From an uncultured Chloroflexia bacterium (GTDB lineage Bacteria > Chloroflexota > UBA6077 > JACCZL01), in NCBI GenBank assembly GCA_963765765.1, contig CAVXYC010000026.1, positions 1-64,000 of the forward strand: a stretch of 64,000 bases of DNA, read 5' to 3'. Position numbers and translations under genes: made by a program. Shown here one piece after another: positions 1-64,000 of this stretch; the stretch's first letter is position 1; each line of letters begins with the position of its first letter. A model generated the notes under the pieces. The model had not been told where the DNA came from. It made no database searches and saw only the letters and a list, made by a program, of their open reading frames with translations.

Positions 1-93
1 CCCGTGGATCACGCCCTCCTCGGCCTCGACTCGATCGACGTGTGCCTCCACCACCGCGACGCCGGCCCCGGCAAGGAGGCTTTTGGGTGGCCA

Positions 94-900
94 ATGGCTG
101 ACTTCTTCGACCGCCTCGTATCGAGCGCGCTCGGCGAGCGGCGAGTTGTCGCGCCGTCGAGCCGCTCGGTATTCGAGTCGATGCCTGAAGCAAACACTCG
201 AATTCTGACCCCGCTGCCGGACGAGATCGACGAGGAGCTGCCTTCCGAGCATGCGTCCCGCTCGTATCCTCGGGATCGTCCGCCGCCTCAGTCGTCTGGG
301 CCCGAAATCGCGTTCGACGATGGCCGGCCAGTGCAACCGAGACCCCGGCAGACTCGCGGACTTGAGCCCGCTCTGCCCTTCGAGCAAGCGGTCGAGACCA
401 CGTCGCCCGAGTGGTCGAGTGGCCCAGCGTCCCAGACGCGCCTGGACACGCAGCGTCCATCTCCTCCCGAGCCCAAGCCGCGCCGTGACCCACAGCGCGC
501 ATCTCCTCACCAGCCCGAGCCGGTCCTGTCCGAGATCTCGTTCCACGGAGAGGAGCGAGTACCTGCCCGGACATTGTTTCCGGAGCGTGCGTCCGATCTA
601 TCGCGCATGTTTCCCGGTGACCCCACGCCGCCTCCGGGACACAACGAACCGCGCGGGGAGCGTCCCGTGGAGGTTGTCCGACGCTCGACCACGATTCCCA
701 TTCAGTCGAGCCAGACTCCGCCTGCCCAGGTCCCCGATATCGAGACCGTAGAGACCACTATCCGCGTCTCCATCGGCCGGATCGATGTGCGTGCCTCTAC
801 TCCGGTGGCCGAGACGCCGCGCCCGCGACCGGCGCGCCCGACTCCGCGTACCACGCTCGATTCCTATCTCGAGCGCGCTTCCAGACGGGGCCAACGTTGA
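94..900 (+). CDS. Pro-rich eCIS-associated hypothetical protein
   Basis: ATG at 94 (MADFFDRLV..), AAGGAGG upstream. Long Pro/Arg-rich disordered middle. C-terminal 'TIRVSIGRIDVRA...TLDSYLER' resembles proteins usually found just upstream of DUF4255 in eCIS loci. Stop overlaps the next start. Confidence 0.6.
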   Translation: MADFFDRLVSSALGERRVVAPSSRSVFESMPEANTRILTPLPDEIDEELPSEHASRSYPRDRPPPQSSGPEIAFDDGRPVQPRPRQTRGLEPALPFEQAVETTSPEWSSGPASQTRLDTQRPSPPEPKPRRDPQRASPHQPEPVLSEISFHGEERVPARTLFPERASDLSRMFPGDPTPPPGHNEPRGERPVEVVRRSTTIPIQSSQTPPAQVPDIETVETTIRVSIGRIDVRASTPVAETPRPRPARPTPRTTLDSYLERASRRGQR

Positions 901-2194
901 GCAATTACCTGGCCATCGCTGGGGTCACAGCCACGCTCGTGCAATTGCTGCAGGAGGCCCTACGCTCGACTTCAACGGAGCGCAGGTCTCGGCCGGTCGG
1001 CCTGACGCGGACGCGGGACCCAATGCCGATCCTGCCATCCGGGTGTTTCTGTACCGAGTCGAACCCAATGCCGATTGGCGAAACGACGATCTGCCGACGC
1101 GAAACGGCGATGGCGCCGTCATGCAACGCCCGCAAGCGGCCCTGACGCTCCAATACCTGATCTCATTTATTGGCAACGAGGCCGAATATGCGCCGCAGCG
1201 GCTCCTGGGGTCGGCCGTGCGGACGCTGCACACGCATCCGTACCTGACCCGCGAAGAGATCGGGCGGATGGTGCAGGGCGCACTGGATGAGGATCCTAAT
1301 CACCCGCTTGGGCGCGTCGACCTGGCCGAGCAGCCTGACATCGTGCGGTTCATGCCGCTCACGCTGTCCGTGGAAGATCTCTCGAACCTTTGGTCGTCGT
1401 TCTTTCAGGCCGAGTGCCGTCTGTCAGTCGCGTATCAGGCGGCGGTCGTGCTGCTTACTCCGGATGTTTCGCCGGTGCGCGCGCTGCCCGTGCGCGATCG
1501 GCGCCTGTTCGTCTCGACGATTTTGCGTCCTCGAATCGACCGCGTTATTCCCGTCGAAGGTGAAGATATCCCGCTTCTGCCGGGCTCAGTTGTGCGCATC
1601 AGCGGCAGTCAGCTGCGAGGCGACGAGAGCACGATCGTTCGGTTCGGCGAAGCAAGCGTTACACCTCCGTCCGCGGCAATCGCCGCCGATCGCATCGAGG
1701 TAGCGGTCCCGGATGCCGTTCGCGCCGGCGCTGTGGGCCTCCGAGTCGAGCACCGGCGGGCAATGGGCGAGCCGCCCGAGCTCCGACTAGCCGGCCAGTC
1801 GAATGTCGTACCAGTCGTGGTGCATCCGCGTATCCGACCGGATGGCGGCGGCCATCTCGTTTCGATTTCCGACGTAACGAACGATCCAGACGGCAATCGT
1901 TCCGGAGTTATCGATGTGACCGTGGATCCACCGGTCGGCTTGCGTCAGCAAGTCGCCGTGCTGCTTAACGCGCTGGGCGCCGCGGGAGAGTCGTTCTCCT
2001 TCTTTGACGATCGACGAGACTCGCCTGGAGCGCCGGAGGTCACCAACACGCTCGACGTGGCCTTCACGGGCCTGCCCGCTGGTGACTATCTCGTGCGAGT
2101 GCAGGTGGACGGCGCGGAAAGTCCGCTCGACGTGGAGACCGCCCCGGGGCCCGCTCAAGGGACGTACACAGCGCCCAGGGTGACCGTTCCATGA
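897..2194 (+). CDS. DUF4255 / Pvc16-Afp16-like cap (tail terminator) protein with C-terminal IPT/Ig-like extension; frameshift near 961
   Basis: N-terminus MSNYLAIAGVTATLVQLL joins the 785..2194 frame 'VFLYRVEPNADWRN...LTLQYLIS...QRLLGSAVRTLH...LSNLWSSF...RLSVAYQAAVV'. These are DUF4255 hallmark motifs. They are followed by beta-rich 'VRISGSQL..IVRFG' and 'GDYLVRVQVDGAES'. Confidence 0.85.
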
Positions 2195-4123
2195 GCGGGA
2201 GCTGGGTGGAGGCGAACCAGCGCTACACGGCGGCTTGCATACGTCGGGTTACGGCTTTCCTGGTCTACGGACCCTCCGCGGACGTCCGCGAGATTGACAC
2301 TGAGCTTCGTGAGTGCGAAGCGGCGATGGATCGGCCGCCGGCCCTTATTGCTCTGCGCGATGCGTTCGGCCTTTCTGGATTCGAGCAGGACCTGCTGACG
2401 CTCTGCGCTGGCGTTGCACTGGACAATGGCGTACGTCGAGCCCTGGCAGAAGGTCGCGGCGAAGACTCGCGACATTCCGCACCAACGTTTGGGCTGGCGC
2501 TCGCGGTCCTTCCCAATGCCCACTGGCGGGCACTCACGCCGGCCTCGCCGCTTAGACGCTGGGGCCTCGTGGAGAGCGGACCGGGGGCGGTTATCACCGA
2601 GTGCCCACTGAGTGTAAGCGAGCGCGTGCTTCACTATATTGCCGGGATCCACTTCGTTGACGAGTCGCTTGGGATATCGGGGACCGAGGCAGCTCCCGAG
2701 CTGACCGAGGGCCAGATAGAGGTGGCACGAGGAGCAGTTGCCAGCATCGCCCGCATCCAGCGTGGGCGAGCTCCGGCTGATCCAGCTTTATGCTCCAGGA
2801 CGTGACGCCGGGCGCGGTGTCGCCGCCGCCATTGCTCAGTCGATTGGATTAACCGCCGCGATGCTACAGCCGGAAGACGTCCCGTCTGCCACTGTGGACC
2901 GGCTGGCGTTCGCCCGCAAGGTGGAGCGTGAGGCGGTGCTTGCACATCTCCTACCGGTACTGGATTGCCTTGGCACCGAGGGCGATCAGCTCAGGCCGGC
3001 TGCGCGTTTCTCGGACGAGATCGCCGGGCCGTTGATCGTAATTTCCACGCACCCGCTGGAGCTTTCACGCGAGGACGTTCGATTCTCTATCCCATCCGCC
3101 ACGACGGACGAGCGGTTGGAGGCCTGGACGGCTGCCCTGGGGCCGATGCGCGATCGACTGAATGGCCAGACTCGCCAGATCGCTGAGCTTTTTCATCTCG
3201 ACCCGACGGCCATTCGAGCGACCGCCGCGGAATTCTCTTCGCGCGTGGGTGAGCATTCTGGCGATGCGGGATCGCTGCTCTGGGAGCTAAGTCGTGCCCG
3301 CGCCCGACCGCGACTCGAGCACCTGACCGAGAGAGTGACCACCTCGGTGAGCTGGGACATGCTAGTCCTGCCTGAAGCCCAGGCTCAGATGGTTCGCGAG
3401 ATCGCCGCGCACGCCCGCTGGCGCGGGCGAGTCTATCGAGAATGGGGGTTCGGCCATGGGAACGCTCGTGGCCTCGGGATCTCTGCTCTCTTCTCCGGTC
3501 CAAGTGGCACAGGCAAGAGCATGACTGCTGAGGTTCTTGCCTGCGACCTTGGCCTTGACCTGTATCGGATCGATCTGAGCCGCGTGGTGAGCAAGTACAT
3601 CGGTGAAACGGAGAGGAACCTCGGCACCGTATTCGACGAGGCCGAAGGGGCTGGGGCGATCCTCCTCTTCGACGAGGCAGATGCCCTCTTCGGGAAGCGG
3701 AGCGAGGTGAAGGACTCCCACGATCGCTATGCAAACCTCGAGATCAGCTACCTACTCCAGCGGATGGAGGCTTATGACGGCCTGGCCATCCTCACCACAA
3801 ACCAGCGAAGCGCGCTCGATCCGGCATTTCTACGCCGCATTCGGTTCGTAGTCCAGTTCCCGTTTCCTGACGCGGCGGCGCGAGCCGAGATCTGGAAACG
3901 CACATTTCCCAGGGAGGCGCCCACCGACGGGCTGGACTACGAGCGTCTCTCCGGGCTGAACGTCGCCGGCGGAAACATCCGCAACATGGCGTTGAACGCC
4001 GCTTTCCACGCGGCGGCCACTGGCTCGCCTGTGCGGATGGAGCACGTCCTGCTGGCTGCTCGCGCCGAGTACGCGAAGCTCGAGCGCCCGCTTCCCGAAG
4101 CGGAGGTGCGCGGATGGCGATGA
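2191..4123 (+). CDS. AAA+ ATPase (Afp15/Pvc15-like); frameshift near 2760
   Basis: N-terminal winged-helix-like 'LRDAFGLSGFEQDLLTLCAGVALD..PTFGLAL..ASPLRRWGLV'. Walker A GPSGTGKS, 'DLSRVVSKYIGETERNL', Walker B ILLFDEAD, 'DSHDRYAN', second region of homology 'TTN..LDPAFLRR'. Confidence 0.92.
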
Positions 4124-4383
4124 AGCGATCCGTCTCCGTCGAATTGGCTATAGAGCAGGTCACCGTGGAGGGCGTCGGCCCGCGAAATGGTTTCGCCCTG
4201 AAGCTGGCACTGCAGCGTGAGCTGGCACGACTTGTCCGCGAGCGGGGCGTACCCCAGGGCTGGGATCACGAGAGATCCGGTCAGGTCATCGACATTCCGT
4301 CGCTCCAGTGGGACGGTCGTGGCGGCGAGACGGGCCTGGCTGCGGCGCTCGCCGGTGAGCTCTACAAGGAGTTTGACCGGTGA
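4120..4383 (+). CDS. Small eCIS accessory hypothetical protein
   Basis: 87-aa ORF translationally coupled on both sides (ATGA and GTGA overlaps). Motif 'VELAIEQVTVEG...LALQRELARL...LAAALAGELY'. Confidence 0.7.
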   Translation: MKRSVSVELAIEQVTVEGVGPRNGFALKLALQRELARLVRERGVPQGWDHERSGQVIDIPSLQWDGRGGETGLAAALAGELYKEFDR

Positions 4384-7300
4384 GTGACCGCATGGCGGCG
4401 GTCGTCGAGCGCGCACGCAAGCCTGCCGGGAACGCGCGAGTGAAGGTAGCCGGACAGTCTGCCGTCGATTCGCTTCCCGCGGCTGATGCCCAGCGAATCG
4501 AGCTTCCGTACCGCGATCGCCTGGAGGAGCGCTTCGGACGACCCCTGGACCAATTGAAGGTCTTCTCAGGGGCGGCTGTCGAGGACGAGCTGCACTCCAT
4601 GTCCGCCGCGGCGGCGAGCCGTGACGGCGTCATTTTTCTGGCCGATTCTCATCCGCCCATGGAGGTGGTGGCGCACGAAGTCGCGCACGCGCTGCAGTCT
4701 GAGAAGCCGGGCGTATCGCGCTCGGTTGAGCCGGAGGGCTCACCGGCCGAAATTGAGGCAGCGCGAGTAGCCAGGGAAACCAACCGGTCGGGCAGTCTTC
4801 AAGCGCCTGTTACGGTGGGCGAGGGCATCGGACCCGGGACGCTGGCGCTCTTGCGACTCAGCCCACCGAGCTCAACAGAGACACCCACGATCTCGCCTAC
4901 GGCCTCGAAGCTTGACGTGCCCGCTGCCGAGGCCGTCACCGAGTCACCGACGTCGACTCAGGCAGATACGGCTGGTCCGACGGCGGCTCCGTGCCATGCC
5001 CCAGACGGAGTCCGGCGCCGCGCCGGCCGAAGATGCCTTCGAACTTCCTCCGTCGCCCGAGCTGACCGTCTCGGCCGAGCAGGTAGCGGAGCGTGAAGCC
5101 GCTCTTGCCGAGGCAGAAGCGGCATTGGCTGCCGCGTCCACCACCACGGGCGCTCTGGAGGCGTATGCCGCTGCCCCGCCCACGCTCAAGGCTCAGCGGG
5201 CCGGCACGCTCGAGTCCGACATCGCCGGCCTCGCCCAGACGGAGACTCAGGAGCTGCAGGCGGATGTTCCTGAGCTGCACGCATCACTGAGTGGCGCTGA
5301 GGAGCCCGCCGAAGCGGTTCCCGTCCTGGCGCCACCCGCTGAAGCCGTGACGCTGGAGGAAGGCGTCGTTGCCCCCGCACCTGAGCCGGAGGTCGCAGAT
5401 GTGCCGTCGCCCGGGCCGTTCGAGGCTGTGGCGGATGTAACGCGCGCGTTCAACGGAATCGTCGACCCGGATCCGAACGCGTTCGCGGACCAGATCGGGG
5501 AATCGCTGGGCGCGGTTCAGACCACGGACCCAGACGTCCCGCAATCTCCCGGACCCCCGCCAGGGATTCCGCTCGGCGGTGAGACGGACCCCGAGCGCAT
5601 GGCTGAGATCGAGTCCGCGGGCAGTGCAGAGTCAGCCGGCGCCCGCGCCGGGGCCGCGCAAGCTGTCGTTGAAGGTCCCGGGCCAGAACGCGTGCAGCCA
5701 ACATCGCTCGATGAGCCCTATCAGGTCGGCGCGTTGACGGTACCCGTTATCAGCGGCGCTCCCGTGCCCGAGGGGCCTGAAACGTATGTCGCGATGGCGC
5801 TGCCGCCGGAGGTTCAGGTCGCATTTGACGAGCAGCAGCACGCCGCCATGGAAGCGAGCATGTCCCAGGCCGTCGGCCAGGCCGAAGTAGCCACGACCGA
5901 GCGGGATACGGCCAAGGAGACCGCGGTCGCCGAGGCGGAGGCCGGCGTCGCCAGGCTCAATGAGGAAGCCGACGGCCAGCAATCCACAGCGGTCCTGGCG
6001 TCGCGTACCGAGATCCAGACCGCGCGCCAGACCACGCTCGATGCCCAACAGGCCGAGGTCGAGCGCGTCGAGACGGAAGCGTCCGTTCAGCGGCTCGCCG
6101 ATGAGGAGCGGATCGGCACACGTGTGACTGATGACCAGGCCTTGATCGACGGTAAGTACGTTGAGGCCGAGGGCCAGATCCAGGACCAGGTCGCGGAAGG
6201 CGAGCGGCAAGCCGAGGCGAAGAAGCTCGAGGCCGAGCAGGATGCCGAGAACGAGAGCTGGTGGGACCGAGCCGTCAGCTTCGTCAAGGAGGCATTCAAC
6301 GCGCTGATCGACGCGATCGGCGAAGTCTTTGACGCCATTCGAAGCGCGGTGAACGGGATACTCGACGCGGTGAAAGAAGCTGCCCTCGCGATCATCGACG
6401 CCGTGGCCGGCTTCATCAAGGACGCGATCGCGGCCTACGGCGAGCTCCTCAAGGCTGCCATCAACGGACTCATCGGCGAGATCTTCCCGGGGCTGGCCGA
6501 AACGCTGAACGCCGCCATCGACACGGCCGTCTCGACCGCGCAAGCGGCGGTCGACGTTGTTGCCGATGGACTCAAGGCCGGTGTCTCGGCGCTCGTGGAA
6601 GGCCTGCGCGCCGGGTCTGAACAAGATCATCGACGCGTATCAGGCCGCCATAACCTTCGCGCTCAGCATTGCGGCGGCCGCCATCACCGGTGATTGGGGC
6701 GCCCTGGCGCGTCGGGTTCTGGAGGCCGTCCTCCGCCTTATCGGTGTCGATCCGGAGAGCTTCTACGCGTTTGTCGGACGCGCCGAAGAGACCTTCAACA
6801 TCATCGTGAATGACCCGCTTGGATTCCTCGGGAACCTGGTCAGCGCGGTCGTGGGTGGCGTCCAGCGGTTCGCCGACAACATCGTCGCCCACCTCCAGGT
6901 CGGTGTGATCGGCTGGCTCACGGGTGCTCTCGGGAGCGCCGGTATCGTGCTGCCTCCGGCGTTCGACCTCCTCGGCGTGCTGGATCTTGCACGCCAGATC
7001 CTCGGCCTTACGTGGGACCACTTGCGGAAGAAGGCCGTGACGCTCATTGGCGAACAGAACGTGGAGCGGCTCGAGGTCGTCTACGAGTTCATCGAGACGC
7101 TCGTGACCGAGGGATGGGGCGGACTCTGGGCAAAGATCATGGACAGCGTCGCGACCGTCCGAGACCTCGTGTTCGAGGGTATCAAGTCGTTCCTGCTGGA
7201 GAAGATCATCATCGCGGCGGTCACAAAGATCGCCAGCCTGTTCAGCCCGGTCGGGGCAATCGTTCAACTCGTGATCACCGCCTGGAACCTTTTCACGTTC

Positions 7301-9330
7301 CTACGCGACCAGCTTGCCCGAATTGTCCAGGTGGTCCAGTCGGTCATCGATGCGATTGGCGACATCGCTCGCGGCGTCCTAGAAGGCGCCATCGCGAAGG
7401 TGGAAAGCGTTCTCGGCAGCCTTCTGCCCATCGCCATAGACTTGCTGGCGCGGCTCCTCGGACTGGGCAACGTTGGCGCCCGGGTGAAGGAGATCGTTGA
7501 GCAGATTCGGGCGATGGTGGACAAGGCGGTCGATGCGCTTATTCAGCGCACCGTGGCGCTGTTCAAGGGGGGCGGGAAGGGGGTTGCTGCGCCTGGGACC
7601 GACGCCGGGACCGACACCACGATGGTCGCCGACGCAGGCGTCCCGTCAGCCGAAGAAGCCGACAGCGATACGGTGACAGAGACCTTCCGTGTCCCTGGCG
7701 AGGAGCACATTCTGCGCGCGGTGGTTGCGGGTGATGAGGCCGTTCCTGAGATGGCCAGCGGCGAGTTCCACGGACTCGTTAAGAGGGTGACTCAGCTCAC
7801 GGACGCTCTTGACGCGAAGTATAGAAATCCGAAGGACACGGACCTATACGTCGGGGACACTCGAGCCGCGGAGCTCAAGGTGGAGTTCAGGACGATAGTT
7901 CAAATGGCGTCGGACCTTGTGATGACCCTCGGTGCGGCAAAGGCTCCACCTTCAGCCAGTGAGGAGGAAAAGAAAGCGGCGGAGAAGAAGGAGCGGAAGA
8001 TCGTCGCTGATGGGTTTGTAGCACTGCGACACAAGTTTGAGGGTCTCGACCTCGTAGAAGAACTTGACCTGACTAAGCTCAGCCCTGGCCACGGACCAAA
8101 GCCGCTCGGAATGGCCTCATGGGGCCGCAGTTGGGGTTTCCAGGTCAACCCGTTGTCCGTCGCATCGCTAGGGAAAGGGCAGGGCGCGAGCGGACCCGTT
8201 CCAGGATGGAAAATTTTGCCCTTCTACGAACGGGGACACCTCGTGGCTAATTCCCTCGGCGGCCCAGGTGGAGACGAGAACCTTGTGCCGATGTCGGGGG
8301 CGACCAATCGGAGGAAGCCGGCATCCAAAAAATGGAAGACAGTCTTCGCTTCGCGCTCGACCAGATGGTCAAAAAGCCTGACGTGTACAACTTCGAGAAC
8401 GGACAGTACGAATTCGACTATCGAGGAGTCGTCACCGACTACTGGGAAGCACCCACGCTCCAGGAGGATCTCGATGAACATGGAGTCGCGTTGCCACTTT
8501 CCGGTTCAAACGCTGTTCTTGTTTGCGAGCACTGGCGGTGCGTCGAAGGGCATCAGTGACCAGCAGATTCTCGCGTGCATTCAGCCGCCGAGATCGGCCT
8601 CGATCCGTCCGCGCTGGCTGATCTGACGCAGCGGTTAGCGACGTGGGCCCTATTCCGTGACGACATCGCCCAACTACGGGCCGAGATGCGCGAGTCCATC
8701 GACGCGTTGGCAGGGGAGGAAGAGGACCAGCTCGACTTGCGAGTACGGAAAAGGCGCAAGATGCCGCGGCCCAGGAGGCTGGCGCCATTCTGGAAGCGCT
8801 AGACGTCGGAGTATGGACAAGTCCAAGAATTCAGAGGGCGCATTCTGCGTCTTTCAGATCCCGCGCCATCGGAGATTCACGCGACGATTGCCATGGTCGT
8901 CGCCCAGGCTTCCCGAGATTCTGCGCGTGCCGATCTGAACACCGCACAGGGTGAGCTCAGGTCAGCTCAAGCCGAGTTAGAGGCGGCAGCGGCCAGTCTA
9001 CCCGCCGAAACGGATAGCAGCTCCGTAGCAGGCCAGGCATTGCAGGCTGCGCTTGATAGGGTCTCCGTCGCTGAGACGACGGTCAACGATGCTCGGAAGC
9101 GATATGTCGATGCCCGTGAGCTGCTCACGGCCGTGGAAGCGGGAGTTGACGTCGTCAAACTCGCCAGCAACGTTCGCCGTCATGCTCGCTTTCCGATTCC
9201 TTCCCGCAAAACATCAAGGCTTACGCGACAGTCGAGAAGGAGCCTGAAGTGGGGCGAGGCCAGCTGGAGACCCTACGCAGGGAATCAAAGCTGATGTCTC
9301 CACACGGTGATGGTCCGGAATGGGTGGACT
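4380..9330 (+). CDS. Giant DUF4157 (eCIS core domain) effector: DUF4157 + acidic/Ala linker + tape-measure-like helical region + His-Me endonuclease-like toxin domain; several frameshifts, 3' end approximate
   Basis: Joined ORFs 4380-5096, 4912-6693, 6557-8626, 8332-8559, 8575-8802 and 8893-9294. DUF4157 'LPYRDRLEERFGRPLDQLKVF...AHEVAHALQ' (HExxH near 4674). 'ESWWDRAVSFVK' and a hydrophobic helical repeat region. Nuclease motif 'YERGHLVANSLGGPG..ENLVPMS..TN' at 8225-8310. Confidence 0.78.
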
Positions 9331-9402
9331 GATGGTCAACTGTACACGCGCGAGAGTGTTACCCAGCCAACTGCGGCGAATCCGGTCCAGTGGTAGGGAG
9401 CA

Positions 9403-10059
9403 TCTTCGACCTCAAGCCCGCTTTCCCCACCGGTCTTCAAGGGCGCCCTGATCGCGGCAGATCCCCTGCGGCCGCTGTCGAGCGTGGTTGTCTTCCAATA
9501 CAACCCCGAAACCATGACGCGCACGCTCACCGCACGGACGACGGGCGGTGAGGCCGGCTCGGGGCCGCTGCGGATCTCAGGGCCGCCGGAGGAGACGCTT
9601 AAGCTGGCGATCGAGATCGACGCTACCGACCAGCTCGAGTCCGGCGATCCGATTGCCTCCGCTCTGGGCATCGCGCCGGCTCTGGCTGCGCTGGAGCTGC
9701 TGCTCTACCCGAGCTCGGGCGTCGTCATCGCAAACGAGGTGCTCGCCCGAGCAGGAGTTATTGAGATCATTCCAATGGAAGCGCCGCTCACCTTGCTTGT
9801 CTGGGGCGCGCGGCGCATCCTGCCTGTCCGTGTCACGGACTTCTCGATCGCTGAAGAAGCGTTCGACACGGCGCTCAACCCTATCCGCGCCAAGGTGGAT
9901 CTCGGGCTACGGGTGGTCAGCTACTACGACTCAGGACTCCTGAGCGCCTCGGGCGCGCTATCTCTGGCGGCGCATATCGCCCGTGAGGTCCTGGGCACCA
10001 TGAACACGGCCGAATCCGTGGCTGCCGCGGTTCGCTCCGTCACCGGGCAGGGAGGGTAA
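9403..10059 (+). CDS. Afp7/Pvc7-like CIS tube-initiator-type protein (start codon uncertain)
   Basis: 'SPPVFKGALI..VVVFQYNPETMTRTL...PPEETLKLAIEIDATD...LTLLVWGARRILPVRVTDFSIAEEAFDTALNPIRAKVDLGLRV'. This is typical of the gene preceding LysM in eCIS loci. The frame is open from the TAG at 9394-9396. Confidence 0.8.
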   Translation, partial: SSTSSPLSPPVFKGALIAADPLRPLSSVVVFQYNPETMTRTLTARTTGGEAGSGPLRISGPPEETLKLAIEIDATDQLESGDPIASALGIAPALAALELLLYPSSGVVIANEVLARAGVIEIIPMEAPLTLLVWGARRILPVRVTDFSIAEEAFDTALNPIRAKVDLGLRVVSYYDSGLLSASGALSLAAHIAREVLGTMNTAESVAAAVRSVTGQGG

Positions 10060-10061
10060 CC

Positions 10062-10364
10062 ATGGCGTTTGGCCCTAACAGTCGCTACTACGATGTCGAG
10101 ACCGCTGAGCTAACCGTCATTGACGCGAACGGTCAGGAGCGGACGATCGCGTATAAGCGTCGACGGATCATCCCCTCCTACCAGGATCAGCCTTCCATGG
10201 TCGAGCATCGGGTCTCGGAGGGCGAACGGCTCGACAACCTGACCGCTCGCTACACGGGTGACCCAACGTTGTTCTGGATGATCTGCGACGCCAACGAGGT
10301 CATTCATCCCGGCGAGCTGGAAACCGTGGGCCGAGTCGTTCGTATAGCGATGGCGAGGCGATAG
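10062..10364 (+). CDS. LysM-domain baseplate (tail X-like) protein
   Basis: 'SRYY...EHRVSEGERLDNLTARYTGDPTLFWMICDAN' LysM signature. RBS GGAGG upstream. Confidence 0.88.
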   Translation: MAFGPNSRYYDVETAELTVIDANGQERTIAYKRRRIIPSYQDQPSMVEHRVSEGERLDNLTARYTGDPTLFWMICDANEVIHPGELETVGRVVRIAMARR

Positions 10365-10366
10365 GC

Positions 10367-11480
10367 ATGCCACTGGGCGGCGAGCTGGGCATTCGGCTTT
10401 TGCTCCTGATGGGCGCCTCCGTCCCGCGGCCGGCGCCGTTCGAGGCGCTTCAGGCCCTCGAGTCGGTTGAGGTCACGGCGGACAAAGAGAAGGGCGACGG
10501 CGCCCAGCTCGTGTTTCGTCTGATCAAGGATCGGACGCTCGATTATCCGCTCCTTCGCAATCCGGTGTTCACGCCCGGAAATCGTGTCGTCATGGGCGTC
10601 GTCCTGGGCGTTGTGCCTCAGATTCTGCTGGATGGCGTGATAGCCCACCAGGAGATCTCCGCCGGTGGAGACGGCCAGCTCTCGGTAACCGTGCAAGACA
10701 TCTCTTCCGCCATGGACCTCGAGGAGAAGGACGAGCCGTTCGACAACCAGCCGGACTTCGTCATCGCTACGCGAATCATCACCAGCTATCCGCAGTTTGG
10801 CCTGGTCCCGGTGGTTACGCCGACAACGGACGTGCCGCTCCAGGTGGAGCGAACACCTCGTCAGCACGAGACGGACCTCGCGTATCTGAAGCGTATGGCC
10901 GAGCGAAACGGCTTCGTCTTCTACATCGAGCCGCTAACCGTGGGCGTGAACAACGCCTACTGGGGACCCGAGAACAGAGTGGGCATTCCGCAGCCCGCCT
11001 TCACGCAGGACATGGGCGCGATGACCAACGTGAAATCGCTGAGCTTCTCATTCGACGCGCTCGAGCCGGTGGCGCCGTCCGGGGTTTTCGTCGATCCGTT
11101 TCTGAAGCTCAGCATTCCGATTCCCGCGCTGCCGTCACTCAAGATCCCGCCTCTGGCGACATCGCCCGCGCCGGCGCTTCGGAAGGTGCGCACTCGTGAT
11201 ACCGCCAATCGGAATCCCGCGAACGCCGCGACCGCCGCCCTGGCCACTGCCACGAATAGTCCCAACGCGGTGACCGGCGAGGGTGAGCTGGACACAGCGG
11301 TGTACGGCCACGTGCTCCGACCGCGCCGTCTGGCGGGCGTGCGCGGGGCCGGCGCTCACCCTCGACGGTCTCTACACCGTTGATTCCGTGACGCACAAAC
11401 TGGCGCGCGGCGAGTACACCCAGCGGTTTCGAATCAGCCGCGAAGGTCTCGGGACCACGACACCGGTGGTACGGGTGTGA
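10367..11480 (+). CDS. Phage late control D-like baseplate hub protein (Afp8/VgrG N-part); frameshift near 11355
   Basis: 'Q.ETDLAYLKRMAERNGFVFYIEP'. The C-terminus 'GEGELD..YGHVLRPRRL..VRGAG' joins 'DGLYTVDSVTHKL..GEYTQRFRISREG'. Confidence 0.85.
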
Positions 11481-11983
11481 ACGGGCAGTTCTACGGCAAG
11501 TATCGCGGCGTCGTCACCGACGTGAACGACCCGCTCTCCATGGGCCGGATCCGAGCGCGTGTCCCTGATGTGATGGGCGACGACGAGAGCGGTTGGGCGA
11601 TGCCGTGTGTGCCGTTCGCCGGCAAGGGCATGGGTTTCTTCGCCGTGCCTGCGTCGGGCGCCGGAGTCTGGATCGAGTTCGAGCACGGTGATCCCGACTA
11701 TCCGATCTGGACCGGCGCCTGGTGGGGATCGGCTGCGGAGCTCCCCACCACCCTACTCACACCTCCCCCGGCCACGAGCAAGGTCTTGCTCCATACCGAG
11801 GGTGGCCACCTGATCGTTCTCGACGACACACCAGGTGTTGGCGGAATCACACTCCAGACATCGACCGGCCAGAAGATCGTAATGACCGCCACGGGCATCG
11901 AGATCGACAACGGCCAGGGCGCGACATTGACGTTGCAGGGTCCCCAGGTCTCGATTAACCGTGGCGCGCTGGACGTGACCTGA
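11477..11983 (+). CDS. Phage baseplate assembly protein V / gp5 OB-fold spike
   Basis: 'FYGKYRGVVTDVNDPLSMGRIRARVPDV...GWAMPC.P..G...FAVP..GAGVWIEFEHGDPDYPIWTG', followed by a short beta-helix. Confidence 0.92.
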   Translation: MNGQFYGKYRGVVTDVNDPLSMGRIRARVPDVMGDDESGWAMPCVPFAGKGMGFFAVPASGAGVWIEFEHGDPDYPIWTGAWWGSAAELPTTLLTPPPATSKVLLHTEGGHLIVLDDTPGVGGITLQTSTGQKIVMTATGIEIDNGQGATLTLQGPQVSINRGALDVT

Positions 11984-12303
11984 TGCCAGGCTTTCTGCTC
12001 CATGCCGGGGCAACGGTCCTGTGCGCTCATGGCGGGCAAGCTCAGCCAACCATGCCGAGCCCGCGCGTTCGCGTCGCCGGTCAGCCGCTGGCGGTGATGA
12101 ACTCGCCGCATTCGATCACCGCCTGCCCGTTTAACGTGGCCGGCTCCCCGCTGCCCTGCGTCGTGGCGCAGTGGGTAACGGGCTCCGCGCGCGTGCGCTC
12201 GCTGGGCGCGCCCGTTCTGCTCCAGGACAGCCAGGCTGTGTGTGCCCCGAACGGCACACCCGTCAGTATCGTGGTTACTCAGACTCGGGTGCGGGGGGCG
12301 TAG
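11983..12303 (+). CDS. PAAR-like (DUF4280) spike-tip protein
   Basis: 'GATVLCAHGG...RVRVAGQP...CPF...PC..AQW..GSARVR..GAPVLL..S...C.PNG..V.IV..QTRV'. Cys/His metal-binding pattern and position directly after the spike gene. Confidence 0.85.
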   Translation: MPGFLLHAGATVLCAHGGQAQPTMPSPRVRVAGQPLAVMNSPHSITACPFNVAGSPLPCVVAQWVTGSARVRSLGAPVLLQDSQAVCAPNGTPVSIVVTQTRVRGA

Positions 12304-12338
12304 CGATGATGCCTCAAGACCTTGTATGCCTGACCGAT

Positions 12339-12453
12339 GCGCGAAGCGCCCTGGAGTGCGGCGATTCTCGCCGCTTTCGATCAGGCTGGAAGCCGACGCG
12401 CTCCGCGCTACAAGAAAGCGGCGATTCTCGCCGCACTCAAGGGCGCTTCGCGC
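12339..12453. repeat. REPIN/BIME-like inverted-repeat element
   Basis: Arms 12339-12378 (GCGCGAAGCGCCCTGGAGTGCGGCGATTCTCGCCGCTTTC) and 12414-12453 (GAAAGCGGCGATTCTCGCCGCACTCAAGGGCGCTTCGCGC) are near-perfect reverse complements. Each arm contains an internal hairpin GCGGCGA-TTC-TCGCCGC. Confidence 0.8.
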
Positions 12454-12474
12454 TCAGTTGTCGGGAGGTCGTTC

Positions 12475-12840
12475 ATGCCTGATCTCGACTACCCGTTCGC
12501 GTTTGGGGCAGACGGCCGCACCGCTACCACCGGTTCGCCTGACCACGTGCGTGACATGGTGGAGCAGGTTCTGTTCACTGCCCCGGGCGAGCGTGTGAAT
12601 CGACCGGATTTCGGCAGCGGCCTACTCGGTCTGCTCTTCGAGCCGAACAGTGAGGCACTCGCGGCCGCTACTCGGGCCCGAGTAGAAGGCGCGCTCACTC
12701 AGTGGCTGGCAGAGGTGATCCAGCTCGAGAGCGTCGTGGTCCACTCGCAGGATGCCCTCCTCGAAGTGATCGTGCAGTACGTGGTTCGCCAGACGCAAGA
12801 GCGACACACGGAGCGCATCCGCGGACCGGTGGCCCCATGA
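12475..12840 (+). CDS. GPW/gp25 family baseplate (sheath initiator) protein
   Basis: 'DYPFAFGADGRTA...HVRDMVEQVLFTAPGERVNRPDFGSGL..LLFEPN' gp25 signature. GGAGG upstream of ATG 12475. Confidence 0.92.
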   Translation: MPDLDYPFAFGADGRTATTGSPDHVRDMVEQVLFTAPGERVNRPDFGSGLLGLLFEPNSEALAAATRARVEGALTQWLAEVIQLESVVVHSQDALLEVIVQYVVRQTQERHTERIRGPVAP

Positions 12841-15351
12841 CGATCTATTTCTGCTGCAATGAGAATCGACGCGAGGCGGTTCGCGCCAGTGGTTTGCTGA
12901 ACGGCATCGATTTCCTCGAAGTCGTTGACGGGCCAGGGGTGCCCGAAGCGGATCGCCAGCGCCTTCTCCAGGTGCACATGATCAACCCGCCGGATGCGAC
13001 GCTCCTGGCGATTGGCCTACGCAACGTCGTGATCAGCGGAGGTGTGCGGGTCAAGAATATTCGCGCAACTGGGATCAGCTGGACCGGGCACGTTCTGACG
13101 GTCCGTGTGGATCGCCCCGGTGATTTCTCGCAATACACGCTGGGTTTACGGACGCTAGCCGGTGCCACGCTGGCCGGGATGGACGAGCGGCTCTCGGAGA
13201 TCGAGTTCAGCTTCAAGATAGAGTGCCCGTCTGACTTCGACTGTGCCGACCAGTCGATCTGTCCTCCCGAAATCATGGATGTGCCCGAGATCGACTACCT
13301 GGCTCGGGACTACGAGAGCTTCCGCCAGCTCATGCTCGATCGACTGGCCATGATCTCTCCGGACTGGCGGGAGCGTAACCCGTCCGATCTCGGCGTTGTC
13401 GCTGGTGGAGGCGCTCGCCTACAGCGCCGACCACCTGAGCTATCAGCTCGACGCGGCCGCGATGGAATCCACGCTCGCAAGCGCCCGATCGCGTATCTCC
13501 GCGCGGCGGCACGCCCGGCTCGTCGATTACCGCCCCAGTGACGGTAGTAATGCTCGGACCTGGGTGCAGATCCGAGTCGCGTCGGGGCAGTCGGGAGTCC
13601 TGGTGCCGGCCGGTACGCAGCTTCTGACACGTGTCCCGAACCAGGGGGCGCGGGTGGAGCCGGATTCATCCGCGTATCGGGAGGCCCTGGAGCGCGGACC
13701 AGTGATCTTCGAAACGATGCATGACGTGGTCCTGGATGCGTCATGCAACGAGATCGAGCTCTACACCTGGGGCGACGAGGAATGCTGCCTGGAAGCTGGC
13801 GCGCTGACAGCCACACTGCGTGGCCATCCGGCGATAGTGCCAGGCGATGTCCTGCTTCTGAAGGAGCGCCTTGGTCCCAGAACGGGCAACCCGGCCGATG
13901 CGGACCCCACGCACCGCCACGCCGTGCGGATTACCCACGTAGTGCCCACCGAGGACCTGCTGGGTGGCCAGTTCGAGGAGCCAAAGCACAGCGATCCGGT
14001 GCCGGTCACGGAGATTACCTGGCACCAGGGAGACATCCTGCCGTTCTCACTGTGTATCTCGGCACGCGATGGTGAAGCGCTGCATCAGAACGTTAGCGTC
14101 GCGCTCGGAAACATCGTCCTGGCCGATCACGGCCGTACGCTCCGAGTCGAGCCGGCCGGTGAAGTGCCGGAGCCGGATCCCCGACTGGCACCGCCGGCTA
14201 TCGCACAAGCGTGTGAGCCCGCCGAATCTCGATCGCGCCCGGCGCGTTTCGCGCTTCAAGTGCCGGAACCCGATCTGACCATGACCGGCACGATTGGCCG
14301 CGCTCTGACCGGCCAGGACCCACGCGTGTGGGCGCCATTCGATCCGGTGGCGGCAGCCGCCTCCGCTCGGCCGACACGGTGGGACTCACGTGTCACGCTT
14401 CCGTCGGTGTCCCTGGACGATGACGATGGACGCCACTGGCGACCTGTCAGGGACCTGCTTGCCAGCGGCCCCTTTCACCCTGAGCTCGTGGCCGAGGTTG
14501 GTAACGATAGCGTCGCTCAGCTTCGGTTCGGCGATGGTGAATACGGACTGCGGCCGCGTGCTGCTCTGGTTCTGGACATGACGTTTCGCCGGGGCAATGG
14601 GCCCTCCGGAAACATCGGAGCGGACTCGTTGGCGCACATCGTCACCACGGATTCGCGTATCGAGTCGGTGCTCAACCCGCTGCCTGCAATTGGCGGATCA
14701 GGCGCCGAGGCCATCGATCGAACCCGGCAGGATGCGCCGCAAGCATTCCGCGTCCAGGAGCGGGCCGTTACTCCGGAGGACTATGCAGTCATGGCAGAGC
14801 GGCATCCCGAGGTCCAGCGGGCCGTGGCGACCGAGCGGTACACGGGAAGCTGGTACACCATCTTCTTAACGGTAGACCGACTGAACGGCGTCCCCGTGGA
14901 TGCGGTGTTCGAGGCCGAGCTCCGAGCGTTTCTCGAGCGTTTTCGAATGGCCGGCCACGATCTGGAGATCGATGGACCGCGCTTCGTCGCCCTAGAGATC
15001 ACGCTTCGTGTATGCGTCAAGCCCGACTACTACCGATCTGATGTTGCTCGGGCGATACTCGACGTCCTGGGCCGATCGCGGCAGCCCGATGGGACGACCG
15101 CGTTCTTCCATCCCGACAACTTCACCTTCGGCGAGTCGGTCACCCTCAGCGCTGTGCTGGCCGCTGCTCAATCCGTGGAGGGTGTCCAGTTCGTTCAGCC
15201 GGTGACCTTCCGTCGGATGGGTGACGATCGCTCGGACGCCCTGCGTGTCGGTGAGATCACCATGGGTCGTCTCGAGATCGCGCGCCTGGACAACGACCCA
15301 AGCTTTGTCGAGCGGGGCACGCTCAAGCTCGAGATGGACGGTGGGCGATGA
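12837..15351 (+). CDS. Putative baseplate assembly protein (baseplate J-like, Afp11 type); frameshift near 13398
   Basis: 'NGIDFLEV', 'IDYLARDYESFRQLMLDRL...DLG..LVEALAY.AD.LSYQLD', 'LRFGDGEYG', 'QERAVTPEDYA', 'FFHPDNFTFG'. Confidence 0.88.
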
Positions 15352-18046
15352 CTACGGGTCACCCACCTGGCTGCGACTGCTGCACCGGGCTCGCCGACAA
15401 GACTCCGCTGGAGCTGGACAATCGCCCGGGGCTGCCTCAGATCGCGTACCGAGCAGGCACATACGGTCACTTCCGCGCCAGCATGCTGGCCGGGCTCACC
15501 CGCGCCTCGCGTCCGGCCCTTGCCGGTCTGAAAACACGCGACCCAAGCGATTTCTCGGTCGGTCTGATTGACGCGTGGGCGGTGGCCGCCGATGTCCTCA
15601 CGTTTTACACGGAGCGGATCGCCAACGAGCACTACCTCGGTACGGCGACCGAGCGTCGCTCCATCGGCGACATGGTCGCCCTGATTGGCTACCAGCTGAA
15701 ACCTGGCGTGGCCGCACAAGCCTGGCTCGCGTTCACGCTCGAGACTGCGCCAGGCTCCCCACCGGCATCCGCGATTCCGCTGGGGGCGAAGGTCCAGACG
15801 CTACCCGGTCCGAATGAAGATTCCGCAGACGTTCGAGACGGTCGAGCCGCTGGAGGCCGTGGCGGCGTGGAACCGACCCAGCGCTACGAGTGCTGGAACC
15901 GCATACGCCGCGCACTGGCGAGCAGCAGGTACGTCTCGCCGGTGTCGGGCTCAATCTTCGTCGTGGCGATCAGCTCATCTTCGTCGCCGACGACTGGTCC
16001 ACCTCCGATCCGGCGAATCGTTGGCAGCGGGTTCGTGTGACGCGTGTATCCCAGATCCCTGAAGAGCAGATCACCGTGGTGGACTTCTCACCTGGTCTGG
16101 CTGGCCTCGATTTCGTTGACGGAGTGGGTGTCCGGGTCTTTGCAGTGCGTGGAACGGCGGCTCTTTTCGGCTTCAGCGCGCCGGACCCCAGGCTCTTCGA
16201 TCCGGAGATCCGGGGTGAGCTGGGAACGGCGCTCAACAATGACGAGACCGAGTGGAACTTCGCCGGAGTGGTCTTCAGCGAGATCTTTCTCGACAGCATT
16301 TACGAGGGGATCGAACCGGGCAGCTGGGTGGTGCTCACGAATGCTGGCGATCTGCTGAACCCGCTGGAAGAGCTGGCGGCCGTCGTCTCGGTGCGCGAGG
16401 CTGCGAAATCCGCGTACGCATTGAGCGCTCGCGTGTCGGTTCTCGAGCTCGATCGCACGGACGCGGTCCTGACTGCCTTCGCCGGAACCAGCACGCGCTC
16501 CTCGATTGTGCATCTACGCAGCGAGGAGCTCACGCTTGCTCCAAACCCTATCGTCGAGCCGTTGTACGGCCAGCACATTCCGTTGGCGGAGCCGGTGCCC
16601 GCCAGCCCCGCGGTCAGACGAATCTTGATCCGAGGTAAGCGCCCACGCGCGGCGGAGTCGGCCGACACGCCATTCGACGATCCTCCGCCGTGGCCCGCCG
16701 GCGAGACGCCTCGAGTCCTGAGCATCGAGGACGAGTTGGAGGGACTGCCGGGCAAAGTCCGCTGGACGCTCCGGCCCGAAAGTGGTGACGACTTCACGGC
16801 CATCGGTCCGCCGGATGCCCTGACCTATGTGCCATCGCTCGCGCCCGATGAGCTGGTGGGCGAGGTTGCGCTGGTCGAATCCTCGCTGGGCGAGAGCCAG
16901 ACGGATGTCCTCACACTCACCGCGCCACTCACCAACGTGTACGACCGTCAGGCCGATACGCCCATTGAGATCTACGGAAACGTGGCGGATGCGACGCACG
17001 GCGAGACGGTTGCGCAAGAGATCCTGGGTAGTGGCGACGGAGCACGACCGTTCCAACGCTTCACGCTACGCAAGCCGCCGCTCACCTACGTGCCAGCCCC
17101 TACGGTCACGGGTGGCAGCTCCACCCTGGAGATCCGAGTCAACGGCCTACGTTGGCATGAGGCCGCCACGCTGTTCGGCACCGAGAAGCGCGACCGCGTG
17201 TACGTGGCCTCCACCGGCGATGACGGGAAGACCACTGTGATGTTCGGAGATGGTGAGGCCGGCGCGCGGCTACCCACGGGCATCGACAACATCGTGGCCT
17301 CGTACCGCGCGGGGCTGGGGCTGGCTGGCATGGCTCGAGCCGATCAGCTCACGCTGCCGATGACGCGCCCGCTCGGCCTCAAGGCCGTGACCAATCCACT
17401 TCCCGCGAGCGGCGCGGCGGACCCGCAAGCGGCCGAGGATGCGCGCGAGAACGCTCCTCGAAGTGTGCTTACGCTCGGCCGCGTTGTCTCGCTCCAGGAT
17501 TACGCTGATTTCGCCAGCGACTACGCGGGCGTTGGCAAGGCGACTGCGACCTGGACGTGGGACGGGGCCCGGCGGGGCGTCGTTCTTACCGTGGCCGCCG
17601 CCGATGGCAAGCCTCTCCCCGCCGGCTCCACGCTGTTATCCAACCTGCGCGCCAGTCTGTTGAGCATTGGCAGCACACGCGTCGCCCTCGAGATTCGCGA
17701 CTATCAGCCGGCCTACTTCCGGCTGCTTGCCACCCTTCGAGTAGCGGCGGACTACCAGGCGGATATCGTTCGGGACGCCGTCTCGGCGCGGATCCTGAGC
17801 TTGTATTCATTCGACGCTCGGACATTCGGTCAGGGAGTCGGATTGAGCGAGATGGCCTCGATCATCCACTCCATCGCGGGTGTAGAGGCAGTGCGCATTG
17901 ACCAGCTACACCTCGACACCGATCTGCCGTCCGCGAGTGTCTTTCTGCCGGCCGCGGTACCGATCCCGGGCGCCCCGCCGGGCGCCCCCGCCGCTGAGAT
18001 CCTGACGGTCGCTCCGGACGGCGTGGTGTTGGAGGTCGGCTGGTGA
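15348..18046 (+). CDS. Second baseplate J-like assembly protein; frameshifts near 15815 and 15885
   Basis: 'NRPGLPQIAYRAGT', 'IDAWAVAADVLTFYTERIANEHYLGTATERRS', 'GNVADATHGET', 'VMFGDGEAGARLPTG', 'LGRVVSLQDYADFA', 'FDARTFGQ'. Confidence 0.88.
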
Positions 18047-20095
18047 AGGTAGCGACAGACCACCTCTACAACCTTCTGCCGGCCGTCTATCGCGAGCGCG
18101 ACGCGGCGAACGGGGAGGTGCTGCGCCAGTACCTCGAGGTGCTCACCGACGAGCTGGCCGTAGTGGCCGACGGGGTCGATCAGCTCTACGACGATCTCTT
18201 CGTCGAGACAGCGGCACCATGGGTATTGCCCTACATCGCCGAGCTCATTGGACTGCATGGCCTGGCCAGCGGTACGGGTGGCGGACTCACACCCCGGGCC
18301 GAGGTCGCTAACACCATTGCTTACCGGCGACGGAAGGGCACGGCCGCGGTACTGGAGCAGCTCGCTCGCGACATGACCGGCTGGCCGGCAAGAGCAGTCG
18401 AGTACTTCGAGCTGCTGGCGTCCTGTCAGCATATGAACCACGTGCGTCCCAACAACCAGGTGACGGTGAACGTTCGGGACGCAAACCGACTCGAGTTTGT
18501 AGGTACAGCGTTCGAACGCCGCTTGAGTGGGTTACAGGGGGACCTTGTCCATCTAGCCGAGATGCGCCGAATTCGCGAGCCGCCGCGGTCGATACAACAT
18601 CCCGAACGTAGGCATCTTCCTCTGGCGTCTGCGGGCCTATCCATTGACGCAAGTCGAAACGTTGCCCGCGACGCCCGGAGATCAGCACCGATTCCTGCTC
18701 AATCGGCTCGGAGCGGCTGTCCAGCTCTTTAGCTCGCCATTGTCCGAGAGCGAGATCACGCATCTGGCCGAGCCGATCAACGTCCCGATGCCGCTCAGCC
18801 GCCGACTCCTTTCGACGCAGCTTCATTCCTACTTCGGGCCCGGACTCTCGCTGCACATCGACGGCATCCCCATCGATCTGGTGGACGTGTGCGATCTGAG
18901 CGACGTGCCCGACGGCACGGGCGACTGGAATCACTCTCCGACGCCAGCTGGGCCGCATGCAGCTTGATCCGGTGCTGGGGAGAGATAGCGTTCGGGGGAC
19001 CGCAGGAAACGCCGCCACGGGTCTCGTTCCACTACGGCTTCAGCGCCGATCATGGGCGGCGGGGAATACGAGCGGATATCCAGCTTCGCGCTGATCGAAG
19101 GCCCAGTTGAGACGGTAGCTCGCGATGGCAGCGAAGGGCACGTCACCATTCAGGCGGCGCTCGACAGTCTGGCGGCGTCCAGCGGAACGGTTGAGATCGC
19201 TGATAACGGCCGCTACGAAGGGATTCTCACGATCACGGCAGATGCGACGGCTATGGAGGTGCGCGCGGCGGATAGTCGCATGCCTGTGGTCGTGCTCGAC
19301 TCCGACCTCGAGGTGACGCTGTCGAATGGCGCCGAGGTCTCGCTGAACGGACTCATCATCGCCGGCGCCGCTATCCGTGTATCCGGCTCGGGGCGACTGA
19401 TCCTCCGCCACTGCACCCTGGTGCCCGGATTGACGCTCAATGCTGACGGGTCTCCGACGCAGCCTGACGCGCCGAGTCTACTCGTGGAGACTGGCGACCT
19501 GGTGGTCTCGGTCGAGCGCTCCATCCAGGGCGGAGTCCGCGCGCACGTGGACTCGCAGATAGCGCTGGTGGATTGCATTGTGGATGCCGGCGAAGGGGGC
19601 GTCGCCTTAGCCTCCGCGCCCGACGCGTCCGGGCCAGCGGGCACCCTCACGCTCGACGAGTGCACTGTGTTCGGGTTGGTCCACGCGAGAGTAATGGAGC
19701 GCGCCTCCAACTGCATCTTCATGGCACGTGTGCCTGAAGGTGAGGCGGCACGCTGGCCGGGTCCAGTACTCGTCGACCGACGGCAGGCGGGATGCGTGCG
19801 CTTCTCCTACCTGCCCGCCCGCTCGCGCACGCCACGACGGTTCGAGTGCGTACCGGGCACGGACGGCGACGCCGAGGAGCTTCGGCCCGTGTTCACCTCC
19901 ACTCGCTATGGCGATCCAGCCTATGGACAGCTCGATCGACGCACGCCCGATGACGTCTGGCGCGGCGCGGATGACGAGTCCGAGATGGGGGTGTTTCATC
20001 ACCTGCGCCAGCCTCTGCGTGAGGCGTATCTGACACACCGACTTCAGGAGTACCTCCGCTTCGGTCTCGAGGCGGGGCTCTTTTTCGCAACGTAG
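18043..20095 (+). CDS. Phage tail protein (P2 gpI-like / Afp12-like baseplate wedge); several frameshifts
   Basis: 'LYNLLPAVYRERD...DDLFVETAAPWVLPYIAELIG...RAEVANTIAYRRRKGT...TGWPARAVEYF'. Later 'GGGEYER', 'RRQAGCVRFSYLP' and 'P.FTSTRYGDPAYGQL...GADDESEMGVF...L.EYLRFGLEAG'. Confidence 0.82.
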
Positions 20096-20113
20096 AGGTT
20101 ATGGGAGCTCGCT

Positions 20114-23100
20114 ATGAGAGGTGATTTCAGCCGACGGACCTTCGATCCGCGCAAGCACTACAGCGCGGTTCTTCAAGAGCAGGGCCGGCTGCTGACCGAC
20201 GCGGACCTCGAGGAGGAGCACCACATTCTCTCGAGCCAGCTCGAAAGGACCGCGGCAGACGTCATCGGCGCTTGCGGCGGCCCCATCGGCTCGGCTGGCT
20301 TCGCCGTGACCTCGCCGGATGGCGTCAACCTGGCGCTCTCGGCGGGTCGCTACTACGTTGCCGGCATGCTGCTCGTCAACGAGACGGCTGTCAACTACAC
20401 GCAGCAGCCGGATCGGATCACGGCGGATGTGGACTGGCCGCCCCCGCCCGGCCGCTACGTTATTGGCCTCGATGTCTGGGGGCGTCTCATCACCGCGCTG
20501 GACGATCCGTCTATTCGCGATGTCGCCCTGGGCGGTCCGACGACGTCTGCCCGAGAGAAGACCGTCTGGCAGGCACGCCATGTGGCCGTGGACGCTGCCT
20601 GGACGTGCGGGCAACCACTGCCTCCTCTCAACGACACCACCGGCAGCATGGCCGCTCGGGCCGAACCTGAGGCGGCGTTACCAACACCATGTCTGGTGCC
20701 TCCGCTCGCCGGCTGACACGGGCCTCGAGAACCAGTTCTATCGGGTGGAAGTCTTCGCGACTGGCGCGGCGGTCAATCTTGCCAGCGCGTCGATACTGCC
20801 GATCCTGAGTATCCCCGCGGGCAGTCTCAACCAGGTGGTGGTGTCGAATCAGGCAGCGGCGACACTGAGTGTCGGCGAATCGCTGGAGATCATTCGCACC
20901 GGCGCCGGTAGCGACCCGCTCGACGCAACCTTCGTCCAGGTGGCGAGTAAGTCCGGAGTCACTATCACGCTGAGCGGGCTGCTTCCGGAGCTCCAGGCGG
21001 GCGACGCCCCCGCGCTTCGCCGCGTTAATGCCACGGCGGTGATCTCTCGAGAGAACGGGTCGGTGGTCACCGGGATCGATCGGATTGACGGACGAGAGGT
21101 CACGGTTCGCGATCTCGGTCCTGATGAGGTACTCGGCTTCGCTCCCGGCCACTGGGTCGAGCTGACCGACGATCGGATCGAACTGGAGCATCGGCCGCGC
21201 CAGCTTCGACAGATCGAGGCTATCGACACGGATACACTTGTCGTAACGTTGCGCACCGCGGCCGCGCCGCTGGCGGGGACGGCCGATGGGGTGGACGCTG
21301 ATCGCCATCCCAAACTGCGCCGATGGGACGCTGCCCGGGGGATCGTATTTCGGGCCGACGGCTCTGCCTGGCTGCACCTGGAGCGGGGTATCCAGGTTCG
21401 CTTCTCCACCGGGCAGTACGTGAGCGGTGATTACTGGCACTTCCCGGCGCGCGCGGCGATTGTCGACGCTGCCTCTGGGAACATCGAATGGCCTCAGGCC
21501 GGTGGAGCCCCGGCGCTTCTTCCGCCGCACGGTGTTGCGCACCACGTCTGTCCCATCGCCGTCGTTGACGTCACTCAGAACGCCAGCGGCGTTCGCAGCG
21601 CTGAGGTGATCAGCGATTGCCGAAACCTCTTCCCGCCCGTTACGCAGCTCACGACGCTGATGTACGTAGGAGGCGACGGCCAGGAGGGGAGGCCTGCTGG
21701 CGCCGGGCTGGCGCCGCTTCCAGCGCCGCTTACCGCGCGCGTCGCCAATGGCTCTCATCCCGTGCAGGGTGCGCGGGTCGAGTTTCGCATCACTCAGGGC
21801 ACCGGCCGCCTTAACGGATCGGTTGGCCCGATCGTCCGCACGAGCGACGCCAATGGCATCGTCTCCGCCACGTGGGCCCTTGACGTGAACGCTCCCGCTC
21901 AGACGGCTGAGGCGCGATTGCTCACGCCCGCGGGCACGGCCATCGCGCACCAGCTTCTCCGCTTCCACGCAACACTGGACACGGACACGACCGTGGAGAG
22001 CGGTCGGTGTTGCTGCGTCACCATTGGTCCCGATGGCGATTACCCCACGCTCGAAGAAGCCCTCCAGGATCTGCTGCAGAAAGGTGAGCGGGACATCTGC
22101 CTGTGTCTCCTTCCCGGGGATCATGTGTCCGACCGTCTGGAGCTGAACGGGGTGGAGGACGAGAAGTCGCTCAACCTATCGATCGTGGGCTGCGGGAGGG
22201 CCACTCGGGTCCAGTCCACTAGCGGCATTCTGATGAACCACGGATCATCGCTCCGCCTTACGGATTTCGACCTGACGCTGACGGAGAACGCGACCCTCCA
22301 CACGATCAGTGTGGACGATGTGACGCTGGAAGGGATGCATATTCGTGGCATGCCGCCCAAAGTCGGAGTGGTGAGAATTCATGGCGCGTCCGCCGTGCGC
22401 GTGAGCGACTGCACGCTCGAAGCTCGCGCTGAAGGCGAATTCGAGCGATTCCGAGCCTTGTTCGCGGGTGTTGGGCCACTCGAGAGCGTGTGGCAAGTAG
22501 CTGGCACCGGCGAAAACGCGCTTCGAGTTCGCAGCGCGGCTCGCGATATCGACGGACTCTCCGCTACCGCTCGTCGCGCCCTGGTGCGTGAGATCGACCG
22601 AAGGATTGCCGGCGAGGCTGCCCGACTCTCGGCGAACGTCGCCGCAAGACTGTCCCACCTGTCTGCCACGATCGGTGCCAAACGCGACCCGGCGGTCGTA
22701 GCGGCGGCAGTCAACGACCTCAAGGCCGCCGTGGCGCAGCAGTCCGACATCGTCGCGTTGGAGATCGGCGCGCCCGATGATCTCCAGGAGAAGCTGACCG
22801 ACCCAGCCAATGTCACACCGTGCACGATCACCATCGTGGACAACAAGATTTACGGGAACATCAGTCTGTACGGCGTAGCCGGTGATGGCGCGCTCAACGT
22901 CGACGAGCGTGCGCTCCTGGATGCGAGGCTCAAGAATCGAGCGGTCAGCACCGGCATGGCCGGCACTGTGCACATCCGCGACAACCGCCTCAATCGGCTC
23001 CTGCTGTCCTCGGGGATGAACGAAGCCCTGCGGCAGCTCGCCCTTGGCCAGGTGACTTCCCTGGCGACGCTCTACGAGAGCTTCCACGTCACCAACAACG

Positions 23101-23345
23101 TCATCGATGGAGCCAATGGGCAATTAGCGGCGCTCCACGCCGTGCTCACGTCGAATGACTACACCCTCGCCGCGGTACCCGCGCCCGCCGGTGCAGTGAT
23201 CGTGCAAGAGGTCTACGCCGACACCGCGATCTACACAGGCAACCACGGAGCCATCACCATCGGAGCCGGGGCGCAGCCGGTAATCATCGAGCAAACGGTG
23301 CGTGCCTTCGCCTCCGCTGCGAACCTCGAGGTCAACATTCAATAG
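20114..23345 (+). CDS. DUF6519-domain tail-fibre-like protein (Afp13 position) with Ig-like and beta-helix C-terminus; frameshift near 20712
   Basis: 'MRGDFSRRTFDPRKHYSAVLQEQGRLLTDAD', 'TGLENQFYRVEV', 'SRENGSVV', 'HPKLRRWD', 'LERGIQVRF..G.Y.SGDYW.FPAR', 'DCRNLFPP'. Then a Big_1-like 'GGDGQ..PL.ARV..G..PV.GA.V.F' region and pectin-lyase-like repeats. Confidence 0.85.
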
Positions 23346-23449
23346 TTCTGGGACGAATCGCTGATCGCCCACGGATACAGGGAGATCGCCGAGGCGAGCC
23401 GAGACAATGAAGCAAACGGCGTCACACCGCCGCTCGCTTAGCCCTTGAA

Positions 23450-24150
23450 TAATGAGTCGAAACCTATTCTTCTGCGAATATTGTTCGTATTTGGTACTAG
23501 GAGCTGGAATCCACGCGGGGAGATCGATCAGGAATCGGTGCTTCCGACCGATCTGCACCGCATCATTGTTGTCGTCCCGGGCGAGCTGCACCAACCCGCG
23601 CAAAGCGATCGTCTGGTAGATCTCGCGCCGATTGGCGGCGGAGCAGGCCTGGAACTTGGATCCGAGTGTCTGACCGAACGCCATGAGGGTTTCGATCGAC
23701 TTTGCGGAGGCTCCCGCGGCCTGAGTGCGCTCGAGCTAGTCGCGCGTTCCCGCTACAGTCGATTCAGATCACCTCGCATTGTTCCGTCTGCTGGCGCAGG
23801 AACTTGGAAAGCTTCGATCCGCGGCGCTCGTCTGTGAGCTGCGCCGCGTAGTGGTGAATCTTGCTGCGGAGCTTCCAGGATCTCCCAGTCAAGAGCCGCG
23901 ATGCGTCGTGTCGTCTCGTCGGGGGCTCGGCCGATCTGGCGAAACGTCGTTGCGACCTCTTCGGCTCGAGCGCCGCGGTGCAGAACGACTTCCAGACGAG
24001 CCCCTCCACCCATCGGCAGCCACCCATTGGAAGCACACAGACCGGGATATCCTGCAATGGCCGCGCGTGACCGCTCATGGGGCATACCCGCGTAGTAACA
24101 GTGACGGTTGCTTAGAACGGAGGAAAGCTTCCCCAACAGTGAGCGCAGGC
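23450..24150 (-). pseudogene. Possible degraded C-terminal part of a large serine recombinase
   Basis: Fragments in different minus frames: 'CRWVEGLVWKSFCTAALEPKR' (resembles the post-zinc-ribbon E..VW..L..P motif), coiled-coil 'TTRRIAALDWEILEA', and 'ANRREIYQTIALRGLV'. Weak resemblance only. Confidence 0.3.
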
Positions 24151-24596
24151 GAGGCGGCCGCGGTGATCGCGGCATCCGCGACCGTTCTCGAATCGGGATC
24201 GCCGGCGTCTGCGGAGCCTTCTGGAATCGGCGTCACACACGTGCACCAGGATGGTCTCTCTTAGATCCACCGACCGTATGAGCCAGCGGAAGCAAACCGC
24301 CTCAGCGAGGCGTTCAGCAAGACGTTGTCTGCTGAGCAGCGTGCTCTCTACAGCGAACTTGACGAAGTCCAAAACCTCGGGATCGATCACCAGGTGGATG
24401 ACTTCGTGGAGGAGCTAGCGCCATTTCCCCGAATTCGCTCCGACGATTTGGTGTGTCGCCTGGCATGTCGTCGATACAGCAGTGCCGAAGAGGGCACTTG
24501 CTGTGAGCACAAGTGGCCTGACGGTCAGCCCTGCCCGCATCCTGGAGGCCCCAAAGCGACCGAAGCCCCCGGTTCTTGTGGCCCGGTTGAGCATCA

Positions 24597-25192
24597 CTAA
24601 AACGACGCGACGATCTTCGCCTTTAGCGTCTCATACTCAGCCTCTGAGATGAGTCCTTGATCGACCATCGCTTTCGCCTTTGCGAGCTTTTCGACAGGGT
24701 CATCCGGGATCCCGCTAGCCACAGCGGACTGCGGTTGCGCCATATGGATTCCACCGGCACGCGCACGCGCTTCTTCCAGCTCACGCACGCGTCGCTTCTC
24801 GCGCCACTCCTGCTCTTTCTGCTGGGCGATGCTGTAGAGTCGGCGCACCTGGCTCTTGTCGAGGCCTCCGATTCGAGCGCGCCTCCCGTCGGTCAGTTCA
24901 ACAGTCAGATCGGCGGCGATCATCCCCTCGCTGATGGAAACGTTCTTGATGTCCTCCCACTGGTAATCGGAGAAGTTCAGGCTCCCGAACATGCCCGGCC
25001 GATACAGGATGACGCGATTCGACGTCGCAACAGCGCAATCTTTTTTCATCGAGAGAGCGCTCCTGTTCTGCAGCACGATGAAAAGAATCTCTTCGTTCGG
25101 GGTGAGGATCGTTTGGACGTCACCCGCGACCTTGGCTAGTGCTTGGGGTCTTGATCGGAATCAACCTGTTGGATCGGGAGATCGTCAGCCAT
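24597..25192 (-). CDS. Bacterial PH-domain + SHOCT protein; frameshift near 25142
   Basis: ATG at 25192 (MADDLPIQQVDSDQDPK) joins 'ILTPNEEILFIVLQ...AVATSNRVILYRPGMFG..FSDYQWEDIKNV'. C-terminal SHOCT 'DPVEKLAKAKAMVDQGLISEAEYETLKAKI'. Confidence 0.8.
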
Positions 25193-26045
25193 CGCGTGCT
25201 CCGGGGAATCAATGCGCGTATGTCGTCAGCGTAGCGTGCGCCCAACGCCGATGTCCAGAATCCGCGCGGGCTCAGCTCGAGCAGCATTGCCAGTGTTACC
25301 GATAGTTCTATGGCCGCCACCGCTGCCTCTCAAACTCCCGCGTAGATTGGACCGTGAGGGAGTCGGAGTTGTCCGCGGCTTATGCTGGGTGATGACGATG
25401 CTGGAAGAGCTGCGGGACTGGATCGATCTGCTGGGCGAGTGTATGGAGCTTCAGCACCATGGCATCCAGGTATTGGTACTGCGAGCACACAAAGCGTCGG
25501 AGCTCTTTGGACGTCACTGACTCTCGAGTTGGCGAAATCTGCTCAGTTGGAAAGTATGGTTCGCGGATCCACACGGCAACGTAGTCGACTGCGCTACGGG
25601 CAAGAACTTAAGCCTGGAGTACGCTTGATACTGGGCTACTGCGCGTCTCCGAGACCGCCTGCCTGGTCAGATCGTCCAACGCTTGGGCGGAGATACGCCC
25701 CCGCCGGGTCGCAACGGGTGCCGAATACAGTGACGTTTCGCTGGCGGGACGACACCATCGAGTCAACGGTTGATGACCCATGCAGGCATTGCAAAGGATG
25801 TCCCCTGTTAGTTCATCTCCCGCATGCTCTGGCCTACTTATCCCAGGCGTACAACCCCCGAGAGCTATGTAAATCTGACTTGCTGCGGATCTCTATTTGA
25901 ACGAGCGTGCTCTTGAGCCGCAAGCCGGGCACCGGACGGCTGCATCTTCTCCTGGTGGAGCATCCAGGCGGACACTGCAATCCTTACAGCACCGGGAGCC
26001 TTGCGACCGTCCGTCGCCTTTCTTGTAGATTCAGCCCGTGCCGAG

Positions 26046-26222
26046 TCATTTCTCGTCCTCGGCAAGCAACTCTCGCAACTGGTCGATCGTCAAGTCAGTC
26101 TGGACAAAGTCTCCGTCTGCCATGTAGACCTGAATGTACCCCTCCTGGACACGAAGCCGCGTAATCTGCTCCGGATTAATCCAGCGGTCGTTGCCCCGAT
26201 ACGGCAATGACAGAAGCTTCAC
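26046..26222 (-). CDS. Small (58 aa) FlbD-like / phage-type hypothetical protein
   Basis: Read by hand because it is below the ORF-track cutoff: GTG-KLLSLPYRGNDRWINPEQITRLRVQEGYIQVYMADGDFVQTDLTIDQLRELLAEDEK*. The 'INPEQI..I.M.DG...V..T.DQ' pattern resembles FlbD-family small proteins. Confidence 0.5.
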   Translation of the reverse strand: MKLLSLPYRGNDRWINPEQITRLRVQEGYIQVYMADGDFVQTDLTIDQLRELLAEDEK

Positions 26223-26703
26223 CGCTCACCGTCCTTTGATGTGGAGCCGTCGCCGTCGCCGTGGCCGCGGCTGGTCATGATGCGACGTCCATGACGTCCA
26301 TTAGGTCGTAAGTTGCCAAGAGCCCGTTACACACGGTGACCGACTCATTAACGACGTGTTGCAGATCGCCCATCACTTCTCCGTCCTCGTCGACGATTAT
26401 TGCTGAAACATTCAGGCGTGCCAGAAATTGGATTAGCACCAGCGATGGTCAGACCTGCCAGGGAAAGCACTTTTTAGGGCCATCGTCGGAAGTGAGCTGA
26501 TAGCGGCATAGGTTCGGGCTATCTTGGAATTGATATCGATCGTGCTTGTGCTCACTCGCCACTCCGCGTTGCAGGCATACGTTACTGCCGATGGACTGGT
26601 TTTCCGATGGGCGCAAACTTCGTGACAGGATACAAGTAGCCGCGAATTGGAATCGAATCTGCCTACCGCCGCAGCTCCGCCAGCATCGCCCGCGTCAACG
26701 TCG

Positions 26704-27414
26704 TCATGTTGCGGACTGACCCGAAGCTTCGGGGCCATTCGTCGGAATGCCTTCCGCGAGCCGGCCAAGGGTGAGAATCGCCTGCTTCAGTGACACACGG
26801 TCCGGATCGCCCGGCACGACCGGTCCCACCTCGCCCCGCGGCTGCTCAAGATACTCGTCCCAATCGATCAGCGCGATCTGGGCAACTCTAGATGCATTCA
26901 CGAGACGCTCGTACTCTTTACCAAATGCCGCGGCGGGCACGTGGTCGAAGTCGCCGCAGATCAGTCGCTTACGGAGATATTCGGCGGCGACGCGGACGCT
27001 GCTCTCCTCGGGCACCACGTGGCGACGCATATCGGGGTGTACGTCGGTCAGCTCATCCAAGAGATTCTCGAGTTCGTCGAGGTCGAACGGCTTGGCGAGT
27101 GCTGCATCGGCACGGAGTTTGGTCAGTTCACTGTGCGGGTCGGCTCGAGCCGAGGTGATCACTAGCTTGACACCGTGCAGCATGCGCTGCCGATCCGCCT
27201 CGGCTCGGAAGGCCCACCCATCCATCACTGGAAGCTTGAGATCCAGCAGGACGACATCAGGCCGCCATTGTTGGAGCAATTCGAGCGCTTCGAGACCGTC
27301 GGCCGAGCACTGCACGCGCCACCCCGTAGCGTGCAGGGCCGTGGCGATCGTGGTGCGCAGTTCGAACTCATCCTCGACGATGAGCAGGCTTCGCTCAGTT
27401 AGGCTATCGCGCAT
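26704..27414 (-). CDS. Response regulator receiver-domain protein with uncharacterised C-terminal extension
   Basis: 'LLIVEDE...DGLEAL...PDVVLLDLKLPVMDG...VITSA...LAKPFDLDEL'. Confidence 0.85.
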   Translation of the reverse strand: MRDSLTERSLLIVEDEFELRTTIATALHATGWRVQCSADGLEALELLQQWRPDVVLLDLKLPVMDGWAFRAEADRQRMLHGVKLVITSARADPHSELTKLRADAALAKPFDLDELENLLDELTDVHPDMRRHVVPEESSVRVAAEYLRKRLICGDFDHVPAAAFGKEYERLVNASRVAQIALIDWDEYLEQPRGEVGPVVPGDPDRVSLKQAILTLGRLAEGIPTNGPEASGQSAT

Positions 27415-28260
27415 AGCGCCTCACAGGTGCTGGAAATACAGGCGCGTACAGGGTACCTGAGTGTTCGGTTTCGGACAATGGTCGGGCCATCCAACCAGTC
27501 GTGATGATCCCCATTCTCAATGACGGTGGTTATAGAGGACGGCCATGCGACGGTTGGTATCGCACAACAGCTCCCAATCCTCTTGGGAGAGCAGCGCATC
27601 GCGAGCGAGTTGCATGCTGTGCACGGCGTCCGTCAGTTCATCGGTCAGGACGGTTTCTTCGCGGTTCTCGCCGGTGAAGTGCAAGTGAACGGTGTGCACT
27701 TCGGGTCTGATCCAGCTAACAGTTGGTGCTGATCACGCTGACGTTGTTGGGATAGCTGCGATCGGACCAGCAGGTCACTGGACGGCGGTTGATAGGGAAC
27801 ATCAGCGGCTCATCATTGACGGCCTCCATTGCCGTCTCAAGTCGCCGGTTTACCTTCGGGGGAGTGGTCAATCCAAGCCAGACTTTGAGTTGCGCGGTGA
27901 TTTGTTCCATACGCGCGCTGAAGTCCCGCGACACCGGGCACGCATCGGGATAGTGTGGTTGTGATTGAGTTGCCCAGCGATACCGAGATGAGGCTGTGAG
28001 ACCGATCTGCCTAGACCACAGCCTGGCTAAGGATAGGCTCGGAAGGCAGCTCGGAGTCCGTTCGGGGGAGTGCATGTGACCTGGCACGACCACATGGGCG
28101 CCTGCACTCCGGGCTGCTCACCCAGGCACTTCAGAATAGCAATCGCGTCGCGAGATCGCGTGTACAAATTGCACACGGCGATTCTGTCTCACGGTGGCTC
28201 GTCCTGCCATGCTGGAGCCGCCATGACGCGATCATCACTCGGGTTCCACCGCGGTCACGA

Positions 28261-28720
28261 TCATTGTCGGTGAATCAGCCCCTCGGCATACGTCGGATGA
28301 CGCCGCGGCTCCTGTGGCTGATTGAGCGTCACCAGTGATGGTTCTGACACTGGTATTGGGGACCGCTTCGCCCGTTCGACCAGGTAGTTGTAGAGATTCT
28401 GTTTGTACGACTCACGGGAGGTGACGGCGATCGCCGTGGCGAACCGCACATCATCACGCTCGCTCTCGCCACTGCCCGCAGCTATCCTGGATCGGTTTCG
28501 GCGTGATGCGCCGCTGGAACTTCAGCAGCTCGTTCGTAACAGTATTTGCAGCGGCCAGTGACGGGTTGACTCGAATACGACGCCCTTCGACCACGCGGAC
28601 CGTGTGCGCAATCAGCTCACACTGGGCTACGTACATGTTGCGCGTCTCCCAGCCCATCGAGATCGTTGTCCCACCCGTAATGGTGAGTGCGATCGGACGC
28701 AGCGCTCGCTTTCCGCACGC
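28261..28720 (-). pseudogene. Phage terminase large-subunit C-terminal (RNase H-like) fragment, disrupted
   Basis: 'PIALTITGG...ELIAHTVRVVEGRRIRVNPSLAAANTVTNELLKFQRRIT...GQWRE' then, after a frameshift, 'DDVRFATAIAV'. This resembles the 'L..EL..F.....WR...HDD...A.ALA' terminase-type nuclease tail. Confidence 0.5.
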
Positions 28721-29141
28721 AATAAGATGAACGAAGAGGAAGTGTCGCCATGTTGCACTAAGACGGTCGCTCGATCAGGCCTACGAACTATGAGTCCAAC
28801 AATACTTCTGCGAGTGCTGAGCACTAGCGACCTGATCCCGGTCCCGATGGAGTCAGCCGAACTGGTCTCCGACTCGTCGGCTATCTGAAGGAAGTCTGTC
28901 ACAAGCCGGGGCCCGCGCGGAACCGCAGCCGTCTGGCCCGCGTACTACATTCTTGCCGCCAGACTGCCAGGTGTGTCGTTGGCCCATCGATCTGTAGAGA
29001 CAGGGAAACGGTGGAGTATCGCGCTGTGCGTAGAACGTCGCTCCTCAATTCGAACTGGTTCAATATGAGGCGTATCAATCGGTGAGGATCATCCTTACTT
29101 CGAGAAGTACCAGCGTTCCCGAGAAGTAGCGGAAAGGCACC

Positions 29142-30617
29142 ATGTCCCAGGACGGAGAACACCTGCAGCGATCGGCACCAGTAATCCGACAGAGTGGCCG
29201 GATGCTCGCCGGCGCCCGGCCGGGTGATCGCCGTCTGCGCCTTCGTCGCCGACCGGATGCGATTTACATCCCAATTTCTCAGCAAGCCAGACAGCGACGG
29301 CGACGACATCCGGCGGTGGTGTTTGCCTATGGGTTCATCGGGCTGATACTGCTGGGCGCGGTGATCCTGACACTTCCTGTCTCGAGCGCCGCGGGTCTCT
29401 GGACTTCACCGCTGGATGCGCTTTTCACGGCTACTTCGGCTGTGTGCGTTACCGGATTGGTTGTAGTCGACACTGCCACCTATTGGAGCGGGTTCGGTCA
29501 GGTCGTGATCCTGCTCCTGATTCAGCTCGGCGGCTTCGGCTTCATGACCAGCTCGACCCTCCTCCATTTGCTGATGCGTCGAGAAGCCACGCTCCGTGAG
29601 CGCATCCTGCTGCGCGAATCACTCGGGGCGGGTGGCCTCGGCTCCATTCTCACTCTGGCCCGCCGGGCCATCGTCTTTACGCTAATAGTGGAGCTCGTGG
29701 GCGCAGCCGTATTGACTGTGAGCTTCTTGAGTGCGGTGGACGCACCCACCGCTCTGTGGTGGGGCCTGTTTCACGCCATCTCGGCGTTCAACAACGCAGG
29801 CTTCGATCTGACGGGCGAATTTCGAAGCCTGGTGCCATTCAATACCAACACCCCCATCCTCGTCTCAGTAGCCAGCCTGATATTGCTCGGTAGCATCTCC
29901 TACACGGTCATTGAAGACCTGGCCAAGTATCGGCGGTGGCACGTGCGCCTGACGCTCGACACAAAACTCGTGTTAGTGACAACACTGGGACTCATCACCT
30001 TCGGCACTGGCGGATTGTTGCTCACGGAATGGAACAATAGCCGCACCCTTGGCGGCATGGGGTTCGGGAACCAGTTGCTGAATGCGCTGTTCATGGCCAT
30101 CTCTCGGACCGCTGGATTCGCCTCTGTGGACGTAGCCGCGATCACTGAGAACGGGCTCATCCTGATGATGGCCCTGATGTTCGTGGGCGGCTCATCCGGG
30201 TCGACGGCCGGGGGGATCAAGGTTCAGACATTCAGCACTCTCCTCTTCGCAATAATTTCAACGGTACGCGGCACACAAGAGGTCGAGGCGTTCGGTAGAC
30301 GTGTGCCCCTGCCCTACGTGTTCCGCGCTCTGGCAGTGGCACTCCTGTCGTTAGCGTTCATCTTCCTTGGCTTCTTCCTACTGAATGCCACCGAGCCAGC
30401 GGGATTCCTCAGCGTGATGTTCGAGACGGTCTCGGCATTTGCCACGGTTGGGCTGTCCACTGGTATCACACCGGACACCACTCCAATCGGCCGCGTGATA
30501 CTCAGCTTGGGTATGTTCATTGGACGCCTGGGCCCGCTGACGCTGGTCCTGGCGCTGGCGACTCGGGAGCATGCGCGCACATATCATCGCCCCGAGGAAG
30601 GTGTCCGAATAGGGTGA
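29142..30617 (+). CDS. trkH: TrkH/KtrB potassium uptake membrane subunit
   Basis: Four pore motifs: TATSAVCVTGL, SAFNNAGF, SRTAGF, SAFATVGLS. Also 'GGSSGSTAGGIK'. Confidence 0.95.
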   Translation: MSQDGEHLQRSAPVIRQSGRMLAGARPGDRRLRLRRRPDAIYIPISQQARQRRRRHPAVVFAYGFIGLILLGAVILTLPVSSAAGLWTSPLDALFTATSAVCVTGLVVVDTATYWSGFGQVVILLLIQLGGFGFMTSSTLLHLLMRREATLRERILLRESLGAGGLGSILTLARRAIVFTLIVELVGAAVLTVSFLSAVDAPTALWWGLFHAISAFNNAGFDLTGEFRSLVPFNTNTPILVSVASLILLGSISYTVIEDLAKYRRWHVRLTLDTKLVLVTTLGLITFGTGGLLLTEWNNSRTLGGMGFGNQLLNALFMAISRTAGFASVDVAAITENGLILMMALMFVGGSSGSTAGGIKVQTFSTLLFAIISTVRGTQEVEAFGRRVPLPYVFRALAVALLSLAFIFLGFFLLNATEPAGFLSVMFETVSAFATVGLSTGITPDTTPIGRVILSLGMFIGRLGPLTLVLALATREHARTYHRPEEGVRIG

Positions 30618-30641
30618 CACCGAAGGAGATTAAGTAGTCAC

Positions 30642-31328
30642 ATGGCACGGACTCAGCAGGTCGCCGTTCTAGGCCTGGGTCGCTTCGGCTCAGCGGTTGC
30701 CAGGGAGCTTACGCGCCTCGGCCACGAGGTGCTCGCGATCGACTCGGATGAGCGGATCGTTCAGGAGATCGCAGAGGACGTGACTCATGCCGCGCAGGCG
30801 GACATCACGGATGACGCGGCATTGGAGGAGCTGGGCCTGGCGGAGTTTGACACCGCCATCGTGGCGATCTCCAGCAACCTTGAAGTGAGTATTCTGGCAA
30901 CCGTGCTTCTACGGCGGCTCGGGACACCGATCATCGTGGCTAAGGCGTCGAATCAGCTGCACGGGTCGATCCTCGCGCAGGTCGGAGCTACTCGGGTGGT
31001 TTATCCAGAGCATGACACCGGAGTGCGTGTCGCCCACAGTTTCGCGGCACCCGGTGTGCACGACTATTTGAGCGTTGCCCCCGGGTACGGCATCGCGTTG
31101 TTTGATGTGCCGAAGAGCTGGGTCGGCAAGACTATCGGGGAGCTCATTCAACAGGGATCGTCACGTGTGACGATCGTGGCCGTATCTCGGTCCAACTCGG
31201 TGACGATGAATCCCGACGCCTCGGAGGTGTTGCGCGCCGGTGACCAGATCGTCGTATCTGGCGTGGACGAGAGCCTCGAATCGGTGTGGGGCCGCGGTGG
31301 CAAACCCGATGGACCGATCGGCTCCTGA
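30642..31328 (+). CDS. trkA: TrkA/KtrA potassium uptake regulatory (RCK) subunit
   Basis: Rossmann 'VLGLGRFGSAVA', 'VVYPE' and a TrkA_C domain. AAGGAG RBS. Confidence 0.95.
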   Translation: MARTQQVAVLGLGRFGSAVARELTRLGHEVLAIDSDERIVQEIAEDVTHAAQADITDDAALEELGLAEFDTAIVAISSNLEVSILATVLLRRLGTPIIVAKASNQLHGSILAQVGATRVVYPEHDTGVRVAHSFAAPGVHDYLSVAPGYGIALFDVPKSWVGKTIGELIQQGSSRVTIVAVSRSNSVTMNPDASEVLRAGDQIVVSGVDESLESVWGRGGKPDGPIGS

Positions 31329-31329
31329 A

Positions 31330-31560
31330 GCTGTACGCGCCCACGTGGTTCGGCGAACTCCACGGTGGCCTCCTTGCCGACATCAAGGCCGGGCACCGTC
31401 CGCAACGACGAGTCATCGTCGACGAGAAGGCGCACTGCGAGGGCCGCGGACGCGGCAGCACCGTCGTTTTCACCGAGACCGTGACGTCATTCTTTCCGGG
31501 GTCGCAGTCATTCTGATCGGCGGGCCCCTTGACTTTACCTGGATCGAATTGGGTGCCAAG
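31330..31560 (-). pseudogene. CARDB-like Ig-domain gene fragment
   Basis: Across a frameshift: 'PGKNDVTVSVK-NDGAAASAALAVRLLVDD..LRTVPGLDVGKEATVEF', a CARDB-like pattern. Confidence 0.4.
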
Positions 31561-31795
31561 TCGGCGACCGCGGCACCGGATTTTTATCCGACAGCTGTGT
31601 TCGGCCGTCAAGCAACTGTCCTGGGCATTGAAGCTGTAGGCGCTGTTGACGACGGCTTGTAGCGCCGCTATCCAGGACGCGACGACCGTACCTTCGGCAG
31701 ATTCACTTGCGGTCGCGCAGCTCATAGACATTCACTTCAACACCAGTCGGATACATCTGACGCGACAACCGCGTTAGCTCGCTACAGCGTGAGCT

Positions 31796-32125
31796 TCACA
31801 CAGCGGGTGAGTCCTCGTAGTGTGGTTCCACATCGTCCGGAGTGGGGTCGGGGTCGCCCGACCGGAATCCTGCGATCTCACTCCGAACACCGCGTGAGTC
31901 GTACCAGACGACGAGGCACGCTTTGCTGCCGCAAATGTAGAACGGTCCCGATTCGCCGGGCAGGGTCAGCTCGACGCCGCCACCTCCACAGCGAGGACAC
32001 GGGAGAGCTGCCGCGCGTAGCACGCGCCCCGTACGCGTATTCATCGCCAGACCGCGTGTCGAGCGGTACACCTCGTTGGGCAGGCCGTGCTTATACCAGC
32101 CATAACGCTCCTCAGCCGCCGACAT
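31796..32125 (-). CDS. Hypothetical protein with CxxC...CxxxxC zinc-ribbon-like motif
   Basis: 'CPRCGG...FYICGSKAC'. GGAG upstream of the ATG. Confidence 0.5.
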   Translation of the reverse strand: MSAAEERYGWYKHGLPNEVYRSTRGLAMNTRTGRVLRAAALPCPRCGGGGVELTLPGESGPFYICGSKACLVVWYDSRGVRSEIAGFRSGDPDPTPDDVEPHYEDSPAV

Positions 32126-32596
32126 GACTACTCCGGCGCACTTCCATGCGCATAAATGAGTCCATTCGCAGTATGAGCCCAGTGATCGGCAGGGACGTCG
32201 TACGCTATTCCGAAAAGCGGCATTGAGCTGACGGTGACGTCTGGTCGTCCACCTGTCCCGCCGGTCCCCTCATCAGTTCTGGCTGCGTGCAACGACTCGG
32301 TTACATGAAACGCACAAAACATCTTTAGACACCCAAATGGCGAGGCCCGGCTGATCGCCTGAGCTCGTTGGCTGCGCCGACGTCGGGCGCGGTAATTTCC
32401 AACGACTTCGTCAGCCAACGTATGCCCCGAGACACCGAGGCGCGGTGCCATCTGACCTCTCCGATTGGGTGGAGGCCGTCGGATACTGAGCGCTGAAGGA
32501 CCCGGATAGCTCCACTCTCAATTTGAAGACGATGGTGGTGCGCTAATGGGTCACTCAAGGCTTAAGAACCGGAACTGCAAGAAAGAGAGTGATCTA

Positions 32597-33214
32597 TTGG
32601 CGAATCAATTGATAGCGGTAGTCCGATGGTTAGCGTTGGTGACCATCGTGGGGCTTATGGCAGCAGTCACCTCAGACGTCATAACAACCATAGCCGAGCC
32701 CGTCGCCAGCGTAGCTTGGGCACCGCAGGACCAACGTTTTCCACCTGAAAACTTCGCCGGGACTGTCGTGCCGGGGACTGTAACGACTGTCTCTCTTGCC
32801 ACGCAGTTTGTGGTTGACCGGCCGAAAAAGGTTGGAGAGACCATCGACCCTACAGTGCGCGAAACGGTGCGCTGCCAATTGGAGAATGTGCCCCCTGAGC
32901 AGGCGTTGCTCGTCACTGCTGCCGGAGCCGCATCGCAGCCGGTATCCTCACCGGTGCTGTATTTCCAGGGCACTTACGACCCGGCGCTCAATGTCTTCTT
33001 CGTTAGCAGCGTGGGGACTACTCCGCAATCCATCGCTCCTACCGCACCCGCTTCTGCCACCCCCGCGACGAACTCAGCGGACAATAGCGACGATGGTGAC
33101 GATGATGATGATGACGACGACGATGATGGTGATGACGACGATGACGATGATGATGACGACGATGAGGGTGATGACGACGATGACGATGATGACGACGACG
33201 ATGATGACCAGTAG
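32597..33214 (+). CDS. Exported/membrane-anchored hypothetical protein with C-terminal poly-Asp tail
   Basis: N-terminal hydrophobic segment 'LIAVVRWLALVTIVGLMAAV', small globular region, Pro/Thr/Ala linker, then 40 codons of D/E/G. Confidence 0.6.
   Translation: MANQLIAVVRWLALVTIVGLMAAVTSDVITTIAEPVASVAWAPQDQRFPPENFAGTVVPGTVTTVSLATQFVVDRPKKVGETIDPTVRETVRCQLENVPPEQALLVTAAGAASQPVSSPVLYFQGTYDPALNVFFVSSVGTTPQSIAPTAPASATPATNSADNSDDGDDDDDDDDDDGDDDDDDDDDDDEGDDDDDDDDDDDDDQ
33089..33208 (+). repeat. (GAY)n coding low-complexity repeat (36 Asp, 1 Glu, 3 Gly)
   Basis: Direct read of mixed GAT/GAC codons interrupted by GGT/GAG. Confidence 0.95.
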
Positions 33215-33736
33215 GCCGGTGATGGGGTAGGGACAGTATGATGGTCCTGGCCCTGGCTCGAATCGACGAGTCTAGAAATTCGTCATGTCAATGGCTTTAG
33301 GTTGATCGAGGTCCGGGGTTCGCGATGGCCTGCCACGGTTCCGGGACAATTTCCGCCTTGCCATGACCTTGCACGCTGAAGGCGCTTCCCACGGAGAGCT
33401 CCGCATGGCCGGCGCCGTGGGAGCATGGTATCGCGGCGGGCTACCGTGGATGCGCTGCGTCGGTAGCCGCCCCGCTCGCGACCTTGCTTAGGCGGCCCGA
33501 TTTCCTGGCCGACTAGGTTCAACGATATCGATACGCGGCATGAATTCGGTTCGCGCGGCATATCTGTAAGAAAGAAGGTGCCCAGGGCCTCGCTCGGGAG
33601 ACGATTCCCGACGCTGGCACGGCGTTCATTGCTGAGAGGGAGCCTGGGCACCAACGTGCAGCGCTGCACGCTGAAGCGTCCAGTGGCCACGAGCAATATT
33701 GGGCAAGAAAAGTGTGGATTCTCGTTGTAGTTAGGT

Positions 33737-34186
33737 TTGAATCCAGTCGATGGTGGTCAGGCGCCCCGTATCGAACGCATCGGCAGTTACATCACTGCTT
33801 TATTCAATCGCCCGGAGGTGAAATCAGTGGCAGTTCAACTCAGTAGCGTGGCCGAACGGCTCTTCACGCGTATAGAGCAGTTCATTGTCGAGGGCGTGCA
33901 CCTCTACAAGGACGCGATCGTTGCGGATTCCCGTCGATGCCCGCACTGCAATGCGATTGTGCCCGACATACGGCCCGTGCCATTTGAGTATTGCCCGTAT
34001 TGCGAAGCGGACGTCGACCAGTTTGCAAATGGTGAACGCGTGATTGAGCATCCGCTGGAACGCTTGATTCGCTTGTTCATACCTCAACCTATGACACGGA
34101 GCATGTCGCCGATTCGGGTCCGATCCGCCGAATCTGAACGGATGAAGGCTCACGAGCCCCCTGGAATCGGATTTCTCAGGAAATGA
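33737..34186 (+). CDS. Hypothetical protein with double CxxC zinc ribbon
   Basis: 'CPHCNA...FEYCPYC'. Confidence 0.55.
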   Translation: MNPVDGGQAPRIERIGSYITALFNRPEVKSVAVQLSSVAERLFTRIEQFIVEGVHLYKDAIVADSRRCPHCNAIVPDIRPVPFEYCPYCEADVDQFANGERVIEHPLERLIRLFIPQPMTRSMSPIRVRSAESERMKAHEPPGIGFLRK

Positions 34187-34496
34187 TTGCAGGGTCGCGG
34201 AGTGTCTCCAATATTTGTCGAATGACAATCTCAGGACTCATAGGGTACGGTGACGGGACCCAAGGTCCTTCTCGGGGGAGATGTCGGGTTGTTCCAGCGG
34301 GAAGCCCGGCATATTGGACCTCGGGCGCCTCATTCTCATGCTACTGCGCATTTGGGCGCAGAGCACAACAACTCGAATGCTGCACCATAAGTGGTGTACT
34401 CCGAGCACCGTTGGCATACGAGTATTAGGCATATCGCGGAAGTCCGATAGTGAACCCGCTCAACGCTCATCCGTTCCGCCGCCACGTTGTGACGGT

Positions 34497-36425
34497 TCAC
34501 TGAACCCGGAACGAAAGTGATGGCAAAACGAGCTGGTTTGGTGAAGCGTCCAGGCCCACTGGCCTGCGAGTCACAGGCATGAGCGCCAGGTCCGCATGTC
34601 GCTGCAGTGCCAGGGCGATGGTGTAGCGCCCGAGTGTTCGCGGCGACAAGAAACTAATTCTCTCGTCGCGCATGGATGATTCTGAGCCTGGTTCCCGCCA
34701 GGGGCCAAACGACTCACCCATGGGCTGACCATCCTGGCGAAGCCAGGATACCCGCGTTCTCCACACCTGAGTGGGTTCGGATGGCTCCTTCCAGCGGATT
34801 CTTAGCCTTACCGTAGTGTCTCGCGCCACGGTGCGTTCGGAGATGTCAATGCCGTCCAGCACGATGCCTCCCTCGAACTCGGTTGAGGGAAGTCTGTAGA
34901 CCTGCGCGTACTGGATGCCGTTAATGACGACCTCAAAATCCGGTTGGAGCTGCTGGAGAGCCGATTCCAGGGTAGGCGGCATGAGGCCGCGCTGATCGGC
35001 GGCAACGTAACGCACGGCAACATCGGCGACGTCGTAGGCGCTGAGCGGCACGGCCTTTCCCACGAACTGCGCATCCAATGAATCCGGGTACACAACGGCA
35101 GCAGTGGAGTTTGCCGCGTCCTCTTGACTGTTGAGGTAGCTCGCAACCTGGTCAAGGCCTTCTCCCCAACCCACCAGGAGAAGGCGGCTGGCCACGTAAC
35201 CGCCGCCGGCTAGCGGGTTGTAGTACGCCAGTAGATAGGGTCGCACGCTCAGAAGACTGAGGCTCAGTGTCGCCAGCCCTAGCCCGGCGAGTGCCGCACT
35301 TCCGGGGCGCGCGACGCGACGCGTCACCTCCGCGAATCCTAAACTCCCCAGCGTCACGACAATTGGGACGACTGGTATGACATAACGGTCAGCCTTTTTG
35401 GGGGCCAGGGTAAGCGTAACTGCCATCACTGCGAATGCTGCGAGAAGGATCATGGACAACGAACGATTTCGTCCTCCCCGCAACCAGATCAGTGCCACGA
35501 TTCCTAGACATGCCACGGGACTCAGGCGAAGCAGAAGGGCCACGGGATAAAAGAGCGGCCCGGGGTCGGGCGATGCAGCCCCCAGGAGAAAGCTTCCCGC
35601 GTCCATGGGCGACCCGCCCTTGAGCGCCGTGTAGTCGATGACGCGCTGGATCGTCTCGATGGGGCGCACCCACATCGCTGGCCAAAGCGCAATGGGGATC
35701 AAAATGCTCCCCGCCATCCAGGCAAGCAGCCCCGGTCGCCGCGTCGAGAGCAGGGCAATGGCCACAACCACCGGCGCTACGAGCACAATGGGCGTTTTGG
35801 TCAGAAGGCCCAGTCCGAAGGCCGCGCTCGAGACCCCGAGTGCCCACGCACCGGCCCCCGCCCGCCAGAAGGCAAAGGCTGACAATACGGTGACGAGCGC
35901 AAGCTCGGCCATGAGCGCATCGGCGCGGAGAAGCTGCCCGTGCGCCACGAGAAAGGGCTCGAGGGCCAGAAAGCTGCCGCTGAGCAGCCCGGCGGATGGT
36001 CCCGCGAGACGCCAGACGAGCATTGCCACGAGGGCGATGAGGGCGCCGTGCGCGACAACGAGACCAAGGCGCGCTCGCCCCAATGCGGACATGAACGATT
36101 CGACATCCGTCGCTCCACGTTCGCCGGTGCTCGACGAATCAGGACTGATGGTTCCGCTGAACGTGCGGGCCCAGTCAGGCGTCAGAGCCACGGTCGCGAT
36201 CCACATCACGGTCACTTCTGGGTGGCCGATCTGGTAGGTTCTCATCCAACGGCGGTCAGCCAGAGCCTCCGCGAAATTGCCACTGCGGGCGAGCGTCAGG
36301 TCCTCGTCCGTGGTGACGTATTGCTCGAGATTCTGGGCGCGCGCCAGGACGGCGACGCCGAAGATTGCCAGCGCGAAGAACAGCGGATAGATGCGGGACA
36401 CGTCTCGTGAGAAGCCAGCTTGCAT
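34497..36425 (-). CDS. Glycosyltransferase family 39 (PMT/ArnT-like) membrane protein
   Basis: 'TTDE' motif, 'GHP', many TM helices, 'LALEPFLVAHG..L..D', 'LLTK', 'KKADRY', 'YYNPL.GG'. Confidence 0.85.
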   Translation of the reverse strand: MQAGFSRDVSRIYPLFFALAIFGVAVLARAQNLEQYVTTDEDLTLARSGNFAEALADRRWMRTYQIGHPEVTVMWIATVALTPDWARTFSGTISPDSSSTGERGATDVESFMSALGRARLGLVVAHGALIALVAMLVWRLAGPSAGLLSGSFLALEPFLVAHGQLLRADALMAELALVTVLSAFAFWRAGAGAWALGVSSAAFGLGLLTKTPIVLVAPVVVAIALLSTRRPGLLAWMAGSILIPIALWPAMWVRPIETIQRVIDYTALKGGSPMDAGSFLLGAASPDPGPLFYPVALLLRLSPVACLGIVALIWLRGGRNRSLSMILLAAFAVMAVTLTLAPKKADRYVIPVVPIVVTLGSLGFAEVTRRVARPGSAALAGLGLATLSLSLLSVRPYLLAYYNPLAGGGYVASRLLLVGWGEGLDQVASYLNSQEDAANSTAAVVYPDSLDAQFVGKAVPLSAYDVADVAVRYVAADQRGLMPPTLESALQQLQPDFEVVINGIQYAQVYRLPSTEFEGGIVLDGIDISERTVARDTTVRLRIRWKEPSEPTQVWRTRVSWLRQDGQPMGESFGPWREPGSESSMRDERISFLSPRTLGRYTIALALQRHADLALMPVTRRPVGLDASPNQLVLPSLSFRVQ

Positions 36426-36662
36426 GGTGGGCGAAATTCAGTGTGAGACTAACAGAGTTGATGTAAGCGAGACGGTAATTGGGGTGGTCGAATGGTCATC
36501 TAGCGGTTATGACTGAATCGATTCCATCAACGTGCCTGGGCTCGGGACGTCTTGCAAATTGGTACCAGACAACTGTGAATGAAGATGCGGTATCTTGCCA
36601 TCGTGCAGCCGCGCTCCTTGGGTAGCGGCGAGCCATCGAAAGATTTGGCAGAGGGCGAGTAG

Positions 36663-37850
36663 ATGAAGCCGGAGCGAAAACGAAGCATTGCAACACGGGT
36701 GGTGCATGCTGGTGAGCAGCGCGGCGCCGAGATTCGGCCGACATCCACGCCGATCTATAACGCGTCAAGCTTCATGGCTCCCAGCGTCGCCGAGATCGAT
36801 GCGATTCTCGGAGGTGATGTTCCTGGCTACGTCTACACGCGCGATGGCAACCCAACCGTCGCGGCGTTCGAGCGAGCAATCGCGGATCTCGAGGGCGCTG
36901 AAGGCGCCGTGGCCTTTGGCTCCGGAATGGCGGCCATTCACGCGGCACTGTTGGCTGTGGGCATCCGATCAGGCAGTCGCATCGTCGCATCGCGTGACTT
37001 GTACGGTCGCACACGGGCACTTCTCAATCGACTTCAATCGGATTTTGATGTATGCCTGGAGCTCGTGGATATAGACGACAGCGGTGCGCTTGACGACGCG
37101 CTCGCTCAACCCTTCACCGCTCTCGTGGTCGAGACGCTCTCCAATCCGCTGGTGAAAGTTTCTGACATCCCAACGCTGAGCCAGAGAGCTCGGGCGGTTG
37201 GCGGCGCGCTCATCGTGGACGCGACCTTCACGACTCCAGTGCTCAGCCGACCGCTGGAGTCGGGCGCGGAGATTGTGTTGCACAGTGCCACGAAATACAT
37301 TGGGGGCCACGGTGACGCCACCGGCGGGATCGCCTGCGCACATGGCGATGCGCTCCAACGGCTACGTACCGCTGCATCATTGATTGGCGGAATCCTTGGC
37401 CCCAATGAAGCCTGGCTGTGTCTCCGCGGCGTGAAGACACTCCTGCTCCGAGTTGAACGGCAGTGCTCCAGCGCGGCATTGATCGCGCGGCACTTGAGCT
37501 TTCACAAGAAAGTGTCGCGCGTGTTCTACCCCGGACTGCGGGGCGATCCAGGGCATGCGCTTGCGCAGGACCTTTTTGGCGGACGGTTTGGTGCAATCAT
37601 TGCATTTGAGCTGCGTGACGTCGAGCGAGCTGACGTACTGAGATTCATGGAGCGGTTGGAGCTCATCTTCCCGGCGCCGACACTCGGTGACGTTGCGACA
37701 CTAATCTCCTACCCCGCGCAATCCTCCCATCGCGGCCTCACCCGCGCTGAGCGAGCCGAGCTCGGAATCTCGGATGGTCTCGTCCGCTTGTCGATTGGCA
37801 TTGAAGACATCAATGACTTGATCGTTGACTTGGAGCAAGCACTGGCCTAA
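36663..37850 (+). CDS. Cys/Met metabolism PLP-dependent enzyme (cystathionine gamma-synthase / methionine gamma-lyase family)
   Basis: 'YTRDGNPT', 'SGMAAI', 'ETLSNP', 'VDATF.TP', PLP lysine motif 'HSATKYIGGHGD', 'RLSIGIE'. Confidence 0.93.
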   Translation: MKPERKRSIATRVVHAGEQRGAEIRPTSTPIYNASSFMAPSVAEIDAILGGDVPGYVYTRDGNPTVAAFERAIADLEGAEGAVAFGSGMAAIHAALLAVGIRSGSRIVASRDLYGRTRALLNRLQSDFDVCLELVDIDDSGALDDALAQPFTALVVETLSNPLVKVSDIPTLSQRARAVGGALIVDATFTTPVLSRPLESGAEIVLHSATKYIGGHGDATGGIACAHGDALQRLRTAASLIGGILGPNEAWLCLRGVKTLLLRVERQCSSAALIARHLSFHKKVSRVFYPGLRGDPGHALAQDLFGGRFGAIIAFELRDVERADVLRFMERLELIFPAPTLGDVATLISYPAQSSHRGLTRAERAELGISDGLVRLSIGIEDINDLIVDLEQALA

Positions 37851-37858
37851 AGGGCCCG

Positions 37859-37884
37859 GTAGGACAGACGTCTCTGCCAACCCT
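37859..37884 (+). repeat. Degenerate GTAG-type REP-like sequence
   Basis: GTAGGACAGACGTCTCTGCC just after a stop codon. It nearly matches GTAGGACAGGCGCCTCTGCC at 56311. Confidence 0.45.
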
Positions 37885-37998
37885 GACTAAACCGCGGTCG
37901 GGCGGCTGTAGAGCGAACGACCGCGCAAACGAGCCTCGACGGGCAGCCCCTCTCCCACCGGGGGCCGTTAAACGTTCTTCTCATTGAAGGATTAGCCA

Positions 37999-38672
37999 GT
38001 GAGCCGTGCTGCTGTCACAGTTGTCGTTGTCCACGATCGTCCGCTCCATCGTGGGGGCGTGGTGGCTGCTCTCGAGCGAGACCAATCGGGCATTCAGGTC
38101 ATCGGCGAAGCGTCCAATGCTGAATGTGTACTGTCGCTCGTACGAAGATGTCGACCGAGGTGCTTCTCACTGACTTGAGATTGCCAGGCCGAGACGGAAT
38201 CTGGCTCACTGGCTCGGTTCTCGACTCGAATCCGGAAACGCGAGTCCTCGTGGTCACCGGTGTGGAAGATGCACCCAGCGTGCGGGGCTCATTGGACCGC
38301 GGCGCATCCGGGGTCATCAGCAAAGATGCTTCCGCGGCTCAGTTGTGCGCCGCTGTGGTCTCCGTGGCAGCGGGCGGCGAGTTCGTGAGCGCTCAGATAG
38401 CTCGCATGCTCGCCGTGGGCCGAGACCGTCGGACAGAGATCTTGATGTGCGGAGAGAGCTCTCCCAGTAGAGAGCGCGAAGTACTGGCTCGGCTTGCCGC
38501 CGGAGAATCCAATCGACGCATCGCTGAGGACCTGGTGCTGAGCGTGCGGACCGTCGACAATCACGTCTGTAACCTTCACGCGAAATTGGGCGTGCACGAT
38601 CGAGCTCAGGCTGCACTCTCGGCGGCGCGGCTGGGTCTCATCACGATGTCTGGGGGCCAGGCAGGCGCGTAA
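37999..38672 (+). CDS. NarL/LuxR-family response regulator; frameshift near 38155
   Basis: 'VVVVHDRPL.RGG...IQVIGEASNA' joins 'VLLTDLRLPGRDG'. HTH 'REREVL..LAAGESNRRIAEDLVLSVRTVDNHV'. Confidence 0.85.
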
Positions 38673-38772
38673 TAATTCTGGGTGACGTGCGTGAGCCCGC
38701 ATCACCCTACGATCGGATTGCGGCGGCAATGACGCCCGCGGACGACTCGCTTCGCGGTATGACCTGTGCCTA

Positions 38773-40493
38773 GTGGCGGGCATGCACGATACCTCGGCGT
38801 CCAATTCTCGCCTACACGAGCTTCTTCACCAATTTGGACATGATTCCTTCCGTCCGGGGCAGAAGGAGTGTATTCAGGCGCTTCTCGATGGTCGCGATGT
38901 TCTCGGCGTCCTGCCCACTAGCGGTGGGAAATCGCTGATTTATCAGCTCACAGCGCAGCTACTTCCGTGTGTCACTGTTGTTGTTTCGCCCCTTATTGCT
39001 CTCATGCAGGATCAGCTCGAGTCACTTGAGGATCAGGGCATTGACGCCGGTGCAATCAATAGCACGCGCTCGGAGCGTGAGCTATCCCGCGATATCAGCG
39101 AGCTCCGCCGAGGCGACGCAAAGATTCTCTACGTCACTCCGGAGCGCTTCGGTGACCCATCCGCTGTGGCGCTCCTGGAGGAGCTTGATGTGTCGCTCTT
39201 CGTCGTTGATGAGGCGCACTGCATCACGGAGTGGGGACACGATTTCCGTCCCGCGTATCTCGACTTGCATGATGTGGTACGAAGCCTGGGCCGGCCGCCC
39301 GTCCTGGCACTCACGGCAACTGCCACGCCGGTGGTCAGGGCTGAGATTATTGAGCGGCTAGGCCTTCGCGATCCGTTCATTCAAGTGCACGGAACCGATC
39401 GTCCGAATTTGTACTTTGAAGTGCGGCGAGTCGAATCGGCAGCGCAGAAGTGGCAGCAGCTCGGGAATTTATTTGGCGATGATTCGATCGAGTCGTCGAC
39501 GCCTGAGCTGGCGGCCTGTATGACAGGCCCCGGCATCGTGTACACCGCCACCACCCGCACCGCGCGGGAAGTTGCCGAGTGGCTGCAGGAGCGAGGCGTC
39601 TCCGCCGAGTATTACCACGGGCAGCGGCGAGCCGCGGACCGAGAGCGCGTGCAAGAAGCATTCATGAACGGCGACGTCCGAGTCGTCGCCGCGACCAACG
39701 CGTTTGGTCTCGGGGTAGACAAGCCCGATGTCCGGTTCGTCGTGCATCTCGAGCCACCAGCAAGTATCGAAGAGTACTACCAGGAGGCCGGTCGCGCCGG
39801 GCGTGACGGCGAGCTGGCAAGGTGCGTACTTCTCAGTCGCGATGCTGACCTGTCGAGGGCACGATTTCATGGTGCGAGCGGTCATGTCGAGATAGAGTAT
39901 CTCGAGAAGATACGCACTGCCCTCAAGTCCGGGGGAGCACAATCGCGAGAGCAGCTTCGCCGTGCCACAGGGCTCAGTCGCCCCGCGCTCCTTCGATCAC
40001 TTGAAGCATTGGAAGACGCTCAAATAGTCCGGTCAACGCGACGCGGGGTGGGCCTCATGGTGGATGACTTCCAGCCTTCGGACGTGTCCCTGGAGCGTGA
40101 CGACCAGCGGAGGGCGTACGAGCGAGTCGCGTTGAAATGCTACGCAGCTACATTGAATTGCGGGATTGTCGACGTCGATTCATCATTAATTACTTCGGTG
40201 AAGATTATCCGAACGGGCGTTGCGACAATTGTGACAATGATTCAAAGACGCAATCAGACGCGACGCCACCGCTCCGTGTTGTTGGGCCCGAGTCGGGATC
40301 CTTCAATGTGTCGGATCGGGTGCGTCATCGCTCCTGGGGCGAAGGTTTGGTGACCAGGGTCGAAGACGACCTTTTGACGGTCCTGTTCGATACGGTGGGA
40401 TACAAGACATTTGATGCGGAGCTTGCTGAAGAACGCGAGATTCTTGAGCTCGTCGGTTCTGCCGAGACTTCCGATCATGAGCGAGCAAGCTAA
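38773..40493 (+). CDS. recQ: RecQ-family ATP-dependent DNA helicase; frameshift near 40130
   Basis: 'FRPGQ', 'LPTSGGKS', 'VVDEAHCITEWGHDFRP', 'ATNAFGLGVDKPDVR', 'YYQEAGRAGRDG', Zn motif 'CRRRFIINYFGE...CDNCDN', C-terminal 'DRVRHRSWGEG'. Confidence 0.92.
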
Positions 40494-40691
40494 TTGCGAT
40501 ACGGTCTCCGCCCGGGCGTGTGAGCACGGCGGGGCTCGAAGCGTTTGTTCATCGAACGCGCTGTGCTCCCACGTTCGACTGTATGCTGGAGGCGAGGGGC
40601 CAAGCGCTGCTTGAGCTGCATCACGACCTCCAACTAGCCGCGTGAGACGACAAGATGCGTACGATGTTCCACTACTGTTATGGGGATAATC

Positions 40692-41147
40692 ATGGCTAAG
40701 GTCCGAGTGAAGGTGGATGCATTCATTCACGCGCAGCCCGAAGTCGCGTATCGATGCATCGCGGATTATCGGCAGCATCACCCGAATTTTCTCCCACCTG
40801 CGTTTTCCGACTTTCGCGTGGAAGAAGGCGGTTACGGTGCCGGGACGGTGATCAGTTTTCGAGGCAAGACTGCTGGGCGAGTGCGCGATTTCAGAATGAG
40901 AGTCACTGAGCCCGAGCCAGGTCGCGTTCTGGTGGAGAGCGATACTCTCTCCAGCATGGAGACGGCCTTCACAGTCACACCGGAGGGCAACGGCTCACGC
41001 GTGAGCTTCGACACGCGCTGGAACGGGGCTAGCGGGATAGGCGGATTTTTCGAGCGGATCTTCGCCCCGATAGCTCTACGGCGGCTGTACCGTGACGAGC
41101 TAACGCGTCTCGATATGTACGCACAGGGCGTCAGCCAACCGAGTTGA
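40692..41147 (+). CDS. SRPBCC (polyketide cyclase/dehydrase-like) family protein
   Basis: 'IHAQPEVAYRCIADYRQHHP.FLPPAF...VTEPEPGRVLVE...FTVTPEGNGSRV'. Confidence 0.85.
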   Translation: MAKVRVKVDAFIHAQPEVAYRCIADYRQHHPNFLPPAFSDFRVEEGGYGAGTVISFRGKTAGRVRDFRMRVTEPEPGRVLVESDTLSSMETAFTVTPEGNGSRVSFDTRWNGASGIGGFFERIFAPIALRRLYRDELTRLDMYAQGVSQPS

Positions 41148-42102
41148 CGGGCGTCAGTGGCGGCTTGCCGCTGAGCACGGCGGCGATGTTTTCTGCCGCC
41201 AGCGTGGCCATTCTTGTGCGTGTCCCGAACGAGGCGCTCCCAACGTGCGGCGTGATGATGCAGTTGTCCAGTGTGAGGAGCGGATCGTCCATCGAGATCG
41301 GTTCAGGATCGGTCACGTCCAGGGCCGCGCCTGCGATCTCGCCGACCCTTAGAGCCTCGTAGAGCGCATGCTGATCCACCAGTGGGCCGCGACCAGTGTT
41401 GACCAGAATTCCCGTTCGTTTCATGCGCTTGAGCTGCTCAGCGCCGATGATGTGACGTGTGGCCTCATTCAAGGCCACGTGCACGCTTACATAATCTGAC
41501 TGGACTAGAAGGTCGTCCAGACTCGCATACTCGTACCCGTTCTCCCGTTCGAGGTCCTCTCGCCGGGAGCGGCTGTAGTAGAGCACGCGCATGTCAAATC
41601 CCCTGGCTCGTCGCGCCATAGCTTGACCAATGCGTCCCATTCCGACAATCCCCAGCGTGGTGCCGTGGATGTCTGGTGTGAGGTGCAGCAGCGGTCCCCA
41701 AACCTTCCACTCGCCTCGGCGAACGTAGCGATCGCCCTGGACGATCCCGCGGCCAGTAGACATGAGCAATGCGAAGGCCAGGTCTGCTGACGTTTCTGTG
41801 AGGACATCGGGCGTGTTGGTCACCTGCACTTGATGACTCGTGCAAGCAGGCACGTCGATGTTGTCGTATCCCACTGCCATGTTGGCAACGACTTTGAGCC
41901 TCGATGCCCGAGTCAGGACTTCCTCATCGATGCGTTCGGTAATCATCGGAAAGAGCGCGTCTATCTCGCCGACTTCAGCGAGTAGGACATCGCGCGGGAT
42001 TGGATCATCGTTATCCCACTGTCGCACTTCGGCAACGCTGTGCAATAGGTCGATCGCTTCCGTTGGAATGCGTCGAGTGATGTAAACGACCGGCTGCGGC
42101 AT
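41131..42102 (-). CDS. D-isomer 2-hydroxyacid dehydrogenase (glyoxylate reductase / D-glycerate dehydrogenase)
   Basis: 'AVGYDNID', 'NTPDVLTE', 'GIVGMGRIG', 'VNTGRG', 'LDVTDPEP', 'TPHVGSA'. Confidence 0.95.
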   Translation of the reverse strand: MPQPVVYITRRIPTEAIDLLHSVAEVRQWDNDDPIPRDVLLAEVGEIDALFPMITERIDEEVLTRASRLKVVANMAVGYDNIDVPACTSHQVQVTNTPDVLTETSADLAFALLMSTGRGIVQGDRYVRRGEWKVWGPLLHLTPDIHGTTLGIVGMGRIGQAMARRARGFDMRVLYYSRSRREDLERENGYEYASLDDLLVQSDYVSVHVALNEATRHIIGAEQLKRMKRTGILVNTGRGPLVDQHALYEALRVGEIAGAALDVTDPEPISMDDPLLTLDNCIITPHVGSASFGTRTRMATLAAENIAAVLSGKPPLTPVNSVG

Positions 42103-42108
42103 GTGCGG

Positions 42109-43417
42109 TTAACCTTCCACGCGGATAACGCTACCGATGGCATCGATAACAGGCAGATTTCGTATCTTGGAAATGGCGGATTGCATCGCGGCTTCTTTCG
42201 CCTCGTGTGTCATGAAGACGATTTCGGCTCGCGGCACGCTAGGGGCACCATCCAGAGGCTCGATCTGCTCTTTCTGAATGACCGAGGAAAGACTGATGTT
42301 GAAATCGCTCATGATAGTGGCGATGGCAGCAATCACGCCCGGCTGATCAGCCGAAATAATGCGCAGGTAGTAGCGCGTTCGTACCTCCTCGAATGGCAGT
42401 GCGCTACGAGAAGTATCGTATGGACGCGGCGGAACGCCGACGGATCCTGCACCCGCGCGCTGGGCGATATCGATGATGTCGGCAACAACAGCGCTGGATG
42501 TCGGACCCGAGCCGGCGCCACGACCGTACAACAGAATTCGGCCGACCAGATCCCCGTCGACCTGAACGGCATTGAATACGCCATCCACGTTAGCCAGCAT
42601 GGCGTCAGATGGTACCAGGGACGGATGGACGCGTAGCTCAATGCCCGAGCCCGCAAGTTTGCCGATCGCAAGCAGCTTGATGACGTAGCCGAGCTCGCGC
42701 GCATATTTGAAATCAGAAGGGCTCAGCTTGGTGATGCCTTCTCTGTAGACATCGTCAGGATGGACGCGTGCATGAAAGGCCAGACTCGCCAGAATCGCGA
42801 GTTTATAGGCCGCGTCGATTCCTTCAACGTCGTTGCGCGGATCCGCCTCGGCAAATCCTTGCTCCTGCGCCTCGCGAAGCGCGGCGCCAAAGTCCATCCC
42901 GTCGCGCGCCATGCGCGTGATGATGTAATTGGTAGTGCCGTTGATAATTGCGGTGACCTGGCTTATGTCGTTTGCCAGCAAATCCAGCTTAAATGGGCCG
43001 ATCACAGGGATGCCGCCGCCCACGCTGGCCTCGTAGGCGACGTCCACACCGCGATCGGCAGCACGAATGAGAATCTCAGGTCCGTGCTTCGCCATCACTT
43101 CCTTATTCGCCGTGACCACGTGCTTGCCCGCATCGATGGCCTGAAGGATGTACTGCAAGAGCTGGATGCTCTCCGCCCATCACCTCAACGACCACCTGGA
43201 TCGTGGGGTCGTCCAGGACGCTTGCAGCGTCCGTGGTGATAGGAACACCCCCGCCGAATTCTCGGTTACGGTCCGGATCGCGTACCACCGCTCGGCGTAG
43301 CTCGACGGGGAGTCCAACGCGTTGGGCAATTGATTCCCGCTTCTCAGTAAGCGCGCGCGCTACTCCCGCGCCTACGACCCCGAGACCCAATAGCCCGACA
43401 CCGATTGTATTCACCAC
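42109..43417 (-). CDS. hom: Homoserine dehydrogenase with C-terminal ACT domain; frameshift near 43160
   Basis: 'GLLGLGVVG', 'VVEVMGG', 'HVVTANK', 'YEASVGGGIP', 'INGTTNYI', 'GRGAG..PTSSAV', ACT 'DQPGVIAAI'. Confidence 0.95.
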
Positions 43418-43576
43418 TGGCACCCCCTCGCGCGCAAATGGTAGCGGCCGAACTGAGAGCGCTGCCAGGCGCGGGAATCCCGACAATTCCACGAATTAAG
43501 ATTGTGTCAACACGCACTCGACAATGTTTTGATACTCTGGCAGAATGTAATTGATACGCAATCCAGCGAGGTTATT

Positions 43577-43873
43577 ATGGCTCGGATGAAGACGGTTGGT
43601 CCGGAGGCAAAACAACGCCTCAGGAACGTTGGTAAGGGCTATGTAGAACGACAGCCATACCGGGACGCAATTAGTACGCTGGTCGGAGACCAGAATATAG
43701 AAGTGGAACCAGAGTCAGGCGAGACGCTACGTAAGTTGAAACTGATGGTCCGTCGAGCGGCAAGGGAAATCGGACAAGAAATCGACTACGGCGTGACCGT
43801 TCAAGACACGCTACTCGTCTGGATTGCTCAGCCCAAGCAGCGTCGACGTCGAGGCCGACCCGCACTGGCATAA
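43577..43873 (+). CDS. Hypothetical basic protein
   Basis: GAGG RBS, ATG 43577, ends in 'RRRRGRP'. Followed by a hairpin. Confidence 0.65.
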   Translation: MARMKTVGPEAKQRLRNVGKGYVERQPYRDAISTLVGDQNIEVEPESGETLRKLKLMVRRAAREIGQEIDYGVTVQDTLLVWIAQPKQRRRRGRPALA

Positions 43874-43894
43874 GTCGCACGCGTATCGCCAATC

Positions 43895-43929
43895 CCACAA
43901 TGCCGCGCGTCAATTGCGCGGCATTGTGG
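43895..43929 (+). terminator. Stem-loop after the 43577-43873 gene
   Basis: CCACAATGCCGCGC-7nt-GCGCGGCATTGTGG perfect 14-bp stem. No U-tract. Confidence 0.5.
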
Positions 43930-44099
43930 TGTGACAATTGCAACGGATTAGAGCAGTTCTACTTCAAGCCGCTATGGTACTGATCTGGCGCACACGGACG
44001 AATGTTACGAGGTTCAGATGTCCTGAAATGCGCATTGCATGTCGGGTCTCGAGTTTCTTGTTTCACTCGCGCTATTCTGACCGCTAGCGTTTTCGCATT

Positions 44100-44790
44100 C
44101 TGCAGTAGGCATCACAGCGGCACCTTGAGCGTTGTGATGTGGGACCACCAGACAGAATCATGGTGGCAGCACGTCAGCGGTCAAGGATTGTCGACGCAAA
44201 CTGTCCACAACAGCTTGTTCCCATCGCATCAATAGCCACGTCGTTTGCTGAATTTCAGCGAGTGCATCCAACGGGCACCGTGCATTCAGGGAGACGAGTT
44301 TTTAAGGCAGCTACGGTGGGAATCCGGCCAGCGGATATGGCAACCGTGGGGCGCAGCCGTTCCTCTTGGAAGGACTATTCGACAGTCGCCTGGGACCGAT
44401 GGACAGAGTCGTCGGCGTCGCGCTGGGCGCTGAGTCCGCCGCGTATCAGCTTGCCCGACTGGCTCAGCTTAGACCCATTAATGCTGTCGTGGACGGGCAG
44501 GACATCGGCGTCCTATGGTCCCGTGGCACGGTGTCCGCGCTCGACCACTATGACATCGCATCATCGCGGGATGTCGGATCGGCGGCCGTATTTAGCCGGA
44601 TTGTTGATGGCGTGACGCTCAGCTCACTCGCGAGGCGAGCGTTCTGGTTGACGCCGAGACGGGAAGTCAGTGGAGTGTGCGCGGCTATACCGTTGCTGGC
44701 CTGCTGGCCGGGCGACGACTCATGCCCACGGTGCATGGGAACCCTTTCTGCTCGCATGGTATCTGTTGAATCCGTCGACGCGACTGTGGA
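44100..44790 (+). pseudogene. DUF3179-family gene remnant
   Basis: 'VMWDHQTESWWQH.SG', 'TSFAEF...HP', 'GTVSALD..DIASSRDVGSAAVFSR', 'VDAETGSQW' spread over several frames. Confidence 0.6.
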
Positions 44791-44841
44791 CTAGTTGAGT
44801 CTTGCGAGACTGATTGGCGGGCTGAATTCGTCCTTACCAAT

Positions 44842-44873
44842 GGGGAGAGAAACCCACGACGGGTCCTCTCCCC
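44842..44873 (-). terminator. Stem-loop downstream of class II aldolase gene
   Basis: GGGGAGAG..ACCC / GGGT..CTCTCCCC hairpin immediately after the stop. Confidence 0.45.
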
Positions 44874-44880
44874 TTGGAGG

Positions 44881-45660
44881 TTAGTTCAAATCACGAGAGA
44901 CGATTTCAGCGTAGTGGTTGAAGACGGCGTTGCCGGCTTGTCGATGCTGGTCCGCGTTCTGCCCTGCGAAGTGGGGGAGCTGTTCGAACGGGATGGTACC
45001 CGCGAACACCTGGTCTACGAGTTCTTGTGGGATCGTCGGGTAATTCGGGCCGGCGGCACAATACGCGTACCAGTTCATCTTGGCCTGTTCTTCCAGACCA
45101 AGCGCGCCTCCAACGACCTCGCCCATGGAATTGCCAGCCACGACGACGCCGTGCCCGAGCAGGAGCATGGCAGGATTGTTACCCAGGGTGGCGGCAACCT
45201 CCTGGCCCTCTTCCTCGCTCTGGATGATCTTGTAGAGCCGCATCATGTTGATGGGGTGCTTCAGAATGTTCATTCCCTGGCCGCCGGCCATGACGCGGAT
45301 CGGCGTTCCGAGAATGGTCATGAGCACGGTGAACTGAGGATGAACGTGCACCACGGCCTGCACGTCAGGTCGAGCCTTGTAGATACATGAGTGAATCTTC
45401 ACTTCGTAACACTGGGTGCTGTTGGGCGGGCCATCCAGCTTGTTGCCTTCGAGGTCACACAGAATCATGTCCTCGGGCATCATGCGTGGAAGCGCGTCGA
45501 TCTTGTAGCCGCGGCCCTTGACATAGAACTTGTCTGGCTCGCCTGGTAGGCGCATGCTGACGTGGCCCAGTGAGATCGTAGGCCCGTTGGCCAGCCCGAC
45601 CTCGGTCAGTACGCGATTCGCGATCGCAACGTTCTTTCGAACCTCTTCTCGTTCAGTCAT
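44881..45660 (-). CDS. Class II aldolase/adducin family protein
   Basis: 'GHVSMR', 'EVKIHSCIYKARPDVQAVVHVHP', 'LLLGHGVVVAG'. Confidence 0.92.
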   Translation of the reverse strand: MTEREEVRKNVAIANRVLTEVGLANGPTISLGHVSMRLPGEPDKFYVKGRGYKIDALPRMMPEDMILCDLEGNKLDGPPNSTQCYEVKIHSCIYKARPDVQAVVHVHPQFTVLMTILGTPIRVMAGGQGMNILKHPINMMRLYKIIQSEEEGQEVAATLGNNPAMLLLGHGVVVAGNSMGEVVGGALGLEEQAKMNWYAYCAAGPNYPTIPQELVDQVFAGTIPFEQLPHFAGQNADQHRQAGNAVFNHYAEIVSRDLN

Positions 45661-45951
45661 GAGGTGTCCTCCCGAACGGGGCTCAGGATAGCACTAGCCA
45701 ACCAGTGCGCGTGGCCGTGCTCGCGGCGCGGGTTGCAGCGGACACAGGTCCACACCAATGCATGTAGTGAGCACTTCAGCGCTTTTTTCAGCGATTGCGG
45801 AGAGGGAGCGTAGCGTCGAGGACTCCGACGCGGCCTTTCGGATCAGGATCGCCTAGTACATCAACATTGAGTTCGAAGCCCGTATCGTTGAAAGCGCTGA
45901 TGCGCCACTACGAAAGCTATTGCTTCATCTGGGCGTGGGCGAGAGGGGGTC

Positions 45952-46776
45952 CTAGGTGGTGTTCCGCGCAAGCACGGCCAGCATGGCTCTCATGCCGGCA
46001 AGATTGCGGTTGAATTCTGGGTCCCCTGGGCTGGTGAGCTCGAGAAAGATCCCATTGATTCCTTGTTCGCTCAACCAGCTACTGGTGGTGCCGCTGGCGC
46101 GATACCCGAGCAATCGCTGGCCGCTGCCTGGCACCGGTCGGTAGTAGCCGCTGGCACTTTCGTACGCATCGGCCAGAGCTCCCCCGATCCCGTCGCGGCC
46201 ACCGAACATGAATCCGCCGGCGCTGTGGTAGTTCACCACCATGATCGGACGCTGCTGGATGACGAACTCTGCGAGGGCGCGAGTCTCCTGTTCAGAGAAT
46301 GGCTCGGGTCCTCCCAGACCTCGTTCAAAGCGCCCATTGCTGTCGTACCCGTCAGGCTCCCAGCTTGGTCCGCCCCAATTGCGATTCGGGTCCACTCCGC
46401 TGAGGAACCTGCGCGTGCCCGCCACAAGACCGTCGGGATTCGCCCGCGGCAGGAATGCAAGGGTTACGGATGATGGAACCTCGCCAGGGTTCTCTGCGAA
46501 ATACTCGAGCAGAGCCTGTGTGAGTCGGTAAGTATTGATCTCAGGACCGCCGTGCTGAGCGCCCAGAAGAAGCACGAGGTTCGGGCCGTCGCCCAGTCGA
46601 TATACCATCAACGGCAAGCCGCCCTGAGAAAAACCGATAGGCTCAGGCGTGGGAAGCACCCCCGCCGCTGAGCTCGCGGACCAGCCCGAGAAAAGCAACA
46701 AGATAGAAAGGCAGGTTGCTGTCAGGACGTATTGCAATCGCATTATGATCGATTGTATCAGGGGGCTTCGATCCAT
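45952..46776 (-). CDS. M14 zinc carboxypeptidase (MpaA-like), signal peptide
   Basis: 'QHGGPE', 'NPDG', 'GVDPNRNW', 'PFSEQET', 'NYHS'. True start may be the second Met (~46743). Confidence 0.88.
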   Translation of the reverse strand: MDRSPLIQSIIMRLQYVLTATCLSILLLFSGWSASSAAGVLPTPEPIGFSQGGLPLMVYRLGDGPNLVLLLGAQHGGPEINTYRLTQALLEYFAENPGEVPSSVTLAFLPRANPDGLVAGTRRFLSGVDPNRNWGGPSWEPDGYDSNGRFERGLGGPEPFSEQETRALAEFVIQQRPIMVVNYHSAGGFMFGGRDGIGGALADAYESASGYYRPVPGSGQRLLGYRASGTTSSWLSEQGINGIFLELTSPGDPEFNRNLAGMRAMLAVLARNTT

Positions 46777-46786
46777 TATCTAAGAG

Positions 46787-46816
46787 TTGACTGGCTGATT
46801 ACCGACTCGTAATAAT
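46787..46816 (+). promoter_or_regulatory. Putative sigma70-type promoter of MarR gene
   Basis: TTGACT-N17-TAATAA(T) in an AT-rich island about 30 nt before ATG 46844. Confidence 0.5.
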
Positions 46817-46843
46817 CAATTAGAAATCATCAAAGTAAATTTC

Positions 46844-47356
46844 ATGGCAATCGAATCAACCACCGATGCGCGCGAGCAGCTCATAGATCACATTCTGGAG
46901 CTGGAGCCGGAGATGTTCCGCGCAATGGGCCCAGTCGAGCCCAATCCCTGGCTTGATGTCGATGTAAGCATGTCTCAGCTCAAGGTGCTCATGGCGCTGG
47001 CCTGGGCTGATCCTGAGGGGCCAGCGCAGGGCCTCCGCATGTCGGACCTATCGCGCTACCTCGGGGTAACTCCCGCGACAGTGACCGTGGTGGTTGATCG
47101 ACTGGAGGAGCGCGGCCTTGTGGAGCGCCAGCATGATGCGCAGGACCGCAGGCAGCATCGCTGCATGCTCACAGCGACGGCTCAGGACATGATGGCGCGC
47201 ATCTGTGAGAGCGCGCGTTTGCGCACCCGTCGATTGCTGGCCGAGCTAACCGCGGATGAGCTGCAAATCGTCGAGCAGGGAATGCAGCTACTGATTCGCT
47301 CGGCTCTTCAAACAACTCGTTCGAAAGCGGCAGTTGAGACACGCTCGATTGAATGA
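46844..47356 (+). CDS. MarR-family transcriptional regulator
   Basis: 'SMSQLKVL', 'MSDLSRYLGVTPATVTVVVDRLEERGLVER..D.QDRR'. Confidence 0.92.
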   Translation: MAIESTTDAREQLIDHILELEPEMFRAMGPVEPNPWLDVDVSMSQLKVLMALAWADPEGPAQGLRMSDLSRYLGVTPATVTVVVDRLEERGLVERQHDAQDRRQHRCMLTATAQDMMARICESARLRTRRLLAELTADELQIVEQGMQLLIRSALQTTRSKAAVETRSIE

Positions 47357-47564
47357 ATCGCCCCTTAGATAACGGCCTACGGCCGGGCGCTAAGTCTCTT
47401 CATCGCCAGCGAGCCAATTAAACGCGGCACGGCGTTTCTTATCCGAGTCGTCGGGAGCAAACGGATTTGGAGCGGTGCTCGCTTTATTTTCCGTGGAGAG
47501 AAAGGGGTTCGCTGGCTCATTCTTCTGACGTTCTTTGATGTCTGAGAAGAATGGATTGTTGGGA

Positions 47565-47933
47565 TCAACCTGGGGCTTTGCTCGCTCTTCTTTGATGCTC
47601 GCCGGCAGGGAGGAGTGCCAGCCATTGTGCGATCAACCCTGTGGAGACCGCGCTCGCCGGTTGGCCATCGAACGTACTTTCGAACGTGCTCACGAGATCC
47701 GCTTCCGGAGGCGCCGTACTGCGGGAAGATTCCGTGGAGCGATTGGTTTGGCGAACGATCAAATGGTGGTTGTCAAACTTTACTTCCAGGTCAACGTGCT
47801 CGAAGCCATGAAAGTCGAGGTCATCCCGGTGAACCTGTGCGCCGTGGGCACGCAGGTAATTCACCGTCATCCGATCCAGGCCGTCCTGGACGCGCCGCGC
47901 AAGCTCTTCGTGGTCGTAGGTAAAGAGATCCAT
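47565..47933 (-). CDS. Hypothetical protein
   Basis: 122-aa ORF with plausible codon usage. No motif recognised. Confidence 0.45.
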   Translation of the reverse strand: MDLFTYDHEELARRVQDGLDRMTVNYLRAHGAQVHRDDLDFHGFEHVDLEVKFDNHHLIVRQTNRSTESSRSTAPPEADLVSTFESTFDGQPASAVSTGLIAQWLALLPAGEHQRRASKAPG

Positions 47934-48153
47934 AGTCGCAACTCTCGATTTACTCTACTGCAATCTCCTCGTCCCGGCGAGTTTTTTGGCGGCAGCAGAA
48001 TCGCATTTCTTTCAGCGTGCGGTCCCTCTCATCATTACGAAATCCGTTGATGTCGGGGGGCGGCCGGGTAAGTCACCTTGAAACCCCGCTATGCTTGTGA
48101 GGACCATTCTTGGACTCGCGTTCAGGGAATTCTGAGATACGGAGCGTACGAGC

Positions 48154-48543
48154 ATGCCACGACGGATCGTCATCGAAGCCGCTGACCTCCCGCACCATTC
48201 CAACCCGATTCCCACAGCAGTGAAGATCGGCAACATGGTCTTCTCATCAGCGCTCTTCGGCCACGATCCGAAGACCCAGCAGCTACCGGACGATCCGGAC
48301 GCTCAGGTCGGCAATGTCTTCCGCTCGGTGCGGCGTGTCATGGAGGAAGCCGGTGGAAGCGTGAGCGACATTGCCAAGATGACGGTCTACCTGAGAGACA
48401 TGCAGCTTCGCGATCTTGTCAACCGCGAATGGCTGAAGATGTTTCCGGAAGAGGACGATCGCCCAGTCCGGCACACGATGCCTATGGCCACCGGTGGCAG
48501 TGCGCTCATTCAGGTAGAGCTCATTGCGGTGTTAGGGAGTTAA
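48154..48543 (+). CDS. RidA/YjgF/UK114 family protein
   Basis: 'NPIPTAVKIGNMVFSS', 'IAKMTVYL', 'VNREW..MFP...RPVRH', 'IQVELIAV'. Confidence 0.9.
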   Translation: MPRRIVIEAADLPHHSNPIPTAVKIGNMVFSSALFGHDPKTQQLPDDPDAQVGNVFRSVRRVMEEAGGSVSDIAKMTVYLRDMQLRDLVNREWLKMFPEEDDRPVRHTMPMATGGSALIQVELIAVLGS

Positions 48544-48594
48544 GAGCTCACAGTAACGCACTTCGGCAAAGCGGACACTGTGAACTGCCAACTT

Positions 48595-50341
48595 CTAAGT
48601 TCGTTCTCGCGCCAGCCTGAAGCCGAGCGCACGGGCGCCCAAGGTGACGAGCAGTACGAAAAGCGTCACCAGCACCCCAATGGCGGTGCCGCGCTCCATC
48701 TCTCCAGCGAAACTGTATTCCAGCATGAGGATGGAGAGCGGACGCGACTGCGCACTGTAGAGCAGCGCCGTCGTGCCGATGTCTCGGATCGAGGAAAGAA
48801 ATGCCAGAAGCCCAACCGTCACGGCCGTGGGTGCCAGGAGCGGCAGCAGCACCTTCCTATACGACGTGAGCCAGCCCGCTCCGCAGACGCGTGCGCTCTG
48901 CTCGAGCTCGGCCCCGATCTGCATGATCCCTGCCTTAAAGAAGAGCGTAGCCACGGGGCTGTCCTTTATCACCATGGCCACGATGATTCCGGTGGTTGTG
49001 CCGTAGAGGAGCCCGCGCAGGTCTGTCGCCAGGAAGAGCCACAATAAGCCAAGGCTCATCAGAATTCCGGGGACTGCCCAGGGCACCCAGACGAGCAAGT
49101 CAGCCGTCTGCGTGGCCTTTGACCGGTTTCGCACGATTGCGTAGGCGACCAGCGAGTATATGACGATCGACCCCAGTCCTACTCCAAAGGCGATGATGAG
49201 ACTGTTGCGCACTGAGCCGAAAAACACCGGATCGCCGAAGAGATTCTGCCAGTGCGCCAGCGTCCAGGGATTGGGAATGTTGAAGAAACCGTACCGGCGC
49301 ATGAACGAACCGAGCACCAGGAACACCAGCGGCGCCAACAGAGAGACCACGAAGAACCCGTAGCACATTGCTACGGCCGGCCATTTCCATTTACCGAGTC
49401 GCACGGGGTTCGATGAGAAACCCTGACCGGTGACTGTCGTGAATGTGCGGCTCTTGATGTACCACTGGTAGAGCAGCGCCAGGCCCATGAGCGTGAGCAG
49501 GAAGACGAACCCCAATGCGGTTGCCTCGCCGAACTTGGGTGGCTGCTCCCGAACAAGGTCCCAGATACGCGTGGAATAGACCTGGATTCCGGCCGGCTTA
49601 CCGAGAAGCAGCTCTACTTCGAAGACCTCGAGACTGCGAACAAAGGAGAGCACCGCGATTCCGAGCGCGGCCGGCGCCAGCACGGGTAGCGTGACCCGAA
49701 GTGTCGTGATGAACTGGTTGGCGCCACAGACTCGTGCTGCCTCTTCCAACGATGCGCCTACTCGACGTAATGCTGGAAGCAAGAGAACGACCTTGTAGTA
49801 AACACCGGTGGAAGCCAGGTGGACCCAGATGATGCCCCAGAAGCTATAGATGTTGAAGACGCCGCCATCGATAAACGGAAGCTGATTGAGCGCGTCATTG
49901 ATCAGGCCGAATTTTGGATCCAACAACAGGATCCAGCCAAACGTCAGCGGGAGGTGGGGGAGGAAGATTCCGATCCAGCACAGCAGCTCGAGTCCGGTTC
50001 GTCCGGGCAGGTCGCTTCGGGCAATCAGCCAGGCCAGGGTGAACGCTATCGGGAGTGAAATTAAAGTGCGCAGTCCGCCCAGTGCCACGCTGTTCCAGAG
50101 TGACATAAAGGTTCCGCTGTCGCTGAACGCGGTGATCCAGTTCTGGACCCCGTAGACAGATTCTCGACCCGGGAAGGGATAGGTTGAAGCTATTGATCAG
50201 GAGTAGCACGAGTGGCAGCGCAACGATGATGCCGACAAGGAGCGGCAGTACATTGCCAATTAGACGCCGCGCGCGCAGCTCCGTACCGGACTGCGCCTTG
50301 AACGTCGGAGCAGTGACGATCGTCGCGCTCACTGGGGCCAC
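48595..50341 (-). CDS. Fe3+/FbpB-type ABC transporter permease (two EAA repeats); frameshift near 50160
   Basis: 'LEEAARVCGA' and 'LEQSARVCGA' EAA loops. About 12 TM segments. Confidence 0.9.
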
Positions 50342-51459
50342 ACCGACGCGCCCGTCGTATCGATCACCAGATCGACCTGGGTGCCAATAGGGAATTGCTG
50401 CCGGCGTGAGCTGAATACAAAGAGCGACCGACCGGACGCCGTGCGCACGTTGTACTCCACACGCTCGCCGAGATATGCGGCCTCCTCAACGGTGGCCACG
50501 AGCCGGTTTGGCGCCGCGTCACCGACGGCCTCCAGACGCACATCCTCTGGGCGGCACGAGACGGCGATCGGAACGGCATCACCAGTGATTGGCAGATCGC
50601 TTCCGTCCACAATGAGTGTGCGGTTCTGCTCGCCGCTCAGGGTCACGTGCAGGCGTCCGCCCTCGCGTCGCCCCACACCTTCGAGCACAAGCGCGCGGCC
50701 GAGGAAATCACGCACAAATGTCGAGGCGGGTCGCTCGTAGACTTCATCTGGCGGACCGACCTGCTCGAAGTGCCCACTGTTCATCACAGCCACGCGATCA
50801 GACATCGTCATGGCTTCCGCCTGGTCGTGCGTAACAAACAGGACCGTCATACCGAGTCGCCGCTGGATGCTACGGAGCTCCAATCGCATGTGCTCACGAA
50901 GCTTCGCGTCCAGGTTGGAGAGCGGCTCATCGAGGAGCAAGATATCTGGCCGATACACGAGCGCGCGGGCCAACGCCACACGCTGTTGCTGTCCACCGCT
51001 CAGGGTTGTGGCCGGACGCTCACCGAGTCCGGCGAGGCCGACGATCTCCAGCGATTCTTCTACCCGCCCGCGAAGCTCCTCATTGGACATCTTTCGCAGT
51101 CTCAAGGGGAAGGCAATATTCTCGAAGACCGTGAAGTGCGGCCAGATGGCGTAGCTCTGGAAGACCATGCCCATGTTACGCCGCTCTGGCGGGAGATACA
51201 GGCCCTTCTTCGCGGACACGATGGTGTGCCCGGTGAGGAAAAGCTCGCCATCTTCCGGATGCTCCAGGCCGGCGACGATGCGCAGCGTCGTGCTTTTGCC
51301 ACAGCCGCTCGGTCCGAGAAGTGTGAACACCTCGCCCCGTTGGATCGTGAACGAGAGCTTGTCCACCGCGCGCACTGAGCCGTATTGCTTGACCACGTCG
51401 CGGAGCTCCAGCACCGTGTCGGTGCCGACGCCGGCCGGCGCGATGGTTGCAGCCATCAT
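50329..51459 (-). CDS. ABC transporter ATP-binding protein (FbpC/PotA type, TOBE domain)
   Basis: GPSGCGKS, LSGGQQQRVALARA, LLLDEP, VTHDQ. Confidence 0.95.
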   Translation of the reverse strand: MMAATIAPAGVGTDTVLELRDVVKQYGSVRAVDKLSFTIQRGEVFTLLGPSGCGKSTTLRIVAGLEHPEDGELFLTGHTIVSAKKGLYLPPERRNMGMVFQSYAIWPHFTVFENIAFPLRLRKMSNEELRGRVEESLEIVGLAGLGERPATTLSGGQQQRVALARALVYRPDILLLDEPLSNLDAKLREHMRLELRSIQRRLGMTVLFVTHDQAEAMTMSDRVAVMNSGHFEQVGPPDEVYERPASTFVRDFLGRALVLEGVGRREGGRLHVTLSGEQNRTLIVDGSDLPITGDAVPIAVSCRPEDVRLEAVGDAAPNRLVATVEEAAYLGERVEYNVRTASGRSLFVFSSRRQQFPIGTQVDLVIDTTGASVWPQ

Positions 51460-52703
51460 TTCGCCGTGAGCCGCTTGATGCGCTCCAGCGCCTCAGGACT
51501 TCGCTCGCGCGATGTGAACTCCCACGAGTAGATATCGAAGTAGTTTTGCCCGGCCTTTGGCACTGTGTAGTCTGGCGACCAGCTATTGTCCACGTCGGTG
51601 CGGTTACTCACGCTTACCTGGGCCTTGTTATAGACCTCGCTACCTTCCTTGCCAGCCATCCAGTTGACGAACAGCTTGGCCGCATTCGGGTGGGCAGGCT
51701 TATTGATCAGTGCCATCAGGCCAAAACCGGCGCTTACGGTGCCCGCGGCGTCAGGCAGGTCTCGCACCACCACGATGTTGAACCCATCCGTCTTGAGCGG
51801 CTCGAGCTCCGACGCGTTGAGCCCGAGACTGACGGGGTACTGGCCTCGGGCGAGCCAGTCTGAGAGCTGACGCTCCTCGCGGCTGACGCCCGGCTCCTGA
51901 TCTCGATAGAGGGCGCGGAAGTAGTCGTCGCCCAGGGCCTCGATGATGTAGGAGCCCGTGGCCGAACCAGGACCCGACACGGTGGGATCGTAGACGGATA
52001 TCTTGCCCTTGTACTTGGGCTCCAGCAGTGTCTTCCAGGACACGATCTCGTTGGGCTGCATGAATTGCGGATTGACGGAGATCTGGAGCGAGAGCTGATT
52101 TGAGAGCCGAAGGATGTACTGATCCTCAGGATCCATAAACCATAGGCTGCCGCGACGCCAGTTGGACCCATCGGCGGCCTCCGGCGTGAACAGCTGCGAC
52201 CTGATTGGATCCAGCATCTTGTCCGGATAGGCCTGGGTGTAGAGAGTGGTAGCCCCGGCGATCATCGCGTCCAGCGTGTACTGACCGGCGGCGCGTTCGG
52301 ACTTGAGCCGGGTCATGAGATCACCGGACCGACCGCCAAGGTACTCGAGCTCGATCCCGAAGCGCTCCTTGAACGCCCTGGGCAGCTCCTGGCGGACGGC
52401 TTGCGTGGGCGGCCCTGAAACGACGACCGTGCCCTCTTTCTTCGCGGCGTCCACGAGCGCGTCCCATTGTTGTTTCCAATCGGTCGCGGCGGCGCCAGAC
52501 ATTGCTTCGGTTGCGGGTTTGACGGCCACCGGCGCCTCTGTCTTTGCTACCGCGGTGGCAGGAGCGCTGGTTGGAGCAGCTGCCGGCTTGGCAGCAGTTG
52601 GCGACGCCGGCGCTGCCGACTGACAGGCAGCGATCAGCATCGACGATCCGCCCAATCCAATCACTCCGATGAATGCGCGTCGGGAAAGACGATCGTTTGA
52701 CAT
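51456..52703 (-). CDS. ABC solute-binding lipoprotein (Fe3+/thiamine-like cluster D), Tat signal
   Basis: 'SRRAFI' Tat motif, lipobox 'IAAC', Pro/Ala linker, 'WDALVDAAKKEG', 'HPNAAKLFVNW'. Confidence 0.9.
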   Translation of the reverse strand: MSNDRLSRRAFIGVIGLGGSSMLIAACQSAAPASPTAAKPAAAPTSAPATAVAKTEAPVAVKPATEAMSGAAATDWKQQWDALVDAAKKEGTVVVSGPPTQAVRQELPRAFKERFGIELEYLGGRSGDLMTRLKSERAAGQYTLDAMIAGATTLYTQAYPDKMLDPIRSQLFTPEAADGSNWRRGSLWFMDPEDQYILRLSNQLSLQISVNPQFMQPNEIVSWKTLLEPKYKGKISVYDPTVSGPGSATGSYIIEALGDDYFRALYRDQEPGVSREERQLSDWLARGQYPVSLGLNASELEPLKTDGFNIVVVRDLPDAAGTVSAGFGLMALINKPAHPNAAKLFVNWMAGKEGSEVYNKAQVSVSNRTDVDNSWSPDYTVPKAGQNYFDIYSWEFTSRERSPEALERIKRLTAK

Positions 52704-52799
52704 TTATTCTGCCCCGTGTGTCGATTGCGTCGGTGTCGGCTTGATTCAGGCACCGTCGAAGAATCGGAATAACGTTGCGCTACGATCGATTCGGAACTC

Positions 52800-54050
52800 T
52801 TACGCCTTGACCGTCAGGCGCTTCATCTTCTCGAGCTCATCGGGGCTGAACCCGTCGAGCGTCCATTGCCAGTCGTACGAGTCAAAGTAGTCCACGCCCG
52901 GCGTGGGCAACATGTAATCGGGGACCCATTCGTTGTTGACGTCGGTGCGGTTGCTGACCGTGACCTGCGATTTGTTGTAGACCTCGCTGCCTTCCTTCAT
53001 TGCGATCCAGTTCAAAAAGAGCTTCGCGGCGTTGGGATGCGGCGCCTTGTTCACAAGCCCGATGAGACCGAAGCCCGCGCTCACAGTGCCGGGCGCGTCG
53101 GGCAGGTCTTTCAATACCTGGATCTTGAAGCCATCCTTCTTGAGAAGCTCTACCTCGTTGGAGCCGGCGCTGAATTGAGATCGGGTAGGTACCGCGCGCG
53201 ATCCAGTCAGACATCTGGCGGTCGTCGCGAGTGATCGATATCTCCTGCCCCTGGTAAAGCGAGCGGACGTAATCCTCGCCGAGCATCTTCATCAAGTAGG
53301 CGGCCGGGGGCCAGCCTGCCCCCGATACCGTCGGATCGTGCGCCGTGATCTTCCCCCGGTACTGCGGGGCCAGCAGATCTTTCCAGAGCTTTATGGGCGC
53401 TGGATCCACGTATTCTGTGTTGACCGTAATGCTGTGCGAGGCATTGTTTGTGATGCGCAGGATGTACTGGTTGTCCGGGTCCATGAACCAGAGCTTGCCG
53501 GCCTTCCATTTGCTGCCATCGCTTGCCTCGGGATTCACAAGTGCCGGCGGAATGGGATCCAGGAGCTTGTTGCCATAGGCTCGCGTGTACATGCTCTGCG
53601 CGCCGGCGATCATGGCATCCAGCGTGTACTGACCCGCCGCGCGCTCAGACTCCACCTTGGTGAGTAGATCGCCAGTTCGGCCACCGAGGTATTCCACTTC
53701 GATTCCGAATCGCTCCTTGAATTTGGCGGGTATCTGCTGGCGCACTTCCGGCGTTGGCGGGCCGGAAGAATGAGGGTGCCCTCTTTCTTAGCCGCTTCGA
53801 TCAAGTCAGTCCAGGACTTTTCCCAACCCGCCGGGGCGGCGGGAGCGGCTGCTTTCGCGGCCGCTGGCGCCTCAGTTGGCTTGGCAGGCGCCGCGGCCTT
53901 TGGCGCGGCTGGAGCCTCGGTGGGCTTGACGGGGCGGCCGCTGGCGGCGCTGACTGGCAGGCTGCCAGGAGCGTGGCGCTGCCAACAGCGAGTGACTTCA
54001 AGAACGATCGTCGATCAATCGACCGCTCACCGGAAAGCCGAATCCCCATG
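52800..54050 (-). CDS. Second, paralogous ABC solute-binding lipoprotein; several frameshifts
   Basis: 'DRRSFLKSL' Tat motif, 'IEAAKKEG', 'FKERFGIEVEYLGGR', 'APHPNAAKLFLNW'. Colinear with the 51456-52703 protein. Confidence 0.85.
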
Positions 54051-54177
54051 CCTAAAGACCTCCGTGGTCTGTCGCCGGAACCTGATGCCGCCACGACGCG
54101 GCGTCCACCGATTATGCCCCCAACTCAGCGTGGCGTGCACACAAAAAATCTTATTGAGGTGCGTACAATGGCGCTCC

Positions 54178-55459
54178 GTGGCACACAATGCTTCTCAGGC
54201 CACCAGTCAAGCCTCTGGCGGACGGCTGAGCGCGCTCAAGTCGTCCAGATTTCCGCATGTTCTGGGCGGCCTCGCTGGTTTCTCAGATCGGTGGCTGGGC
54301 CGCGCAGGTGGCCACCTCCTGGCTGCTCCTGGAGATGACCAACTCGGCCTTTTACCTGGGCCTCCAGGGACTCTTTCTAGCGGTCCCCTTCATCGGTAGC
54401 TCCATGATCGCTGGCGCGGTGGCGGACCGTATGGACCGAAAGCGGCTCCTGCTTATTACGCAATGGGGGGCTCTGCTGGTCTCGGCGGCTCAGGCAGGGT
54501 TGGTTCACCTTGGTCTGATCGCGGTCTGGCAAATCTACCTCTTTAGCTCATTGAGCTGGGTTTGCGCCGGGTTTGAGACAGCGGCGCGTCAATCCCTGCT
54601 TCCCAACATGGTGCAAAAACATCAGATTCCCAGTGCCATAGCGCTTTACTCCACCATCCACCGGACGACAGCCTTGATTGGCCCCGCGCTGGGCGGACTG
54701 ACCATCGCGCATTTTGGCGTGGCCGGGGCACTGTACTCCCAAACCGTCGGCTGGGCGCTTCTGGTGTGGGCAGTGACCCTGATGAAAACTACCTCCGTGC
54801 CCGGGGGAACTGGGCCGTTATTCACCGCGGTGAAGGCCGGTTTCAGTTATGCGCGGGCGCATCGAAAGATCGCGGCGCTGCTTGCCGTGCAGGCTTCCAC
54901 GAGCATGTTGGTCAACTCAGGCGCGCTATTGCCAATTTACGCGCGCGACATTCTAGAGATCGGGCCACAGGGCCTGGGTATGCTGCACTCAGTGACGGGC
55001 CTTGGCAGCCTGGTTGGCATGGGATTGGTAATCTGGCTGGGCCACCGCGGCACGCATGGTCGCTGGATTGTGTTCGGCAGCATCCTCCAACCGGTGTTCT
55101 TGGCCGTCTTTGGCATGTCGACGTTTCTACCGCTTTCAATGCTCATGCTCTTCTCGGTGGGTCTCGTGGAAATGACCGTTGGGACGCTCCGTCAGACAGT
55201 CATGCAGCTCAGTGTCGATGACGCGTATCGCGGCCGTGTCATGAGCCTGTCGTCGATCTCGGCCCGGGGCGTGAGCCCATTTGGCAACTTGCAGAGCGGT
55301 ACACTGGCGACTCTCATCGGCGCTCCTCTCGCCATCGTTTCGAGCGCCGGGCTGGCCGTCTGCATCGCAATGTGGGTCTGGCTTCGAACGCCGGAGTTCC
55401 TCGCGGACGCGGGTGTGACTCGACGTACCTCTGAACCTGCTCAATCTCCCGCCGTGTAG
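54178..55459 (+). CDS. MFS transporter (EntS/MFS_3-like); probable frameshift near 54250
   Basis: 'FWAASLVSQIGGW', 'AGAVADRMDRKRLL', 'YRGRVMS'. Confidence 0.9.
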
Positions 55460-55533
55460 CCGCGTATTCGCAAGCGGGATTCGCATAGCGAGTACGATGA
55501 TGCTGGATGGCCCGACGGTCCGGAGGTCACGTC

Positions 55534-56301
55534 ATGTTCAACGACGAGTTCATCAAAGAGCTATGGACGTATGCCGACGAAGTGCGCATGGTAGAGCATC
55601 CGTGGTTTAAGGGCATTGCCGAGCATCGCTGGACGAGAGAGGAAATTATTCTCGGCGAAGTGCAGCATTACCTGAGGGTGCGCACCAACCCAATCTACTT
55701 CGGCTACATCGCTATCAACGCGGTAGCGGACAAGTCGTATCAGATCATGGGTACGGTGCTCGAGAACTTTATGGAAGAGCTTTCGGGGCCGCGCTCACAC
55801 GTTGACATCGTGCTGCAGTTTCTCGAGGAGGGGGGTATCGCGCGCGAAGAGGCGGACCAGGCGGAAGCCGCGCCGGGGACAATGGCTGCCATCGAGATGA
55901 TCGCCCACCATTGTCAGCATCGCTCGGCGCTGGAAGGCGTCGCAATGCTGGCATTCGTCGAGAGCATGCACGGTGGATTAGACGGGGCGGCCGCCAGTGT
56001 CTACCCACACCTCATCGGGCATTACGGCTTTTCCGAGCGCGCCGCGGAGACATACAAGATCCACGCCGAGCAGGACGTCGGCCATGGCGGCCATCAAATC
56101 GAGATCCTGCGCGAGTTTGCCACCGATGACGCGGCGAAGGATCGCATCCGCAACGCGGTGAAGCTTGGACTGACTGCCTACACTTTGGAATGGGACGGGC
56201 ACGTCCAGGCCATGACCGGCCGTCGCGAATTCTGGCAGGGCACGGGCCCGCTACATCTGAGGCAGCCACAAGTACGTCTACGCGCAATGCAGTCGCGCTA
56301 G
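55534..56301 (+). CDS. Heme-oxygenase-like iron-containing redox enzyme (PqqC/CADD/TenA-fold)
   Basis: 'HPWF', 'ENFMEE...SH', 'E' in 'FVES', 'YKIHAEQDVGH'. This fits the E/H...E...HxxxDxxH diiron ligand pattern of HDO enzymes. Confidence 0.85.
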   Translation: MFNDEFIKELWTYADEVRMVEHPWFKGIAEHRWTREEIILGEVQHYLRVRTNPIYFGYIAINAVADKSYQIMGTVLENFMEELSGPRSHVDIVLQFLEEGGIAREEADQAEAAPGTMAAIEMIAHHCQHRSALEGVAMLAFVESMHGGLDGAAASVYPHLIGHYGFSERAAETYKIHAEQDVGHGGHQIEILREFATDDAAKDRIRNAVKLGLTAYTLEWDGHVQAMTGRREFWQGTGPLHLRQPQVRLRAMQSR

Positions 56302-56310
56302 AGCGCGCCG

Positions 56311-56334
56311 GTAGGACAGGCGCCTCTGCCTGTC
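56311..56334 (+). repeat. GTAG-type REP-like palindrome
   Basis: GTAG followed by hairpin GACAGGC-GCCTCT-GCCTGTC. Confidence 0.6.
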
Positions 56335-56336
56335 TT

Positions 56337-56434
56337 TGGGAGTGCGTGTGGCCGGGACACCGCTTTGGATTTCGCGATCTCAAATTGAAGCGTGCGCGGA
56401 ATCCAAAGCGGAGTCGTAGCCACCCGCACTCCAA
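56337..56434. repeat. Second REPIN-like inverted-repeat element (same family as 12339-12453)
   Basis: Left arm GGAGTGCG...CCGCTTTGGATT and right arm AATCCAAAGCGG...CGCACTCC. Lies between convergent genes. Confidence 0.7.
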
Positions 56435-56439
56435 GGCTC

Positions 56440-57485
56440 CTACGATGCGGGTCGGGACTCCTCGGGCATAACCTCGAGCGTGAGTCGTTCCGCGCCTCGG
56501 ATCACCGTTAACGGCGCACGCGTTCCGACGCGCGCTTCTGTCAGCAGACGGTGCAGGTCATCGATCGCGGCTAACGGGTGCCCGTCGAAGCCGACCAGGA
56601 TGTCACCTTCCCTCAATCCCGCGCGTTGCGCCGCGCCGTTCGGCTCGACTGAGATCACGAGGATTCCGCTCTCCACTGGCAGGTCGAAGAAGCGGACGAC
56701 TCGGCGCAGTAGCGGGACGTTCTGTCCGGCCACGCCGATCACGCCGCGGCGAATCTTGCCGTCTCGGATAAGCTTGCTGGCCACGTAGGTGGCGGTGTTG
56801 ATCGCGATGGCGAAGGAGATGCCCTGGGCCGTTGCGATCATGGCGGTATTTACGCCGATCACCTCCCCGCGAGAGTTCACGAGCGGTCCGCCACTATTAC
56901 CAGGGTTGAGCGCGGCATCTGTCTGGATGATGTCGTCCATAAGTCGACCGCTGGAAGCGCGTAGCGATCGACCGAGGGCGCTTACCACTCCCGCGGTAAC
57001 AGTGGCCTGGAAGCCGTACGGGTTGCCGATTGCAATAGCTAACTGGCCCGGCCTGATGGCGTTGGAGTCACCGAGCACCACCGTGCTAAGGCCCGGTGCG
57101 CTGACGCGCACGACCGCGAGATCCGTATCCGGGTCTTCGCCCACCAGGTCCGCGGTTAGCTCGCGCCCATCCGCCAGGGCCACCGAGATCGCGCTCGCGC
57201 GGTGCACCACGTGGCTGTTGGTGACAATGAGCCCATCGGGCGTGATGATGAACCCGGAGCCGCTCCCACGACCTTGTTGTCGGCGTCCCCGGCGCCGGCC
57301 CCTTGCGCCGCTCGGTGCTCAACCTCGACCCTGACCACCGCTGGGCCGACCAGCTCGACTGCTCGTGAGACCGCCAGCGAGTAAGCGTCCAGCAGGTCGT
57401 CGTCCCCGCGCTCGGAGAGTGCGTGTAATCCCCTCTGCCCGGACGGGCCATCGATATCCTCGATTTGCTGGAAAAGTGCTGCCAA
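56440..57485 (-). CDS. HtrA/DegP-like trypsin serine protease with PDZ domain; frameshift(s) near 57290
   Basis: 'LLDAYSLAVSRAVELVGPAVV', 'GSGSGFIITPDG.IVTNSHVV', 'DLAV', 'IQTDAALNPGNSGGPL', PDZ 'GLREGDI'. Confidence 0.92.
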
Positions 57486-57857
57486 ATTCTGCCTTGTTTC
57501 CGGAGCCTAAGAATGCACAACGGACCTGCATCCCGTTTGGCAGGCTCCTTTATTCTTGAAAACGCCTCTGCTGCTCGCGCAATTCCGTTTTCCAGAAGTG
57601 GGCAGCTAGATCGGCCAGTCCGCTGGCAGCTCAGCCCGCGCAGCCTGGTATTCGGGATCGTCAGCGTACGCTCCGGCAATGCGCTCGAGCGTTTGGACTA
57701 ACTCGTCCTCACTGAGTCGGAGGACATTCGAGACCATACCCGTGGTCTCCTCGAAGCTTCCGCTTCAATGGCGGTGTCAGCCACGCATGCGTTGCAGGAT
57801 GTAGCGATCAGCCTCGGCCAGCGCCATGACAGTGCCTCCGCGGGGATTCCCTTGATT

Positions 57858-58268
57858 CTAGCGTTCGGGGGACAGGGCGCGGATTGTCACCTCCTCGCAT
57901 ATCGGGTGTGGACCCCCATCCTCACTTGACTCCACACGAAGCCGTCCAAAGAGCCGACACGGAATTCCCTGCCATTCGGCTCGGAGAATGAGGAACGGAT
58001 AGGTAAGCGTAGAGCCAGGTGGCTCATCAAAGTCCACAACACTAGAGATGCTGCCCAGTGAATCGCCTGGAATGAGAAGGGGCGGATGGATTGCCAAGTC
58101 TTCGGCTCGGAACTGATCGTGGGGTATGCGTAGCTCGTGGATCTCCAGCGGGCGGGGCGATTCGTTCCGAATCGTCCAGGAGATACTCCACCGTTTGGCC
58201 GGTAGGCAGACCGCCGGGGATGATGCCTCGATCGATACCGAAAGGTCGCTCAGTGACGCGTCGGGCAT
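57858..58268 (-). CDS. Hypothetical protein
   Basis: 136-aa beta-rich ORF ('WTIRN..RIPHDQFR...PFLILR') downstream of MFS. Confidence 0.55.
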   Translation of the reverse strand: MPDASLSDLSVSIEASSPAVCLPAKRWSISWTIRNESPRPLEIHELRIPHDQFRAEDLAIHPPLLIPGDSLGSISSVVDFDEPPGSTLTYPFLILRAEWQGIPCRLFGRLRVESSEDGGPHPICEEVTIRALSPER

Positions 58269-58283
58269 GGGCTAGCGAAGGTC

Positions 58284-59501
58284 CTAGGCCGAGTGCGTCG
58301 CTGTGTTGTGGTTGTGCAGCGTCTCCTTGATCAGAAAGGCAACCATTGCTGCCCCACCGAGACTGCACACGGCAAGGAACGAGAAGGCGATGGGCGACCC
58401 GGCATGCTCAGTGAGCAAGCCGAATATCGCCGGGCTCAGGAATAGGCCGAATTGGCCGAGCGTATTCCAGACTCCGAAGAACTTACCTCGGGCATGCGCT
58501 GGCGCCACGTCTGATCCGAGAGTCTGCATGGAGCCGCCGGTAAGGGCTTGCGTGAGACCCATGCCGATGAGTGCAACGACGAAATAGCTGAACGGCAAGT
58601 TCATGGCGGTGATGATGGCCATGAGCGCAATCGATAGCCCCAGAAGGGTGAAGCCGGGTACCACTGTCGCTTTGCGGCCGAAGCGATCCATGATGTGGCC
58701 GGCCAGGATCGTAACCGGGATTCCAACCGCGCTAACCGCCGCGGCCATCAGACCGACAGTCGCTGCGTCGATGTCGTATGCGTAGACGGCGTAAAAGTTC
58801 ATTGATCCGCCGAACAGCGCGCCGCGCGAAAGAGACGTCAAGAAGTACGTGGCGAAGAGCACCATGATGGGAAAGGTGAGGAACGAGAGGTAGATTGAGC
58901 GCGTGGACATCCCTGCTGCTCTCGCCTCTTCCTGATTCGCCTGGCGGGAGGACGTTTCCGTCATGCGAAGACTGGGTATGACGGCGAGCAGTGAGAGCAA
59001 TGCGTGAACGTAGAACGGAATCCTGACATCCCAGACGGCTGCCAGAAGACCGCCGAGCGCTGGACCGACCAGGCGACCGGCATTGTCGAAGCTGAAGAGC
59101 GTCGTAATCTGGCGACCCCTTGAGCCCCCGCCCGCATCGGCGATCATGGTGATGCGACCCATGGTCCACATGCCCGTTGCCCAGCCGTTGACGAAGCGCC
59201 AGAACAAGAGCTCCGGAAATGAGCCGGCAGTCGCGGTAAGCACCGAGCTGATCGCACTCAATATTGGACCGGCGATGATGACCTTTCGGCGCCCAACTCG
59301 ATCGATCAAGAAGCCGGTAGGGACGGAACAGAGCGCGGTGCCTGCGAGCTGCAGAACGATAACCAACGACGCGGCTCCGAACGAGATATCAAACGACTTG
59401 GCAAACACCGGGAGCGCGGGCGTGGCCACCCCTGTGCCCAGGGCCAGAATAAAGGCCGGCACATACACCGAATAGAACGATCCCTGGGCAATGCCCCGCA
59501 T
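58284..59501 (-). CDS. MFS transporter
   Basis: Motif A 'GFLIDRVGRRK' and 'GHIMDRFGRK'. 12 TM segments. ATG 59501 with GGGGG upstream. Confidence 0.92.
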   Translation of the reverse strand: MRGIAQGSFYSVYVPAFILALGTGVATPALPVFAKSFDISFGAASLVIVLQLAGTALCSVPTGFLIDRVGRRKVIIAGPILSAISSVLTATAGSFPELLFWRFVNGWATGMWTMGRITMIADAGGGSRGRQITTLFSFDNAGRLVGPALGGLLAAVWDVRIPFYVHALLSLLAVIPSLRMTETSSRQANQEEARAAGMSTRSIYLSFLTFPIMVLFATYFLTSLSRGALFGGSMNFYAVYAYDIDAATVGLMAAAVSAVGIPVTILAGHIMDRFGRKATVVPGFTLLGLSIALMAIITAMNLPFSYFVVALIGMGLTQALTGGSMQTLGSDVAPAHARGKFFGVWNTLGQFGLFLSPAIFGLLTEHAGSPIAFSFLAVCSLGGAAMVAFLIKETLHNHNTATHSA

Positions 59502-59645
59502 GGTCCCCCCGTTAGGAAACTGATCATACAAGCCCCTAACGAGGGCGCATGCTCGGCCCTCGAAGTGAGACTGCGGTGCAGGTCGTGAGTGCTCAAGCAC
59601 GCACGACATGCATTGGGCCGCGCGACGCGGCGCGAGCGGGTCACA

Positions 59646-59674
59646 TTGCCGACCCCTCATCCGTTTGTTATCCT
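59646..59674 (+). promoter_or_regulatory. Putative sigma70 promoter of tRNA-Leu
   Basis: TTGCCG-N17-TATCCT with extended -10 TGn, 16 nt before the tRNA. Confidence 0.6.
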
Positions 59675-59690
59675 CGCGACGTGCTCCTTT

Positions 59691-59775
59691 GGGGGAGTGG
59701 CGGAATTGGCAGACGCGCATGACTTAGGATCATGTTCCGCAAGGAGTGGGGGTTCGAGTCCCCCCTTCCCCACCA
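59691..59775 (+). tRNA. tRNA-Leu (anticodon TAG)
   Basis: Acceptor GGGGGAG/CTTCCCC, D-arm TGGCGGAATTGGCAGACGC, anticodon arm CATGA-CTTAGGA-TCATG, long variable arm TCC-GCAA-GGA, T-arm GGGGG-TTCGAGT-CCCCC, encoded ACCA. Confidence 0.97.
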
Positions 59776-59811
59776 GGCAGTCCGTCTCGACGCTTGCCGT
59801 CGACACACCGT

Positions 59812-61140
59812 ATGCGATTTCTCACCCTTCTCTTCGTTCTCCTTCTGTCAGCGTGCCAGGTTAGCGCTCCTCCTCCGAGCGCCACGCCCACCACTAAGCC
59901 TTCTACGCCGATTCCGGCTCCTCCGAGCGCCACGCCCACCAGTCAGCCTTCTACGCCGATTCCGACTACTCCGACCGTCCTTCCCACGGCGCCGCCTACG
60001 AGCACAGTGCCACCAACGCTGACGCCCCTGCCCACCGCGACGCCGGTGCCGGTCGCCATCGAGCGAGTCGCCAGTCCAACGCACACCGTACACACGTTCC
60101 TCTGGGGTAACGCGGCCACCACAGCCCGAGACCTACGGTTAGCGCGCGATGCCGGCTTCACGGCTATCAAGCAGCGCTTTGAGTGGCGCTACGTGGAGGG
60201 ACAGCGTCAAGGTCTTTATGAATGGAATGAGCCTGATCGCATTGTTAAAGCGGCTGAGGACGCTAGGTCTCGAGATCATTGCGCGGGTTGACAATCAACC
60301 AAGCTGGGCGCGCGGCGACCGTTTATTCCCCGGCTCAGGGCCGCCGGATGATCTGGACGATTGGCGAATATTTTTGGAGCGGCTCGCGGCCCGCTACAAG
60401 GGCCGCATTCAGGCCTATCAGATCTGGAATGAGCCCAATCTGGACCGCGAATGGGGCAATCGAGCGCCGAATGCTGAGGAATACGTGGAGCTCCTGCGCG
60501 TGGCGCATCAGGCCATCAAGAAGCTCAGACCCGGACGCTCTTGTTATCTCCGCCGGCTTGTCTCCCACAACCGAGGTCAGCGAGCGCGCGCGAGCGGACG
60601 ATGTGTTCATGCGAGAAATGTACGCCGCCGGGCTCAAGGAGGTAACTGACCTCGTTGGCGTGCATGGCGCCGGATTCAAAGCAGAACCTGAGGCTGATCC
60701 AGACATTGTCGCGCAGCGCTCGGACCTGACCAACAATGACCCAACCTCGCCGGAGCTACGCCGCATCTACGCATTTCGACACGTCGAAGACATCCGGCAG
60801 ATTCTGATTGAGAATGGTGATGCCACCAAGCAGCTCGCGATACTCGAGATGGGCTGGACCAGCGACCCGAGACCTGGCTCGCCGTATGCCTGGCACAGCG
60901 TCTCTGAGGACACCAAGGGCGAGTACATCGTGCGTGCTCTCAAGCTGGCGGCGGAGCGTTGGCGTCCGTGGATGGGCTACATGACGGTCATTTATTTGCC
61001 GGAGACTCGCTGGACTCGAAATGATGAGCAGTACTGGTGGAGCTTCACCGACACGGATGGCGCTCCCCGCGCTGTCCTACCGGGCGATTCAGCGTGCCTC
61101 AGTGAGATAGGAGCGCCGCTGCGAGCGGTCTCACTTCGCC
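59812..61140 (+). CDS. Lipoprotein glycoside hydrolase (clan GH-A, GH5/GH39-like); several frameshifts, end approximate
   Basis: Lipobox 'LLSAC', Pro/Thr linker, 'KQRFEWRYVEG', 'YQIWNEPNL..EW', 'VISAGLSPT', 'GVHG.GF', 'ILEMGW'. Confidence 0.85.
59870..59964 (+). repeat. 48-bp tandem duplication in Pro/Thr linker
   Basis: CTCCTCCGAGCGCCACGCCCACCA(CTA/GTC)AGCCTTCTACGCCGATTCCG occurs twice, at 59870 and 59918. Confidence 0.9.
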
Positions 61141-61154
61141 TGATGTTTGACAAC

Positions 61155-61195
61155 AACGAAGCGCCACGCTCATGTGCAGAGCGGGGCGCTTCGTT
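61155..61195. terminator. Stem-loop after glycoside hydrolase gene
   Basis: AACGAAGCGCC.CGCTC / GAGCG.GGCGCTTCGTT inverted repeat. Confidence 0.6.
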
Positions 61196-61340
61196 CCGGT
61201 TCTGAGATTCCGAACCGGAAAGCAGCAAAGATGTATGCAACTGAATCCAGATCTCTCCGTTCGCCGTATAGCGTCCCGTATGGCGGGCGGATGCCCGGTG
61301 CCCGCTGAATTCACGTGGCCGAATTGAGGAGGTGATTTTT

Positions 61341-61848
61341 ATGCGATTGAATGGATTGAAGGTGATGTATTCCGCTGCCGCCGCAGTTGCGCTTACAGCA
61401 TCGCTGAGTCTGGCTGTCACGCCCTCAGCTAGCGCCAGAGAGATCATGGTGACGATCGTCGATCAGGAGGCGCCGGCGAGTGCCCGGGAATCCCGAGCAG
61501 GGAGCATGGGGTTATTCGCCATTCCACGTCGACGCCGTGAAAGGCGACACGATTACGTTCATGCAGAGCGAGAACGCGTTTCGCCCGCACACCGTGACCT
61601 CAATCAGTTGGACCGGTCAGGCGCCTACGCGAGAGCTGGCCTCTGCCACCACATTCGATTCCTCCCCATCTCAGGCCGAGTATCTCCAGAAGGGCATGAC
61701 GTGGACACTTGACACATCAAGTCTCGATCCAGGTCACATCCTTTACTACTGCACCATCCATCCTTGGATGGTCGGCACTGTTTCTCTCACCGCCCCTGAT
61801 GCTGAGTCACCAACCACAGCGGACGTCGAGTCCTCTGCCGCGCAGTAA
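61341..61848 (+). CDS. Cupredoxin (plastocyanin/azurin-like) copper-binding protein, exported; frameshift near 61490
   Basis: GAGGAGG RBS, signal peptide, 'GDTITF...PHTVTS', type-1 Cu motif 'YYCTIHPWMVG'. Confidence 0.88.
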
Positions 61849-61866
61849 ATAGTTTCGTGGGCGTAT

Positions 61867-61901
61867 TGACAAGAGCCGCGCAATAAGCGCGGCTCTTGTC
61901 A
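61867..61901. terminator. Bidirectional terminator-like hairpin
   Basis: TGACAAGAGCCGCGC-AATAA-GCGCGGCTCTTGTCA followed by TTTT, between convergent genes. Confidence 0.8.
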
Positions 61902-61909
61902 TTTTCATC

Positions 61910-62385
61910 GTCCTATAGCCCCTTGGCAGAGGGCTGGCGACAGTCTCGATACTCCTTCCCCAGACGCGGCTACTGAATCTCAACCGTAGTCCCGGGCGCT
62001 GCGCACTGGGCCAACGCTCTGGGGACTGGGACGCGAAGATGGCCACGAATCGAGAGATACCGCCCTCGGCCATCGCTTCACGCTACTGGATCAGCCTGGT
62101 TAAGACCTGCCTGAGGCCGCGCATCTGGCGCGTTCTCAATGATGACGGCAATCGGCCGTGTCGAAGAAGAGACCGTGGTATTGCTAGGGGAAATCCGCGA
62201 AGTGGATGTTGGCGTGGATGCCTTGACAAGCGAGTCGAGCACCGTTGAGCGCTGATCGCTCCGACGCTCTGATGTCGGCGAGGCCCCGGGCGAGAGCGGC
62301 TTTGGCACGCAACCGAGCAGGAACGGAAGCAAGTAGAGCGTGCAAAGGATGGCATGAGCTCGGTCAATGGTGTGCCGCTGACATT
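61910..62385 (-). pseudogene. DUF3048-family lipoprotein remnant
   Basis: 'RPIAVIIENAPDARPQAGLNQAD' then, after a frame break, 'EAMAEGGISRFVAIF'. Truncated afterwards. Confidence 0.7.
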
Positions 62386-62395
62386 GGTCTCCTTG

Positions 62396-63691
62396 TTATT
62401 GTCGGCTGTCCGTAGCGATTGTCCCGCTGCGCCTGCCCGCGGCGTTGAGCGCCATGACTATCAACACCGCCAGAGTCAGGACGATACCTTCGGCCACAAC
62501 CGTGGCCCGAGCACCGATCTGTTCAGAAAGCCAGGCTAGTGGCAGCGAGGCAATCGGCATGATCGCGAAGGTCATGCCGTAGACGGCTACGACTCGACCA
62601 AAATACGCACGATCCGTTTGAGCCAAAATGAGCGCATTGTTCAACGCAATGAATGCGGCCGAGACTGCCCCGGCGATGAATATCAGCACGGTCGCGCTGA
62701 TGATCCCCGGTGCCAGTCCGAACATTACCAGGAAAACCCCGAATCCAAGCCCCGTGGCGTTCTGCAGCCAGTCCGCTTTTGCTGATGCGGCGAATGGACC
62801 GACTGCCAGCGATCCAACGAGTGCGCCGATTCCCAGAGCGGACAACAGCATGCCCAGCCCCGGCGCACCAACATCAAACACCCTCTCGGAAAAGACCGGC
62901 ATGAGCTGTTGGAACGGCAGCCCGAAGAGCGAGCCCGCAAATGCCAGACCAATGAGCTCGAAGAGTCTCCTCGAGCTTGCAATGTATCGTAGGCCCCCGA
63001 TGTACTGGTCCCAACCGCTTTGCGAGGTCGGTGGAGGTGGCGGCGCCTCGCCTCGCCGGTGGCTTGGTAATCCGACTATGACAGGCAGCACCACTGCATA
63101 GATCAGAGTCATGAAGGCAAAGACGCTGGCGACCCCGATGCTTTCGATGGACATGAGGGCGCTGGCAAGTGCGGGCCCGAGAATGCGGCTTAAATTGATA
63201 CCGACGTTGAATAGCGCCATCGCATTCGGCAAGAGTTTTGGACCGGCCAACTCCGCCAGGAAGGATTGTCGAGTGGGCCCGCCGAAGGCGAAGAGGACGC
63301 CCTGAGTGAGTCCGAGCGCCACCAGGTGCCAGACTTCGAGCCGGTCGGCGAAACCCAGTCCCGCGATCGCGGCGGCCGCAGCCCCCAGCAGAAACTGCGT
63401 AACTAGTAGGACCGCTTTGCGATTGAATCGGTCCGCGATGATGCCGCCAACCATTAGGAGCAGGAACATGGAGATGCCGGGCGCGGCTCCGGCCAAGCCC
63501 ATGGCCGTCGCCGATCCTGAAATAGTCAGAGCGGCGTAGCTACTGGCCACGGTTGACATGCTGAATGCGAGCTGCGAGGGAACAAGCGATAGCCACGCGT
63601 TCCGAACGTCTCGATCCGCCAGTGACGGATACCAGCGCGTCAGCAGGAATCGAGATTGGTGCGTGGGCCCAGGAGCCTCTCGTGTTGTCAC
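62396..63691 (-). CDS. MFS transporter (MFS_3-like)
   Basis: 'GGIIADRFNRK', 'LSRILGPALA', 'YFGRV'. Confidence 0.92.
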   Translation of the reverse strand: MTTREAPGPTHQSRFLLTRWYPSLADRDVRNAWLSLVPSQLAFSMSTVASSYAALTISGSATAMGLAGAAPGISMFLLLMVGGIIADRFNRKAVLLVTQFLLGAAAAAIAGLGFADRLEVWHLVALGLTQGVLFAFGGPTRQSFLAELAGPKLLPNAMALFNVGINLSRILGPALASALMSIESIGVASVFAFMTLIYAVVLPVIVGLPSHRRGEAPPPPPTSQSGWDQYIGGLRYIASSRRLFELIGLAFAGSLFGLPFQQLMPVFSERVFDVGAPGLGMLLSALGIGALVGSLAVGPFAASAKADWLQNATGLGFGVFLVMFGLAPGIISATVLIFIAGAVSAAFIALNNALILAQTDRAYFGRVVAVYGMTFAIMPIASLPLAWLSEQIGARATVVAEGIVLTLAVLIVMALNAAGRRSGTIATDSRQ

Positions 63692-63839
63692 GGGGCCATT
63701 ATCGGTCCCCGGCGTGCGGCCATGCGGCGGGCCTGAGCGGTTTGTCTCGAAAGAATCGAATGGAGCTAGCCCGGCTGGTAGCGCGGGATGATTCCGCTAC
63801 CAGCTGCACCTACCCAGCGGTTGTACCTTAAGACGCTTG

Positions 63840-64000
63840 CTAGCTCGGTGGCTTCGCCTGCAGGCGCGTGAAGTAGTCCAGGCCTTGCTCGATCTCCGTT
63901 CGGTAGCGGTCGCGAATATCACGCAATAGATCGTGGAACTCGAGCTCCACCCGAACGGAAGAGAGCGTGCGGATCGGCTGAAAGGTGTAGACGATCGTGC
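63840..64000 (-). CDS. 3' end of a gene running off the window
   Basis: Open frame 'TIVYTFQPIRTLSSVRVELEFHDLLRDIRDRYRTEIEQGLDYFTRLQAKPPS*'. Confidence 0.5.
   Translation of the reverse strand, partial: TIVYTFQPIRTLSSVRVELEFHDLLRDIRDRYRTEIEQGLDYFTRLQAKPPS

Follow-up and report, generated by a model that had tools for sequence, protein, structure and literature searches.

Probable downstream part of a phage-tail-like contractile injection system operon in a likely Chloroflexota genome

Results

Positions 94-23345 (+) of the window, by which we mean the whole 64,000-nt stretch of DNA that was analysed, hold a single, compact cluster of contractile injection system (CIS/eCIS) genes, all on the same strand. 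We read it, with a probability of roughly 0.7, as the downstream portion, and the larger one, of an operon encoding a phage-tail-like contractile injection system in a probable Chloroflexota genome. Gene content, order and homology to relatives are clear: families assigned by Pfam, NCBIfam and PHROGs profile searches include at least 11 core CIS parts, among them an Afp16-type cap and an Afp15-type ATPase, which bears out an earlier reading of the region as an eCIS. In the cluster, the cap and the AAA+ ATPase are accompanied by a DUF4157 protein, the tube initiator, a LysM-like protein, the hub and the spike with its PAAR-like tip, by the wedge components (gp25, a pair of J-like proteins and a gpI-like protein) and by a fibre with DUF6519 (Table 1). 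A preliminary description had counted about 14 same-strand, mostly coupled genes; the shared strand stands, but the count is 16 once frame-split fragments are joined. Translational coupling is a fair term, since at eight junctions the stop codon of one gene and the start of the next share 1-10 nt, and at two they are separated by 2 nt.

Table 1. Genes of the injection system cluster, with their positions in the window and main supporting matches.
Position	Strand	Feature	Size	Evidence or remark
94..900	+	Conserved accessory gene, Pro/Ser/Glu-rich	268 aa	Directly 5' of cap gene
897..2194	+	Tube/sheath cap (terminator), Pvc16/Afp16/DUF4255 type	~431 aa	Pvc16_N E 7.8e-39
2191..4123	+	AAA+ ATPase, Afp15 type	~643 aa	WHD E 3.8e-15 (frame 1), AAA E 5.4e-25 (frame 2)
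4114..4383	+	Small conserved protein	89 aa from ATG 4114	Positionally kept in L001-L004
4380..8802	+	Putative Tme-like cargo / tape-measure-related effector	~1470 aa	eCIS_core/DUF4157 E 3.4e-9
8893..9294	+	Small ORF, uncertain gene	133 aa	Weak coiled-coil-like matches
9406..10059	+	Tube initiator (Afp7/gp48-like, CIS_tube domain)		CIS_tube E 2.5e-4 to 3.2e-4, below Pfam cut-off
10062..10364	+	LysM-like baseplate protein	100 aa	Matched in 47/80 loci
10367..11480	+	Baseplate hub (gpD/gp27/VgrG-N-like)	~370 aa	Phage_GPD E 0.0026, below cut-off
11477..11983	+	Spike (gp5/gpV OB-fold + beta-helix)	168 aa	Phage_base_V E 2.6e-25
11983..12303	+	PAAR-like spike tip (DUF4280/PAAR)	106 aa	DUF4280 1.6e-4, PAAR_motif 5.6e-4, both below cut-off
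12337..12840	+	Baseplate wedge, gp25/gpW-like	167 aa	GPW_gp25 E 5.4e-16; phrog_43 3.4e-13
12837..15351	+	Baseplate J/gp6-like wedge no. 1	~837 aa	TIGR02243 E 3.5e-66
15348..18046	+	Baseplate J/gp6-like wedge no. 2	~899 aa	TIGR02243 E 5.4e-47; phrog_219
18043..20095	+	gpI/Afp12-like wedge, one gene	~684 aa	tail_TIGR02242 3.9e-8, Phage_Mu_Gp48 5e-5 (N-terminal part)
20114..23345	+	Fibre with N-terminal DUF6519 (eBAP5) baseplate-anchoring domain	~1077 aa	DUF6519 3e-29, 2.9e-24

Cap, ATPase and accessory genes

Three syntenic loci of near-identical architecture, from a Thermoflexaceae MAG (L001), Microbacterium (L003) and Streptomyces (L004), guided the joining of several split genes. The first gene had previously been included in the cap. 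It is instead a separate gene, whose counterpart precedes the cap in L001: residues 101-362 of the ORF at 3879-4964 of that locus align to window positions 85-897 with 35% identity in tblastn. The C-terminal ~45 aa of its product are also matched in five further loci; no Pfam, NCBIfam or PHROG match was found, and in the Atlas it falls into 'hypothetical protein' clusters only. The cap itself begins at TTG 897, overlapping the stop of this gene, and is carried from frame 3 to frame 2 by one break near 960, with residues 1-~22 ('SNYLAIAGVTATL...') in frame 3. The L001 cap aligns to 729-962 (frame 3) and then to 968-2191 (frame 2) at 74%, and DNA alignment identifies the break as a 1-nt deletion relative to L001. 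Full-length cap relatives measure 425-433 aa, and one that is 89% identical (P0004) is an intact 433-aa protein.

The ATPase combines an N-terminal winged-helix domain with a Cdc48-like AAA module and has its reading frame shifted once, from frame 1 to frame 2, at ~2765-2778. Both domains lie in a single 643-aa ORF in L001, which aligns to window 1600-2778 (frame 1) and 2765-4117 (frame 2). The protein matches phrog_10401 ATPase at 2.1e-63, its best solved relatives being Cdc48/p97. The small protein that follows is 42-56% identical to its counterparts in L001-L004 and is matched in 23 of 80 loci, with no family match.

A Tme-like cargo gene

The product of 4380-8802, the largest ORF in the cluster, appears from its sequence to be built like the Streptomyces davawensis protein Tme, with DUF4157, a tape-measure-like hydrophobic core and an EndA-type nuclease. 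This likeness is drawn from an HExxH motif, tape-measure PHROGs, hydrophobic windows, an Endonuclea_NS_2 match, the size of the ORF and the position of the gene. The motif, HEVAH, is seen in the translation of the N-terminal DUF4157 domain; PHROG tape-measure families match both middle pieces, down to 1.1e-7; hydrophobic 19-residue windows lie at 6379-7468; and the C-terminus matches Endonuclea_NS_2 with E 1.2e-5 (26 bits, 1 bit short of the curated cut-off of 27). The previous label of DUF4157 effector was correct for the N-terminal domain, but took in neither the long tape-measure-like part nor the terminal nuclease of what is one ~1470-aa gene. Its relatives are single ORFs of 1507 (L001), 1472 (L003) and 1393 aa (L004), and mapping against L001 and L003 places at least five frame breaks in it, at ~4979-5008, ~6612 (a 1-nt insertion by DNA alignment), ~8305-8317, ~8520 and ~8580. 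The small ORF at 8893-9294 shows weak matches only (phrog_9228 tape measure, 6.3e-4; TPR_MLP1_2, 0.023), with no counterpart in L001-L004.

Baseplate and fibre

The tube initiator is 87% identical to that of L001 and 83% to that of L003, and is matched in 49 of 80 loci. At the start position of its relatives it has TCG (9406-9408, after GGAG) in place of a usual start codon, the first of which is GTG 9484. The adjacent small protein had been described as LysM. A confident AlphaFold2 model from a 39-sequence alignment (pLDDT 87.7) bears a weak resemblance to LysM-like proteins in the baseplates of solved CIS and to genuine LysM domains, its best Foldseek matches being 8kea, 7b5h_AK, 9gtp_M, 7aeb_M, 5iv5_BF and LysM domains at E 0.014-0.5, with none at E <= 0.001. 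Pfam LysM is absent even at E <= 1; phrog_7145, a baseplate wedge family, matches at 1.3e-5.

The hub is 84% identical to that of L001 and weakly matches the VgrG structure 9rce_F (9.6e-4). One break at ~11346-11353, a 1-nt insertion in a G/C run by DNA alignment, moves it from frame 2 to frame 3, in which its final ~35 aa are encoded (11346-11453, from comparison with L001, L003 and L004). The spike is 82% identical to its L001 counterpart and matches VgrG-related NCBIfam models at 4e-10, and the PAAR-like tip is matched in 34 of 80 loci with identity up to 69%.

Both J-like wedge genes are split. The first, whose ATG at 12837 overlaps the gp25 stop, has at least one break within 13354-13538 (frame 3 to frame 1), with TIGR02243 positions 1-35 in frame 3 (nt ~13293-13397) and the remainder to 658 in frame 1; it also matches Baseplate_J (2.2e-6). 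The second has at least one break within 15818-16037 (frame 3 to frame 2), with TIGR02243 positions 8-107 in frame 3 (6.9e-18) and 343-658 in frame 2, and no PDB sequence match was found for it. For the next gene, the earlier assignment as P2-gpI-like holds as to family, but its extent was divided between 18043-18732 and an unnamed ORF at 19052-20095. A 696-aa relative (P0366) aligns over 18043-20092 through frames 1, 2, 1 and 2, giving one gene with three breaks (~18557-18573, ~18940-18973, ~19052-19056). When 19052-20092 was used as query, 2903 relatives were found, mostly of 660-730 aa, the matching region being their C-terminal half. The fibre gene has at least one break within 20594-20713 (frame 2 to frame 3), with DUF6519 positions 1-177 in frame 2 and 316-514 in frame 3; its C-terminal ~580 aa have no family match. 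DUF6519 has been named eBAP5, a domain described as anchoring the fibre (PMC12923769).

Assembly error or decay

The preliminary description had mentioned frameshift-corrected proteins; the frames are indeed broken, but more extensively than this conveyed, with at least 14 breaks in eight of the 16 cluster genes. We consider these breaks to be probably, in the main, single-base indel errors of assembly rather than decay. Sequencing indels are the likelier cause because hom, recQ and a NarL-type response regulator gene, housekeeping genes outside the cluster in the same window, are frame-split alike, and because no in-frame stop was seen in frames backed by homology. Where DNA alignment resolved a break, in three cases, it proved to be a 1-nt indel within a short G/C run. 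An unlikely alternative is that the cluster is a decaying, non-functional relic, its breaks being real mutations in a once-active CIS. Three breaks within ~500 nt in the gpI-like gene and three within ~280 nt in the nuclease domain, together with a higher density inside the cluster, would also fit local decay, as would the lack of a usual start codon where the relatives of the tube initiator begin. At least 14 breaks per 23 kb (5 per 23 kb on split-profile evidence alone), against 3 definite and about 3-5 probable per 41 kb outside, put the apparent in-cluster density at about 2- to 4-fold that elsewhere in the window. However, none of these lesions is a nonsense codon, all pieces are open and stay 63-84% identical to relatives after each break, several breaks are paired so that the frame is restored, and true breakage of both hom, an amino-acid biosynthesis gene, and recQ would be unlikely for a living genome.

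Sheath, tube and host

Profile searches found no sheath or gp19 tube family in any of 112 + strand frames within 1-24600. Of 62 related loci with at least 4.5 kb of upstream sequence, 60 have sheath and tube directly 5' of the cap, with a median of 3,656 nt from sheath start to cap start; the missing genes should therefore lie about 2-3 kb 5' of window base 1, the operon being cut by the window start. The L001 sheath as query returned, among the best 120 matches, no protein from a contig of 92,029 nt, the length on record for proteins of the window, and the sheath of this genome could be fragmented, lower-ranked or on another contig. The L001 sheath matches Cis2 of the S. coelicolor CIS (8bky, 8bl4; PMC10066040) over its whole length at E ~1e-71, and its C-terminal domains match the Pvc2, Afp2 and AlgoCIS sheaths at 1e-35 to 1e-40.

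The host is probably a member of the Chloroflexota, as had been guessed and as is now thinly supported. A single housekeeping gene was searched; of its eight listed matches with a named organism, seven come from Chloroflexota, Chloroflexi or Anaerolineae, with identity up to 77%. The closest genomic locus is the Thermoflexaceae MAG, with which, and with three Actinomycetota, the cap groups. The remark that CIS function is little characterised in Chloroflexota needs tempering: published accounts place their clusters in actinobacterial-type CIS groups (PMC10020575, PMC11126660), and the DUF4157/tape-measure-like/nuclease effector type has been characterised in S. davawensis (PMC11126660).

Discussion

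Every structural part of the cluster is homologous to phage tails and the DNA 5' of window base 1 is outside view, yet a myovirus-type prophage tail module in place of a stand-alone injection system is very improbable. The Pvc16-type cap, Afp15-type ATPase, DUF4157 and DUF6519 are described as eCIS markers (PMC8213781, PMC12923769), and no capsid, portal, terminase, integrase or lysis family occurs within the 64 kb. Clusters of the relatives begin with sheath and tube, preceded by non-phage genes, in L001 and L003 those for hemerythrin and beta-helix/GH10 proteins. More remote still is a membrane-anchored type VI secretion system, which has the sheath/tube/hub/spike/PAAR/gp25 logic in common and to which the VgrG-related matches of the spike might point. 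The window has no TssJ/L/M, TssA, TssE-F-G-K set or ClpV, in agreement with the original statement that T6SS membrane genes, like capsid and portal genes, are missing, and the cap, Afp15-type ATPase, tape-measure-like protein and fibre are parts that a canonical T6SS does not have.

CIS biology and the Streptomyces work enable us to propose a model for this injection system. In this model, the baseplate would be built from the hub, the spike with its PAAR-like tip, the LysM-like protein, the tube initiator and the wedge components (gp25, both J-like proteins and the gpI-like protein), and would bear the DUF6519-anchored fibre. Tube and sheath, expected to be encoded just upstream of the window, would polymerise on this baseplate, and the Pvc16-type cap would shut the distal end. 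The AAA+ ATPase may aid assembly or cargo loading. The ~1470-aa protein would occupy the lumen of the tube, attached to the spike and initiator, and be expelled by sheath contraction, upon which its hydrophobic core could enter a membrane and its nuclease act on DNA, as reported for S. davawensis Tme. By analogy, a cytoplasmic particle is plausible, and in Streptomyces the particles act within the cell that makes them; we lean slightly, and tentatively, towards cytoplasmic assembly with action at the cell envelope, with particles acting after release a somewhat less favoured possibility.

Comparison with known systems

The cluster belongs to an already described kind of injection system. It shares its core parts, Afp7 to Afp16 equivalents, with the classical extracellular systems Afp, PVC and AlgoCIS. 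In those, however, cap and ATPase lie at the operon end rather than mid-operon and there are three sheath genes, where relatives of this cluster have one; separate hub and spike genes, two J-like genes and the DUF6519/eBAP5 fibre type also set the present cluster apart.

The closest solved structures are those of S. coelicolor CIS(Sc) and S. lividans SLP, of dbeCIS class IId, described as cytoplasmic, cell-death-linked systems of filamentous bacteria in a class reported to contain Chloroflexi (PMC10066040, PMC10020575, PMC13277306). These accounts describe a like cap, ATPase and DUF4157-linked cargo, and beyond the Cis2 match of the L001 sheath, J no. 1 of the window matches the S. coelicolor CIS baseplate J-like chain 9gtp_1K at 4.6e-11. 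By its locus tags, the S. coelicolor locus differs in that its sheath operon comes after the genes for cap, ATPase and effectors; of the effectors, Sco4256-4258 are described as small single-TM proteins, and Sle1 as being without DUF4157. The account of Casu et al. reports no typical tape measure or fibre, in contrast to the putative fused DUF4157/tape-measure-like/nuclease protein and DUF6519 fibre here.

For the cargo, the nearest parallel is Tme (Nagakubo et al. 2024, PMC11126660). As described there, Tme is longer, at more than 2,200 aa (Tme-C being residues 2030-2247) against ~1470 aa here, and has DRGH, as does L003, where the EndA/NS_2-type domain of the window has ERGH. In the same description, the S. 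davawensis sheath clade spans Actinobacteria, Proteobacteria and Chloroflexota. Both systems place their largest ORF just upstream of the baseplate genes, and both proteins would combine DUF4157 at the N-terminus, a tape-measure-like central part of hydrophobic/coiled character and an EndA-type nuclease at the C-terminus.

Gene content

Profile searches of the long ORFs, and of every stop-to-stop + strand frame of 60 aa or more in 1-24600 (112 frames), placed one dense gene cluster at 94-23345 on the + strand of the window, with backing from NCBIfam and PHROGs. The families recovered by the Pfam, NCBIfam and PHROG profiles are tabulated below, and show the gene list of the preliminary description to be essentially right. 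Once fragments are merged the cluster holds 16 genes, with 8893-9294 a doubtful member. Neighbouring genes share 1-10 nt of start and stop codon sequence at eight junctions, and a gap of 2 nt parts them at two, in essential agreement with its portrayal as translationally coupled.

Table. Cluster genes in their identified order, from the cap (first) to the DUF6519 gene (last), followed by split genes elsewhere in the window.
Feature	Position	Strand	Profile match or identity	Frame breaks
Cap	897-2194	+	Pvc16/DUF4255	~960
ATPase		+	winged-helix domain and AAA module	~2765-2778
DUF4157 protein	4380-8802	+	eCIS_core	~4979-5008, ~6612, ~8305-8317, ~8520, ~8580
Tube initiator	9406-10059	+	CIS_tube-type	
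Hub	10367-11480	+	gpD-like	~11346-11353
Spike		+	gp5/gpV-type	
Spike tip		+	DUF4280/PAAR-like	
gp25		+	gp25 profile	
J1, baseplate-J protein	12837-15351	+	TIGR02243	within 13354-13538
J2, baseplate-J protein	15348-18046	+	TIGR02243	within 15818-16037
gpI-like protein	18043-20095	+	P2 gpI / Mu gp48-like	~18557-18573, ~18940-18973, ~19052-19056
Fibre	20114-23345	+	DUF6519	within 20594-20713
NarL/LuxR-type response regulator	37996-38672	+		split: profile positions 1-48 and 44-209
recQ	38695-40490	+		split: profile positions 5-343 and 353-401
Homoserine dehydrogenase (hom)	42112-43495	-		profile positions 3-89 in one frame, 89-427 in another

The CIS_tube, Phage_GPD, DUF4280/PAAR, Mu gp48 and Endonuclea_NS_2 matches fall below their curated cut-offs. 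Apart from the gpI-like gene, the genes concerned are 60-87% identical to their counterparts in related loci. Those loci end short of the gpI-like gene, which is supported instead by a full-length relative of 696 aa, P0366, spanning window 18043-20092. With 19052-20092 as query, a search of 1.84 billion representative proteins returned 2903 relatives, mostly 660-730 aa long, to whose C-terminal half the query aligns. These lengths, together with the coverage by P0366, indicate that the ORF first described as P2-gpI-like and the unnamed ORF that follows it form one wedge gene of ~684 aa. At the other end of the cluster, 94-900 is a gene separate from the cap, 35% identical to the gene preceding the cap in the Thermoflexaceae MAG locus (L001), and the cap starts at TTG 897. 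Atlas look-ups of 94-897 and 19052-20095 gave unnamed clusters only.

For the 100-aa gene labelled LysM, Pfam gives no LysM match, even with the threshold relaxed to E <= 1. A confident model of its product, built on 39 homologues (pLDDT 87.7), has as its nearest structures by Foldseek small, LysM-like baseplate chains of cyanophage A-1(L), the Anabaena CIS, the S. coelicolor CIS, AlgoCIS and T4, with true LysM domains also among them, all at weak E values of 0.014-0.5 and none reaching 0.001. Judged from this model, the 100-aa baseplate protein is LysM-like at the level of the fold only.

The operational definition of an eCIS given by Geller et al. (PMC8213781) asks for a minimum of 10 core genes, with an eCIS-specific gene among them. 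The window cluster falls within it, containing the Afp16 cap, Afp15 ATPase, tube initiator, hub, spike, tip, gp25, two J proteins, the gpI-like protein (Afp12), a fibre and the tape-measure-like DUF4157 protein. The fibre assignment is supported by the equation of DUF6519 with eBAP5, reported as a baseplate-anchoring domain of eCIS fibres (PMC12923769). The preliminary description had named capsid, portal and terminase genes, or TssJLM and ClpV, as signs of a prophage or T6SS. Family profile searches of the 64-kb window found no head or packaging genes, no T6SS membrane complex and no ClpV, and head/packaging and T6SS genes are also absent upstream of the sheath in L001 and in the Microbacterium locus (L003). 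For an eCIS in the strict sense, whose particles leave the producer and attach to a target by their fibres, the cluster offers a fibre gene, and the same window searches found no lysis gene family. The window cluster is a genuine CIS/eCIS gene cluster with its 5' end cut off by the window.

A terminator and promoter scan 3' of the fibre gene gave counts not above those in shuffled sequence. The first recognisable gene past the cluster, on the opposite strand (24597-25076, -), encodes a bacterial PH domain and SHOCT protein, and the ~1.2 kb separating it from the fibre gene contains short overlapping ORFs without a family match. The sole Rfam match in the 64 kb is a single tRNA-Leu gene at 59691-59775 (+), far enough from the cluster to give no sign of a tRNA-linked island.

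Sheath and tube

No sheath or gp19-type tube family matched any of the 112 + strand frames in 1-24600. One cap-alignment scan of GTDB species-representative genomes returned 80 loci (best cap identity 74%), the window genome not being one of them, and in L001 and L003 the region 5' of the cap encodes a sheath (511-512 aa), a gp19 tube (175-176 aa), a T4_baseplate-like protein and then the homologue of 94-900. In 62 loci the sequence 5' of the cap extends for 4.5 kb or more; of these, 60 have a same-strand upstream sheath homologue and 60 a tube homologue, and none has a sheath downstream of the cap. The sheath start lies a median of 3,656 nt upstream of the cap start (n = 64, range 2,717-5,104). 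As the window cap starts at 897, the spacing in its relatives would place the sheath and tube ~2-3 kb before base 1. The operon is cut by the window start, and these sequence comparisons predict its sheath and tube genes upstream. The proteins of the window are recorded on a contig of 92,029 nt; the 120 best matches to the L001 sheath in a protein search include none from a contig of that length, a result that carries no weight either way. In Microbacterium sp. DT81.1 (L003:628-5739), the sheath gene is immediately preceded by genes for a GH10 glycosidase and three right-handed beta-helix paralogues.

Reading frames

When intact orthologues and profiles are aligned to the window, at least 14 in-gene frame changes emerge in the cluster, those at ~8520 and ~8580 being positioned by eye from translations against L003; a GC-by-codon-position frame plot was too noisy for placing breaks. 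Three are resolved at the DNA level: one base is deleted in the cap, and one is inserted in each of the DUF4157 gene and the hub, in every case within a short G/C run. Outside the cluster, hom, recQ and the NarL-type regulator are also split, which shows that the indel problem is window-wide and not limited to injection-system genes. The profile match is also missing one end in a DUF3179 protein, an HtrA protease, an ABC permease and a binding protein. The genes at 48595-53787 (-) form an operon for an ABC transporter of 2-aminoethylphosphonate type, with two PhnS-like binding proteins, one PhnT2-like ATPase and one PhnU2-like permease; its permease is without the first ~54 profile positions and its second binding protein without the C-terminal half, and both gaps are probably further frame breaks.

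Real decay of the cluster would fit the local piling up of the breaks and their higher apparent density inside it, which on split-profile counts alone is 5 in 23 kb, as against 3 definite and ~3-5 probable in the 41 kb outside; we nevertheless regard decay as unlikely. Errors of assembly are a good deal more probable, because housekeeping genes are hit too, because all fragments remain open with 63-84% identity past the break, because homology-supported frames contain no nonsense codon and because several breaks pair up and restore the frame. Programmed frameshifting was rejected, as the breaks lie within conserved domains, run in both directions and also affect housekeeping genes. In the tube initiator, TCG stands where L001 and L003 have ATG, 5 nt past GGAG (window 9397-9484), and the next usual start, GTG 9484, would drop ~26 conserved residues; the TCG reflects a base error or else genuine loss of the start codon. 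At ~1 indel per 2-5 kb in the assembly, automatic annotation will split or truncate many genes of this contig.

The DUF4157 protein, a putative cargo

The gene first described as a DUF4157 effector does encode DUF4157; it is not a small effector, being a single large ORF of 1507, 1472 and 1393 aa in the three nearest loci whose sequence extends far enough, and these ORFs align onto window 4380-8802. At ~1470 aa it is the largest ORF of the cluster, exceeding the ~1077 aa of the fibre, and one small ORF alone separates it from the tube initiator. Its product begins with the DUF4157 domain (eCIS_core E 3.4e-9), in which HExxH reads HEVAH in translation. Two middle pieces match nine and five PHROG families, of which every one except two is a tape-measure family (best E 1.1e-7), and a crude hydropathy scan, as distinct from a TM predictor, found several 19-residue windows with a Kyte-Doolittle mean of at least 1.6 in nt 6379-7468. 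The C-terminus matches Endonuclea_NS_2 at E 1.2e-5 and 26 bits, against a cut-off of 27, with the domain split by three frame changes; the L003 orthologue reaches 28.2 bits. The candidate nuclease region reads ...ERGHLVANSLGG...ENLVP..., giving the motif ERGH...N...N. A single-sequence model of the L003 nuclease domain (residues 1231-1472) was unusable, at pLDDT 32.7.

Among the 80 loci, many of which end short of this region, the tape-measure-like core occurs only in L001, L003 and the Streptomyces locus (L004), and the nuclease end only in L003. The C-terminal ~300 aa of the large DUF4157 protein differ among these three loci, the window sharing its nuclease end with L003 only. The other ends in L001 and L004 fit a description of C-terminal modules in related effectors as "reconfigurable" (PMC13277306), and Geller et al. 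had earlier noted fusions of DUF4157 to toxins through linkers longer than 1000 aa (PMC8213781). After its large DUF4157 protein L001 encodes another, smaller one of 392 aa (E 1.7e-20; L001:12313-13488), at a site where the window has only a small unrelated ORF.

Host and cap phylogeny

The host genome is probably from Chloroflexota. An intact cystathionine gamma-synthase-family gene at 36663-37850 supplied the housekeeping taxonomy; an organism is named for 8 of the 120 matches listed, and among these matches seven are Chloroflexota, Chloroflexi or Anaerolineae (best 77%, others 52-54%) and one is Thermodesulfobacteriota (51%). The closest genomic cap is that of the Thermoflexaceae MAG (74%), followed by caps from Nanopelagicales (64%), Microbacterium (63%) and Streptomyces (54%), other Chloroflexota caps being at most 44% identical. 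A plasmid collection queried with the cap gave 13 records, all at most 34% identical and useless as a reference for the downstream genes.

The cap tree has 76 rows, the window and 75 of the 80 loci; L064 (in-frame stop) and four loci whose best match is shorter than 300 residues were left out. In this quick, unrooted IQ-TREE reconstruction with SH-aLRT support only, the window, L001 and three Actinomycetota loci form one clade (support 100, stem length 0.69), and all 18 other Chloroflexota caps fall outside it. Being unrooted, the tree does not show the direction of transfer. Composition was rejected as a sign of recent transfer: G+C is 0.649 in 1-23345 and 0.600 in 23346-64000, but at third codon positions the cluster and the other genes have the same G+C (0.710 vs 0.709), so composition shows no sign of recent arrival. 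Amino-acid composition and spacers account for the overall gap, and foreign codon usage does not.

It is possible, with a probability we would put at roughly one in four, that the locus represents a distinct CIS lineage common to a Chloroflexota lineage (the window genome and the Thermoflexaceae MAG) and Actinomycetota, with a cap clade apart from the 18 other Chloroflexota caps sampled and a fused DUF4157/tape-measure/nuclease cargo whose C-terminal module has been swapped between relatives. If so, and if the system is intact, it would extend the Streptomyces-type role, which is directed at the producer and ties DNA release or cell death to multicellular life, to a second, unrelated phylum with many filamentous members, and it would document the cross-phylum spread of a whole machine together with its cargo scaffold.

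Comparison with known systems

Our literature searches on contractile injection systems and Chloroflexi, and on DUF4157, found no experimental study of a Chloroflexota CIS; this locus supplies an almost complete set of parts for one. Chloroflexi are reported among the class IId eCIS (PMC10020575), and Chloroflexota in the S. davawensis sheath clade (PMC11126660). Among solved structures, those of the S. coelicolor CIS come nearest. Cis2 (8bky/8bl4) is the best solved relative of the L001 sheath (E ~1e-71, over the full length), which is indirect evidence on placement in these named groups, and the J-like chain of 9gtp is matched by window J1 at 4.6e-11. PDB sequence searches returned no match for the cap, tube initiator or J2.

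The closest counterpart of the putative cargo is Tme, the tape-measure-related effector of Streptomyces davawensis, described (PMC11126660) as joining DUF4157 to transmembrane and coiled segments that are remotely homologous to tape measures, and these to an EndA-like nuclease bearing DRGH and H-N-N motifs. That study reports Tme to be the largest ORF of its own cluster, just upstream of the baseplate genes, to co-purify with the spike and tube initiator, and to be responsible for extracellular DNA release and sporulation phenotypes. The window protein shares the DUF4157 domain and the tape-measure-like middle, ends in a candidate nuclease domain and is likewise the largest ORF, upstream of the baseplate genes; the motif in its candidate nuclease is ERGH where that of Tme is DRGH. 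The locus ties a probable Chloroflexota CIS to an actinobacterial Tme-type cargo of known function (nuclease, extracellular DNA release, sporulation), and this link provides a concrete hypothesis for what such a system does. The cluster probably belongs to a described actinobacterial-type CIS lineage with Tme-like cargo and is not a new kind of system.

Follow-up and report, generated by a model that had tools for sequence, protein, structure and literature searches.

A Tme-type tape-measure-related effector with a predicted EndA/NucA-type nuclease tip, probably encoded by a single frame-broken gene in a contractile injection system operon of an uncultured Chloroflexia bacterium

The DNA analyzed here (the window) is a stretch of 64,000 nucleotides from contig CAVXYC010000026.1 of an uncultured Chloroflexia bacterium. 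As the first base of the contig already lies within an operon encoding a contractile injection system (CIS), genes upstream of the window are not seen in this genome. The coding sequence of an effector, comprising ~1,470 codons in pieces spread over three reading frames, occupies positions 4380 to ~8800 of the forward strand; in all likelihood, it represents one Tme-type, tape-measure-related CIS effector of ~1,470 aa, the frame breaks being indel errors of the assembly. From the N to the C terminus, the layout is DUF4157/eCIS_core domain, acidic linker, coiled coil, tape-measure-like module, variable linker, junction, three-helix bundle, and nuclease, and the same layout is found in intact homologues of 1,400 to 1,700 aa. 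The features are as follows, with frames given as position modulo 3.

4114 to 4383, + strand: conserved 89-aa ORF directly upstream, its stop overlapping the GTG start of the effector gene
4380 to 5003, + strand: N-terminal piece in frame 0, with a short N-terminal stretch, the DUF4157/eCIS_core zincin-like domain, and a Ser/Thr/Pro/Ala-rich stretch
4991 to 5009 (approximate), + strand: frame break 1, frame 0 to 1; seven homologues switch frame without loss of residues
5005 to 6613, + strand: linker/coiled-coil piece in frame 1, with the acidic Ala/Glu/Pro linker, an Ala/Glu/Gln-rich coiled-coil-like stretch, and the first tape-measure-like helices
6614 to 6615, + strand: frame break 2, frame 1 to 2; 7/7 homologues switch frame here
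6614 to 7573, + strand: hydrophobic helical tape-measure-like module of ~320 aa with PHROG matches, C-terminal end ...DKAVDALIQRTVALFKGG
7574 to 7678, + strand: variable linker, Gly/Ala/Thr/Asp-rich; 60 of 120 BLASTP alignments end at query residues 300 to 333
7679 to 7759, + strand: conserved junction motif ETFRVPGEEHILRAVVAGDEAVPEMAS (GExHxL...MAS), captured in an HMM
7772 to 8041, + strand: predicted three-helix bundle ahead of the nuclease; AF2 helices at residues 25 to 41, 53 to 79, and 88 to 114, pLDDT 87 to 96
8042 to 8799, + strand: predicted EndA/NucA/Sda1-type His-Me nuclease domain; end uncertain, with the stop at 8557 to 8559 or 8800 to 8802
~8308 to 8320, + strand: frame break 3, inside the nuclease domain; frame change in the alignment of seven homologues
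~8500 to 8515 and ~8560 to 8590, + strand: probable further breaks, with weak alignment scores of only 27 to 45
8893 to 9294, + strand: orphan ORF of 133 aa, Ala/Glu-rich, in the ~600-nt gap before the tube-initiator gene; coding status uncertain; GC3 0.63
9397 to 10059, + strand: tube-initiator-like gene (CIS_tube), PF19266 with E 3.2e-4 in the window and 27.0 bits in the orthologue

The effector gene, the largest ORF of the cluster, immediately precedes the tube-initiator, LysM-like, hub, and spike genes, with the ~600-nt gap and its orphan ORF in between. The CIS_tube gene is conserved from position 9397 onwards in the related loci L004, L007, and L008. In the syntenic Microbacterium cluster, the order is sheath, gp19 tube, Pvc16 cap, WHD-AAA ATPase, effector, CIS_tube, hub gpD, spike, gp25, and Baseplate_J. 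The 89-aa ORF, which belongs to no Pfam or PHROG family, directly precedes the big gene in three of six related loci (L004, L008, and L009; tblastn E 3e-16 to 2e-36). For the orphan ORF, no homologue was found at E ≤ 0.01 among proteins of 73 to 233 aa, no Pfam family was assigned, PHROG matches were marginal (E 0.0045 to 0.006), and nothing similar occurs in the corresponding gap of six related loci. At the position directly downstream of the tip, where a classical polymorphic toxin system would have its cognate immunity gene, locus L007, which has the same tip, contains no gene, and the gene present in L004 is common to loci with other tips. An earlier note on this DNA had let the effector run to position 9330 with ~1,650 aa; this length was not sustained, as homologues measure 1,463 to 1,480 aa and the stretch from 8803 to 9330 resembles no homologue tail. 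The orphan ORF is not part of the effector. The end of the protein is bracketed by two frame-1 stops, at 8557 and 8800, corresponding to ~1,390 to 1,473 aa.

The presence of a DUF4157 domain was confirmed by a match to PF13699 (now eCIS_core) with 37.2 bits, exceeding the cut-off of 22 bits, and an E value of 3.4e-9; the genome contains no other match of this family. The domain core at ~4503 to 4706 carries HEVAHALQ (HExxHxxQ), and residues H98, E99, H102, Q105, and E123 (numbering of the intact orthologue P0001) are invariant across 32 homologues. The alignments of two homologues, P0004 and P0008, begin at their residue 1, corresponding to position 4380. The piece from 5005 to 6613 shares 67% identity with P0001; its first ~330 aa contain 21% A, 13% E, and 11% P, and this acidic Ala/Glu/Pro-rich linker is probably disordered. 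Such a head is typical of the "PVC-metallopeptidase" (DUF4157) toxins, described as polymorphic proteins in which the N-terminal zincin-like domain (HExxHxxQ-E) stays constant while the C-terminal toxin varies (nucleases, deaminases, and Ntox4, among others), with a linker sometimes exceeding 1,000 aa and an adjacent immunity gene often absent (Zhang et al. 2012, PMC3482391; Geller et al. 2021, PMC8213781). The family in the window likewise combines a constant HExxHxxQ-E head with a variable C-terminal toxin. In the main-text passages of these two surveys, the long "linker" is not called a tape-measure homologue and the GExHxL...MAS junction is not mentioned.

Matches to tape-measure families of the PHROG collection were obtained for both central pieces, with six families matching residues ~402 to 520 of the 5005-6613 piece (E 1.5e-7 to 4.5e-5) and four families matching the 6614-7573 piece (E 9.4e-6 to 2.8e-3); for P0001, the match reached E 1.6e-14. 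As judged from these profile comparisons, the ~320-aa helical module is homologous to phage tape-measure proteins. At E ≤ 1e-3, it matches 4,563 cluster representatives, of which 2,691 reach E ≤ 1e-30. A simple Kyte-Doolittle scan (19-residue windows, threshold 1.6), which is not a dedicated predictor, displayed three clusters of overlapping hydrophobic windows in the 6614-7573 piece, at residues ~96 to 123, 185 to 230, and 265 to 285, and one cluster in the 5005-6613 piece. By description, the protein resembles the canonical eCIS tape-measure proteins Afp14, Pvc14, and Alg14 in being helical, of ruler type, and encoded within the particle operon. These three are not known to carry a DUF4157 head or a toxin tip.

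Behind the module, conservation ceases in many relatives. The 120 homologues listed, out of 296 scored at E ≤ 1e-3, are all single ORFs; 30 of them keep the tip of the window to the end, 60 cease at or just after ALFKGG, and 30 end in between. Taxonomically, those with named sources belong to Actinomycetota (Microbacterium, Streptomyces, and Geodermatophilus), Chloroflexota (Chloroflexus, Caldilineaceae, Thermomicrobiales, and Anaerolineae), Cyanobacteria (Nostoc and Trichormus), Acidobacteriota (Blastocatellia), and Proteobacteria (Azospirillaceae and Yoonia), the best match among them being a 1,468-aa protein of Microbacterium sp. DT81.1 with 63% identity across the full 563-aa query. Alternative tips include HHH_3, an AID/APOBEC-like deaminase, and Ntox4. 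The earlier suggestion that the region after "EMAS" is exchanged was right as to the exchange of the tip but not as to the border, since the linker after ALFKGG is where conservation first breaks off; behind it, the F..GE.H.L..MAS segment forms an island of conservation preceding different tips and may, as proposed earlier, have a role in processing. An HMM built from 44 regex-picked seeds found the junction in 82 of 118 homologue tails, 38 of the 82 not being seeds. A second and more diverse set of 105 tails gave 56 with the junction, the ORF call of the window itself being one of them. The G and H of the junction are invariant in 32 sequences bearing different tips, and the segment is predicted to form β-hairpins, with pLDDT below 50. 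This widespread junction motif is possibly one detail that has not been described before.

The catalytic stretch YERGH...ENLVPMSGATN of the tip lies at 8225 to 8308. The RGH/ENLVP nuclease motif was borne out by an alignment of 30 sequences, in which the window residues fill 16/16 invariant columns, including the RGH His180, Asn194, and Asn203. The window piece matches PF13930 (Endonuclea_NS_2) at profile positions 56 to 83 only, with an E value of 1.1e-4 and 22.8 bits; as a frame break interrupts the domain, this score remains below the 27-bit gathering cut-off. P0001, which is intact, scores 28.3 bits, and Chloroflexus relatives score 36.9 to 39.9 bits. A search of the PDB with the window's own nuclease piece found no nuclease by sequence, and this half-domain folds at a pLDDT below 50, so that the evidence for the fold comes from the 63%-identical orthologue, whose tip model has a pLDDT of 85.6 and also contains the three-helix bundle. 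On this orthologue, the proposed ββα-Me fold was recovered, with Z scores of 12.3 for Sda1 (rmsd 2.4, 144 residues aligned), 10.6 for EndA, 10.2 for NucA, and 8.2 for EsaD. Foldseek placed EndA/NucA-type nucleases at all of the top 17 ranks (12 listed), with E values from 2.5e-3 and nothing at E ≤ 0.001; by sequence, the orthologue matches EssD/EsaD with an E value of 3.2e-4. Over the last ~90 codons of the window gene, the alignment to homologues is weak, and nothing clearly corresponds to the final ~50 residues of the homologues; the domain is thus possibly damaged or divergent in its C-terminal part. Judged from motif and model together, the tip is a predicted EndA/NucA-type ββα-metal nuclease with H-N-N residues. 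It shares with EndA, NucA, Sda1, and EsaD (EssD) (PDB 3owv, 4qh0, 5fgw, and 8gun) the motif D/E-x-G-H-L-x-A-x-x-G-G...N-L-V...S...N and, compared via the orthologue, the fold (Z 8.2 to 12.3). Whereas those enzymes are secreted, surface-located, or T7SS-delivered proteins of 160 to 280 aa, here the domain forms the last ~250 aa of a putative tail-lumen protein of 1,470 aa, with the three-helix bundle ahead of it.

The architecture anticipated in the earlier note, i.e., one polypeptide in a CIS operon uniting DUF4157, an acidic linker, a tape-measure-like module, and a nuclease tip, is in accordance with the Pfam, PHROG, and fold matches. The concept of a tape measure and nuclease cargo in one protein has already been published and bench-tested for Tme of Streptomyces davawensis. 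Tme (BN159_7576) was described as having DUF4157, transmembrane helices, tape-measure homology, and an EndA-like DRGH/H-N-N tip; its gene lies upstream of baseplate genes, the protein co-purifies with the spike and the tube initiator, the His residue is required for both its toxicity and its DNase activity, and its CIS clade covers Actinobacteria, Chloroflexota, and Proteobacteria (Nagakubo et al., Nat Commun 2024, PMC11126660). By description, the window effector is like Tme in its N-terminal DUF4157 domain, long disordered/coiled-coil regions, hydrophobic helices remotely homologous to phage tape measures, and EndA-like (D/E)RGH tip with H-N-N residues, as well as in being the largest ORF of a cluster and preceding the tube-initiator and spike genes; with ~1,470 aa, it is shorter than Tme (2,247 aa). 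A cluster representative of 2,262 aa (P0124), in which DUF4157 occurs twice and which also has the junction motif and a PF13930-like tip, matches the module of the window with 38% identity (E 8e-118). For the SLP particle of Streptomyces lividans, Sle1/Sle2 were described as a tape-measure-related modular effector with an exchangeable C-terminal functional domain and an associated DUF4157 "effector core", one relative having a downstream immunity gene (Nagakubo et al., J Bacteriol 2026, PMC13277306). The window protein shares the tape-measure relationship, modularity, exchangeable C-terminal domain, and association with DUF4157; in Sle1/Sle2, DUF4157 belongs to a protein of its own and the genes precede the sheath gene, whereas in the window all parts are fused and located upstream of the baseplate genes.

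The reading as one gene requires joining of frameshifted ORFs, and this step was upheld by seven intact homologues that are collinear across the breaks. All peptides quoted previously were located: AHEVAHALQ in frame 0, ...QKMEDSL... in frame 1, and DKAVDALIQRTVALFKGG, ETFRVPGEEHILRAVV...EMAS, and YERGHLVANSLGGPGGDENLVPMSGATN in frame 2. With at least three and probably five frame switches within 4.4 kb, a poorly conserved C-terminal stretch of ~90 codons, and break sites for which four soil/rhizosphere runs yielded 0 covering contigs, the gene might be regarded as a true pseudogene, i.e., an effector decayed by several frameshifts and without product. This is very improbable: 6 of 11 syntenic operon genes are likewise split between frames when intact Microbacterium ORFs serve as reference, and the essential rpoB gene on another contig of the same genome is spread across three or more overlapping ORFs, domains 2-3, 4-5, and 6-7 being separated from one another (assembly of 33 contigs, 91.8% completeness, 6.9% contamination). 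Moreover, identity to homologues is 63 to 67% and equal on either side of each break, and the aligned pieces are devoid of in-frame stops. The shared type of break, the even identity, and the lack of in-frame stops indicate an assembly-wide indel error, and the breaks are errors of the assembly rather than biology. Slightly more remote still is an arrangement of at least two true genes resembling the Sle2/Sle1 pairs of S. lividans, where the tape-measure-type effector is encoded separately, behind a small DUF4157 protein. Split pairs of this kind occur in Actinobacteria (PMC13277306), and the first break at ~5000 does separate the DUF4157 domain from the linker, but homologues cross it gap-free (P0001 residue 206 to 207 at 5003/5005), listed relatives with PF13699 carry it within the same polypeptide, and the remaining breaks fall within conserved modules (6614) and the nuclease core (~8310).

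For the single effector, a mode of action may be proposed by analogy with Tme and tailed phages. The helical part would occupy the lumen of the tube, with its anchor at the baseplate hub, and would probably determine the length of the tube. Contraction would expel the effector, whose hydrophobic helices may become inserted in a membrane, and the delivered nuclease would degrade DNA. It is rather unlikely, yet clearly more plausible than decay or a gene pair, that the same gene encodes cargo only, the module being used for insertion into a membrane or for translocating the nuclease, with something else setting tube length. Membrane insertion has been proposed for Tme (PMC11126660), and in AlgoCIS the ruler is a separate protein, Alg14, whose length determines particle length, with Cgo1 and Cgo2, both DUF4157 proteins, as cargo in the lumen (preprint 10.64898/2026.05.27.728243). 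Furthermore, the helical part alone has ~600 aa, and the whole protein would seem far longer than a ruler needs. Against cargo only, the location of the gene ahead of the tube initiator and the hub is the canonical one for a tape measure, and among the ORFs scanned in the cluster of the window and in the syntenic Microbacterium cluster, no other candidate matches a tape-measure family beyond the marginal E 0.006 of the orphan ORF.

The tip is also less GC-biased than the module, as had been surmised by eye; the difference is real but modest, with GC3 values of ~0.665 (7761 to 8308) and 0.667 (8320 to 8490) versus 0.816 for the tape-measure-like module. Neighboring genes show GC3 values of 0.70 to 0.80, and the tip of the Microbacterium orthologue displays a smaller drop in the same direction (0.81 versus 0.91).

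The forward-strand region from 4380 to 9330 contains no single long ORF; an ORF scan returned overlapping ORFs in different frames instead, and all peptides quoted in the earlier note were recovered from the window's translations. When seven intact homologues were compared with the window by tblastn, they aligned as collinear pieces with frame changes at three places.

ORFs (ORF scan) and frame breaks (tblastn; frames as position modulo 3) in the effector region
4380-5096, +, ORF
4912-6693, +, ORF
6557-8626, +, ORF
8332-8559, +, ORF
8575-8802, +, ORF
8893-9294, +, ORF
about 4991-5009, +, frame break 1, frame 0 to 1
6614/6615, +, frame break 2, frame 1 to 2
about 8308-8320, +, frame break 3, frame 2 to 1

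Past about position 8500, similarity to the homologues is weak: frame 2 is best for four of five homologues at 8513-8587 (scores, 31-45), and frame 1 is collinear with four of five at 8560-8637 (scores, 29-38), weak matches that suggest two further breaks. In a frame-wise alignment with five homologues, their last ~50 residues had no clear counterpart in the window. The gene start was assigned to the GTG at 4380 because the homologous proteins P0004 and P0008 align there from residue 1, and the gene ends at a frame-1 stop at 8557 or, more likely, at 8800. Between this start and the candidate stops, the effector comprises about 1,390-1,473 amino acids; as its closest homologues have 1,463-1,480, the extension to 9330 proposed in the earlier note places the 3' end ~530 nt too far. 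Apart from this end, the gene had been spotted and interpreted correctly.

The frame breaks are not confined to the effector. The genome consists of 33 contigs (91.8% complete, 6.9% contaminated), and of the 11 genes common to the window and L004, the syntenic Microbacterium sp. DT81.1 cluster, 6 occupy two or three frames each in the window (WHD-AAA ATPase, effector, gpD-like hub, Baseplate_J protein, 897-aa wedge protein, and gp48-like protein), all of them being intact ORFs in L004. Specifically, the winged-helix (PF22977) and AAA (PF00004) domains at 2191-4123 (+) lie in two frames with a break near 2751-2777, and the Microbacterium counterpart carries both in one 651-aa protein. Likewise, rpoB of the same genome (contig C20, locus L010, 1165-4032, minus strand) is distributed over at least three overlapping ORFs, with domains 2-3, the external-1 domain, and domains 6-7 each in separate ORFs. 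The breakage of this essential gene argues for assembly-wide indel errors rather than gene decay or programmed frameshifting; the latter was ruled out, as the breaks occur in both directions and throughout the genome. Judging from its sequence, the assembly has frequent single-base indel errors, and the effector gene is broken by assembly errors only. Among public reads, four soil or rhizosphere runs hold 5-8% of the sampled words, and none of their contigs span the break sites. The broken ORFs of the window are therefore to be annotated as one gene, and ORF-based readings of this genome need frame-aware comparison.

The effector gene lies within a contractile injection system (CIS) operon. 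A gap of ~600 nt follows it, and the order continues with a CIS_tube-like tube initiator, a LysM-like ORF, and a gpD-like hub, 3' of which lie spike, gp25, Baseplate_J, and wedge genes. The Microbacterium cluster additionally has sheath and gp19 tube genes upstream, which are not visible in the window because its contig begins inside the operon.

Genes flanking the effector, and contents of the downstream gap in related loci
785-2191, window, Pvc16-like cap
2191-4123, +, WHD and AAA ATPase, 3' neighbor of the cap
4114-4383, +, conserved 89-aa ORF overlapping the ATPase stop and the effector start
9397-10059, +, CIS_tube-like tube initiator, 3' of the ~600-nt gap
L005 14104-15051 and L006 12104-13051, two Chloroflexus MAGs, second, small DUF4157+DUF922 protein in the gap
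L008 12631-13491, DUF4157 plus conserved '...PCA' C terminus in the gap
L004 14395-14970 and L009 12291-13055, '...PCA' C-terminal part alone in the gap

The 89-aa ORF, which has no family, is found directly upstream of the effector in three of six related loci. The stretch 8803-9396 is conserved in none of the six. Locus L007 has nothing in the gap despite the same nuclease tip, and a tblastx search of 8800-9500 (E ≤ 0.01) for a frameshifted copy of the '...PCA' gene returned only the tube gene and short chance matches. As the gap contents differ among the loci and L007 is empty, no consistent immunity gene is seen after the nuclease tip in these loci. The orphan ORF at 8893-9294 (+), between the effector and the tube-initiator gene, is Ala/Glu-rich with a GC3 of 0.63. 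It weakly resembles the coiled coil of the effector family (E 2e-4 to 0.02), has no Pfam family, and, in a search of proteins with 73-233 aa, had no homologue at E ≤ 0.01. Possible identities are an immunity gene, a remnant, and noncoding sequence.

In the first piece, the N-terminal head of the effector matches PF13699, the "eCIS core domain", over residues 42-109 with 37.2 bits (cut-off 22; E 3.4e-9), the only match to this family in the genome, and its HExxHxxQ...E signature is invariant among 32 homologues. The head is followed by an acidic linker of ~330 aa rich in Ala, Glu, and Pro (A 21%, E 13%, P 11%), in which frame-wise GC3 is unsuitable as a frame detector, first-position GC exceeding third-position GC there, and, 3' of this linker, by an Ala/Glu/Gln-rich helical stretch. 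From about 6220 to 7573, two window pieces match PHROG "tail length tape measure protein" families (E 1.5e-7 to 2.8e-3), and the intact orthologue does so with an E value of 1.6e-14; this tape-measure-like module contains several hydrophobic segments. Among the other scanned ORFs, no tape-measure family match was found except a marginal one (E 0.006) on the orphan ORF.

The effector ends with a three-helix bundle, predicted with confidence in the AlphaFold2 models of both the window piece and the orthologue, and a nuclease as its last domain. Against PF13930, the window piece scores 22.8 bits, below the 27-bit gathering score, as the domain is interrupted by the frame break past profile position 83; scores of 36.9-39.9 bits are seen in Chloroflexus relatives, and the intact orthologue also passes (28.3 bits). 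Across 30 aligned sequences, the window matches each of the 16 invariant columns within reach of its piece, including the RGH His and the Asn residues of ENLVP and ATN. By sequence, the orthologue tip also matches EssD/EsaD of Staphylococcus aureus (E 3.2e-4) across D-x-G-H-L...N-L-V...N. The orthologue tail (374 aa) was modeled with AlphaFold2 from a 29-row alignment (mean pLDDT, 85.6) and compared with the PDB. The top 17 Foldseek ranks (12 rows shown) are chains of NucA, EndA, Sda1, Spd1-type, or EsaD nucleases, with E values of 2.5e-3 to 3.4e-2 and none at E ≤ 0.001, and a second structural aligner gave Z scores of 12.3 for Sda1 (rmsd 2.4, 144 aligned), 10.6 for EndA, 10.2 for NucA, 8.2 for EsaD, and 8.1 for EndoG; the lower matches are helical bundles (Z ≤ 8.2) aligned to the three-helix part. 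In the model of the window piece 7700-8308, the helix bundle is confident and the truncated nuclease half has pLDDT values below 50, and a phmmer search of the PDB with the window's 136-aa piece returned chance matches only (E 1.7-4.1). Consequently, the nuclease fold is assigned from the 63%-identical orthologue and the conservation of catalytic residues.

The tips are, at the level of sequence, exchanged among homologues on a common scaffold. When 120 listed homologues were aligned to a 563-aa query spanning module to tip, 30 reached its end, i.e., have the same tip, while for half (60) the alignment ends within query residues 300-333, at the ALFKGG that closes the tape-measure-like module or shortly past it, and the remaining 30 stop between residues 340 and 499. 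By similarity, the tails form four larger clusters (58, 33, 16, and 6 members) and five singletons. Pfam searches of 20 representatives identified Endonuclea_NS_2 in five (of which two fall slightly short of the cut-off), HHH_3 in P0027, AID/APOBEC-like deaminase families in P0052, and Ntox4 in P0038; the tails of the other representatives gave no Pfam match. The earlier note's impression of a less GC-biased tip was borne out by in-frame GC3: neighboring genes have 0.70-0.80 and the tape-measure-like module about 0.82, compared with about 0.665 (7761-8308) and 0.667 (8320-8490) in the tip; overall GC declines from 0.63-0.69 to 0.58-0.62. The drop in the Microbacterium orthologue is smaller (GC3 0.91 to 0.81). 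Lower tip GC3 is a trait of the tip family and not strong evidence for recent transfer.

Between scaffold and tip, a variable linker of ~35 aa after ...ALFKGG leads into a junction, ETFRVPGEEHILRAVVAGDEAVPEMAS, of ~27 residues with the consensus F-x-v-x-G-E-x-H-T-L ... G ... M-A-S, which precedes unrelated tips. A profile HMM built from 44 seeds matched 82 of 118 homologue tails; the 44 seed hits are circular, as these sequences were picked by a regular expression, which leaves 38 matches to non-seeds. In a second, more diverse set of 50%-cluster representatives, the junction was found in 56 of 105 tails at E ≤ 1e-3 (the window's own ORF call included), starting mostly 15-60 residues past the tape-measure-like module. 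The HMM found no junction in several Chloroflexus proteins with the same nuclease family or in any member of the 16-member tail cluster, which likewise has no Pfam family; the junction is thus frequent without being obligatory. It is not covered by any Pfam family, and the AlphaFold2 models render it as β-hairpins with pLDDT values below 50.

Possibly, though less likely than not, the junction is a hitherto undescribed "hand-over" module peculiar to CIS effectors of the tape-measure type, acting as scaffold anchor or tip cut site. The constant scaffold could be anchored at the junction in the hub/spike cavity, making it the equivalent of a tape-measure C terminus, or the tip could be cut off there, e.g., by the DUF4157 zincin in cis. 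Complex prediction of the Zn-containing DUF4157 domain with the junction segment (32-homologue alignment) gave a score of 0.00, which speaks neither for nor against docking. If the hand-over reading is true, the junction marks the boundary for recombining or engineering new tips onto the scaffold. Excerpts of the cited CIS effector and toxin papers contain no mention of the motif; it is the sole lead that may be new, and we do not claim it as undescribed. In any case, the conserved junction offers a concrete, testable boundary for work on how the tips of contractile injection system effectors are swapped or processed; such systems are of interest as protein-delivery tools.

The architecture has published precedents. 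"PVC-metallopeptidase" toxins with a constant N-terminal HExxHxxQ-E zincin, predicted to be an autoproteolytic releasing peptidase, and variable C-terminal toxins (nucleases, deaminases, and Ntox4 included), often with no immunity gene, were described by Zhang et al. 2012 (PMC3482391), and DUF4157 was named the eCIS core domain by Geller et al. 2021 (PMC8213781). Tme (BN159_7576) of Streptomyces davawensis combines DUF4157, about 70% disorder, transmembrane helices, and tape-measure homology with an EndA-like tip (DRGH and H-N-N) whose toxicity and DNase activity are His-dependent; it copurifies with the tube initiator and the spike, the baseplate genes directly follow its gene, and members of its CIS clade come from Actinobacteria, Chloroflexota, and Proteobacteria (Nagakubo et al. 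2024, PMC11126660). A split arrangement, with Sle1/Sle2 pairs whose C-terminal domains are diverse, has also been reported (Nagakubo et al. 2026, PMC13277306), and in AlgoCIS, DUF4157 is dispensable for cargo loading and the ruler is a separate protein, Alg14 (2026 preprint). The window gene shares every Tme feature testable here, the two being likened by published description rather than by sequence alignment; a published Tme peptide had no match in 227 collected proteins. The main idea of the earlier note, that one protein is both tape-measure-related and nuclease cargo, is accordingly correct but already in print, and the effector gene is a further member of this published kind.

By analogy with Tme and tailed phages, the helical part would sit inside the lumen of the tube, its C-proximal end being placed at the hub, and, as no other candidate was found, would probably be the ruler. 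The N-terminal region and the AAA ATPase would take part in loading; contraction would expel the effector, membrane insertion of its hydrophobic helices may follow, and DNA would be cut by the nuclease tip. The target could be competitors or the producer's own cells, the latter as in S. davawensis.

A module-only search returned 4,563 cluster representatives among 1.84 billion at E ≤ 1e-3 (2,691 at E ≤ 1e-30), and members of the scaffold family, with exchangeable tips, occur in Actinomycetota, Chloroflexota, Cyanobacteria, Acidobacteriota, and Proteobacteria. Tme-type effectors, in which a single polypeptide unites the tape-measure scaffold with a nuclease warhead, are therefore no Streptomyces oddity but belong to a very large family. 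In one homologue, P0124 (2,262 aa), DUF4157 occurs twice and the junction motif reads GETHTLYF...TMASDP. With its divergent PF13930-like tip, P0124 is similar to published Tme in architecture and length. Among 40 relatives of the window's genome, module plus tip found a match in only one, a same-order genome (41% identity, different tip); with 2 of 41 related genomes matching the module, the window's own included, the cluster has a patchy distribution among kin, with Microbacterium carrying the closest relative.
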